64,000 nt of DNA, from positions 124,001-188,000 of the forward strand of contig JBEWZL010000267.1 in assembly GCA_045837725.1 (NCBI GenBank), written 5' to 3'. Positions 1 through 64,000 of this stretch are shown here, piece by piece. Within the stretch, counting starts at the first letter, position 1; each line of letters begins with the position of its first letter. Source of the DNA: Vermamoeba vermiformis. Taxonomy: Eukaryota. The position numbers were made by a program, and so were the translations under genes. The notes beneath the pieces were generated by a model. That model was not told the origin of the DNA and searched no databases. It saw nothing but the letters and a program-made list of their open reading frames with translations.

Positions 1-1284
1 GGTCTCTTCCCTGCTACTGATTATAACATAGTTAACCTACCACTGCTCTTGCTACCTGAGAAAGCTGCTTTGGATCTTGTTGAACAAGCAGTGGGCAGAG
101 AAAAAACTGCCATTCCATTTGTCAAAACTCTTGCTAAGGCAATGGTAAATTTATCAAAGTAATGCAAATATCAAACATTAACATGTAATCATCACTAGGG
201 TGGGTTGCCCAAAGCTTTGAACGCACTTGTAGCACAACTCAAAAGATGGTCAGGAACTGAAATAGCATCACCTATCAATCAAATATGGTCTAAGACATGT
301 GAGGAATTAGCCAAGAGTTACCGTTTTCCAAACAACTTAGATTTGCTTGGTCGACTAACATCAATGGCTCTATTGGACAAAGAATTGATAGCTGATCAAA
401 AAATTGGAGATCATACTATCATTGAATTAGAAGAAGAAGGTAACTCTGTTTTTTAATTGTGTTGACATACTAATCTTTGACCAATTAGGCTATTTTTTTA
501 TTCGAGAAAAAACTATTGAAAAAAAGTGCAAGATATCAATCCCTTATGTCCTGCTGTCTCTTTGGAAAGGAAGTAACAACTCATTTGACTTTGGAGATGT
601 ATTTTCAAGAAAGCAGTTTCCACCACTTTTGGACAGCAGTGATTTTAGAGAAATTTGCACTTTATTTTCAAGCCTGGAAATACTACGAAGAGAGCAAGCT
701 GGGCAATGCACTCACTTTTAAAGTACTGCACCATGGACAATGTCATACAAATGTTGAAAGAGTAACGTAAGAGTTCAGTTAATATGCAATTAAATGTGAT
801 ACTAATTCACTGCAGAGTATTGCCAACTGAAACAAACTTTGGTGTGGTCTTTTCAAAGCTTGATAATATAACTGATGAAAACTTAAGCAGTGGAGAGCTT
901 CCCCTTCTTAATGGTTCCATTAACCTCAAAGAACCCCCAGTTGCAGTTTGGTTTGGCCGAAATTGTGTTGGTTTAGATGCTATGTTACTATACAAGTCAG
1001 AAACACCTACTGCAATTTTATTAGAAGCAAAGCACACAATTCCAGGGCAACAAGCAAATGCAAAAGTGGAAAAGACTGAAATAGACAAAGAACGAGACGA
1101 CTTTGCCAAGCGAAGAGAGCAATTTGCAAAACATGGTAAAACAGCATACACAGCTTTTATTACAAACAAAGAGGTTGCTCTTCGAGCAGAACGGAAAAAA
1201 TATTTTGACATTTTTGTGGATCCTGAGAATTTCAGCATTTATTTTGGGCCAGCTTTTTCATTTTTGGTAGATGGTGGCCTATAA
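1..1284 (+). CDS. 5'-partial CR-effector-like protein: end of a STAND/AAA+-type NTPase followed by a PD-(D/E)xK nuclease-like domain; multi-exon
   Basis: Splicing GTAAAT..CACTAG (~145-198) gives AM-GGLPKAL (GxP-type motif). The last exon contains GLDAMLLY...ILLEAKH (D...ExK). Stop at 1284, AATAAA at ~1304. The frame between 573 and 648 needs either a 76-nt intron or a 1-nt frameshift. Confidence 0.65.
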
Positions 1285-1378
1285 TTACAAGTGGTTGTGT
1301 TTTAATAAAGAATAGATTAAGTTCATTGTACTTACAAAGGATTAAAGCCACCAATTACATAATGTACTACATTTATTG

Positions 1379-3312
1379 TTACAAATCAATCTTATTTGTT
1401 GTATAAGGAGCTGCACATGTAATATACAACACAGCTATGAGGCCACTTAAAAGATACAATGTATCAGACTTGTTAAGTTTGAGCACTGACCAGCTCCATG
1501 CCCAAGTTGAGAAAAGTTTACAACAAGCTGATATAAACATTGCATAAATTGCTATGAATATATGTTGCATAAGATTGTATGACAAAGAATGCCAAAAATG
1601 ACCAGATCTGACAGCATCCACTGTCAATTTCCAATCAATAATAGATACAACCAAACAAAACGTAATGAATAGCATTTGGTTCCTATTAGGATGCCTTTCT
1701 GTTACTAATCCAATCATAAATGCACCATAAATCAAACATCCAAGTTCTAGAAAGCCATGAAATCCCACTTCAATCATCCATTTGTAAAATATCAGTGCAA
1801 GCACTGAGACTATACTAACTCCAATATAATAATACCTCATTGCTCGTATTCGTCCAAGTCCATGCTGCATTTGCACATAATAAAGTACGGATGTTAGTGA
1901 CCAGACCATTACGGCAATGCACATGATTGCTGTGCATATCAAATTGATGTAGTATTTCGAGTAAGGTGATGCATTTGTCCATATGTCCTTAATTATACAC
2001 GGTGCAAATAGCAAATATATTAGTGCAAATAAAGTCCTGTCAATTGGCACGCCTGAAAAATAAGCGAAATTATTAGGTAAAAGAAGAATTGTTACTATAA
2101 AAGGAAATTATTTCATACATACCGCCAATGAAATTTCGATGCTCAATAAATCGGACATTTGCAGAATTTGAGAGATGAATGACTGATTGTTTGAAATTCG
2201 ACAAATCTTCGATGCACTCTATTTGTACTCCGTTGCCTATTTTGTCCGTCACTTCCTGCGGAAAAGCTGCACCATCAAACATTACGTATTGTAACGAAAC
2301 CGGATCGTAGCACATGTATTTTGAGTGCGCAATAAAAGCGTATGTTAATCTGCTCCGCACTACGTATCTAAAATAAAAAGTATATTAATTTATTTATAAT
2401 AATTTAAGTATTAACCGGATCTTCATTTCAGATCCAATCTTGGATTCGATTTCCTTGTGACTTACTTATATAGATATGCCGAACCATTAGGAGGCTCAAA
2501 TGCGTCATTGAACACTTGCGCAATCTGTTGCACGCTTTTCATGTCTACATCAAGCAATTTTTTGCCGCGTTTTTCAACGTACTGCCGATCTTGCATGTAC
2601 CATTGAGGATTATAATACTTCTCCTATCAATTATGGTCATTAATATTTATTACATTGCTATACAACTATGTATAACCTCTTACGTCGTACGTAAGCCACC
2701 GAAGGCTCGATCTATCAATATTGTGGTGTGGAGTGCAGTTGTTCAGATCGGCGAACAACTCTTCTATATTTACTCGTAAAGGCTTCCTGTAATAATAAAA
2801 TCGTATTAATACCCAATATCATATTGTGCTAGGTTTAATTCAGCGGGATCTAATTTTAAGGTTTGATCTACGTACTCTTTTTCGACGACTTGCTTGATAA
2901 CGCTATCTTTCTCAGCATGATGTCGCCAGTATTTACTGACTAAAGCACACGAATATATTGTTGTTAAGTCCGTATTGGTCATTATAGCCTCGATAATCTC
3001 CTACAAACCGATCGCGCAAAAAAAATTAGCGCAAGTTCCGCATAAGAAAATTAAATTAATATTTAATTGGACAAAAATGATCGAGTGCGTTTACAGCGTC
3101 GTGGATTTTATCAATAAAGCACAAATGAAATTACGAAATTAAATTTTTCAAATAATATTTGGATCAAGACTTACAGGAGGCAGAACCTGATCAATCACTG
3201 CTTCAGATGGATACACGAACGCTTTTCGTTGAAATATACGAAACGTTTTGCTGAACAGAGCCACGAGAAAATACGCAGCGATGCAAAGTATCATTGCCAA
3301 CGTCCACGCCAT
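1379..3312 (-). CDS. Membrane F-box protein, tandem copy 1 (N-terminal TM/signal + F-box + C-terminal multipass TM domain), 6 exons
   Basis: ATG 3312 MAWTLAMILCIAAYFLVALF. An intron joins QVLPP|EIIEAIMTNTDLTTIYSCALVSKYWR (F-box). Further GT-AG introns keep the frame into ORFs 2073-2360 and 1379-2050, which hold several hydrophobic helices. Confidence 0.8.
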
Positions 3313-3488
3313 TGTATTCGCTCTAGTGTGACGATGTAGCCTTTCTTAATTATAACGGCATTAGCTTTGTGGTAATGATTATTAAAAATGATAATTAGTG
3401 CAAAAAGGCCGGAAGAAAAATTACTAATTTGATTCACTGAAAATATTCTTTCGAAAGATCATATTGCCAGAAAAAGACATGTTTTACG

Positions 3489-5549
3489 TTACAAATATAT
3501 TTTACGAGTAGTATAAGGCGCAGCGCAAGTGATATACAACACGCTTATCAAACTGAACACCCACATCTTGACTGCTACTTCGTTAAAATGGACTGCCGCC
3601 CAACCTTTTGATAAATAGTTGCCAATAACTACTACAAACTGCCACCATAACGTGATGAATATATGGTGCATGAAATTGTATAAAAGTGATGGCCAAAAAT
3701 GACCGGATCTGACCGCATCCACGGTCAATTTCCAATCGACGATAGTTACGGCCAAACAAAACGCTATTAATAGCATTTGTTTTGCTTTAGGATGCTTTTC
3801 GAAGTTCATACCAATCGCTAACAGGCCATAAATCAAACATCCAAATTCGAGTACGATTTGGAATCCAAATTCGATCATCCATTTGTGAAGCAATATTGTC
3901 AAAATTAAAACTCCGATAACTCCGAAAGCGAATTTTCGCATAGCAGCTCGTTTTTGTGCTTGATCTTGAATAATTTGAATTCGAGATGAAATACCCACTG
4001 CGGATGCGATAATGAGTCCGAACAAGCCAACATAAGCACCTATGAGATTGATATAGTACTTTGTATTGTCAGATGCGTTCCATAGGTCCTTAATAATGCA
4101 CGGCGCAAATAACAAGTACATGAGCACAAATAACGATCCGTCGATGGGCACACCTAAAATAGCAATTAATAACGTAATTAAACAATCAAAAAAAATTCAA
4201 ATAGCTATTACTATAAAAGGAAATGCATAGAGTTGTAAACTCGTACGTACCACCCAAAAAATTTCGCGTTTCAATTATCCGAACGTGAGAAGGGTTTGAT
4301 ATGCTGATTGAAGTGCCATTAACAAAACGAGCTAATTCTTCGACAATCTCCACTTGCGCGCGGTGCGTCAACTTATCGGTAATATGCTGCGGCAACTTAT
4401 GGAGAAAAATGAACTCATCCGTCTTCTGATCGCGGAAAATGTAAGTGTTGTTTTCTGACAAATAACTGAACGTCAGTCGAGTACGTACAACGTACCTAAA
4501 TAATCAAAGTTAGTGAGGCACCACTAACGCCGTTACAAAAAACGCGAAATTTCGCGCTCGTTACAAAAAACGAATCTCCTACGACTTGATGATAGTATTC
4601 GTAGATAATATTAAATAGATGGACTAAAAATAACATATATTGATGTAGCAATTTGCATTAAATGGAATAATCGTAAAAAACAGGAAAATTTACATTTGGT
4701 GAGGGAAGGCAGCCTTTCCGATCAGCTCCACAATGGTCACGCTAGCACCAATGAACTTACTCATGCATAATCTCACTGCGTCTAACACCAGCAATAGCCT
4801 TCAATACCTCCATAAGCTTCAAGAGGGAGCTAAACTCTACGTCGATAAATTTTTTGGCGGTCTTTTCAACGTAGATCCGATCTTGTGCGTGCCATTGATG
4901 CTTATAATGCTTTTCCTATTATATAAATACTATTAATTAATATCCGTTTATGCTTAGTCCTACGTACGTCATACGTCAGATACACAATGTCTGAAGGTTG
5001 AATTTTATCGTAAAGATGGGAGCGACTGATGTCAGTAAAAAGCTCTTTTGTACTGACTCTAATAGGCCTATATAATTATTATATATTAGTCGCTATTAGT
5101 AAACTGCCTGATGGATCCACGTACCTGTGAAGAGCTTCGTTCAGAACGTTTTCGTTCTCAGCGTGTTGTCGCCAGTATTTACTGACTAAAGCACACGAAT
5201 ATAATGTATTGAGGTCCGTATTAGTCAGAATAGTCTCGATAATCTCCTACAAAACCAGATCGCGCAAAAAAAATTAGTTCAGTATCGCAGCAAAATTTAA
5301 AATAAATATTTAATAACAAATAGATCAACTGTGTTTAAACTGTCGTGGGTTTTATCGAATAAATCATTAATGAAATTAAATTTTTCAAATAATATTTGGA
5401 TCAAGACTTACAGGAGGTAGAACCTGATCAATCTCTGCTTCAGATGGATACACGAACGCCCTTCGTTGAAATATACGAAACGTTTTGCTGAATAGAGCCA
5501 CGATAAAATACGCAGCGATGCAAAGTAGCATTGCCAACGTCCACGCCAT
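3489..5549 (-). CDS. Membrane F-box protein, tandem copy 2
   Basis: Exon 1 is near-identical to copy 1 (MAWTLAMLLCIAAYFIVALF...QVLPP), intron positions are the same, and the C-terminal motifs DWKLTVDAVRSGHFW and VLYITCAAPYTT are shared. Confidence 0.8.
4509..4572. repeat. Intronic hairpin plus 14-bp direct repeats flanking a perfect 14-bp palindrome
   Basis: GTTAGTG-aggcac-CACTAAC (4509-4528); CGTTACAAAAAACG at 4531-4544 and 4559-4572; CGCGAAATTTCGCG at 4543-4556. Confidence 0.8.
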
Positions 5550-6294
5550 TACTACTTCACTGTAACTCAAGATCTAGTAACGTGCTACTGTTGAACAAAA
5601 TACTGGGACTCTTTTAGAAACAAGGCGCCATTTTGGCCGATTATTTGGAGGCAAAACCGAATTTTCTGAAACAGTTCTATTTGCTCCTACTTTAAGGGAC
5701 GTATCGAGTTCAACGATTAACTCCTCGTTTGGAGTTAAGTGATTGATAAGAAATTATTTCCCATCTTCGGTCGTGAGGTTTCTTCGGCGTTATTGGATCC
5801 AAATGAAAAAGTAGCCTCCAAAAATGATCGATAGAACATTCGATCGAATGGCAGACCAAGCAAACTAATACATCAAGATGATCATCTTCATATTCAGATA
5901 TTACCCAGTAGAGGCAGTGGATCCAGATTTAAACATGACTCGAGCTTTTGGCCTTCTTAAATGAACAAGCAGCAGTTAGAAATGCTTCAACAAGCTTTAT
6001 CGCCGCAAATATGGATTAAAATAATCGAATTTACTGCTAGTTTGCTAAGTGCTTACCCCTCAAAGCAATTTTAAATCCGAACATTAGCGCTACTCGTCGC
6101 TTCACGTGACTTAATATCATAAATAGCAAAGATATATTTCTTGCTGTTGTGCTGTATGAGCGGCATCTCGTGGCCCGTATGTTATTCCAACAAATCTGCG
6201 CGAAATCTGAAAATAAAAAACGAAAATAAATATCAAAAAGCCTTTCAATTTCATTTCAAAATAATACCTTAAACCACTACATACCACTTCAATA

Positions 6295-6642
6295 ATGAAC
6301 AGATTTTTCAGTCGCGAAGGCTTCAGGATCGTTCAATTCGGCACTTTTGTCGGTGGAACTGTATTAGCTGCGGTCTATTTGCCCTTATTCTACAACAAGT
6401 ATCTTAAAGGTGATATTCCTGCAGGAGCCAGCACGGAGATACGCATTCCGACCACCGCGATCGAAACAGTGAAAGATCAGATGAAGAGGCAGTCTGGCGA
6501 CCCAGCGGACAATAAGAAAATGAAACATTACGCAGAAATTGGTAATGCAAATGAAGATAAGGTCGCTGGATGGGAACACAAGCCCGAAGTTCACCACCTC
6601 AGGGCAAACAAGCAAGATTTGCTCAAGGAGGCAAGATCCTAA
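6295..6642 (+). CDS. Small single-TM protein of unknown function, possibly mitochondrial
   Basis: Intronless 115-aa ORF with a basic N-terminus (MNRFFSREGFR) followed by one hydrophobic helix; AATAAA downstream. Confidence 0.6.
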   Translation: MNRFFSREGFRIVQFGTFVGGTVLAAVYLPLFYNKYLKGDIPAGASTEIRIPTTAIETVKDQMKRQSGDPADNKKMKHYAEIGNANEDKVAGWEHKPEVHHLRANKQDLLKEARS

Positions 6643-7035
6643 GAAAATTAGTTATTATGATTTAATGCCTTTGAATTTTTATACGCACATATGTAAATAA
6701 AGAAAGTTAAACTAGAATTCGTCTCGGCACCCGATCTTTATGATTTTAGTTACGCTGTACGTACTCAAAGCCCATTTTTAGCTAAACGAATTGATTAGCA
6801 GCTGTCACCTTTCTACTCAAACAAACATCAAGATATAATTGATGTGTTTTTCGTGTCAATACGTGCTCTTCAGTTCAAATAAACGCTCGTTTTGGAATTA
6901 ATGGCAGCACAGGCCGAAAAAATAAACAACGCCGTTTTTCAAGTCGTAGACTACTCAAGCACACCACTCCTCATTATTGTAATACTATAATACGTCTCAT
7001 GATCGTTTAGAAGCTGTTTTCGCAAGCAAATCCAG

Positions 7036-10000
7036 ATGGAAAGACAAAACACAACGACGGGATTAAAAAGGGCGCTCACAAAACAAGAAATTCTACTCGG
7101 TGTGAAGATAGACGATATTCAAAATAATATGGCGACCACAAACCAGGTCAAGACCGCCCGCGGGAACGACCCTGTAAACGCAACTAATTCGCCTGATCCC
7201 AAATCTAATAAGAAAGACGATAAAAAAGAGGATAAAAAACGACGTGAAGAGGAGGAGAAGAAGAAAAAAGAGGAAGAAAAGAAAAAGAAGGAGGAAGAGA
7301 AAAAGAAAAAAGAAGAAGAGATCAAAAAGAAAAAAGAGGAGAAAGATGCGCGTAAAAGAGACAAAAAAATAGGGAAAAAACGTAATAAGCAAGATTCTGA
7401 TTATTCAGAGCGATCCAGTGAAGATACATTAGACAGTAGTGTTGTGGACGATGATGATTTTGACGAGGAACAAGAGTGGTCAGATTTGCTAAATTTTAAT
7501 CCAAATTTCGAAGGTGCGTAAATTGATTCTATAGGCAATTTATACCCCTGCAAATTATTTTCTATATTAATAATTAATTTATACCTATCTTGAATATTCA
7601 TTTTTTTAACCTTAAATTGCAACATTAACAAATCAATATCTTCATTTAAATAGAGGATAACGATCAAGAATGGGGCGAGCAAGCTAAAGCCGAGTCATTC
7701 GAAGAGTTCAATACATATACTGAAGAACCCGAACAATATGCCGTTCCCGTTTCGGCGTTGATCTACGATCCTTTTCAATCCGTAAGTCTTTAAAGACCGA
7801 ATCTTTCAATTTTTCATTTATTATAAGTACAATATCCGCCTATTTGGCGAGCATTCTAACGGACCCCATATTTTGTTTCGTGAAATTTTTGACGTGCAAC
7901 GTTCCGATCCTGCCGACAAACGTGAAACGAAATCTGTATTAAATGGCTTTGTATTATAGAGGGAGACTATGGAAGAGGTCGAGACCCAGGGCCCTATTTC
8001 AGAAATGCCTGAAACAATTCTAATACTAATAATGTCACACTTGGAGTTCGACGAGATCTTACGCATGTCGCGTCTCAACAAAATGTTTAATAGATACACG
8101 AAGAATAAGACACTATGGGAACTCGTTTATAACGCGTACGACCAACGACATTACGGTAAGTTCACCTCTCGTGGGAGATTTTTTGTGGACATGACATACG
8201 TCAAAAACAATCTCGTGCGGGATCCTGCGGCTAAAAATGCCCCGATTTCTTTTTGAAAATAACAATTCAGATTCAAAATGGTCATAATAACTTCTTAATA
8301 CCATTTACATTACATAAATTTTTATTATTGCAGTTACAGTTTTTCGAAACAGGACCGGACTGATTTTTTTTTGTTTCTAAAAATAGGCGCAGACGTGAAT
8401 ATATGGCAAGAATTAGGCGATGCCCTTCGCGAACAAGTTTTAGGAATTAAAAATCAACAACCACCAGCATTAATTCCGTCGTTGAATTCGTCGCCGGATC
8501 TTCACGCGAGTCCAAAACAAGCTACTGGCGTACCGACACCACAAAGCCTGAAGACCTTGCCTTCACAGCAATCACATGGCCTTGCCGCTGGTGCTAAGAA
8601 ATCACTGTCGCCGACGAACGGACCCTCTGACCACCCGAAGCCAGGCGTGCCAAAATCGGTGTCGCAACGTGTTTTGCCGACCCCGGCCAACGCTAAAGAA
8701 GCACAGCCCGCCACGCTCATCCACAGCAACAGCGACAGCAACCTGCCTCCCGCTAAGAAAGACGACAACGGCAAGGTCAGCTTGCTGCCTAACACGGGTG
8801 CCACGCCGAGTATTCAACAGACTTCGCTGAACAAATTAGTCGCTGCTGTCACGCCGTTTGAAAATTTGCCCGATATCATGGACCAACAGACCTTTATCAC
8901 GACATATCAAACGTTTACGACCAACGCGATGGTCGTTCGAAAGTTGATCCAACGGTTCCAAGTCCCGGCCCTCGAAGATGTTATTAAGACTGAAGATGAA
9001 AACAAATTTTATCAGCGACAAATCGTGCGGCCAATCAAATTGCGCGTAACGAAGCTGTTGAAGTTGATTATCGACACGGCCGTATCGGAGTTTACGCCCG
9101 AGACTATCATGAGCTTGAAGATATTTATTTATGGCATTGCCGATTCTGATTTTGCGAAAATTTTGGCCAAGTCTTTGGATAAAGGAGTAAGTAGCCAAGA
9201 TCTAAATTTTAAAAAATTTGAATTACAAAAATTGATTACAAATTATTGCCTACCAAATACGAGACAATGTCGCTATGTATGAATAATATTAACGAATATT
9301 TATAGCGCGAAGCTGCACGACAGACAGCATCGATGGATTCAGGATCAGATGGCGCAAGCATGAGCGGTGATGTAAGTGCTTCAAGCCTATTTACCTATTA
9401 TCTTAATTTTTCGAGCACATTTAATGTATTCTATACACATTGTACAATATATTGACTAAGGTCTAATTTTGAACAAACCAACCAAATTTTTGTAACGGAT
9501 GCGTTATTTACAAAAATCAACTGAATGGCAAAATGACTAGTATAATTAAGTGGCGTATATTAATTGCAAATATTATTCTATAGAATGTTCCGATCAAGAA
9601 GGGCATGAGCACAGATCAATTGTACGATGTTTCTTCGGACGAAATTGCGCGCCAATTAACACTACTAGAATTTGAGACATATAGTTCCATTAAAGTACGT
9701 ATACATATACTTATAATCATATTAGAATGACATAATAGATCAAATGAATAGCAAATCCAGATCGTAACTTCAAAATTCGAAATAATTTTGCTCTTCGACC
9801 GACGACAAATTAGTTTGCGTGCGTTTGTTGTGTCTATGAAGAGCTAAATTAATATCGAGTATATATCATATTTACTATAATACTATCGATTTCTCGGTTG
9901 AAAGAATAATTTTCGACCTGCAAACATTGCGCCTATTTTCTAACGTTCTATATTTAGCCAGCGGAATTTTTCGGTCAAGCCTGGGCTAAGCCCAAGACCT

Positions 10001-10944
10001 ACCATCGCGCACCACATATCCGCGCCATGATCGATCGCTTCAACATGATCACGCGATGGATCAGTACGCTGATCGTGACTGAAGAAAAGATCCGAAACCG
10101 CGTTAAACGATTCGTCAAGTTTATTAAAGTCGCGGAGAGCCTCCGACAAATGCACAATTATCACACGTTAATGGCTGTTTTGTCGGGACTCAACGACGGA
10201 CCCGTTTACCGATTGAAATTTACGAAAGAAGAAATTCCTCCAAAATACCAACAAGTAAGTAGTTTAATACAGAATTATAGTCCAAAGTATAGTATATATA
10301 TGGTATATTAATATTCAATTGAATAATAGCAATTATTTGTCAATGACAAGTTGACACGTGTCACCATAAATGACACACTAAATTAACCCAATATCGTACA
10401 CAATATTAATAGCGATCGTCATAATTATACAACAGTATATGTATACGTTAATAGCATTATATAGGAATAAGTCTTATTGATTATGAACTAATTAAAATCT
10501 TTTGAATAGTCGTTCCAAGATCTGCAAGATCTAATGAAAGCTGATTTCTCGTACAAATCTTATCGTGAAGAACTGGCTCACGCACAAGCCCCGTGTATTC
10601 CTTATATGTAAGTCTTTCTCTTATTAGGAAACGATACCGCTGGCGTTTACTGATTATTTTTCGTTTCAATGAACAGCGGAATTTATCTGCGAGATTTGAC
10701 GTATTTTGAAGAAGGAGGCAATAGCGCGCAAATAGACCCTAGTCTCATCAACTTTAAGAAGAACAAAAATGTCTACAGCGTGATCCAGATCATTCAAAGA
10801 AACCAACTTACGCCGTATCCGTTCAAGAAAAACGAAAAGGTCTATAATTACCTCAGGACATTGAATGGGCTTGATTCAGAAGGTCTTTCGCGCGTTTCAA
10901 TGCTTCGTGAACCGCGAAATGCTAAGCGAAGCGAAATTGCCTAA
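7036..10944 (+). CDS. F-box-containing Ras guanine nucleotide exchange factor (K/E-rich N-terminus, F-box, REM, CDC25 domain); multi-exon
   Basis: F-box ISEMPETILILIMSHLEFDEILRMSRLNK; REM SLNKLV...TFITTYQTFTT; CDC25 motifs EIARQLTLLEFE, IDRFN...WI, MHNYHTLMAVLSGL...VYRLKFT, PCIPY, YLRDLTYFEEG, LINFKK, SMLREPR. Confidence 0.9.
7208..7345 (+). repeat. Low-complexity purine-rich coding repeat (poly K/E)
   Basis: Encodes KKDDKKEDKKRREEEEKKKKEEEKKKKEEEKKKKEEE. Confidence 0.85.
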
Positions 10945-11411
10945 TTTGGAACTTTGGCATGCGCTACATCCGCGTTCGACGACGCAGTTTTGGCTGAAAT
11001 CAGCTTTGTATAGTATATATCGACCATATAGTACCCCAAAGAGCTAGTTTAACCCCTCGCCCGTTCAAGCCTGCCCTACATCCACCTACATCCGCCTTAC
11101 AACTTTTCAAACACTTATTTAACAACAGTTTTGCCAACAACACTCAACATCTCACCAAAAGTTGTAATGCTACGCCCAAATTGATAGTAATTGTAAATAA
11201 AACCCTTTGGTTAATTCAAAAACTAGATCGCAATCAAATTACGGAACTTTCGAACTAGAGGATCTGGTACATTCCGTTATCTAAATATGTTACATAGCGC
11301 ACCTATTATAGTAATACCTAATGCAGAAATTAATTGCGAGATAATTTGCAGAACGGTAATCCAAAGTCGTAGAAATCAGTTTGTTACAAAATACCTGCTG
11401 AAGCCAACAAA

Positions 11412-14400
11412 ATGTTACAAAGCGTAAAAAGAAAATTCAGCGATGCATTTGACGGGGTATATTCTGCCTTTGAGAAAGTTCGCTTAAAGAAGCCAAAGAT
11501 TGAAACAGACGATCCGATCTTCACTTTAAAGTCCGGTAATAATTATTTTGATATTTTTATAAATATTACTAGTAATTTTATCACCGTAGATAGCCATTCT
11601 GAACCGCAATTTTCATTTTTATTTCGGATTTAATATTATTTTTAAATTAGAAATCGCTCTATGGAAAGAATTACAGCAAATAGTCGAGAATGTCTTGATA
11701 TCGAACGTTAAAATAGTGGATTTAAAACAACGGGAAAAGGAACTAGCCGATACGCAAAGAAATTTATTTGGCGGATGCCTGAAGCACCCGTTTATTTTCA
11801 ATCCATTAAGCAACAGCGTCGACTTGCGATTTATGGCGCAAACGAATAACTGGACCGTCGATGATCCAGTTTACACTTTCATGGCGAAGCAAGCTCTCGC
11901 ACCGAAGTATCAGTTATACCTGCTACGTGCCGTTTCAGGCGCTGGAAAGACAGGTAAGACACGCCTGTTATTTCAACGCCTTAATATTAACACATTTCTA
12001 GGAACAATTTTGAACGCAGTAGCACGACAGGCGTATCTAATCTACGTACAGTGTGATTCGGCAAGAGGTGGTGTTGGAAGAGATTACGTAGGTAGATTGA
12101 CACTCAGGCGGCATTGTAGTGACTTTGATTAGGTTGATGAATCAGCACAGACTTTTACCCAAGAGCTGGAAAAAGCTCTAAACTTGGTGCAGGAGGAGGA
12201 CAAGAAACAAGACATTGCCTTGTGCCATTGCCAACTCTTTTGGCTCAGTCGAATTTTCATCTTATCCTACCTCAAAAAGAATCACTCTTTCTCACCAGAG
12301 CAGTGGATTTTTTGGTCAAACAATCGTGTAGGCAAAGCTCTGATTCAAAATGTGCAGCTGAATTTCATTAAAATGTTCGTACTTAACATGAAGCAGGAAG
12401 TACTAATGTGTCTTATTATAACAACAGCTTAGAAGATAAGGAATTGGAGTCAATGAAGTCATCCTTGAAATCAATTACACGTGAGGCAACAAGGAAATTT
12501 GGAGCTAAACTTTGGCTTGGAATAGATGAGGCTCAAATATTTCAGACTGTAATGGTTGGCAATAGGTACAAAGCAAGCAAAATAGACTTTAACTAATGCC
12601 ACTTTGGCCTAGATCATTGCTCCAGTTATTAACAATTGAGGCTACTGCAAATGCATCTAATCTGCATATGATTGTTGCTGGAACTCGAATATCATCCTTT
12701 GCAAAGTTGGTGCAGAGTGGAATTAACAGGAAACTGAACATTTTTGACTTGGCTGAGTCAAACACACTGGCCTATCCATATGTGACTAGTGACCAAGCAC
12801 TGATGTTGCTGTCATACCATTTTGACATGCACTCAGTCATGCAAGATGAAAGCCTCATGAAGAAGGCCAGGCACATCCTTCAAGGACGTTTGAGAAATGT
12901 TGTGCGGCTGTTCCAGCTGCTTCAAGATACAATAGAGGAAGATTCTAGCTTAGACTTTCCACAATTATTCTCAGTTGCTATCAACACTCTTGAACGAGAG
13001 ATTGAGGCATACATTAATGAACGACTTCAAGAGTTCTTGCAAAATCCTTTGATTAGAGATAAATGTAAGTCAACAACAACTGAAGCTTTGATTTAACACT
13101 TATTTAGTCCTTCTCCATCTGGTGACCTTGCTGTATGCCAGTACCAATAAGAAGAGTCAAACATGGGACATAGATGTATTCAAGCAGCGATTTGGTTGTG
13201 AGCCAGAAGACTCAGGCTTCTTGTTTTTTGAAAAGCGACAACTTGACATTAGCAAACCTGGTGAGTGTGAAGTAGACTCTACTCTTTGTCACTGATAGAC
13301 TGATATGGAGTTCTAACAAATTACATTATACAGCAAAGCGTCTCTATCAGTATTCAATTCGTGAAGATTATGTTAGGGATATTCTCCTTATGAACCCTGA
13401 TATTCGAAGTTTTAAACTGATGCAAGCCCTAGACCTTCTAACTGACCGTGTCAACAACACTGCGATTACACCACAAGAATTTGGAATGGAATTTGAACGT
13501 CTGATAGGCCATTTAATGGTAATAATATCACTTAAGCACTTCTTAGCTAATTATTGAATTTAGTTGTCAACTGTGAACAACATTGTGGATGCAAAATGTA
13601 AGCCTCGGCCAAGCTGGCTATCTCCACTTGTCTCAGAATGGAAGGTGGTCATGAGTTACACATGCTCCCAGTTGAATGAAGCCTTTGCAGTGCTAAAGGC
13701 TAGCTTCACAACTTACAGCCCCAAAGAGTTATGGAAACATTTGGCTTCCAATAATCCGCTGTGGAACTTCTTCTTTACGGATGACTACTCACTTTACACT
13801 CGCAAAGTACTGTCCGATGCAGCACTAGTCAAGTGCTTGCAGCAAGTAATCAAGTGTGAAGAAAACAAATCAAACAAGTATGGAGAGCTGCTATTTTTCC
13901 TGATACAGCCACGTGACATGTTACTTAATCCATCAACTCTCCTTGGCCCAGACATTGTTGGCTTCATCCGTGGTGGTAAGTAAAGAACTGAACTGAGTGC
14001 AAGTCTTCTGATGTCTTTCCTCAGGTTTTAACTCGGAAGTTTGCCTTTTCACTGCCTCAGTCTCCATTTATGAAAGCAAGAATGACCAAAAATATCAAAA
14101 AAATCAGCACAAGTTATCTCCCAACAATTTCTACTACAGTGAAAGAAAGAGAGGATACTACACAATTGCCAACATTTTAAAACCACTCAAACTCTCTTCA
14201 CTGCCAAGACTGAGCATCAACATTACTGTACCAAGTCCTGCAAGCCCTGAGAAGAAAAGTGATGGCAGAGTAGTGGAACTATCGATTGGAGAAGATGATC
14301 TTGAATGCCTTGACCCCAACTTTGCAGAAACAATCACCTTGTTGAAGGAACAACTTGCCAACAAGAGAGATTTCTGGGTTGAGGCAAAGCAATATGCAAT

Positions 14401-14464
14401 GTCACAGGACATTGATTTTGAGTCTGACACATTGCCCAACCCACCAAACACAGAAAACTGTTAA
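11412..14464 (+). CDS. CR-effector-like P-loop NTPase with C-terminal restriction-endonuclease-like region; multi-exon
   Basis: Walker A LRAVSGAGKT, Walker B LWLGIDEAQ, sensor-1-like MIVAGT, LQGRLR. Later FGMEFERLI and LLNPSTLLGPDIVGF (PD motif). GT-AG introns link the ORF pieces; stop at 14464. Confidence 0.7.
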
Positions 14465-14499
14465 ATAGTGGCACCACTTTTCTTGGCAGTTAATAAATT

Positions 14500-15854
14500 T
14501 TATTTAGAACAACTTTCTGTACAATTACAGCATGTGTAAATAGTTGGTGGTGAATCAAATGGAATTGGTGTCATCCAATGCCCAGTGTCAAAGGCATCTT
14601 GAACACTCTTATGCATCAGATTGATATAATTCTGTTAACAAATTAGATTGTATTGATGTGTTATGACGGCATTACCTTAATGATTGCAAACATTTGCATG
14701 ATGCTAGTTGTGTCAGTTTTCAAATCTAGACCTTTGAACGTGCAGTAACATTTTTGACCATTATGATAAAAATATATGCTAATGTTAACGACACTACCAG
14801 TATAATATATACCAAATGTCAAAGGTAAGTGGACATGAGCTTTGCAGTAATCCGATGGCAGACTCAGTTTATCAATGACCTTTTCTTGCTGCTCCCAGGC
14901 TAGTGCTTGAATTATAGGCATTTTCCACCTACAAAATATGAACGTAAGAAATCTACACTAAAACGTGCTTGTTGGATCCAAAACGCTCCAATGACTTACC
15001 AATCTCCTTCCTTGCAGCTTTCTAAAATCGATGCTGGCTTACTTTGAATGAGTAAAAAAGGCCAGCAACCCAGATGCTTAATCCAGGGGGTAAAATATTG
15101 CGATTGAATGCCGAATCCGAATATTCGATCCACTTCGATCCCACATCCAATTTGTGCCGAACTAAAAAACGTTAATTACGAGTCTTATTATAATAATAAT
15201 TGCAAAAGTTCACTATAAAAATTCACTTACCCAACTGACGACGCCTCCCAAGTTTGAAATCGGCGAAAAAATTCTGACAATTTGTTATGGCAGCGTGCAA
15301 TCCACTCTGCTTCGTTATTTGACGGAATTTTGCTTAAATCTGACAAAAAATCAGGCCCGGTGATGTAGGCACTATTTTCTAGTAATTTGAAGTCCAGCAA
15401 GCTTTTCTGTTAAAAACGAATCCGCTTAGTTATTTAAGTTATCGAACAATTAAGAACATATTAGTTAGTACCTCGTCTTGCGTTAAAGATGTTGTTGAGT
15501 CATTACTAGCCGCTGCTAAGTCGTTAAGAAGATCTCCTAAACTTCCAGGGATCGCGAGTCTTGCTGCCCTTTTGCCGTCCAAATTCAGTGCGTAATTTAT
15601 TTCATTATCAAGTACTAAGTCAACATTAAACGAAGAGTTGTCAATGGGCGTGATCCTACGAAGATCAGGAAATTAGTAAAATAAATCAAGTAAGGATATT
15701 TGCGAGGATATTAATTTACAATATATGAATATTATATCTATTATTTAAATTTTCTGCAATTTATTGTTAGCAAGGCAGAAATTCAATTAATAATTTCATA
15801 CGTTTTTGTTCGTTTTCCTCGCGGACGCGACGATATTCCTTCACCAGCGTCCAT
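14500..15854 (-). CDS. Nuclease-like (REase-fold) protein; kinase-less paralog of the 59551-62053 gene, 6 exons
   Basis: Spliced frame MDAGEGISSRPRGKRTK...KIPSNNEAEWIARCHNKLSEFFRRFQTWEASSV...WPFLLIQSK...HLPLTFGIYYTGSVVNIS...HW...CSK*. It aligns block by block with KIPTDNEGEWIAECHNKLSQLFRSFETWEANSV...WPFLLIESR...HVPITFGVYYTGSSVNIS. Confidence 0.75.
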
Positions 15855-15979
15855 ATTTTGAAGAGGTTGTCGTTGCTCGCTCATAGAGTAGACCTTTTGA
15901 TCGATTAAATTCGACTTGAGCAAATTATCTTCAAAAACGGCGGGAAAATCTTCGCGCTCCTTGCACCTTCCATTAAGTG

Positions 15980-17290
15980 ACGACCAACGCGGCGCTCAAT
16001 AGCGCCCGAGAGCGAGATCATATACTGCGCAACGTTAATATGTCTCGTACTAAGCCATTAAGTTCATACACCAACGTACCTCGATCTGTTTCGCCGGTCC
16101 AACTCAACGATTTCTTTTTGAACTTTCTGTTACGTTTTGAGCACGATCGTATTTTGGCCCTTCTTTTCGAACCACTTGGGCTGGGCCCTGAGTGAATGCC
16201 ACCGAGACGTTGTGCGAACATGAAGGTTGGAATTGTATTCGCGTGATCCGTTGAGGCAGTCGGATCTCGTGGTAACGACGAGACAAGGCAGGACTATTAG
16301 AAAGTGTAAATACGTGCTTCAAATTGTAACAATAACACGTACCTCGACTTGAAAAGTCGTAGACACCATTCACGATAACGTCCAACTCGATTTTATCGCT
16401 GTCAGCACTCACAGTAGCGGATATGATCTGCTTGTCGAGCACCGATATTTCGCCGCATGTCAGTACCCACGCGTCTGCTTCTAACTTCCTTTCGAAGAAC
16501 GATCATGCCAGACTTGATTCTGTTTCACGTTAGGCATTGAGCCTTACGAAAGCGAGCGCTAAACTATAGTAAGTTGTTCGCGCTTGCGGATATTTTGCCG
16601 AATTCTTTCACGCGCGAAGGCAAGCTCTTCCATCCGTACTAAATTCAGCTGTCAGTTGTGTTCTTGCTAGTAGTAGTGACGATTAAATTATTACCTGATA
16701 CACGCGCTACGTTCGCCTTAATGTTCGTTGTGTTATAACCGTAAACGTATGTGGATCCGGATCTACCTTCGCAGTGGCGGTATTAATCGTGCCTAAAACT
16801 ATTTGTTCGTGTTACGCTGCAGCGTATTCATTGACAGGCAGCACAATCGTTCCGAAGGCAAATCGCTGGACGCGTGTTAGCCACTGACTTCTATACCTTC
16901 GTGCGATACGTACCCGTTGCAATTGCCTTCGAATACCGTGCCGTCGCTACTGACAACTTTGCCTCGATCGTGGATCTGTTTCAAAACAACATTTAACGTT
17001 GCGTCTAAATTTGGAACATGTCAGCGTGCCAAAATGGCCACCGATAGCGTTACATCGCGTACTTACCTTTTCGTTCTTCCACGATCCTTTGTGGTAACCG
17101 AAACCGCGTGTGAAGGATCTTTGAAATAGATCCGACCTCAACTGAAACATAAAATTAAATTAATTATTGCCAGATTGATTCAAAATAAACTAACGAAAAA
17201 TACGGCTGTAGTAAAGCTACTGACCTGAGAGCTTTTTCAATGTGAGATCTTAGAACAACGATTCTTCCTTCAGGCACGCGCGCAATTCGA
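15980..17290 (-). pseudogene. Degenerate coding-like region with splice signals but interrupted frames
   Basis: GT-AG-bounded segments and ORF 16104-16442; the peptide RLPQRI occurs in two segments. No continuous frame could be assembled. Confidence 0.3.
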
Positions 17291-17291
17291 A

Positions 17292-17529
17292 TGCTTTATT
17301 TAGAGCTAGAATGAGATGTCCTACTCCGATAATAATCCTCGAGGTCTTCTGTTCAATTTTCTCAGCCAGATCTAAAATAAAAATTGAATAATTCGTTTTT
17401 TAATTCTGTTGGCAACCCTAAAAAATCAAACCAATTTATCGTGTATTATTTGTGCTATTTATAATAATTATCGTTTATTTACCTGATCGGCTGGTGCGAG
17501 ATGAGAAAAACGGTTCTCGTTGAGCTTGA
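17292..17529 (-). pseudogene. Decayed, intron-retaining duplicate of the NCAPH2 5' end
   Basis: Minus strand TCAAGC..GAGAACCGTTTTTCTCAT..ATCAG|GTAAATAA and ATCTGGCTGA(G)AAAATTG..GAGGATTAT..CTCTAAAT match NCAPH2 exons 1-2 (~37734-38005), with indels. Confidence 0.8.
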
Positions 17530-17801
17530 AAGATCGGTGATCACTTTCAAAGCAACGTCAAAGCTGGCTTTATTATAAATGCCATTATTAGCGCTTTGGA
17601 GACGTTCTTTGGTGCGGTCTAACGGCCGTTCTTGTTGAATGATTTTGTTCGAACGATTTTTTCGTTTCTGTTGGTATCCTAACCTTTGTTACGAACACAA
17701 ATGCTAGTTCATTAATATTTATGACACATTCAAACGTTTTGTATCTATAAGGGGCTTACAAACCGCCTAGAATTGCACAAGGAACTTCAGATCCGAAATC
17801 G

Positions 17802-19491
17802 ATGGCAGATCTGGGTAAGTAACGGACCAAAATTATTACCAACCGTCAAATTGTCACATAAATATTATTACAATAATATCTAAAGTAATTTTGTCTCTTC
17901 GCTTTTGAACCTGACACGTTGCATTCAGTTCCAAGCATTAAGTTCGCCCGAACACGTAAGGTTTAATATTAAACGAATAATTAAAATACATATTATCTAA
18001 ATTATATCGACGATAGATGAAGACTTTGAGAAGTTCAGTTGGGATGAGGTCGTAGATTGGCTTGGATGGTGTTTCACGATGCCAAAAGACATACTCGTAA
18101 GTAAAATATGATAAAAATCAATATTTGCGTTATTTTTAAAGCCGGTATTAGTTGAAAGTATTCGAAAAAGTCGTAGTTGCTGCCGAACGAGACGCACTCT
18201 CTCCCAAAGAAACTTTTTTCGCCGCCGTCAAGCACAACAAATTAAACGAATATTTCTCAAACACTTGGAGCGATAAAATTACGACAGTTTTAAATACGTT
18301 GAGGGGTAAGTAATAAGCAACGATACTCGATATTTGCAGGTACTGATCTCTTACAGTGCTAACCATCAACGATCCAATTACGTGGCGTGTGCTTCATACT
18401 ACAACTAATGAGTACAATCAACTTTGCAAACACTACAGTACGTATTAATTTCCGTTGCATGACTTCCAAACACAAATTTAGATTCTAGACTACAGAGAAA
18501 TATGGTGTTTCAACTTGAACACTTCATCCAATACTTTGGAGATCTAGATCTTGGCAGTCCCCCAACATTAGAAGAATTTACCAAAGAAGGACCATCTTAC
18601 ACCTCGTTTGCACCAAACATTCAATTCGATCTTCGCTCTCTTGGTGGAGATCTTGGTAATCCTAACAAGCAAAGCTCAATTGTCGATAGTATCATGGACT
18701 ACTTGCAAAAAGGACACAATGGCCAAGTTCATCTGTTGGTTGGTGAGTCTGGAATTGGCAAGACAAAGGCACTATTTGACTTGGCACGTGAAGAATTTGC
18801 CATCTATTTGGACTTCTTGCTGGCCAAAGATGCAGTTCATTTTCTAAAACAACTTGAACTGTTACTTGAACAACATAATGAGGCAACCTATTACTCAGAA
18901 TTTTTGCCAAAGTTCCAGAGTCTTGTTTTGCAGTTGATTGGAGCAAGAATTGTTGGGCTAATATCCACCATGTTAAAACACCCAGAGTTAACTTGTGAAC
19001 AATGGCTATTACGGCAACTCCATGCAGGAGCTGAATTCATTCCAATTCAAGCAATGTGCAAGGCTTACTATGGTGACAAAGATTTGATTGCGTTAAGTAG
19101 CTTATGGAAGAGCATCAGTAATAACAAGAGGATCATAATCCTTTGTGATGAAGCACAGCTACTGACTGTCATAGGCAAAGGGAAATTCAAACCCTTTGTT
19201 GTCAGTGAGAAGACTGGATTTACACAGAGTGCATACAATTCATTTGTTTATACTGCAATAGAGTTTGGTGCAGTTTGTGTTGCAGGCACCTCACCTACAC
19301 TGCTAGAAATAGAGATGGATACAGTCTCTGGCATTCAAAAACCTGACAAAGATTTGCCTATTCTCATTGAGAAGCACTCCAATTTTTCATACCCAAAAAA
19401 GAGGAAGATTGACAATGTGGAGCTTGTCACAGATGATGCTGAGCAACACACTTCTCATCTTCATCTGACCAAGAAACCCAAGAGCAAGTGA
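17802..19491 (+). CDS. CR-effector-like NTPase with small helical (SAM-like) header, C-terminally truncated (no nuclease), 6 exons
   Basis: ATGGCAGATCTGG|GTAAGT start. Spliced header FEKFSWDEVVDWL, Walker A LVGESGIGKT, Walker B ILCDEAQ, VAGT. Same family as 11412-14464 (EQW motif). Ends shortly after PKKRKID. Confidence 0.75.
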
Positions 19492-19611
19492 TTGTAATAA
19501 TTTACTCTAATAAATGTGCTTGTTCGAGAATGTGCTGTCATTATTTAAATTCAAACTTGGTTAATACAGTTAACTGACCAAGTTTATCCTCCTCTGCAAT
19601 AAATTTATCAA

Positions 19612-21442
19612 TTATATTTGGGTGCTTTTGAAGTGGATGTTCAATTCTGGATGGTGTTTGCTCAAATACTTGACGTCTTCATGCGTGTGCTCATCCATTG
19701 GACAACCATTCCAAACAGCATAACACAACATTGGAATGTTAACATTAATTTTGACAGCATGATATGAATTCATATTTCTGTATTGAAGATTTGCAAACAA
19801 GTGTGTCCAGAACTCTTTTGTCCAAGAACCTAATCCTAGTTCATTAATATTGTTGACACTTCAAAATGACACTTTGACAACTTACATCCATGCTCTTTAG
19901 CATACTTTAAGCACATTAAGCTGCCAGCCTTATCACATACAAGTGAAGTCCATGGACCTGAAAAGTAATTATTTGGAGTTAGTGACAGCCAACTAGTTGA
20001 GCTGAACTTACATCCAATCTTGTATAAATAGACTAGTGCCTCAAATCGTCCACTTTGCGAAGCAGTTTGAAGATGTTGTGCAGTCCATTGAGCTCCATTT
20101 TCAGTCAAAAACTCCAACACTTTGACAGATCCATATTTTGCAGCAAAAGCCATTGAGTTATTGGCATTGAGTTTAAATTTCTCAAATAGGAGTCTTATCA
20201 TCAAGTTGTCGTTCTTAGTGTCATTTGCACTATAATAAATAGCTCTTTGAAAACATTTTTCTCCTTGTTGTTGATCCAACGGCCATTTTTCAAGTGCAAA
20301 TTTGAGTGTGTCAAGATCGTTGTTTCCTATAATCTGAACAAAAGGGCTCTCGCTCTCATTGTAGATATTTGGCGCTGTTCCAATATGCATTGTTGCTGGA
20401 TTCCAACCTTTGGTATTGCTATCAAATGGCAGTTGCATGAGCAGTTGATACATTTCTTTTGACGCACTCATTGCTTGCTTTTCCATGATAGCATTAACCT
20501 TGGTGATATATCCAGTCTTTATGAAGTATTTGATGACTTCTATGTTGTTCCTTTTGATTGCATTAATGACACAATCATCAATGTCACAGCCGGTGTTCTC
20601 GGTGATGAATTCAAGGCATTCGACTGTTTTAACGTATTGAAATTTCGCAGGTTTTGGTGCTCCGTGTTCAAAGCCGAGCTTAAGCATTTGCAAATTTCCC
20701 TCAGCTGCAGCGTCTTCCAGGAATGTAGCTTTTTTTGGCCACGGATATTTTTGCAACACAAAATACTGCCAACATTTCATACTTGGTGTATAGCTGATGT
20801 ACTTTCGGCCAAATCCAAGGTCTATTAATAGCTTCATGCAGTCGTAATGACCGTGTCTCGCTGCGATGTCGGATGATGGCCAAAAATAACTTGGAGCGGC
20901 TTGGATTTCCGACAGTGAACTGCATAAGTACTTCAACATCGCATAACTGCATTGATGTTCTGCGCACCTGGCCGCAAGTCGTGCTTTGTTGCATTCAACG
21001 CCTTGTTTTTCACATAATTTCAGCATGTTGATGTGATTTTGTGTTTTTCCAACAGATGCCACAAGTTCTGCGAGCTCTTTGAAGTCTATATCAAATCCGA
21101 TCGACATTAGGTATTCCAGGCACGATGTATATCCATTGAGCGCAAAGTGTTCCACGAACTTCGCTTGATTTAACGCAAAAGTCGGGCTGAAAGGTTTGAT
21201 CTCTTTCATTAACTGCCTAATCTCTTTACAACACGATCGAAATAATATAATATCGTAGATATGCAAGTGCTGAAATACTTCTAGCCACACTTCAGGAGGC
21301 AGTTGCTCGGCAATAATATTTTTCTGGTTTTTTTCAAGATGTGTCAAAATTAATCACCGTAATTACGGATAAATCCACTTACTACGCTCGTAATATTATT
21401 TTTAGCAGATACGGATGATTTAGCAATGTATTTGTTTGACAT
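19612..21442 (-). CDS. F-box + degenerate ankyrin-like repeat protein, 3 exons
   Basis: MSNKYIAKSSVSAKNNITSV|KNIIAEQLPPEVWLEVFQHL (F-box). Repeats AARHGHYDCMKLL, AAAEGNLQMLK, AAKYGSVKVLEFL, GRFEALVYL..GC. An intron restores HGC-SW. Confidence 0.85.
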
Positions 21443-21527
21443 TGTCGTGCTAAGTGGTGTTCATCTGGCTTGTCAGAAAATTTATCTCGTCCCAAAACTC
21501 CGTCATTTATTTGTCCCTCTCGTCAAA

Positions 21528-23260
<1,733 letters not shown>

Positions 23261-23345
23261 TGTAAATAAACAATAAATATGTATTTAATATTAAAACTAA
23301 AAATTGTGTAGTTTTTAACAATTTGATTTTATTGGCGACAAGATC

Positions 23346-24125
23346 TTAACGACCCTTCATGTTGGGCTTGTTACCACCCTTGTTTTGCTTAACATTACCA
23401 GCGCCCTTTTGAGCAGCACCACCCTTGTTGGCTTCCTTGCGAGCAGCCTTCTTGGCGTCACGTCTGGCCTTAAGCTCCTTCAAGGCAGCTTCTTGCTCCT
23501 TCTTTCGTTCTTCGGGCTTTTGGGCTCTTCGCTTTTGGATCAAAGCGATGGGGGCACCAGTAACACCACGCTCCTTGGCGATGTGAACACGTCTGGCTCT
23601 CTTTCTGACGGTGGTTTCAGTCAATCCCTTCTTGTGCATCTTTCTGAAAGTGGTGGTCCAAGTGAACTTGGCAGGCTTCTTCTTCAAGTGGAAGTATCTG
23701 CGAGTCTTGGAGTTCAAGAAGAAAAAGAGCTGCACGTAAATAATAAATTAATAATTGTGATAACAGATTTGAAAATTATTATTTTAATAATCGACGCTGC
23801 TGTTGTTATAATCCTCCTCGTTCCATCATATTTTCGTTTGCACGCTGTTATTAATTAATTATTAATTGATTATTACCTTAGCATCACCACGAACAAAGCG
23901 GGAGCCACGACCGGGGGCGATCTTGTAGCCGGAGAAGCTGCAAACTTCGGTTCTATACGAATAGAATATAAATATTGGTACTAATAATTATTATAATTAT
24001 TATTAAATTATTGGTGATTATTGTGGACGTCAGTGATATTGTTTTTGATCGTTGAATCTCGCTCGAGCGCATTATGCCCATTTGACAACGAATCCAATCA
24101 ACATATTTGATTCTACATACTTCAT
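23346..24125 (-). CDS. RPL24: 60S ribosomal protein L24 (eL24), 3 exons
   Basis: ATGAA|[41 protein letters not shown]...KKPAKFTWTTTFRKMHKKG. Confidence 0.97.
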
Positions 24126-24279
24126 TTTTACAAAGGAGCTGTGTAGGATCGACTAGCGTACAGGAATACAAGCAAAAAGTGATAAGATTGGAAAGAACGA
24201 AACTTGGTTCCGAAGAATTTTTTGGCCGACTTTTTTTTGGCTTGAAATTTTGACCGCAACTTTTTTTGGCCATCTAATT

Positions 24280-24287
24280 TTTCCCGC
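24280..24287 (+). promoter_or_regulatory. E2F/DP-like site TTTCCCGC upstream of POLD1
   Basis: Exact TTTSSCGC consensus ~75 nt before the POLD1 ATG, in the divergent RPL24/POLD1 promoter. Confidence 0.5.
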
Positions 24288-24360
24288 GCTGGAAACTGCC
24301 AAAAATTTGAACACGCAACGGAACAGTGCATAAAGTTCGATTATAGTGGAGACCAGAGTA

Positions 24361-27300
24361 ATGTCGCAAGCTCAGAAACGAAAAATCGAAGCCCAACCGG
24401 TTCGATCTCCTAAGAAACAAAAGACTGGTGGCCCAGCGCCAGCATCTCAGCCTCCAGCGCCCAAATACAATGACGCTGATTTCGAGATCCACAAAGAAGA
24501 AAATGCGCGTGCGAGAGCTACTTGGACGAGACCTGCGTTGAAGGGTCCTATCAACCCTGCTACCGACTCTATTTGTAAGAATAATAATTATTAATTATTT
24601 TTCAAAATTGCTAGAAATTCTAGCTCGCGATATTACGTGATATTAATGTAGGCATTATTTTTAAAATAGGCTTCCAACAAATGGACGTCGATTACACGGT
24701 TGGTGAGCCTCATCCTAAGATCTCCGTAGGAAGTTCTGAAAAGCACATTCCTGTTATCAGAATGTTCGGTATTACCGAAGAAGGACACTCAGTATTGGCA
24801 AACGTTTACGGATTTTTGCCTTATTTATTCGTCCCTGTTCCGAACAGTTGGTATAAACTCGTTGCGGATTCGAACGAGCAACTTCGTGTCTGCAGCGCTT
24901 TGAGAAAGGTGTTGAACGTAAGTACATTTCGCGGAAATTATCAGCGACACGTGTCTGATATCTTTTTAGGGTATGATGGCGAACTCTGGCTCAAGCTATC
25001 GCGGCGAGACTGTCGATAACTACGTGCTTGCCGTTACAGTTGAACAAAAGGCTCCGATCATGTTTTACACTGGCGGACGCAAATTCCCATTCTTCCGCAT
25101 TACCATGGCCTTGCCTAAGCACGTTGCAACTGCAAGAGGTATGAAAATAGCGTTTAAAAGTTTGAGAAAGTTCGCGAGATCGAGATCTAACGCGATGAAT
25201 TTCTAGGTATTTTGGAGCAAGGATTCCACGTGGCTGAAGTTGGTAGATTCGAGACTGAATGCACTTACGAATCAAATATTGCTTTTGCCCTTCGTTTCAT
25301 GATTGACACGGACATTGTCGGAGGCAACTGGGTCGAAGTGCCTAAAGGCAAATACATGCTATGTGAGAACAAGAACTCCAACTCGCAGATTGAAATTGAC
25401 GTCTCGTACGAAGAACTCATCAGCCACAAGCCTGTTGGTGATTGGGGCAAATTGGCGCCAATGCGAATTCTTTCTTTTGGTAAGGCTAGCGATGATATTA
25501 TTTGCTTATATCGATGTATTAACATCATAATAGATATTGAGTGCGCTGGTCGAGATGGTATTTTCCCTGAGCCTGACCAAGACCCGGTCATTCAGATCGC
25601 CAACTTTGTGACTATTCAAGGCCAAGACGCGCCGTTTGTTAAGAACGTTTTCGTGCTTGGAACGTGCGCGCCGTTGGTCGGATCAGATGTCCGTTGTTTC
25701 AAGACTGAAAAGGAAATGCTCAAGGCTTGGAGAGATTTCATAGTCGAGGTGGATCCCGATATTTTGACCGGCTACAACATTCTCAACTTCGATATTCCTT
25801 ATTTGTTCGATAGAGCCGAGAAGTTGGGCGTTAAGGAATTCCCTAAAATGTGCCGTATCGTCGATCATCCTACCAAGATCAAGAAATCCACTTTCTCATC
25901 CAAGGCTTACGGAACTCGCGAAACCAACCAAATTAATATCCTTAATACAAATATATTAATTAGTGCAACATATTCAATATTACACCTATTTTCCTTAACT
26001 ACAGATCTTACGCATGTTTGGACGAGTCTTCTTCGATGTACTTCAAGCCATTCAACGAGACCACAAACTTCGCTCGTACACGCTCAACTCCGTATCAGCC
26101 GAGTTCTTGGGCGAGCAGAAAGAAGACGTGCACTACTCGATCATTTCTAAGCTTCACAACGGTTCGCCGGAGGACAGACGTCGTCTAGCCGCGTACTGTC
26201 TTAAGGACGCGTACTTGCCTCAACGTCTCATCTCCAAGCTGATGTGCATCATTAACTACATTGAGATGGCACGTGTCACAGGTGTGCCATTCTCGTACCT
26301 CTTGACACGTGGCCAGAGCATCAAAGTTGTCTCGCAGTTGTACCGCCGCGCTAAGACTGACGGCCTCTTAGTTCCTACTAACAAGAGCGACAGTAAGTTT
26401 GCAACTATTTCGCAAAATCAAAGGCGTAACCTGATTGATCTATTTTTAGAAACCGAACAATCGTACACTGGTGCGGTCGTTATTGAGCCTTCAAAGGGTT
26501 ATTACGACGAGCCTGTTGCTACGCTCGACTTTTCGTCTCTGTATCCTTCGATTATGATGGCCCACAACTTGTGTTATTCAAGTTTGTTGATGTCACGTAA
26601 CGAGATGCAGACTCTCGGTCTGAAACCTGAAGACGTTACTCACACTCCTGCTGGTCGTAAGTTACCTCTTAATATGATAGTCTCTACCCATACTCACATC
26701 GCTTCAAGATTACTTCGTCAAGAAGACCGTCTGGAAGGGTATCTTGCCTCAAATTTTGGAAGATCTGATCGAAGCTCGTAAGCAAGCTAAGAAGGATTTG
26801 GCTTCTGAGAAAGATCCGTTTAAGAAGGCAGTATTGGACGGTCGTCAATTAGCCTTGAAGGTAAGGATAAGAGGCACTTTTAGAACTGATACTAATTTAT
26901 TTTTTAGATCTCGGCCAACTCTGTGTACGGTTTTACTGGTGCTACTGTCGGTCAATTGCCTTGTATTCAAATTTCCGAGTCCGTCACTTCATACGGTCGA
27001 GACATGATTCAGTTGACTGCTGACGTGAGTTTTCAAGCGAAAACGCATCCGTTACAAATCCGGATCTTAACTTTTTTATATTTAGCTCGTTAAGAAGGAA
27101 TACACCGTTGCCAACGGCTACGAGAAGGACGCTAAGGTCATTTACGGAGATACAGACTCTGTTATGATCGTCTTTGGTACGAAGGATGTTGAGAGCACCA
27201 TGAAGCTCGGCAGAGAGGCCGCAAAATTCATCAGCTCGAAATTCTTGCGGCCTATTCAATTGGAGTTCGAAAAGGTGTATTATCCTTACTTGCTGATCTC

Positions 27301-28533
27301 TAAGAAGAAATACGCCGGCTTGTTTTGGACCAAGCCTGAGAAATGGGACAAACTCGACGCTAAGGGTATTGAGGTACGTTACATTTTCAGAGATTATTTC
27401 CTTATTTGGTAAGCACACCGGCTAACAACATTGTTTTGCAGTCCGTTCGTCGTGATAACTGCCCGTTGGTCAAGTATGTCATCGATACTTGTCTCCGTAA
27501 GGTCTTGATCGATAGAGACGTCGAGGGCGCTGTCGAGTAAGTACAAAATTTATCAATTTTATTAGGAACAAAATCTCGCTGGGAGATAAATTTTTCATTC
27601 GTACTGGAATTTGTAGCTTTGCTACAGGCTACCTAGCTACTTTTTTATTCTTACTCGTTGTATTAATAATGTGCATTGTACAGGTTTACTAAGGACGTAA
27701 TTCGTGACTTGCTTTGCAATCGATTGGATCTGTCGCTGCTGGTGATTACAAAGGCGTTGTCGAAGAGCGAGGAAGATTACGCTACTAAACAAGCACACAG
27801 TGCCTTAGCTGAACGTATGCGCGAACGTAACGCCGCAACGGCACCTCAACTCGGTGATCGTGTGCCGTACGTTATTATTCGTGGTCCTAAGAACGCGAAG
27901 GCCTACGAGAAGTCGGAAGATCCGATCTGGGTGTTGGACAACAACATTCCTTTGGACACCAACTACTATTTGGAACATCAATTGAGCGAGCCTTTAGTAC
28001 GTCTGTTCAGTCCATTGTTCGAAAACCCTCGTACTGTCTTCTGTAAGTAGATCCAGATCTAACGTTTGACATGTGTCATTTTTATTAATAACAACGTTTT
28101 AGTGCAAGGAGAACATACCCGTACGATCTCATTGCCCACGCCTAAGAACATTAAGGGTGGCATTGTCGGTTTCACTAAAGTCAAAGAGACTTGCATGGGT
28201 TGCCGTGCTACGCTCGAAAACGACGAAAAGACACTTTGCGCTCATTGCCGTGAACACGCACCCGAGATTTTCCACAAGCATCTCAATTTGGTGCAACAAA
28301 AAGAACGCGAGTTCACTAGCTTGTGGACTCAATGCCAGAACTGCCAAGGCTCGTTGCATCAAGAAGTTTTGTGCTCTGCGTAAGTACCGCTAGATCCACT
28401 ATTTTAACCTTTTGATTATTAATACCGTTGTACCTATAGTCGAGATTGCCCTATTTTCTACATGCGCACTAAAGTTCAAAAAGATCTGAAGGACGCGCGT
28501 AAAGCCTTGGAACGATTTGATATTTCGTGGTAA
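24361..28533 (+). CDS. POLD1: DNA polymerase delta catalytic subunit; multi-exon, one AT-AC intron
   Basis: SFDIEC (ExoI), [42 protein letters not shown]-terminal CysA/CysB ([29 protein letters not shown]). Confidence 0.98.
25936..26011 (+). other. U12-type (minor spliceosome) AT-AC intron in POLD1
   Basis: 5' end ATATCCTT, branch TTTTCCTTAAC (25989-25999), 3' AC at 26010-26011. Removal gives in-frame [14 protein letters not shown]. Confidence 0.92.
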
Positions 28534-28784
28534 AACTGCATCTCCTTGCTGTTATAACATGTATTATAGTATGATAGATTAATAGTAATGATTGTAATAT
28601 TAGTTTGTAGCTAATATAACAATAATAAAGTGTTCGATAACTAAAATTGGATCCGATTGATTTTGAATTCGATTGGGGGTTTATATTAAACAAAAAAAGG
28701 GTAAAAATGGCCTATTTAGACCGAGTATTTCGCAAAAAATTATATTATACCATTCACAGACTGATTTAAACCGATCAGTTTCGT

Positions 28785-29621
28785 CTAATCCTGCATCTGC
28801 TCGGAAGCTGATTTCTTCTTGTTGGTAATTGTTTTCTTCTTGGTAGGAGCAACTGCGTTGATTTCGACGGTAGCCTTCTTGCGCAATGAAGCAGGAGCTT
28901 CGATGAGGCTGATGTTCTGTTGCAACTCGCGCAAAGCGGCTTGCTTTTCTCTTCTTCTGTTGCCTCTGAATCTGCAGATGTTGCAAAAAACCGGCGTTAA
29001 TAATCGTAAAATTATAATTGTATTTTTTACAACGTACCTGTAAGTGTAGAAATCGATTTCGCGTTTTTGCTTGATTTCGGCGATTCGCTTCATGGCACGG
29101 ATGGTGGCTTCCATGCGTTCTCTGTTGTACTTGAGCGGTCTGTTTCTTCTCTTTTCGAAGTCCAAGGTAGAGTCCTATGATTGGATTGCATAAATACGCG
29201 ATCGAGCTTGGATTCAAATCTGCGGTTCGCGATCGAATCAGATCCAAAACTTACGATGGTCATTTCCTTGTTGTGTGATCTTCTGAAAGCCTTTGTCCAT
29301 CGCACCTTTCTCGGGTTACGCTTCATCTTAAAGTTCTTGGTGCATTTTGATCGGCAGAATCGAAATACCTAAAAGTGGATCGACGATGCGTTAGAAAAAA
29401 TAAATAATAATAGCTCAAAAATTATGATGTTACGAGTATATAATTTTAGTGATGTCTAAATAATATTATTCGAGCAGAATCTTAATTTAGATCGTTATTA
29501 TTTCTGCATCGCAAAAATTTCTCGGTAGCCCCGATCTTACCTTGCAGTCGTTACGAACGAATACTTGGCCATGTCCAGGATAAATAGGACTGCCACAGAA
29601 CCAACACTTTTCAATTCTCAT
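28785..29621 (-). CDS. RSL24D1: Ribosome biogenesis protein RLP24, 4 exons
   Basis: [56 protein letters not shown]...[14 protein letters not shown]. Confidence 0.97.
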
Positions 29622-29750
29622 GGCTGTGTTGTGTTATACAAACCGATCAAATAATTTTGTTTGATCAAAAATGCATTAGACCCTTTTTTAGTTTTCAAAA
29701 CAGCACATCACGTCAATTAATAAGATCTGTATTAATACACACATATAACA

Positions 29751-30288
29751 ATGGCTTTGCCTGGTTTGGAAGGAATGGGCGCTCAGATGACCGTCGAAGA
29801 AATCGAAGGCGTGACTGGAATGTTCAACAAGTGCGTAATCAATGGTTTAATTTATATTTAAGCTAATATTTGCATATATACACGTGAAATAATATTTATA
29901 CGAATTTATTTGCATATTTACAATTTTTATCGAATTTTTTATTGCATCTGGATCTGGATCTTTTTTACATTCGTGAATTCAAACTTGTTATTAATATCTA
30001 ACGATATATATAATTCAGATTAGCCGATATGTGCTACAAGAAGTGCGTTCCTCGTCTTCGTGAACCTGAGTTCACTGTCGCTGAAGGCAGCTGCGTCGAT
30101 CGCTGTGTCGTTAAGTACATGGAAGTCCATCAAAAGGTACTAATAATACATTAATATATGATAAATTATAAAGCTATATTCGATTGATCGTAAATTTCGC
30201 TAACGGATCTGGCTTTTAGATCGGACAACGTTTGGGAGCTCAGATGGGCGCTGCTGGCGGTGGAATTAGTCTTCCTGGCATGCAATAA
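29751..30288 (+). CDS. TIM10: Mitochondrial import chaperone small Tim10, 3 exons (missed by the ORF track)
   Basis: EIEGVTGMFNK|LADMCYKKC...EFTVAEGSCVDRCVVKYMEVHQK|IG: twin CX3C motif with Tim10-type flanks. Confidence 0.92.
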
Positions 30289-30473
30289 ATGTAAATATAT
30301 CATTAGAATAAATAATCTTACTATACTGAGGTTTACAGCAAATAGGACAATCCGGCAAAGCCAGATTTCAAACTTTTTTTGGCGCCTGAATTTCTATTTT
30401 GCTGTTTTAATTTCTTTTATTATAAGACCACGAACGTTAATTATAGGAGTAAGGTCAATATAGAGCTGGTAGT

Positions 30474-33233
30474 ATGGACCTGACATTGGACGAGAACGCG
30501 CTACGTGATGAAGGAATTATCAGATCTTCGGAAGATGGTCATGAAACAGTGCGGGAATTACGCAATAATAGGATAGATATTACGGAAAGACTATTTAAGG
30601 TATCATTTAACTCAAGAGTCATGTTAAAATGCGAATCTGATCGGTTTTTTTCTGCAGACTTTGGTGCGTGACTTGCGCGTTACTAAAGAACAGGAAAATA
30701 TGTTTAACATTATTAAAGACCATAATATATCACCAGAGTATAATAAGAAGCTCGGAGAGATTCTGAAAAAGACCGCCGAAATACATCTCAAGGTACATCT
30801 AGCGAACGGCAACCAAATCATGAATAACCTATTATTAATGATATAACCTTATGCTTAGATAACTCAATTCTTCCAAATGGATCGTAATGGATTCTTCTGG
30901 CTCACTAATATTTATCTTCCGTTGTTAAACGAGATCTCGTTACACGGAGTTATCAGCGGGTATGCAGCCTTTATATATGAATATAAATTAATAGTAACGG
31001 TTAGACAATCAAAGTTGGCCATAGAAGCTGCTACACGACAAGAAAAAACACGACAAATTTTCCGCGAAGGAATTACGCCGGATCTATGCGACGGATGGTT
31101 CTTAAAAATGGCTGAGAAAACGACTGATAGCAATAAGAGCGATTGTATATTGCGTACTCCTCTCGGAGAAACAATATATCTAAGTCAAATACCAACGCTG
31201 AACGAATTTTGTGGCGATGCAAATATTCTCGTGCCAGATCTCTTCGTTGAAATCAAACAAGACGGCAAATCTAACGCCGATAAGTACGATTATAGGCATC
31301 CGTGTAGTATAATGACTATATACTAACGTTAATAGTAGGGCGAAGTTACATCTTTTGATGGGCCAATCAGCGCGTCTGTTCGCGGATGTGGTCAAACAAT
31401 ACCCACTCATCTTTGGACTGACCTGCGAGGCACATATTATTACTGGCTACGTCGCCTATATCAACTCGAATGGTACTTTAAAGTCTTCTACGATTAGTGA
31501 GTTTTCAAAGGGAAGTGCAGATCCAGCAGCGATCAGATCCGAGCAAAACAAAATCGATCAGAAAATTGCCACGGAGGATAATCAAGAGCCTTATACACAA
31601 ATACCATCTTATTATCAGATAATAGAGCCTTTATTAGCGCCTAATTCACAAGATGAATTGACCGGCGCTCAAGCGGATCCAGCACTTCCCGTTCACGTAC
31701 ATCATTTATGGACGGTGGATTTAAACGACCCAACTAATTACATGCTCCTTGCAGGCCATTTAGCAAAAGTATACAAGATTAGGTACGTCATAAAGCTATA
31801 GATATACTTTGTCGCCTAATATATTTGCAGATTGAACCAATTTAGAAATTGGCGCGAGAGCGACGCCGTAAAAAATCTTCCATTTCAAAAACCCGAGCAA
31901 AAACAATCGCAAAAGCCAAATGAAGATATTATCGATGCAAATGAGTCATATTCAAGTTCGTCAAGTGGATCCGGGTGCAATCAAAGTACCGACAAGAACA
32001 ACGAACATAAGACACCAACGAAATTAATTGACTTTTTAAGCAAGTATGGATTTACACCACGTGACGGCTATAACCTTAGCGTAAGCAATAATAATACTAA
32101 TAAGAAGGTGATTTTTATTAACGAGTGTTTTAGGGCGGAAATACGTTTGTTTTTCGTGGATGTATGACGGAGAGCGGATCTGCAGCAATGTTCAAAGGGT
32201 TTAAGTACCTCGATGATTTTGCAGCAGAGTTATTTGTGTACGAGCACTTAATGAAAACAGACTACAAACACATGCCTAAAATGTTCAAGTACGAAGGCAC
32301 CGAGGATCTGTGTTACATTATCGCTGAGGACCTTGGCGATGAATCCTTGAAATTTTATACGAAAAACGACGTTAAGTTATTTGCGCTTGATTTGCTCACG
32401 GTAAGCGTTGAAATTAAACTAGTATTAATGGTAAAATTATCTTTTTTTCGGGATCCACCGAAATAATTTAACTTTTTTGCAAAAGTACTAAAGTACGTCA
32501 TATAGAACTAGTTATATTGATTTTGTATTAAGGTAACGAAGGTACTTACAGCAAGTAATTGTTGTTATTTTTAGGCAGTGGATGCGTTGCACAAAAGGCG
32601 AGTCATTCACGGCGATTTGAAGCCTAGTAACTTGCGGTACTTAAAAGATAAGCGTATCGTCAAGGTATTTGATTTCACTTATTCATCGAGCGTTAAGTAC
32701 ACTCATCTAGCGTAAGTACAAGACAATAATAATTAAAAAATTATTTATTTCCAAATTAGGGCTGAATGCCTCGGTTACACGCACGGTTATGTATCGCCTG
32801 AAGTGTTAGCCACGAATCAAGTTACAATTGCCGATGACATGTTCTCCGTTGGAATGATCTTGGCTTCAATCGTACGTACTAGTTATTACTAAATAAGGAA
32901 ATATTATGAGAACAATAGCCAGATCTGCAAATCGTTTTCATAAAAAAATGAAATAACGTTTATAAATTCCTAATTAGGTGTATGAATTCAAACCGAAGAA
33001 CGATGACGATTACAAACGGGTCCGCAACAAGATTGAATCGAATGAATTGACGCCGTTATGCAGTCCGTCAATGCTGGATCTGATTGATCAATTATTGAAG
33101 CCTGCGACAGGTAATAAGAGCTCTTATTTAAAACTTCCTTATTGATGGATCCATTAATAATGATCTGTTTAAAGAGCGAATATCAGCCAAACAAGCGTTG
33201 GATTCTCGTTTATTTGTATCTGACGAGATATAA
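30474..33233 (+). CDS. CR-effector-like PD-(D/E)xK nuclease + protein kinase fusion; multi-exon
   Basis: Nuclease ITPDLCD...DLFVEIK...IFGLT; low-complexity linker; kinase AMFK, VIHGDLKPSNL, VKVFDFT, GYTHGYVSPE, DDMFSVG, RISAKQAL. Confidence 0.8.
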
Positions 33234-33378
33234 AGAATAAATCTCGCGTGGAGATTAACGCGTTAATTGCTTTCGAAAACAGATTTCGTTTTTTCAGATC
33301 TACCTGTAGACATTTGTAAACAGCGAATGTGAGCTTCAGAGTATTAAATGCGTTTATTTACATTGTTTTTATATGCTT

Positions 33379-33903
33379 CTAAGCGATTGTTTCGTATTTC
33401 GGTAAAGATCCGGTGTCTTTGGCTAGTTTGGCTCCTCTTGCCAATAAAAATGTTTCGATGCTGTATAGCAGTAGCCTCGCGAAGCTATATATGACAATAA
33501 ACGCCATATCGTCCGCTAGTACTGTTTTTGGGATCACGAACCATTGAAAGATCAAATCCACAATGCAGATGGCTGTTGAAAGTCCACAAGCAACGGATCC
33601 AGCCAATAAAAATTTGAACCTTCCGTTGATGCTTGATGCTACAGCTATAACAGCACTAATGATCAATAAAGCGACCGCTGAATTGGTCAAAATGTCCATT
33701 TGAATCCATTCACCAAAACGCTTGCCAATAGCAGTGAAGTTTATTCCTTGAATAAATAGGAAAAAATCCTTCAATTCATGGTCATTATTATCCGCTGCTG
33801 GTTGAATCGCCAAGAATATCAGATGCAGCACCACTGAAGCGGATGAAATAATTAGCACGTAGATCGAAAACTGCTGCAGCCACTCGATGAAGCTCTTGCC
33901 CAT
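33379..33903 (-). CDS. Four-TM membrane protein of unknown function
   Basis: Intronless 174-aa ORF with four hydrophobic segments. Confidence 0.75.
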   Translation of the reverse strand: MGKSFIEWLQQFSIYVLIISSASVVLHLIFLAIQPAADNNDHELKDFFLFIQGINFTAIGKRFGEWIQMDILTNSAVALLIISAVIAVASSINGRFKFLLAGSVACGLSTAICIVDLIFQWFVIPKTVLADDMAFIVIYSFARLLLYSIETFLLARGAKLAKDTGSLPKYETIA

Positions 33904-34434
33904 TTGTATAATATCTACATGAATAAGAATATTCTAATTTGTGCAACGATGTGTCCTGTTGTCACGTAAAATCGAAATTGAAAAAACAAAAAAAATCTAC
34001 GCCAGCTGACACTTTGGCCCTATCTATAGGTGTAACCTTATACCAACTATACAAGCTGCAATTAATGAATTGTTTAACTTGACAATTGTTGTTACAGAAC
34101 CCTACCGAATTGTTGTTGAAGATCGGTTCAAATTGAAAGATCTCCAGAAATGTCTACGACGCGCTAAAAATACTAGGTACCATTGATAATATACTTCATT
34201 TGATTAACAGAACGACCGTAGGTCCTTTCGGCATTTAGCGGAGGAACGAATCTCGGCCGATCAGTTTCTTTTCTAGCTGTAACCGAACTTCTGCAGTATA
34301 ATAAGCATCAAAATAATATGCTTTGCCTAGTGGTTAATTGCATCTATTTTGCGCCCATAAAAATCAATTGGAGTAGCAGACCTAGATTCGTAGTGACACA
34401 TCCAGAGCCTTTATTTCTAGTTTATACGCTATTG

Positions 34435-35473
34435 TTACTTATTTTTGTTTCTTAATACCACTTTTGGCATCAAAATGAACTCAAATACGCCCTCTATATT
34501 ATTCTTGTAGTATCTGCCTTTAAAAACGCCCGTTTCCGGATCTAACTTTCCTTCGTAATAATACGGATATTGTTCGTAGTTATAATACTCTTCAATATTA
34601 ACATTAAAATCATCGGTAATCGTTCCTAGCCATCTGTTCATAATTAAAGTTATTAGTATCGATATTTTTTCGATTTTTGTAGCGGATCCAATTTCCATTT
34701 TGAAAAGGAACGCAATTTTTCCTTAATAATTGGTACTATAGTATTATTATCGATAATATAGACCTTTATAACGTAAAAATTTTAATATTTTAGCTTTCTA
34801 ACGGATCAAATCCGAAAGACTTAAATTTTTCGTCGGATCTTACCTTGCGTGATACTCGTTGAAAAATTTAATATATTTCCCTTCACCCATAAATCCTTTT
34901 TCATCGAACGCAAGCAGCATTTCAGTCAATTCGGCTTTTTGATCTGTTTTTTTGGTGTTTTGTGTATTTCCCGTAGCGTTAAAAAGCTCTAAAATGAAAT
35001 AATTAAATAATTAAATAAGCAATATATATATATATCTTACTTTGAGTCATATAGATGTATTTGAAGGTCCTGTTTTTTTGCTGCATCCGACCTGAAAGCA
35101 GTCTTCGATTTTTAAATTTACATTTTTGTTGCCATAAATAACCATTCGGTAGAGTATTATTATAGAATTGTTTGCATACTTTAGGCGCTACTACAGATAG
35201 CGTGTACGTATTGCATCGTAAAAAAATTGAAAATAAAATTTCATCCGGTAAGACTTGTTCAAAGTCTTCAAAAAGCGTTCCTTCTTGCCTAGTACTACCA
35301 CTTGTATTATTTCGTAATTTTTTAGCTGATGAAATCGCGATGGCTTCGGTTTCGTCCGTTTGTGGAACATCTTCAAGCTGCTCTTTGCCACTGGCTTGAG
35401 CGCGACTCTTTTTCTTATTTTTGCCATATTTACCGTGCTGGTTATTTTGTTCGTACGTAGTTTTGTTGCCCAT
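34435..35473 (-). CDS. F-box protein with possible N-myristoylation, 3 exons
   Basis: MGNKTT start plus basic stretch; F-box VLPDEILFSIFL...VCKQFY...LWQQKC; two GT-AG introns keep the frame to the stop at 34435. Confidence 0.8.
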
Positions 35474-35860
35474 TGATATAGCTTGCGAAAATAAAAGGAA
35501 AAAAATCGAACTCGGTAATTGCGACTGCTTGACGGACGGCGAAATTTGGCGAATCAAGTTCTGTACATTAATATCAAAAGATATACTAGACAGAACTATC
35601 ATTGTAGTCGTAATTGTCGCAGTTTACGATCCAGATCAGATCCGCAGGTTTTCGACGCTCCAGAGCATGCGGATACTAAAACGTTACCACCGCAGACTCC
35701 ACTGACTTTGTTACCATGTATAGAAAATCACGTGGTATGCTGCAAACACGTGACAGACAAATCTGTTTTGGGCAAGTTTACTTCAGGAGGTTATAAATAG
35801 TTAGTGTCAAATCTCTTCGCCAATGACAACCACAATACAACAGTAGTTGACTAAATCTAA

Positions 35861-37050
35861 ATGGCTGCCGAGGCACGGATTGGTCCTTTTGTAGTTGAAG
35901 GGATCGATTTTGCAACAAATGACGGTAGCTTTGTTGTAGATGCGAAAAAAGTGCAGTATAACATGAGCATTCAACCTGAATCGTTCGAAACGTATGTATA
36001 ATAATTAATTAACAAGTCTAAAGTAAATACAATTTAAATTTGATTTTTAACAATTATTATTTCCAGTGCGATCAGGCGTCTTGGGTTAGGATGTATTACT
36101 TATCAAAACGTTTACGTTTTCTACGTCCGCAGTGATAGGGAGTCCAAGACCGAGGGACAAGGCAAAAAAGTAGCTGAAATCCGCCTGAAACTTGAAGGTA
36201 ATATTTAAAAATAGGATAAAATTGAATTTACCTTATAATTATCATCATTTATAGACCTGTATAAGAAAAAGCACCCGAATGACGAGTTTAAAATCTATAC
36301 AAAAGAGTCGCCCTTAAAAATCTCTCAAGAAACGAAAGCTCGGATCGCGAAACACCCATGGCTTCATCTAGGACCTCACTGCTTCAATCCAAATCCCGCC
36401 AATAAAAACAGCAGCGGCTGCATAGCGAGCTATAGCACGCCGGACTTTTCGTTTCCCACCACGCCCAATGGCAACTTCCCATCTACACCGCCACTCCCGC
36501 CAGTAGTCCTCGTGACGAACGAATATCAAGGCTACATTCCCACGCCTCCCACTACGAGTACTAAGCTCAAGTGGGTTAATACAACAAACCTCCAAAAAAA
36601 ACGAAACTTCATGACGGCGCAAAAACCTTTAAAAGTACCGCAGAAACGACGTCAGCCATTCCTAGACGAACAAATTTCTCGTACGAGAAGCAAAATACCT
36701 CCAGTCACGGTCGATCCTGCACCATCCCAACACGTGTTGCTTTGGCAGAAGATCGATCCCGACGAAGAGATGCGCAACTTGCTGACGCAAGAAGTGTTCG
36801 ATGAGATTTTAGCGCAAGAAGATGACGCTGAAATCCTCGAGTTAGTGGCTCAACTCAACGCTAACCCTCCCAGAACTACGCACAACGGCGATGTTAACAA
36901 TAATTGCAACAAGGCGAAGGAACCAGAGGAAGTAAGTAACTATTCAATAAGACAATACTGAGACTTACGACGTTTTTTTAGACCGATCAAGTGCTCCAGT
37001 TTTGCTATATTAGTGGCTGTTCATGCGCCGCTAAAGCTTATGTGCGGTAA
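35861..37050 (+). CDS. Hypothetical protein with Pro/Thr-rich middle, 4 exons
   Basis: MAAEARIGPFVVEG...; three GT-AG introns give a continuous frame that includes ORF 36512-36961. Confidence 0.65.
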
Positions 37051-37574
37051 TACTTCCTAACCTACCGTAACTTATCTCTCTCAAAATATAAGAAGAGATG
37101 GTACGTGAAGGTGAGGTATTGCCAATCTAAGCAGATTTATGGCAAAATTCTCGATCGTTTTCTTTGGCGACTTGGTGCCCGCAATTTTTTATTTGAAATC
37201 AATAAAATTTAGATTAGTAATTAAATAGTTGTTCTATTCAGTGTAATACTGATCGATGTGCTGGCAACTCGATTCAAAATTAGGGCGGTCTTCAGCCTTC
37301 ATTTTCTGACACTCGCGAGTTGATCTAAGATCTAAGGGGCCCTATGACGAAAAAGCGTTCATGGTCCAAAAATTCGCCAAAATTTGGTTCGAGTTTTGCG
37401 CTCGCCAGTGATCGAGGGGAGCAAAAATCACTTTTTTTTGATCGCAGATTTGCTTAGCACGACAGTCCAAGCGGGAATGTTGGATTTATGCACGTTAAAA
37501 TCACATTTATGTGGGATTTTTTTGTTGCAGGTATTAATTTTGATTGTTTTGTCTTCGCTGTTCTAGCTTTTTCT

Positions 37575-37598
37575 TTTCCCGCCATTTCGAATTTCAAA
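37575..37598 (+). promoter_or_regulatory. E2F-like site (TTTCCCGC) with adjacent CHR-like TTCAAA upstream of NCAPH2
   Basis: TTTCCCGC at 37575-37582, ATTTCAAA at 37591-37598, ~140 nt before the ATG of a cell-cycle gene. Confidence 0.45.
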
Positions 37599-37721
37599 TT
37601 TTTTCAGTGGCGGGAGGACTAATATCATTTTGTTTATCTCTGTTAGCCATTGCACACGTCTTTATATTATTAATAGACTATTTTTAAAAGATATTTAATG
37701 AGTACAGCTTGGTAGTTGGCA

Positions 37722-40242
37722 ATGGAAATCGAATCAAGCGCATCAGAGAACCGTTTTTCTCATTTATTAAAGCCAATCAGGTAAATAACGCGAGAACAAT
37801 TATACATAGGGTATATTATGGACGAATTCAGGCTTGATTTATTTTAGATTTATTTACAGAATTAAATAACGAATTATTCATTTTGCTTACAGAGATCTGG
37901 CTGAAAATTGGAACATCGATATCGCTAAAGACTTGGAGGATTATTTATCAGAATTAGAACATATTACATTCGAGTTTGATGGTGTGGGAAAAACTCTAAA
38001 TTTTGCAGAAGGTAAGGTCCCTCAGACTTTAAGTCGCTATTATTTATTAATTTTTAAAATATTACATTTATTAATGGACTTATTTAGCCGCGTTATTGAT
38101 TCAAGGATCTACTTGCGTCTACAGCAAAAAAGTTGAATACCTTTACACGTTAATCTACAAAACGCTCGAATTGATCGTTGAGAAAAAGTAAGCATATACG
38201 ATGCTATAGATAATACTACAGAGCAATAGGATTAATTATAATCGATTTAGAAAGCAAAAATTTCAAAAACAAGATAGCTCGATCCGCGATGATGGCAAAG
38301 ACGCAGATATCTTCGATGACGACAATATCGATCTGACTGCCTTGGATGATATGCTAGAAGGTACCTGCTATACTACAGTCGTATTTTGAGGGATTTGAGT
38401 GCTAATGTATTGTTTGTACAGAGGCGACAAACATCGACTTGGACGAGGGTCCCGATATGAATGTGCATGATAATGATCGCCAGTCGTTGCTTCGTCGTCA
38501 AAGTGCATTGAACGACTACGCTAACAGAGCTGTTGCATCGCTCTCGCTCACTCTTGGTCGCGACTTGGCCGATCCAAACAAATCTGACTTTAAACTTAAT
38601 AGCTGCTCCATGTCTGCGACTGGTGCGTTGTTATTAGGCCAAGGTCTAGACTTGCTCGGTACCTCCGATAATTGGTTCGCTAGAGACTTTGCTGCCGCAT
38701 CTGTGCCTCAGATTCGCATTGATGGAATTGCTGAAGACAACGGCGATAATCATATTAATATGGCTGTTGATGGTATCGACATCGACGATAATATCGAAGC
38801 TAATGGAGACCTTGGTGACGATATTGAGCCCGAAGCAGCTCATTTCAACGAAAACGGAGCGGATCACGAGCAAAATGAAGCAGCTCCTGAAAATGTGGAT
38901 AAAAAGGCCGAAAAAGCGAAGCAAAAGCGACGACAGACGTTAATGAATCCTTGGGAGTGCCTTGATCCGCACGATCCTAGCGACATTGCCGAAAAGCCGT
39001 TCAAAAAAGGCAAAACTTACAAGATCCCGCCCGCGCCTTCAAAGATTAAAGAAAAAATCAACTCATTGCCTACCTTGATGCCAGATCTCCATATCATCAC
39101 GTCTCCCGACCAAATAGCCTTCTCGTCGAATTATTTCGTCAAACCTTTCCATCCAGAATTTCAATATTTGTACGACAAGGAGATCCAGCGACGAATTGCC
39201 ACTCAAAAGCAGCAAAAGAAGGCTAAGATGTTGCAGGAACTTGCTGAGACAGGCATATATAACGAGGATGAACAAGAGGAACTCGAGTCTGTTCAAAATC
39301 TTATGCCTTATGTTGTACGTACTGGATGCGGATCTTATCAAAATTCAAATATTAATTCTGTTTATTATAGGATAATGAGGCGAATATGGATGATGACGAC
39401 GATATGTTGCCTATCGCTCTCGAGCCTCAACTTAACGAGGATGAAGAGACCTTAACTGCCTTACAGAGCCACGAACAACGATCGCGCGAGGATGGCGTTG
39501 GCATGACTTACGAAGACTTATGCAAGGCGCATATTGTAAGTGGAAGTCTATATCGGCGAAGCGAGATCTCGTCCGTTACGTTTTCAAGATCTGACCGAAA
39601 ATTTATTAGGAACAATACACGAGCGCAGCAGAGCAATACTTCCAACAAACAGCGTTATCTAAGCGCGTAGCCGAATGGAACTCAAAACTAACGCCGTTGC
39701 TGCAAGAACAAGACGCTAGACCTTCATTCGATATTAAGCACTACTGCCAGACTCTACTGAGCGGATTCCCCGAAAAGAAATCGAATAAGACCGTACAAGA
39801 ACGCGCAGAGGTCGTATTTGCTGCTACAGAGCCTTACGACGCGTGCAGAAAGTTCGTTGCAATGCTGCAGCTGGCTAACTCCGGCAACATTGAGATTATT
39901 GCTGATAAGACGCGTACTGGACACGATAATATTTCGTGCAAGTTGCTGTCTGATAAGCTGCGAGAAGACGCGTTCGATGAATACGACTTTACTGGCGAGA
40001 AAGGAGATTCGAGCAACGGATTCGCTGATCTGCGCCAAGAATCGCGAGAGGAGCCTTCTGATAATGGCGATGAAGATGACGAAGAAGTTGTAGTTAAGAA
40101 GAAAGCAGCTTCAAAGTCAAAACGAGCGCCTAAAAAGCCTGCGACAAACAACAAATCTAAAAAGAACAGCCGAAAGAAAGCTGACGAGGATAAAGAGAAC
40201 ATATTCAACGGTCCTCGACCGCTAGAAGTCAGCGAATATTAA
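37722..40242 (+). CDS. NCAPH2: Condensin II kleisin subunit H2; multi-exon
   Basis: [100 protein letters not shown]. Confidence 0.95.
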
Positions 40243-40774
40243 TATAACCATAATTACTGTATTATAGAAGTTTTAAATTGATAAGTTTTACTTACCCGAT
40301 TTCTTTTTAATTATGATTCGCTACCTATGGCCTGATAATAATGTGATGTTGCTGAGCAAGTATAAGGTATAATTATAAATAGTCTAGTGTCGATTAGACG
40401 TGTTCGTTACTGAATTGATCCGGATACAAGCTGTCATTTTAGTTCTTCCAGTGACATAGGTAACAGAGCTTATTCTACGGTGAATTTGCGTTTCAGTTTG
40501 CGCTGTCAAGTAAATTATGATATTTTCTGTCAGTTCTTTGCAAAATTTCTCCGAGTTTTGAGACTGACGTCAGATTTGTCTTCAAAAAAACGCCTAAAAT
40601 CGTTGTTTTGTCGGTTCATTTTCAACTTTATTGCCGAAAACGAGCAACACAACACGCGAGTATCGATCACACATTGTTCGGCTTCGTATTCTCACACGAA
40701 AGTTCCAACGCGAAGTTTTACGAAAAGTTTCCTGCCTCCACCCACATAAATTTCGTCATTTTAAATTACACCTC

Positions 40775-41243
40775 ATGAACGACAACCTCAAGTCTGCTAT
40801 TTTAGCTAACATCTCATTGGTCGTACTTATTTTCTTGTGTATTTTATTCGTCGAAGGAATCAAAGCTACATCTCAAGGCAACACAATGTCGAGCAACCAA
40901 CAACACAAGCCAACCGAACAAGAGGTAATTATCATATTTAAATGAAATAGATTTTGTAGATTATTTGGCCAGTTTGAAAATTTTTCAATAATTATCGAAA
41001 TAATTCATTAATTTAATTACAACGCAGATCGCTGACATCGCGAAGCGACACCATCAACCCGATATCCACCGCGAGACTCGCGACAGATTGAAGGACTTGA
41101 TTGGCGATACTGCAAATGTACAACAACAAAATCCAAACCATCCCTTCAAAGAAACTGTTGGTACGTATTACTTGATCGTGCAGCTAATTGAATATTATGA
41201 CTAATGTAATTACAATGTAGAGACCAACCCGAACAAGCATTGA
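40775..41243 (+). CDS. Small hypothetical protein with possible signal/TM helix, 3 exons
   Basis: MNDNLKSAILANISLVVLIFLCILFVEG...EQE|IADIAKRHHQPD...TV|ETNPNKH*; alternative start at ~40886. Confidence 0.6.
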
Positions 41244-41368
41244 AATAACTGAGAGCGAAAATAAGCGCAGATTTCTCGATCACCGAAGAAATTTTGTAGC
41301 GGCTTTTAGCTTGGTCTTATCTGTGTATATACAATAAATTATTTATTAACAGTATTGTAGTTACGATA

Positions 41369-41809
41369 TTATTTCTTTTTGCGGTCTTTTTGATTCAAAA
41401 CTTCCTTTCTGGTGTTCGCATGTGGATTTAAGCTATGAGTTTTGATTGATTTCAACTTTCCTGGCTTATCCTTCTCTGATTTTTCAATAATAGCATTTTC
41501 TATTTGCTTATGAATGTATTTGGTCAAGGCCTAAGAAAATGTCGGTCAGATCATGCACGAAAAATTAGATAATTTATCTATAATAATTACCTGGCCCTTT
41601 TTGCCTGTGTCCTTAGTCTTCTTATTAACCTTGCCTGTATTAATCACAATTAATTAATATTAGATTTGATTCTGAGATGAGATCCGTAACGGTTAAATCC
41701 AAACTCCACAACTCGGTTTATAGTAGAACTAATTATACGTACCTCCTTTAGGTTTGCGAAGTTCAACTTGCTTAGGCTTCGTTTTCGTTTTGGTAGCTCC
41801 TTGTGGCAT
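41369..41809 (-). CDS. UPF0390 / C19orf53-like (DUF2462) small basic protein, 3 exons (missed by the ORF track)
   Basis: MPQGATKTK...KG|GKVNKK...GQ|ALTKYIHKQIENAIIEKS...GKLKSIK fits the M(A/P)QG...LT..I...IE pattern. Confidence 0.7.
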
Positions 41810-41940
41810 GTTGTGCTCGTGTCAAAAATCGATCTTGAAATGACTGCAAGATCGAGCTGAACTGAAGACCACAAACTATCATTTTTTAATTAATTTATTG
41901 CACATAATATTATCATACTCGTATTGCTTAGAAACGAATA

Positions 41941-43553
41941 ATGGCAGAAGAGATTCAGGGAGATCGAAATGCTGGCGAAGTCGTAATTGTAAGCCAATAA
42001 CTATTCCTAATAATTTTATTAATTTTATTAGTACATGTATGCTATATAATTTGCATTAGTATAGAAGAAGCTATCGTGTTAATTTTCGCGCCGAAATTGT
42101 AATTAATTTTTAAATATCGTTTAAGAAATGAGATAATGCCTATTTTAACGCGCGTATTACATTTAATTATAATTATATTATTGTTGATGAAATTATTGAC
42201 GGAATTATTTTTTAGATTGATTTTGGAAATGATGCAGCTGGATCCGGGGTCAATCTCAAGCGTAAAGCAGAACTTGACGCGAGAATGAAACAACGCGAAG
42301 AAGAATTGAAAAGGAAACATAATGAAGGCAATGGAAGCAACACTAGCGGATCTGATCCTCAACAAATTGCTAAAAATTTTGATACTCAATTTACAGCCAT
42401 GAAAAAAGGTATAATAACACCACTTATGCATATTAAAATATAGGCTAAAATATATTCGCATAATAAAGATATGAATGAAAGATTGGAGCAAGCTCGATCC
42501 GGCAAATTTTCAGCTGATGAATTAACGACGCAATTCGATTATATGATCGATTTAATACAAAAAATGAAGAGTATATTATCGTTATCGGCGTCATCGTTGA
42601 ATTCATATGAATTACAGCAATCCCAAAAAGTAAGTCTAAAGCTACATCCGCAGTACGCGACAAGAAATTTCTTACTTTAAACGTCTATTATGATTCTAAT
42701 TATTTATAGTATATTGATGGTATAGAACAAGAGGTGCCTAAAGCTAAAGAAGAGCTATTACCTAAGAAAAAATTTGCCTTTAGCAAAAATAAGAAGAAGG
42801 CCACATCCACAACAACAAGCGATACTTCGAGTAATAGCACTAATATAAGTACTGCTAGCTCTAGTAACGTTGTGGATATTATTGGCAAGACAGTTAAAGA
42901 CATTTCAGATCAGATCTTGGTCTATACACAAAACGAGTACGTAACGGCTTAAAACTAACTTAAATTAATCGCTAATGCCTAATATTCCAGTGATTTTACG
43001 TTTATGAATATTAAGAATAGCACTGTATATATTATTTGCGTATCGAATGCCGTTCGAATAGCGCAAGCGACAAATTGCAAATTTTATTTCGGACCAGTAG
43101 CTGGATCCGTCTTTATTGATAAGTGCGATCATTGCGTATTCCATGTAGCTTCCAGACAGGTATTTATTTATATTATTATAAGAGCTTATTTGGATTTAAC
43201 GAAAATTCTAACCACATCCGTTTTTTTAGATTCGAATCCACACCACGCATGAATGCGATTTCTATTTAAACGTACAAAGTAGACCTACTATCGAACATTG
43301 TAATGCTATTCGATTTGCACCGTATTCTTTCGAATATGAAGGCAGATCAAGCGACTTTCAAGTGCGTACTGAAAAAACCTTTGAGATCTGCAGTTGGAGC
43401 TAACGATTTGTTTCTTAGAGCTCTGGATTTAATGATAAGGATAATCAATGGCAAGACGTTCAAGATTTTAATTGGCTCAAGCCTAATTCACCTAATTGGT
43501 CTGTTATTGGCGATCCAGATCGCGTTGCTGAAAATTACGTTCCAAATAAATAA
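41941..43553 (+). CDS. TBCC: Tubulin-specific chaperone C; multi-exon
   Basis: LNSYELQQSQK, LLPKKKFAF, GPVAGSVFI..C..C, ASRQ|IRIHTTHECDFYL.VQSRPTIEHC, WQDVQDFNWLK.NSPNW. Confidence 0.95.
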
Positions 43554-44340
43554 ACATTAATCGCTAGTAAGCGTATGCTTCGTAAATCGATACGAATTAT
43601 TATGCTTCATTCTTGGCAAAGTTTTTAATCCTCCACGGATTTGACACTTTATTTTTGGTTGCGGTGATTAAATTTGCCCATATCCAATGCTAAAAATAAT
43701 AATTTATTTACACATACTGCGATAAGACGAGGCTAATACCCGTACTAGCTCCGGATTTACAACATTAGTTAATTAAAACTTATTTCAAAACGTACCTTTC
43801 GGCCAAATTTGATTGCGCCTTCCACCTACGAGCCTTTTCGAAGCAATTCACATCGTTCTACTTTCTATTGACGTGTGGCCTTACGCTTGACACGACTTCA
43901 AAAACAAGACGAAACAGAACACCACAAACACCACCTCAATTTATTGCCACTACAATAGCAACATTATTAAAATATTTCATATGTTTCAGCGAGTCGCTAA
44001 CTGCGTTTTCGCTCGTGCGGTCCCGAATTTGAAACAGATACAATCTAAAAGTAAGTTTCTGCGTAAGATTAATATTGCCACAAATTATTATTATTTTTAC
44101 CACGCAAAATTTTAAATGGAGCAACTCTAATTTTTCGATCGAAATTTTTGAATCGCGTTTCAAAATTCTAAAACGATCTAGGAGGCAACAATTTTGGACT
44201 TCAAGATAATACTTACGCACATATAAATTAATAAGTTACATTTAGCTCACTTTGGTCGCCCATTGGAATTCCGCACCCCAACCAAATCAAGATCTTGCAT
44301 CGCGACAAACAGCGATCTCTGCCGGTAAGCTAGAAATACA

Positions 44341-46127
44341 ATGATTAAACGTGCTCAATCGTAAACAGAGAATTGTCATTTCTCAAAACTCGCTCTTTCT
44401 GGTCAAGCAAGCCACAAAAACAGGCAAAAAGGCAATCCGCACGCGACACTACACGATCTCCAGCGCAAGCAATACCAGAGGAAGAAAAAAAGAAAAACTT
44501 TCCCGTGAACGGTGCTATCGATGCAAAGAAGCGGCTTCTCTATTGCTATGTCGATCCAGAACCACAAATTAACCGGACTCTGATCCCTGGAATTCGTAAA
44601 GGATCTTACATCATGCTACACGGTCCTCGTGCTTCAGGCAAATCAACGTTAATGTTCCGAGCTCAAGAATTGTTGAAGGATGAATTTGTTTGCCTCACAG
44701 TTTCAATCCAAGGCTTAAACTGCAGCGGTGTCAAAATATTCTGGAAAGAATTCAGTGCAGCTCTGCAAGAAGAAAACAAGCACGTAAAAGTTCCTCTTAT
44801 GGCTTCAGGTGGTGATTTTCGACAATTTTTGGCTTCTTCAAAACAGACAAAGTTATTTGGAGGAAAGAAAGTTGTTCTTTTTGTTGACGAATTTGATACA
44901 CTCTACGGTGCACCTAAAAAAGTGCTCGACTCAATTTTGAACACACTGCGAGCAATCAAGCAAGCAGGAGAATCATATTGCCTGCAATCTTTCATCGGTG
45001 TTGGACCCTTCAGCATTCTGGAGTTAACTGGCCAAGCAACTTCTCCTTTCAATATCAGAGACGCCATGCAACTTCAGTACTGGACAAAAGAACAAGTGCA
45101 TCACTTATTTGAACAACACTACACCACAGTAGACTCCAAGATTATCGATGATATCTATGAAAGGACAGCAGGCCATCCTGGTCTTGTTTGCATTTGTGGT
45201 AAACAGATTACTACGTTGCAGATCAGGACATACCAAGCATGGCTGGAATATGCATTGTCGAGGCTATTAGCAGATGTGGCTTCATGGCCGACATTAATCA
45301 AGATGGAGCAAGCATTAACTAGAAGTGATCCAATGATAGAGGCAGTGAGAGCAGTGCTCAGAAAATGGTTTTTGCCCAACCTTACTGCACCAGTGGATAT
45401 TGATGTCAATTCTCAAGAGGTCAAATATTTGGCTGCCGAAGGAGCTCTGATCGCAGTACCACCAAGTGATGCAACATACAGAATACCATCGCCTTTCATC
45501 CATCAATTATTGCAACAACGAGTGAATGTAGTCGACAAGCACCGTGCTCCTGTAAGTCCTGTTCCATGGTGTTCTGTCCGTGGCCAAATTGGGAGGAGGC
45601 TCGATGTGCAACAATTGCTTGTGCAGGCAATTGCTTGCATCAACCCTGTGGTGATCGACACTGCACCAAGAGTTTCTTGGAAGATTGCTCAAGTACCTGG
45701 GCTACAACGAGCATTTGTACCACAAGAAGCTGTTTACCACACTGAATTGTTTGCCATTCTACGAGCTTGGCTGACATCTGATGTGTCTGTGTTCAGTGAA
45801 GTCAATGTGAAGAAAGCAAACTCAACACAATATTGTGACTTGGCATTGAAACACCCTAATTATACAGCATTGTTAGAGTTGGTAGCCACAGCTCCCATTG
45901 CCCAGATTCAGGAACATATTAATCGAGCTGCTACATACAAAGCAGAGCTCAATGCAGAAGAGGCATGGGTCATCAACTTCACAATGCAAAAACCCACTGA
46001 AAACTACATGTACACCTCAATTACCAGTCATGACGTCAAGATATTGCATGTGTGGCATGATGAAACTTTCACTGAAGTGGAGTACTGGAGTTATGCAGAT
46101 AATGATTTTATTCCTATTTTACGGTGA
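44341..46127 (+). CDS. CR-effector-like AAA/STAND NTPase + PD-(D/E)xK nuclease; 2 exons
   Basis: MIKRAQS|KPQ via intron 44361-44407. Walker A LHGPRASGKST, Walker B VLFVDEFD, SPFN, TAGHPGL; nuclease EAVYHTEL...VFSEV...YCDLAL...LLELVAT...AWVINFT. Confidence 0.85.
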
Positions 46128-46790
46128 GCAACACTCAATTATTGGTGGTATCAATTAACAAAATTAATATTTAGTACAACCAATGGCAGTAACATCCGTA
46201 ATTCTTGAGCCAAAGTGGAGTTTGGAGCTGATTAAAAAATTATGTAGAGAGCTGGATGAATCAACAGCAACTGTAAAATGTTATGTTAATAAAGATTATC
46301 TCATATTATTGGATTGCCTCAGGAAACGTTATCCGCAGTAGGCAAGACTTCGCCTCGTGCCACGATTTTCAAAATTTGTCGACACCAAAAAAATCCGAAA
46401 GAACGAGGCACGCTATTAAAAACTGAACGATTACGTCGAGAGCACGAGCATGCAGTGACATTAATTACCGCATAGAGGCACAAGAATTTGTCCAACAAAC
46501 CTAGCTCCACAGTCGCAGCGAAAGTCTGAAAAAGGCGAAGAGTGACGCGATGTTCTAGAGAAGCAAGCTAATTAATTAATACATTATTTGCAATTATTAC
46601 ATGAAAGTCTTGGTTAAAATCGTGCGAAAAATTTGTTATTTTCATTTTTAAATCTGAAATAAACGTGGACATCCACGTTTGGCGAATCGGCTGTGTAAAA
46701 ATTCCACTGCACGAAGAAAAATTACACGTAGACATGGCAGAGCCAGTAAATTTTAGCGCCTCTTGAACGGAAAAAACTGTTAAAATTGTT

Positions 46791-48380
46791 ATGCTATCGT
46801 TGTTGAAGAACACAACCAAAGTTTTACTTGTTCATAAGCGTAGCTTATATACATCTCTATTCAACATGGTCAAGACGAAGAAAGCTAAAATTGCACCGGC
46901 AATCGTGTCTCCAATCAAAACTATTCAGATTGAAGATCCTAGCTGGTTCAAATTCAACGCTACCACTGAAGAATTAACGTTAGATAATACACTACCATCT
47001 GGCCAAGTATTTAGGTGGAAGAAATTAACAGATGCGAATAACCAAGCAGTGTGGCGTGGCGTGATCAGAGATCGAGTTTTTACTTTCGTTCAATTAACGG
47101 ACCAAATTAAATACAACGTAGCTCCTGAACTGCCTGAAAAGGTAGTACTAGTATTTTAATTAATAAGCAATTTTGAAAATTAATTTTTAATTAATTAAAA
47201 TTAACGGGTCGCGTGACCACTTCTCAACGATCAAAATTATCATAATTGTTAGCATAATACTAATAATAATATATTACGTATATTAGGAGTCTTTGGAGCT
47301 TCTCAACGATTATTTTCAAATGAAACATAAGCTAGCGGATTTGTACAAGACTTGGTCTACGTCAAAAACCATCAAAGAAGAGGCAGAAAAATCAACAAAA
47401 AAATCAAAATCAACGCCTGATATTAATGCAGAGTTTAAATGGGCCGGATCTCGAATTAAAGGCCTTCGATTAATTCGACAAGATCCGCACGAGTGTTTAT
47501 TCTCGTTTATTTGCTCTCAAAATAATAACGTTGCTAGAATTAGTCAAATGGTTGAAAAATTATGCGCTAAATATGGTAAGCCTATTACTATATTTGGATC
47601 AGTCGGATCTAATAGTGGATCGTTTAGGCACTTTAATTACAACGCTCGATGAAGTTTCGTATTATAAATTCCCCGAATTAAATCAATTAGAGAAAGCGAC
47701 TGAAGAAGAATTGAAAGAATTAGGGTTTGGTTATAGAGCCCGGTACATTGTCGCCTCAGTGAAACAGGTAGGATATTAGTTATCATGAAAATTTCCTAAT
47801 TTGGTAATTTAATGAAGGTTAAAGAGAAAGGCGATGATTGGTTGATTAATTTGCGACAAAAACCACGTGATGACGCGTGTCAAGAATTGACGACCTTAAC
47901 AGGTTCGTACTTGATAAACAATATTTCCTTATATAGTAATGCTTATATCGTTTATTTTCATGAATAGGTGTTGGCAAAAAAGTCGCGGATTGCACGGCGT
48001 TATTTTCGTTAGATAAATTGGATCTCGTTCCAGTTGACACGCACGTTTGGCAAATAGCACAACGATTCATGCCTAAATTAGGAAAGAAGTCGTTGAATCC
48101 ACAGATCTACGTCGAAATCGGAGATTTTTTCCGTGAAAAGTTCGGAGATTTGGCAGGCTGGGCTCATTCCATCTTATTCGCAGCCGAATTATCTTCGTTC
48201 AGAAAAGCCCTCGGATCCGACGATAATAACAATAACGATATTAAAGAAGAGAATAATAGTGACAATAGTAAGAGTAATATGGTGATTGAAGGAGTTTTGG
48301 ATGAAGTTGCTGGAAGTAGCGAGTTGGATCGAGCACGAAGAAATTTGAAACGAAAATTTGACGAGGTGGATAAAGAATAA
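46791..48380 (+). CDS. OGG1: 8-oxoguanine DNA glycosylase; multi-exon, possible mitochondrial presequence before a second Met (~46866)
   Basis: TLPSGQVFRW; GLRLIRQDPHECLFSFICSQNNN..RI; LGFGYRARY; HhH-GPD GVGKKVADC..L..VPVDTHVWQIA; AGWAHSILF. Confidence 0.96.
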
Positions 48381-48509
48381 ACAATAGTATTTGTCAATAC
48401 ATTTAGTACATATAAGATACGATTATATTGTATATATATTAATACCACACTGGTTTCGGCTGAATTTAAATTCCCGCGCAAGTTGCAAAATTTTAATTGT
48501 ATTTGTAAA

Positions 48510-51500
48510 ATGTCAAAAGCACCACAAGTAACCATAAATGAGCTGGTTGAAAATAGTAAGACCACTGTACCAATATTAAGGCAAATATTAGAATACTACC
48601 GGAAGCAAAAGACGGATCTTCAACATCCAACGCTGAAGGCAGAGTTGCAGGAGCTCCTGCGGCGTTGTTTGGCAAATAATAATTTGGTGCATATTAAATT
48701 GTATAAAAGATATGGAAATAACCTTGTCTTCCCTCCAACGGTGGATTCGAAATCCGATTCAGATTTGGCCTCAAACGTCGAAGCGAAATCAACAACTGGT
48801 GGCGAGGTTAACAACGAAAATCATTCTTCTATAATTCTAGCCTCTTCGAAGAAGCCTACCAAGCAAATCAAAATCAAGGTTGCAAAAACTGCTGAAAATG
48901 GCGCGCGAAGCGGATCCGAAGCAAAAAAACATGGTAAATGCCGTTTAGTAACATAGTAAGGGTCACAGCCATTAATGATTCGTTATTTAGTGATATCTAC
49001 TGGAATTTTGGCCGATCGGCCTTTTCAATCTAAATCTTATGAATCAACGCCATCAAAATACGCTCATATTTGGGAGGTAATTGCAATCTGCTTGAATAAT
49101 TGTTATTAGTACTAAATCTGCGTTATAGATGCTCGACGAAGAGACAAAAGACTTTACTGAAATTTCAGGTCACAATTTCAATGAGACGCACTTAAGACAG
49201 GCAAAAATACATTACGATATAGAAGCCGATATGAATATTACGACCACAAACGATTCTCTTCCGAAATTCCCTTGGCTACTGTTCGATATTAACGAGATCC
49301 CAATGCACCAAGATCAAATGAAGCACTTAAATGCTGGCGACGTTAAAAAGATAATTAAATTGGAAGACAAGTACGATATGAACGAAGGTGATTGGACTAT
49401 AACTCACGTTAACGACGATAAATGGGAGCAACATTTTGGCGACATCAAATCCCGATTTAACAAGAGACGAATCGGGTTTGAAACACATATCGAATTGATT
49501 GCCGACACATTTTGCGCCATTTTTGGCTTGACCGAGATGTAAGTACGGATCCGCTAAAATTATTTTTCAAACATGTTTTTTAGGCGATACTATAAACTCC
49601 ACCATCACCCAGGATTTGATATATCTCCTTTTGTTAAGCCTGATGTATCAGTGTCGCATTGGATTTTGAGCCCCAGCACAGGCAAAGTTTACGCAAAAAT
49701 AGATCACCCAATGACGCCGTTATTGGAAGAGTTAGCGTGTAAAAAATCTCAATGGTTTCCGCTCGTTAGTCTATCAGTATTGCCGCATATTGTAGTTGAA
49801 TGCACCCAAGATCCCGCTGGCGATAAAAGCGACGTGTAAGTGTCAGATCCGATCTCGTTGACATTTTGACACTTTAAATTAATAAGCATACTGAACGACG
49901 ATTAACCGTTCTTTCAGCGTTAAACTATTGATCGAGATGGCTATGATCCGAGATTTAGAAGAAAGATTTTATAAGAAGCCTCGTCGTTTTACTCTCGGTT
50001 TCTACGTCAGACAGCAAAATTGGCAAGTGTTCGTGCTCGAGAATACAAATAAGGATCCAAATTTCAAGTACGAAGCGCATCGTGTGGCCAGCTTCGACCT
50101 TACCAACGACTACTTGACATGGCTCCAGCTTGGTGTTGTGATGGTGCGTTTGGCAGCGTACCAGACTTCTTGCACGTTGAAATTGGTTCCGAAGACAAAA
50201 GAAGAGTTGATTGACGTCTTAGAAGAAGCGAACACGATTTTGACCCAACGAGCAAATACTACCCGCCACCAGAAGCAAATCAAGGATGCACATAATGCCG
50301 TAAAAGGATCGCCTGCGCAAGAAAAAGAGCACGAAGAAGGCCACTGAAAAGAACGAGACTGCCTCGAATGACCACAAAGACAAAAAAGGAAAAAAGAGAA
50401 AAGCGTGTCATGACAGTTACAATGAAGGTCCAGATCGCAAAAAATTTAAAAAAGACTCGAACAACAAAAACGATCAGAACATCGACAATAGCTACGAGAA
50501 AATTGAAAAGCAACTGCTAGAGAAGGAGGGTCTTATCTGCTCGGTATGGCTTATTGCCACAATATTGTGATTCTAGACTAATTTTTTCTATATAGGGATA
50601 CTACACGCGAATTTATCGTTGCTTCGATGAAGTTACTGGCAAGGAGATTGCCATCAAAGAATTCGATTCTCCATCTGAAGGATATCGCGAAGCAGGACTA
50701 TTAAGCAGACTTCCAGGTACGGTAACAGACAATTATTTTTTTGCAGTTCTCATCGGAAGTAGCTCCGAAGTTGCTTTTCGTCAGCGATCTAACTAACGTT
50801 GCTATTGAAGGTCCGGGCATTGTGAAGCGGGTACGCGGAGAATTCACTGAACTGAACGGCAAGGTGCAAATATGGCTCGAGTTGTTATCGCCCCTTCCTG
50901 AGTACAACGAGCTGCACGATTTGAAGCACTTCATGCGTGGGTTTTTGGAGGTACGATAGTCGCAATTTGTCATAATATTAATGTCATATTAGGCATTGGA
51001 TTATATGCACTTTCAAAATTTTATTCACGGTGACGTCAAACACGACAATGTTATGGTAGATCCGGAGACGAACGAAATCAAACTGATCGATTTTGGCGTA
51101 AGTAACCAGCTCATGCTATAGTATATTATTAACGTTTCGATGTATGTATAGTATTCTGTGGAAATTTGGCCTGGCTGCACTTGCCGTTATTTTCACGGTG
51201 GCACACACGTGTATTTTGCGCCGGAGAGAATTTACGACGAGCCTCAAACGAACAAAATCGACGTTTTCTCGGCAGGTCTTGTCTGTGCTGAAAAGGTACC
51301 TTTATATATTGTAATAATACAGGCTAATAACTTTGTGTATGTAGATGTACGGTGTTCAGATCCGATCGTTAAAGACGCGTGAATTGTTAATTAAGAAAGT
51401 TGACGAAGGAGAATTGAGTGGATTAGCCACGGAAGAAGGAGGCTAGTATATAGATGTATTATATATAACGGTAGCTAATCGATAATATTGTGTAGTGGAT

Positions 51501-51602
51501 CTTCTTCAGCAGATGTTAAGAGAAGATCCAGATCAACGACTCAGCGCAGACGAATGCCTTCAGCATCCATTCTTAAACGATAATATGGATGTTTCATATT
51601 GA
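48510..51602 (+). CDS. CR-effector-like nuclease + kinase gene with an apparent +1 frameshift at ~50302 between the domains
   Basis: Nuclease-like KPDVSV...HIVVECTQ...TLGFYV; kinase IAIKEF, FIHGDVKHDNV, KLIDFG, GGTHVYFAPE, IDVFSAG, RLSADECLQHPFL. Confidence 0.75.
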
Positions 51603-52103
51603 TTCTCCTCATATGATTCATTTGCCAGTCGGCTTTGTACTACTACAAAGCCGAGATCGCGGGTTCAAGCTGATGCCAATCTTTCTTATATTTCCTAGTT
51701 GATTAAGGTTCAAATAAGTACTCCGGTTACGCCAGTTACAGAATCGACTCGAGAGAACCAACGCGGATCTTCTTATGATAGAGCGCTCAATCATATAAAT
51801 AATTGAATAATTTTTCTCAGACAAGTAACTAGACTTTGTTTCAGTGAACGTTGTATTTTGGCGCCTGGCCCTTTTAAATAATTTTTAATCCGAACGCAAC
51901 ATCTCGTATGACTTCATTTTCGTTTCATCATGTAGTTAAAGAATCGGAATAATAGTTGCCACCGAACAGGTAAATACGGATGAATCTAACATTAACGTTA
52001 CGTTATCCTCAAACAGGATCCAAATCGTTTCTAAAATTGATTAAAAATATTAATAATCAATATATTAATTTATTTATTGCAGATAAATCGACAATGTTAG
52101 ATT

Positions 52104-54976
52104 ATGGATAATATTAATAATAATTTGCCCGAGAAATTAAAAGTAGAAGCAGATCCAAGTCGAGATTTTATCTCTTCTGCTTACAAAAAAAGAAAAATAG
52201 AGGACTCAGAACCTGAAGATCGCGAAGCAAAGCGAATAAAATTATCGGCCACCTCTAATATCGAAAATACGCAGCCGGAAAATCCTGCATCTGCAACAAA
52301 AGACAAGCTCGATCCCAGTTTTCCCGCACAAAGAGATGAACCACGAGCAAACAATAACAACCAAATAGAGCCATCAATTGATGATATTAAGGAGCCGCGT
52401 ACGTTAGCCTCAAACAATTACTTACGTATTAAAATTGCTTGTAGTCCCAAATCTGGCTCTGCCAGATGTTCTTCGCTGTGCGCCAAAGCGAAAATTCGTC
52501 GGCAGCTTGAAAACGCTCGTTTATGCAGTAGAAAATGAGTCGTAAGTCAAATAATTGTAAAATAACAGTTTCTGAGCGTTTAGAATTAGATTGGAACGAC
52601 TTTGCGCTGATTGGGGTATTTTGCCGATGAACCAGGGCCTTCCAATGGATTTATCCAGCCTGCCTTTTGCATCGCTCGTTGACGATGGCAACGCCATTCA
52701 ATTAGCTGAACAGTTGATTGAAGTACTTGCGACAGTAGTAAGTTTAATATTAAGGAACAGTTTTTTGATAGATGGTGAAATTTCATTAAAACGTTATTCC
52801 TGAACGAACGTTATTCCGACCAATTTTCTGCATTAAATGTTAGCGAAAAAAATCACGGTCATCCCTTAAAGTTCTACGGTCCTAATAAAATTTTAACAGG
52901 TTGCAAATTACAAGCCACAGCAAATTATAGAGCAAGATTTATTTGCTGAAATGCGTCGAATTATTGCAACTGCCGTCGGCCAACAAATTGCGACGAACAA
53001 TTCTGCGGATCTGTTGAAAACACTCGCAAAGATGATTCCCGACTCGTTATTGCTTGTGAACTGCTGGGCGTTTAAATCAAAACTGACTAATGCCTTAGAG
53101 CAAGACTTAATGAATCGTAAGCTGTATTCAATACTGTTCGAGCCGTTTTTCAAGTCCCAAGGATCGTAAGTCAACCCGGATCTACTTAGAATTTATTCTA
53201 ATATCGAAGAGATGCACATTAATGCCACTCCCGCCACCTTTTACGGCCTACAAACGACTTTCTGACCTACGAGCTTTTGTCGTCAAGAATGGCGTTGAGT
53301 TCATTTACTTCATTCATGAAAACAGTTCGAACAAAGGAACGATGAAATTTCACAAAGATCTTCACAAGTTGATTCAGCTCATGCGGTGCGCGCTACGCCT
53401 GCAAATATCGCACTTGACGCCATCGGATGATAATGTTCGAACGCTCTACTGCTTCGGATTGCTGACGTCTGGCTATAGCGTGCAATTGTTTCAAATGAAA
53501 GTGCACTTAACGTCAGTTAACGCTTACGCAACTCCAATTTATGAGCTGTGGGCCGAGCCTGAAGTCAACTTGATGAGTTTTGATAAGGATAGCCTTGCGA
53601 CACTTTTGACGTGGCTTGCTGGTATTAGGTTTTACCGTCATAGCCTTAAAAAATCGCTGGAAGCGTGGCAAACAACAACTACGTTACCAAGTGTGAAATT
53701 TCAAACCTCAAAAACACCAGCAACGTCAGGACAAGACAACCCGATAGACGATCAATCTCCATCCAATGCTAACGAAATCAAGGAGGACAAGTCCGAAGAC
53801 GAAGGACCAGATCCGAACAACCAAACTACGGGTCGCGATGACTCGACTGTTGATAGCGATACCCTTAATGCAATCATCCATGGCATCAACAACAATGAGC
53901 ACTTCCTTTTGCAAGAGGTACGGTCATTTGACGTTGCTGTCAGTGCCAGTGAATCTAACACTTTTTCAGAACGTCAAGTACAACAAGCGAGTACTTCTCG
54001 TGTGCACGACTGTCAAGCACGTGAGACTGTTTGTAGTCAAGATCTACGGTGCTGAATGTGACAAGATGAATGAAATCGATGTGTTGAAAGTGCTCGGACC
54101 ACATCCGAACATTTGTCAACTTTTAGCCGTCACCAAGCTTGCCAGTAAGTTCAGCAAATTAAATCAATGTCATTTGTCTAACAATTACAAATAGCCGGTG
54201 AATTGTTGGCCGTGCAGCATTTGTACGAGAACAGCGATCATTGGTACAACAGCTACGAGCAAAGTAACAAGTTTCCATTGGTGTTTCTTCAGCTAGCAAA
54301 GGTTTGTATCCTTTCCTATCATCAGACAACAATGCTAACGGCGCCTATTGACAGGGTTTATCGCATGTACACGATTGCGGCGTCATTCACGGCGACATCA
54401 AGCCCTACAACTTCATGGTGGACTCGGATTGCAATACACGCCTCATCGACTTTGACTTCAGTGCTCGCGTTGACACTGGTAAGCTCTCTTAAACGCTTTG
54501 AAAGGTCACATATTAATCAACAATAGATGACATAGAAAAGCTTGGTGGCACTAAGGGCTACTACGCACCTGAGTGGTACGAGCAACACAAAGTCGCTACT
54601 GGAGATGGCCCATTGACATTCAAAATTGACATTTGGAGCCTAGCCATCACTATATGTCAATACGTACGTTAAGTAAGATGGCATTTGAAGCACGCTCATT
54701 TCTTCGTTATCAGGCAGGTGTAGACTACGGCGAAGCGACTGATCCACTTGAACGACGGAAGTTAATTCTTCGAGAACTGCAACGTGAGACGTAAGCAATG
54801 GCTTATTAACGACTTGATGATAAAAACCTAGTGACAGGTTCTTGTTGTGGCCGGTGCGTAGTTTGATTGAGCGAATGTTGGCGATTTGTCCGAATGACCG
54901 ACCAACTGCTTCGGAGGTGTTTCACGAGCTCGTGAAAGTGTACGGCGATTGCGAAATTTTTGGAAATGAAGGTTAA
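52104..54976 (+). CDS. CR-effector-like nuclease + kinase fusion; multi-exon
   Basis: Bipartite NLS-like KKRK..AKRIK; nuclease LSDLR...FIHENSS...HKDLHKLIQLMR...CFGLL; kinase FVVKIY, HPNICQL, VIHGDIKPYN, LIDFDFS, GGTKGYYAPE, IDIWSL, RPTA. Confidence 0.8.
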
Positions 54977-55214
54977 TCTGCTACTACTGCTCAGTTCTTG
55001 CACAGCACTCGAACGGTGGCAAAGTTGATCTAGATCGAGATGGTTCTCAGAGATTTTTTTGTCCAACGCTTTCATATTTATTGGCTGATGAATATGAAAT
55101 TAACGAACACCTGCGGTTTAATCGCGATGCAAGATCCGCTTTACTTTACGCCTCCCGCGCATTTTTTTTGAACGTTGAGGATCGAACACTACTCAGCCGT
55201 TCATCGAACTGAGC

Positions 55215-56616
55215 ATGATGAAATCTATTGGTGTTAAGAGACAACGTAGTACTGAAGATCACGCCAATTATGAAAGAACAAAGAAAACAAAGAAGTTCAA
55301 GGCAGATGATCCGTACTTGTCAGTTTTTGCTTTGCCAGAGTTGGTCGAAAATATAATCAAACACCTCATAAGCTATCCTAAAGCAATATTGAACATATCA
55401 GGTGTTTCAAAGATGTAAGCGCTATTTTCTAGAATTTATAATATTAATTTTTGAATTTCATTTATTATTTCGGCTAGGCATAACAGCTTGATCCAAAGTA
55501 ATGCCACGTGGGTACGACTAGGATTCTCGTCGAATATCTTTCAAGGATCAAAGCTCTCCAAAAGCTTTTTGAAAGCCGTACTGGCTCAGATTCGCTTTCG
55601 TCATAAATTTAAGAAGCTTGCAAGACTATATTCAGACATCTCCTGCATTGAAGAGAGCTATTTAAGGTAAATGACACCCTTATCTAATATTATTTGTCGA
55701 TACTATGCCTAATCGAGAAATTTAGAAGTGTCTACGGCCGGGAGCTTAATCAACCAAAAGTATTGGAATTCGCGGCCAATAACTATCTCAGCGATGGGGC
55801 AGCTGTTGCTCTGTTAAGAATTCTATGCAACACAAGTAAAAGGGTTGTTTCGTTGGAGGATCTGATCGGCTGGTTAGAAGAAGATCCGAGAATACCACGT
55901 AAGCTTGAGCAATATTCGTATATATACAAATATAATGTTATATTAGCATATTCCTTATTAATATTGCATTTTAAAGCCACACCAGCCTCTGGTACACGAC
56001 TCGTACCGATCAGTGAACACTCCTTCAAACCCGTTACCGTTGATTTCGATCGACGAAACTGTTCCGTGCATGCTACGAACATATTAGTAAAGATGGAATG
56101 CGCAGGTGACCATTTCGCTGAGAGAGAGATTGTGCTTCGAAGAATTTTATCAGATCCAACGAAAACTCTTCTTTTCATCTCGATTGTGGATGATATTTCT
56201 ATGGCTGGTCCGTCGTTTATCAAGGTAATATGGTCATATATACGATAGAATATTTTGAACCGAAAATTCAATCTTCAAACTGCGATCTGGTTCGTTACAA
56301 AATTCTTTGATTAAAGATCCGCAATTTTAATGATTGTAATTGACTATAGTATGATCGCGTTAAGAAGATTATCGAATACTGCGGTGACTTGTGCACTTTT
56401 GTGACTTACAAGTTCCGTTACGGTTGGGACAAGGCTTTGAACTTCTTGTGCGAGACGAATGAACCTGAACATTGGGCCAAAGCGTATTTGGAGCGATATG
56501 ATATTTGTTTTGACGATGATTTCGATTCCAATGATTCCGAATACAACACTTGCATGGCTGAAGAAGCTTACAAAAAAGAGGTCGTCGAATCCGTCCCGTT
56601 CCTCCGAAGAATGTAA
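55215..56616 (+). CDS. F-box-like protein; multi-exon
   Basis: Basic N-terminus, then VFALPELVENIIKHL...ISGVSKM|..NATW; GT-AG introns link ORFs 55488, 55694 and 56389. Confidence 0.65.
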
Positions 56617-56702
56617 ATGCAAGCTACAAGCGCATGTCTATATAAATATTATATTATACATTTATGCAGAATATGTTTTGATGTTAATGGTACAATAATT
56701 TT

Positions 56703-59331
56703 TTATTCGAGTTTTGTACGCAACTTAGATACCATTTCAAGGGCTTCAAGAGCCGTTGGTCGTTGATCTGGTTCATGAACGGTGCACGCACTAATTAATT
56801 TTTGAACGGTCTTCTCGTACGTTGAATCCTGAAATGAAATTTTGGATCAGATTCGGATTTATTTTTAGTGACTTTGACTTACCTTCGGACAAGCCTCACT
56901 TAGCTCCTTAATAGTCAATCCAAAGCTATATATATCGGATTTATAATCGTATCCGCGTTCTGGATCCACTTCGATAACTTCTGGCGCTTGAAATCCATCC
57001 GTGCCTACATCCGCAGTAAAGCTCTTTTCGCCAATTCCCAATTGTTTGGATAAATTAAAGTCGATTAGCTTGCATATGGGCTTAGGGCTCTGTTTGAACA
57101 TGATATTGCTCGGTTTAATGTCGCGATGCAAGATCCGCTTTTCGTGCATGTGCGCAATGCCTTTAAGAATGTCTTCTGCGTAGTTTAATATAGTACTGAT
57201 ATCATTAGCTGCTGGTACTGATCGTAGACGTTCAAGCGCAAGAATATACGATAATCTTCCTATAAAAATAAAAAGCGATTAGATCTTGCCGTTACATGCC
57301 GTTAGACGATAATATTTTTAAGTGAATTAAATAAATATGTGATATTTAGATAGTGTTGTTACCTTCTTCGTTAGTTTCAGTGTAAGATCCGAAGCAGCGC
57401 ATGATATTCGGGTGATCCAATTGTTTCAAGAACTGGATCTCGCGATCATCGCTAGCGACTTTCGTAATTAATATCACTTCTTCTACTACTCCATCAACAA
57501 AGTACTTCGCAATCTTAATATTAGGCCCACGATGAAAACTAGGCTTAATATCGGCTAATTTTCCGCTCATTCTTCTCGCGAGCTCCAATTCCATGCGATT
57601 ATCGCGTTGTGATGGTGCGCTATTATTAGAACCGCGTAATTGAACTGGACTGCCTGGTCTAGAATTTCTATTGACGACAATTCCGCGGCCAAGTCGTAGC
57701 GGCGGGATCACGTACTGATTTCGTTGGTTTTCGCGGACTTGTTCGGTGAGAATGATAGCTTGTGCTTCTACCTTCCTTAATATATCGTAGTAATTCATTA
57801 TACCGCTTAATCGCTTCAAATTCATGGTTTTGTCGGTTAATTTTCTGAGCTGGTACATGGCACGATTCTTTTCGTCGCCAGCGATAGTAGCGCGCATATA
57901 ATACGCATGTACGTGGAATCCACCTAATAGTAAATATAAGAATAAATATTATTTGCGAGGAATAGCCTAAATTACAGCAGATCAAGATCAGCAAAAAAAG
58001 ATCCGCAAAAAATTTTTATTGTAATGCTTCTAAAGTTATTTGAAATATTAAAATTTCATTTATGTTAGATATAATAACATTTAATATTATTAAAGTGGAT
58101 TGAAGTGTTAATCTAAGCGAATAAAATTTTTTGATCCGGATTTACTGTTTGAATTTTTCGATACTTTTATAATTGTAATATTATAATAGCATAATTATAT
58201 TAATATTACCTTGTAAGAATCCAAATACACCGCCGTGATGTAAAGGCACTCGCGTCAATTGATGATCCAGTACTTTTCGCATGCACTTGAACAATTTGAC
58301 ATCGTCTCTATGATATTCATCGGTCATTTTATCAGTTGATACTTCTATAACACTAATCCATAATAACGGATTCGTTTTTGTTCCAATGCACAGATCCGGT
58401 CTTAAATTTTTGTCGAGTACATCCGCGAAGACCGGACAAATGTCGTAATTAACTTGCATTAATTGACTACTGAACGAATCGATATAAAATTCTGCAAAGG
58501 CTGCTATAGACTGATTTCCTAATGTTTTTTCGCCGGAAATAACGTAATTGTCTCGTAACCGCATCCACCGTTGAAAAAATCCAGTCCAAAACACCACGCT
58601 ATAATTATCATTGCCTTCGCTATTAAATCTTCTCTTAAACTCTAGTAAATCATCGACGCGTGCTCTACTTGCTTCGGAAATTCCCGGAGGCGTTTGCAGC
58701 TTAACCTTTGCAATAATTTCTTCGTTCAAACTAACTTTTCTGTCAACACGTGGAGGCTTGATACTATTATCTGCATATATACTAGCGTGTAGTAGTCGAT
58801 ATATACGTCTATATAAGCTTTGCGAATTAATTGTGGCTTCGCCTAAGCGAGTAACCATGGCGCTGATTGTTTTCGCGATATTTACGTGGATCTGCTTTTT
58901 ATCCAATTCAAATTCTCTTTTCTCTTCTTCAGTCAGCTCATCGCTATTCGAATTTATAGTATTTTGATTCGCTTAAAAAACAATTAAATTGATTTTTCCG
59001 CATCTGATCGAAATTTTTTGACTTACATATTGAATTGCTATTAAAGCTGTCAATTTGCGATGAATCAATGGCTTTCATCAATTCTACGAATGTGACGTGG
59101 AGCGGGAACGTCTCTAAAATACAATAAAAATTAAAATTAAATTCAAAAATTAAATTTTTATTTAACTGTTAATTTGTTTAGCTTACTTTTCGTACTCTCC
59201 ATAGACTGAGATCCACTACTTTTGAAATTTTTGAATTTTCTGTCGTCTAGACTTGCTGAATCTGAAAAAAATAACGTTGAGTATCGGGAATTGCTCCGAC
59301 GCTTCTAAAACGATTAATCCTTACCTTCCAT
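56703..59331 (-). CDS. CR-effector-like nuclease + kinase fusion; multi-exon
   Basis: Nuclease LRPDLCIG...VIEVST...HRDDVKLFKCMR...VFGFL; kinase LITKV, EIQFLKQLDHPNIM, ILHRDIKPSNI, KLIDFNLS, VGTDGFQAPE, SDIYSFG, RPTALEAL. Confidence 0.85.
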
Positions 59332-59550
59332 AATAAATAATATTATATTATACAGTTGTCTTATATTTACAAATAAATATCAAAATGATTGCAAAAAGCG
59401 CCAAAAAGTTTATTTTCGGCTGTGCATCCGTTACAAGCACACTATATGTATTTACATATGAATACAATTTACAATGTATATTAGTAGGAAATACTCTAAG
59501 CTACCACTGATTTCTTCACGCAAACACATCCACATTATCTGAACGCAGAT

Positions 59551-62053
59551 CTAACTTTGACAAGTTTTGACGCGTTTGGAGGGTGAGACAGGCACGGCAG
59601 AGTCGAAGAAGGGATGTTTCAACGCACTTTCAATGCTTATTCTACTTTTCGCGTCCCTCACGATCATTTTGCGTGCCAGATCCAACGACACCTCGCTGCA
59701 CAACGTCGCTTCGACGTACGATGTCTCTCGATGCCTTGGTTGAAATTAAAATCCATTATTTAATTACTATAACGTACTTGGCCTTCCATTGCAATGCTTG
59801 CACTACATCATCACATAGTGCTAGTTCGTTGGCTTGTTGCATCGATCGAATGACAACTCCGCACATCTGTTGAAGAAACTCGTGAGCAACATATGTATAT
59901 TATTATTATTACACGTACTAAGTTCGCGAGGACTATTCCAGCGCTATAGACGTCGCTCGCAGGAGTTTTGAGTAGATCCGGTGCGCAGTAGCCAGGAGTG
60001 TGCGCTTGTGTCTCGCCACCAATCGTCGTAGCGCAGCCAAAATCAATCAAATATACGCTTTTAGTGACGTTATCCCACAATATATTGCTCTCTTTGATGT
60101 CGTTGTGAACAATGTTGTGTTGATGGACCTGATCCAACGCCTGAGGTAGATCCGTTTAGCTTCGTAATGATAATATATCTTATTTTACGTACTGTCAACA
60201 ATGCCTTCATGAATATTTGCAGCTCAGATTGTGAAGTGAAGTTCAAGGGATGAACACCACGACAATACGACATGGTCAGTGTGATGTTCTCGCCACGCAA
60301 GAGTGGTTTGTCGAGCACTTTGGGCACGCACGACAAGGCACGCAAGTGTTCCAAGACAACGTACTCGCGCTTGCCGAGGTCTGTTCGTGTTGTTTTGACG
60401 ATGTACTGGTGTTGCTGATCGATGGTCACAAGATCCACTCGCGTGCGATGATTCTGAAAGATAAATTGATTAATACGTTAAAAATGTTGCAGATAGTTCA
60501 AGTACATGATCCTATAATAATTGCCTAGGAGTATATTATTCTCACAAAGTATACTCAGATCCGATAATAGCACGACATCTCGGTCAATCCCCCGCCGTGC
60601 TAATAATTCTTTCTAGCATAGTTATGCAATATTATTATATAACTTGAGGACCTTATTATATGTGCTATATCTGAAAGTAGCGCATGGTTGTAATATGGAG
60701 CGGTAAGGGTTGAGATCCAGCGGTGGAAAAATGGATCTTGCCGAACTTGATTAACTCACCTTATAAAGTACTTGCACATTATTATCTAATGACAACGACA
60801 ATGCATTCGACAGCGTGTTTGACTTGCTCGTTGAGGGTGCAGGTTTCTTTTGTAAGGTCTCTTTAGGAGTACCAGTACTATTGTCTCTGTTGCTTTCAGA
60901 CACATCAGCCTCCTCATTCTCATCATTCACTGGTGTTGCTTTCGTAATTTTCTTCCAGTGATTTGATTGCAGTGCCTCCACGACAGTTCGGTGAGCTAGA
61001 TCCGTGTACCTCTATTCGAAAATCATTAGCCAGGAATCATTGCACGAGTAAGTATATTACTGTTATGTATACCTTCATAATGTAGAGGACTTTAAGGACG
61101 TGCTCTGGTTCTTCTTTCAGATCCAAGCTCGGGAAAGTGAAGAAGTACTTTTCGTTATCTAGAACACAGTAGACGCTTATATTAACAGAGCTACCAGTAT
61201 AATAGACGCCAAAGGTAATAGGCACGTGTACCCAGACTTTGTAGTCCTTCTCTGGTAGTTTGAATAGTTCCAAAATACGCAGCTGGTGCTGGTACGCGAG
61301 ATCTTCAATAATAGCCATTTTAAACCTAATCAATTAGTTTTATTAAAATGTAACTTTATATGACTCTTACGTGTCGCCAAGCTTATCGTTGTTAGCGTAC
61401 GTCTGAGATCTGCTCTCGATCAGCAAAAACGGCCAACGAATACCAGTAGTAGACCACGAAGGAAATACTCTCTAATAGAATTAATAATTGTACGAAGAAT
61501 TTAAATGATTCAGTATTACCCGTAAGTTTTTATGCTTTCTGTTGTTTGGATCAAGAAAGTCAAATCCAAAAATGCGATCTGGTTTGAGACCAGCGTCGAT
61601 GACGGCAGAACTAATCGCGAACAAATTAGAAGGTTAAAGTATTATGGTACTTACACGACGGAATTGGCTTCCCAAGTCTCAAAGCTACGAAACAATTGCG
61701 ACAATTTGTTGTGGCATTCAGCGATCCATTCTCCTTCATTATCAGTTGGAATCTTATTTAAGCGCTGCTTGAACTTATCGCTTAATATATGATCGCTATT
61801 GCCTGCATCATAATCGAGAAATGCTTTCTAAAAAAAGTTAAAAATAGTAGATCGAGCAGGATCTACGAAGTACCTCTTCATTGGTTAATTCTATTAGTTT
61901 ATCCGTGTCGGTAGCTGCAATTAGGTCGTAAAGTAGTTGTTTTAGCGTCCCTGTAACCGCTATAGGCATATTTTCTTCAGCTTCAACGTGGTTGATCTCG
62001 TAGCTGTCCAATAAAGCCCTATCGAATATTCGCTCTTCAAATGTAGTATTCAT
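59551..62053 (-). CDS. CR-effector-like nuclease + kinase fusion; multi-exon, 5' end uncertain
   Basis: Nuclease-like FLDLTF...WPFLLIESR...ITFGVYY; kinase YIVKT, REYVVL, IVHNDIKESNI, YLIDFG, HTPGYCAPD, SDVYSAG, RISIESALKHPFF. Upstream exon-like pieces (62100-62330) contain stops. Confidence 0.8.
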
Positions 62054-62893
62054 TCTAACGTAATTTTGTAAAGGCACACGTAAGGAGTTATTTACAATGG
62101 TTCACTTCGCTGATCGAAGATTTTTTGCTCAGTCTAGAAGCGATTTGCCTATTAATAATTAATATTTAATTTTTGGTAATGAATAAATTATTACCTGAAT
62201 ATTTAAACGCGTCAAAGTTCAATCTGCTAGTATTGAATTGTGGTTTGAATTTTCGATGCCTTCTGCATTCAATATCAGAACGCTTTAGCCGAAAATCTTA
62301 TTTATTTAATTGTCTTCTTACGGCACATTGTAATCTTATTGCAAAAAAATAACTTTTGATTGCAAGCAAAAAAATGTAAAAGGCGGGCAATTTCAGAAAG
62401 TCAATTCCACTAAATGCATGTAACAATTTATTTATTTATCCTTAATTCTCCCCTTCATCTACCCCGTACATTTCTTCCTGTACTCTCCTTCTTCGGTTGG
62501 CTTCTTTATTACGTTGCGATAGTTCTGCTTTTGTTAGAGGAGGAGCGAGATGGCGGACTGGTGGTTTAACGTGCTGATAATAATGAGTAACAAATGATTT
62601 GAGCTTCGTTCGGAGGTAGCTTGGAGGTTTCCTAGCAGTGGCATAATTCAAAACACATATAGCTGACTGAGGAAGGCAATCTGGTAACTGAATATTATAA
62701 TTCCCGCCAAGAAAATGATCGTGAATGCATCGATGAACATTTCCTAATTATTTAGTAATTATTAGAACGGTGGTTGTAGTAGAATAATTCGAGGAACTGT
62801 ATGTAAGTAATGTAACTCTTACGGCGGGAAAAATGGCAAGTGAATCTTAATGGGTTGATTGTAATATAAACAGTTCACTACACGGTATCTCGA

Positions 62894-64000
62894 TTACATA
62901 TTCGGCGAGTGTTGTTCAAGGATTGTTATCGGGATCTTCATTTGGATCTTCTGTTATCAAATTGTTAGGACTCCCATAATAAAGATATAATTGCTCTATT
63001 TTACCTTTGCTAGCCCATAGTGCACAGTAACAACGATATAATGCTTCACGATAATAATTTTGGCGACTCCCTCGGTAGAAATAGTCGTGTCTTTGACCGG
63101 AATTGGCAATGAAAAGCCATGCGTCCAACTTGCCAAATATGGAAATGTTAGAACCTATTAATGAGAAAGCAATTATTCAGATGGACTTACGATGATCCAG
63201 GCGTGATAGGAAGAACGCTTTTGTCAATCTTTTGTTTAAATGGCGTAACTTTCTGTGACGACGTTGAGTCTGTGACATGATAGTCCTCGTGCTGTTCGAG
63301 CTTGACTGAAATCTCGTCAATTTTATGCGTGGATTTGTTGTCAATGGCCTAGGAACATGTTATTCACGAAAAGTGACACTTTGACACGTGACAACTTACG
63401 AATTGAAGTACGGCCGTCTCGCCAATTCTAAACGTATTCTTATCGATATTCACATTGACACTGAGGCCCTCTATGTCTTGGGCAACATGACGCTCGGGAG
63501 TGGTTGCTGCCACGGACTGTAATAGTTCGTGAACAGGACGGTGCACGATGATTTCAGCCACTAAGATACAAAAGTTAGGTCGCTCATTACTACTAGTACT
63601 ACAATACTATGCTTACCTGCCGTCTTGTCAGTGTTGAGCGGAATATCAACTGTTCCTTTGAGCTCGTAGCTGATGTTACCGATGGGTTTGTGGACTACGA
63701 ACAAATAACTTTAGTATAATGTTGATTAGAAGGATTATGCGGCTCTTACACGTTGGTGGAGCGTCAGTTGGCAGCGAAAATTCAAACGGGAGGCGACAAA
63801 ACTTGGCTTCAAGTGTCATCTAGAGAAATCTCCGTGAGTTTCAGCAGACAAAAAAAAAGTTGTTGTACCTTATCTTTCTCTTTGCCAATCAAATAGACTC
63901 GCTCTTGACAAACATTGATAGTCTGAGTACACACTACGGTAACTTTACCCGTTGAAACGACCCACAAGACGAGTTCCTACGAAGACAAAATAAGATCCGA
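62894..64000 (-). CDS. Arrestin-domain protein, 5'-partial; the 3' end may extend toward 62442
   Basis: RLPFEFSLPTDAPPT...ISYELKGTVDIP (arrestin N); VNIDKNTFRIGE...IDNKS..KIDEISVKLEQ...IIVKHYIVVTV...MKIPITI (arrestin C). Confidence 0.8.

Follow-up and report, generated by a model that had tools for sequence, protein, structure and literature searches.

Ten fast-diverged ATPase and protein kinase genes in a 64-kb stretch: a possible cluster of Crinkler/RHS-type modules without headers

Research on Crinklers has mostly dealt with their role as effectors, delivered into host cells by pathogens of plants and animals, and their N-terminal header is thought to mediate this delivery. The window analysed here, a single stretch of DNA of 64 kb, contains ten fast-diverged ATPase and protein kinase genes (N1–N4, K1–K5 and R) in an intron-rich genome. 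These genes would be Crinkler/RHS-type (CR) modules without headers, and the kind of architecture is already known. In the excerpts of PMC5289972 that report Zhang et al. 2016, the two C-terminal architectures named as most common in CR proteins are NTPase+REase and REase+kinase, and such proteins are present in free-living eukaryotes as well. No headerless Crinkler-type gene cluster is mentioned in the titles and abstract openings of the literature on DUF7034, FunK1 kinase-nucleases and amoeba Crinklers. With about even confidence, we interpret the cluster as lineage-specific intracellular paralogues that arose from parts of CR toxin modules and are devoid of the N-terminal delivery header. 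Headerless copies among housekeeping genes would support the idea that ATPase–nuclease and kinase modules primarily serve the cell that produces them.

All ten genes were found where the initial annotation had placed them, since the spliced models reproduce them; the 5' exons of N3 are uncertain (Table 1). The coordinates are those of splice-aware models, which for every gene other than K4 may contain mis-spliced coding stretches. The genes have many introns and are placed between housekeeping genes. F-box genes, another expanded family, are also abundant in the window, and tRNA genes are absent from it. In three RNA runs that bear the same species label, 7, 7 and 11 reads fell on positions 44000–63900; most of these were partial fits, and the housekeeping gene OGG1 was left uncovered.

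Table 1. Positions and composition of the ten genes in the window.
Gene	Position	Strand	Description
N1	1..1284	+	3' part, cut by window edge; exons 1-144, 199-439, 489-572, 637-766, 816-1284
N2	11412..14464	+	P-loop NTPase gene; 10 exons, 831 aa; spliced model
R	14661..15884	-	Kinase-less, 298 aa (model); paralogue of K5 N-terminal part
N3	17639..19491	+	P-loop NTPase gene; main exon 18482-19491; 5' exons uncertain (initial annotation: start 17802)
K1	30474..33145	+	Kinase gene; N-terminal region ~440 aa; Pkinase exons 32575-32709 (2.3e-07), 32761-32871 (1.1e-05)
N4	44341..46127	+	Essentially single exon; ORF 44349-46124, 592 aa
K2	48510..51446	+	Kinase gene; N-terminal region ~560 aa; Pkinase exon 50993-51097
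K3	52104..54976	+	Kinase gene; Pkinase exon 54355-54477
K4	56703..~59262	-	Kinase gene, ~660 aa; exons ~59262-59188, 59114-59025, 58978-58196, 57915-57361, 57260-56727
K5	59551..62053	-	Kinase gene, 10 exons; N-terminal part paralogous to R

The link to Crinklers is provided by N4. After a basic N-terminus of ~45 residues come an AAA+/STAND-like ATPase that includes a helical/winged-helix part (residues 46–398) and a C-terminal restriction-endonuclease-like domain (residues ~455–545). The protein matches Pfam AAA_35 (PF14516) with 37.3 bits at a cut-off of 27, the match covering only profile positions 129–248 of 331. A library search returned 915 matches at E<=0.001, 108 of them at E<=1e-30, and the named relatives are from both fungi and Amoebozoa, Rhizophagus proteins included. 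Among 47 aligned near-full-length relatives, AAA_35 was present in 33 and the Pfam Crinkler domain (PF20147) in 7 (best E 1.3e-26); in a per-protein scan six of the Crinkler matches were over the cut-off and one was under it. Judged by sequence, N4 is thus part of a family in which the Crinkler N-terminal domain is borne by other members. Among N4, K4 and K5/R, the genes covered by such searches, N4 alone showed homology to modules of header-bearing CR proteins.

The AlphaFold model of N4 is of good quality (pLDDT 88.1, pTM 0.81). In its C-terminal part, helix 460–474, strands 480–488, 493–502 and 505–513, helix 517–533 and strand 538–545 are predicted, and this alpha-beta-beta-beta-alpha-beta order fits a PD-(D/E)xK core. 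Three acidic residues are conserved among the relatives (Glu460 and Asp497 each in 44 of 46, Glu510 in 42 of 46). The canonical Lys of the ExK motif is absent, because position 512 is Val, Leu or Ala throughout the family. Therefore, nuclease activity of N4 is not assured. Matches to PD-(D/E)xK-type Pfam families in the relatives were all sub-threshold (CoiA_nuc in 1/47, PDDEXK_3 in 2/17, HSDR_N in 1/17). Searching the PDB by sequence with N4, its family profile or the K4 exon gave P-loop matches only or nothing, and a Foldseek search of N4 against a viral library gave generic AAA+ matches only. When 15 exons were scanned with PADLOC, a single marginal match was obtained, to N4 at E 0.0085. 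For N1, N2, N3, K1–K5 and R, no Pfam, PADLOC or PDB match supports a nuclease.

Four genes had been assigned to the NTPase class at the outset. Three of them (N2, N3 and N4) have a Walker A motif, whereas the part of N1 inside the window has no P-loop, and the class of N1 is therefore a putative one. The last exon of N1 encodes a canonical C-terminal D...E-A-K motif; N1 has no Pfam match, and profile comparison does not relate it significantly to N2, N3 or N4. N2 carries its Walker A motif within ORF 11590–12129 and a C-terminal D...E-S-K motif, and has no match in Pfam or PADLOC. N3 ends directly behind its ATPase, without a nuclease part. It is weakly similar to Pfam AAA_22 (20 bits, under the cut-off), the Atlas clusters nearest to it consist of hypothetical proteins from fungi (score 0.93), and its Walker A region aligns to the N4 family profile with a probability of 86%. 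Outside the Walker A motif, the profile comparison detected no significant similarity between N1–N3 and the N4 family, and hhalign found none between N1 or N2 and the N4 C-terminal domain. An ATPase followed by a PD-(D/E)xK-type domain is most likely the layout of these proteins, predicted from the structural model for N4 and suggested by motifs for N1 and N2. N3 would then be a truncated copy that consists of the ATPase only.

Five further genes had been described as nuclease–kinase fusions. The kinase half of this description holds for all five, as each of them matches Pfam Pkinase (PF00069, cut-off 31.7 bits). Scores are 94.1 bits for K4 (1.2e-26), 65.9 for K5 (4.9e-18), 40.8 for K2 (2.2e-10) and 39.8 for K3 (4.6e-10); K1 reaches 30.9 and 25.4 bits on two short exons, each singly under the cut-off. 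K1–K3 were scanned as single exons. The catalytic-loop Asp and Asn were recognized by eye in all five models, and DFG is changed to DFT, DFD and DFN in K1, K3 and K4. K1–K5 look like catalytically intact Ser/Thr kinases. The strong mutual divergence noted initially is confirmed: kinase domains are pairwise 27–36% identical, and the N-terminal parts lack BLAST similarity to one another except for K5 and R. Unrelated kinases are usually about as similar, and these values therefore do not establish that the five share an ancestor.

The nuclease half of the description is a matter of short motifs only, with no match in Pfam or the PDB and no significant profile. By eye, a common pattern recurs before the kinase in K1–K5 and likewise in R: a strand with Asp, a hydrophobic strand with E-x-K/S/R/T at its end, a helix and a strand with F-G. 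Comparison of the K-gene N-termini with the nuclease-like domain of N4 by hhalign was not significant (probability 1.7–4% for K4, below 1% for the others); among K1, K2, K3, K4, K5/R, N1 and N2, the motifs lined up with each other for K4 only. The N-terminal region of K3 shares one motif block with K4, and the similarity of the two is at E 0.0025 with the K4-family HMM and at E 0.0018 with a probability of 15% in hhalign. An AlphaFold model of the K4 exon from 8 sequences was unusable (pLDDT 42.3), and the exon stops inside the putative domain. In word-based protein searches, a weak test, no longer protein matched the K4 exon, and the K5/R alignment likewise had no match. The motifs suggest that the N-terminal regions of the K proteins may contain a degenerate nuclease-like core.

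R shares this region with K5. R, initially described as a nuclease-only gene, is indeed present and kinase-less, but its nuclease assignment comes down to short motifs, with a D...Q-S-K motif seen by eye. The two proteins are 39% identical over 277 aa, and the similarity is also found at the level of exons. The region before the kinase of K5 is also encoded by a gene of its own, R, which points to an autonomous domain. The K5 exon 61061–61324 scored 24.6 bits against DUF7034, under the cut-off of 27.

These observations bear on a more conventional explanation, in which the genes are ordinary lineage-specific expansions: normal signalling kinases whose regulatory N-termini are unrelated, housekeeping or other AAA+/STAND ATPases, old tandem duplication, and chance D...ExK motifs in the kinase genes. 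The apparently intact kinases, the failure of Pfam, PDB, AlphaFold and profiles to back a nuclease in the K genes, the conservation of K4 at a level expected for an ordinary gene (see below) and the richness of the window in F-box genes as another expanded family all fit this explanation. It does not account well, however, for the Crinkler headers fused to N4 relatives, for one short motif pattern at an equal place before the kinase and in R, or for R as an independent version of the K5 N-terminal part. We consider it possible but rather doubtful, and retain headerless paralogues from CR modules as the preferred interpretation.

The exons of K4 were taken from the spliced orthologue P0173 by tblastn, a protein of 663 aa that is 75% identical across both halves. 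Six close relatives have identities of 69–93%, and a metagenome scan yielded a single short K4 locus with 77–79% DNA identity. At the sequence level, K4 is a real, conserved gene. Quick turnover, which had been proposed for the cluster, is not borne out by these values, since orthologues of K4 at 69–93% identity do not show it. K4 also exceeds the cut-off of 24.1 bits for FunK1 (PF17667) with 35.4 bits (36.6 for P0173), over positions 278–379 of 387 only and beneath the far stronger Pkinase match. Crinkler-header-bearing relatives of K4 and K5/R were not found, the word-based searches giving close orthologues or nothing.

Evidence for a header in the window itself was equally negative. Pfam Crinkler had no match among 89 window ORFs, and an HMM built from the headers of six N4 relatives gave a best E of 1.4 against window ORFs of at least 20 aa; both searches are blind to headers split by introns and to header types outside Pfam. 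In a hydropathy scan, none of nine models had a hydrophobic N-terminus or a transmembrane segment. The initial statement that signal peptides and LFLAK headers are missing thus stands within the limits of the hydropathy scan and the local header HMM. Basic clusters of the KKRK type are present in N3, K2 (KKGKKRK) and K3. An intracellular location is reasonable, because headers, signal peptides and transmembrane segments are absent and some of the proteins have such nuclear-localization-like clusters. For the same reasons, the ten proteins probably act within the cell that produces them, as far as their sequences indicate.

Alternatively, the proteins might be effectors that leave the cell by unconventional secretion into prey, hosts or competitors. 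Relatives of N4 do possess the Crinkler header, and the excerpts of PMC5289972 and PMC6131194 describe many Crinklers as lacking a signal peptide, with alternative secretion being possible. Against this stand the absence of a header from all ten genes, the absence of signal peptides and the nuclear-type basic clusters in several of them. Export of these proteins is unlikely, and we regard this explanation as a whole as improbable. The excerpts of Voss et al. 2018 (PMC6131194) report that Crinkler-like proteins of Rhizophagus irregularis are mostly without a signal peptide as well, and a cytoplasmic action was suggested for them.

The initial annotation had also considered still-mobile elements, which is not sustained by the data. 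None of the ten genes is flanked by terminal inverted, long terminal or direct repeats, and no DNA-level repeats link them to each other; repeat families were detected only in an F-box tandem pair and in a Lys/Glu-rich stretch. An active or recent mobile element, or its decaying remains, with a transposon-type ATPase and a nuclease would furthermore be at odds with intron-rich genes amid housekeeping genes. In the fold search with N4, which comprised residues 46–398, archaeal ATPases and NLRs matched much more strongly than TnsC and MuB did. A mobile origin in this sense is therefore very improbable.

Returning to headerless intracellular paralogues, the N genes most likely would encode ATP-gated DNA-binding nucleases. 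Their AAA+/STAND-like ATPase with the winged helix might act as a switch or oligomeriser and the C-terminal PD-(D/E)xK-type domain as the effector. The K genes would encode kinases behind long, very divergent and possibly nuclease-like N-terminal regions, and R such a region alone. A likely context would be genetic conflict, the recognition of self and non-self, or cell death. A role against viruses or endosymbionts, as proposed initially, is purely conjectural. It is unlikely, though conceivable, that the locus is a cell-autonomous immunity or conflict island of a free-living eukaryote, in which NLR-like ATPase-nucleases and kinases with a new, degenerate nuclease-like sensor or effector domain are directed against viruses, endosymbionts or non-self nuclei.

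Several known systems can be compared with the cluster. The Rhizophagus irregularis set was gathered via an LFLAK-type N-terminus, which is absent from the genes described here. CRN8 from Phytophthora infestans is said in the excerpts of PMC11064341 and PMC5289972 to contain an REase4 domain. Like this REase+kinase type, K1–K5 have a C-terminal Ser/Thr kinase after a long region with a D...E-x-K/S-like pattern. Unlike it, they are headerless and the nuclease proposed upstream has no sequence or structure support; the likeness is one of described architecture. Libraries do not recognize the large N-terminal region of the K proteins; its fold would decide whether the REase+kinase architecture reaches them. 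N1–N3 are not tied to any CR subfamily.

With the archaeal Walker-type ATPases PAB2304 and SSO1545 (PDB 2qen and 2fna; Pfam ATPase_2), N4 has a likeness of fold, which does not imply a shared function. AAA_35, which N4 and most of its relatives match, is a family without established function. In comparison to STAND/NLR NTPases such as plant resistosomes, CED-4 and bacterial Avs, N4 has neither a repeat-type sensor nor an N-terminal effector, and its effector-like domain is C-terminal. N4 was also considered as a full STAND/NLR-type NTPase, a candidate that was rejected for the missing repeat-type sensor domain. If the immunity island were real, a eukaryote would have its own equivalent of the STAND/Avs-type defence of bacteria, made from headerless Crinkler modules.

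A close known counterpart of N4 is the NTPase+REase type of CR proteins. N4 differs from it in having no Crinkler/Ubl header, no signal peptide and, family-wide, no Lys in ExK. It likewise consists of a P-loop ATPase followed by an REase-like domain, and its homology to proteins with a Crinkler domain extends over the full length. N4 offers a confident model in which an NLR-like ATPase is joined to a nuclease-like domain, and this combination is biochemically testable.

The window is eukaryotic, its G+C content is 35–44%, and short GT..AG introns are numerous. Of 126 ORFs (stop to stop, at least 90 aa), 89 entered the Pfam scan; the remaining 37, overlapping these in other frames or strands, were left out. 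Gene models were built with a purpose-written splice-aware gene finder trained on confirmed coding ORFs of the window; it rebuilt both the tRNA synthetase and the DNA polymerase gene, making small errors. The model ends agree with those proposed in the initial annotation, and therefore the ten genes studied here (N1–N4, K1–K5 and R) are present.

Features of the window with strand and supporting evidence
Feature	Position	Strand	Evidence or remark
N1, putative ATPase class	1–1284	+	
N2, ATPase class	11412–14464	+	
N3, ATPase class	~17639–19491	+	
N4, ATPase class	44341–46127	+	
K1, kinase gene	30474–33145	+	Pkinase, E 2.3e-07
K2, kinase gene	48510–51446	+	Pkinase, E 2.2e-10
K3, kinase gene	52104–54976	+	Pkinase, E 4.6e-10
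K4, kinase gene	56703–~59262	-	Pkinase, E 1.2e-26
K5, kinase gene	59551–62053	-	Pkinase, E 4.9e-18
R, kinase-less gene	14661–15884	-	
Tandem F-box-like pair	1382–3462, 3489–5549	-	~50% protein identity
RasGEF gene with F-box (7960–8253)	~7960–10941	+	Pfam scan
F-box/ankyrin gene	19839–21353	-	Pfam scan
F-box or F-box-like gene	35041–35473		
F-box-like gene	55215–56616		
Class I (Trp/Tyr-type) tRNA synthetase	21426–23260	+	Pfam scan
DNA polymerase delta catalytic subunit	24361–28533	+	Pfam scan
Condensin II CAP-H2	end at 40239	+	Pfam scan
OGG1	46767–48377	+	Pfam scan
Small gene	28785–29621	-	Product start resembles ribosomal protein L24e/biogenesis factor RLP24 (by eye, model)
Lys/Glu-rich coding repeat	7228–7340		21–24-base periodicity; host gene with sub-threshold CAF1A acidic-region match

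Our interpretation of N4 is that it belongs to an NTPase+REase family of Crinkler/RHS-type (CR) proteins but has no header. A search of 1.84 billion cluster representatives with its ORF (592 aa) returned 915 relatives at E ≤ 0.001, 108 of them at E ≤ 1e-30. N4 was aligned with 46 near-full-length relatives picked from the 150 matches listed (n = 47). AAA_35 is matched in 33 of these 47 proteins and the Pfam Crinkler N-terminal domain in seven (best E 1.3e-26); scanned singly, six of the headed relatives lie above the cut-off (P0022, P0027, P0035, P0037, P0043, P0050) and one below (P0018). Relatives with a source name include fungi (Rhizophagus, Mortierella-like fungi, Apophysomyces, Ramaria, Serendipita and the chytrid Obelidium) and amoebozoans (Nolandella, Vannella, Tieghemostelium). 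Database neighbours and named relatives come from fungi (Mucoromycota, Basidiomycota, chytrids) and Amoebozoa alike, and the family spans major eukaryotic lineages. Where a source is named, the headed relatives are fungal, whereas P0002, the second-best relative (43% identity, full length), stems from an amoebozoan transcriptome.

The AlphaFold model of N4 calculated from the 47-sequence alignment has a pLDDT of 88.1 and a pTM of 0.81. In a fold comparison of residues 46–398, matches were the archaeal ATPases 2qen (score 22.2) and 2fna (20.9), plant NLR resistosomes (19.6, 19.1), CED-4 (15.3), ORC/Cdc6 (14–15) and TnsC/MuB (12.5–12.9), and the Foldseek result was concordant; ATPase hits took up the lists of the fold searches. 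The C-terminal 150 residues are predicted to follow the order helix, three strands, helix, strand. Conserved residues of the family are Glu460 (44/46), Asp497 (44/46), Glu510 (42/46) and His523 (44/47), and the position of the canonical Lys is occupied by a hydrophobic residue. PD-(D/E)xK-type matches among the relatives are all sub-threshold (CoiA_nuc in 1 of 47, PDDEXK_3 in 2 of 17, HSDR_N in 1 of 17). A nuclease fold at the C-terminus of N4 is likely, and its nuclease activity is putative.

Of the four genes assigned to the NTPase class, N2, N3 and N4 contain a Walker A motif, whereas N1, truncated by the window edge, lacks a P-loop in its window part; its sole motif is a C-terminal D...E-A-K. 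N3 ends directly after the ATPase, 345 bases short of the end of the opposite-strand neighbour gene, and therefore has no nuclease part. The N4-family HMM matches N4 alone within the window.

The five K genes had been described as nuclease plus kinase. Their kinase half is supported by Pkinase matches on the catalytic-loop exons of all five, but for the nuclease half there is no Pfam match above the cut-off. For the N-terminal regions of the K genes and R (330–560 aa) the best sub-threshold Pfam match was DUF7034 in one K5 exon (24.6 bits, cut-off 27). A PADLOC scan of these regions and a PDB sequence search with the K4 exon, the sole one searched, gave no matches. AlphaFold modelling, suggested initially as a check for nuclease folds, yielded a fitting C-terminal domain in N4 but an unusable model of the K4 exon (8 sequences, pLDDT 42.3). 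This exon has close relatives only (n = 6, 69–93% identity). P0173, from the same cluster, is an uninterrupted ORF of 663 aa, 75% identical to K4 across both halves, and served to set the K4 gene start. Because genomic K4 has stop-bearing introns and the P0173 contigs comprise at most 2607 bases, P0173 is most simply explained as a spliced transcript from a relative. A genomic K4 orthologue occurs in a metagenome locus (77–79% DNA identity).

In profile comparisons, K4 and K3 share a single block (E 0.0018, probability 15%; HMM E 0.0025). The alignment of K4 with the nuclease-like domain of N4 pairs the Asp and the Glu of one with those of the other, yet with a probability of only 1.7–4%, and K1, K2, K3 and K5/R gave no coherent alignment with this domain. 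Inspected by eye, K1–K5 and R have one order of elements in common ahead of the kinase: first an Asp strand, next a hydrophobic strand with E/Q-x-K/S/R/T at its end, then a helix, and finally an F-G strand. Since short patterns of this type are frequent by chance, the "nuclease + kinase" architecture of the K genes is unproven.

Strong divergence among the genes was confirmed: the kinase domains are 27–36% identical, and the N-terminal regions lack BLAST matches to each other except for K5 and R; R has no kinase and is paralogous to the N-terminus of K5 (39% identity over 277 aa). Likewise, the proposed absence of headers and obvious signal peptides holds in a header HMM search and a hydropathy scan. 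An HMM of six Crinkler headers gave a best E of 1.4 against all window ORFs of at least 20 aa. In nine models no 10-residue stretch within the first 40 residues attains a Kyte-Doolittle score of 1.0, and none of 19 residues attains 1.8 anywhere. KKRK-type clusters are found in N3, K2 and K3. DNA repeats of at least 40 bases in the window are confined to the tandem F-box/membrane gene pair (1382–5573) and the Lys/Glu-rich coding stretch; none flanks any of the ten genes.

F-box or F-box-like genes are unusually many (three with a Pfam match, three by eye from the motif in the models) and make up a further expanded family alongside those of the ATPases and kinases. In the tandem pair, the C-terminal half of the 3489–5549 copy is hydrophobic in the model, and a 179-base stretch (3135–3313 versus 5372–5550) shows 96% identity, a possible trace of gene conversion.

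In DNA run X1, position 55111 is connected directly to 57111 on one contig: 1999 bases are absent, and 8 letters of other sequence stand at the junction. The depth there is 186.8 versus ~450–580 nearby, and the shorter side comprises only 30 letters. This join may represent a deletion allele lacking the F-box-like gene 55215–56616 and the K4 3' end. Clustered base differences scattered over 46973–60226 on alternative X1 contigs, at about one third of the local depth, suggest that at least two haplotypes or nuclei were present in the material sequenced. Three RNA runs (X11–X13) under the species label of the best DNA holder gave 7–11 reads over 44000–63900, leaving even OGG1 uncovered; this label may stand for another strain or a mixed sample.

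Taken together, the initial observation is confirmed in part and its interpretation supported in part. A defence or conflict role of the ten genes is a reasonable guess, and purely conjectural. As reported in a review (PMC5289972), Zhang et al. 2016 assigned a little over a quarter of the C-termini of CR proteins to NTPase+REase and about one sixth to REase+kinase, found CR proteins in free-living eukaryotes and proposed inter-organismal conflict as their original role. According to Voss et al. 2018 (PMC6131194), most Crinkler-like proteins of Rhizophagus have no signal peptide and may function in the cytoplasm of the fungus. Going by these accounts, both the architectures and the notion of copies that are not secreted have already been published. 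Word searches of an open-access literature library found no headerless Crinkler-type clusters. New from the window are the dense headerless cluster and a confident model that links N4 to NLR-like ATPases.
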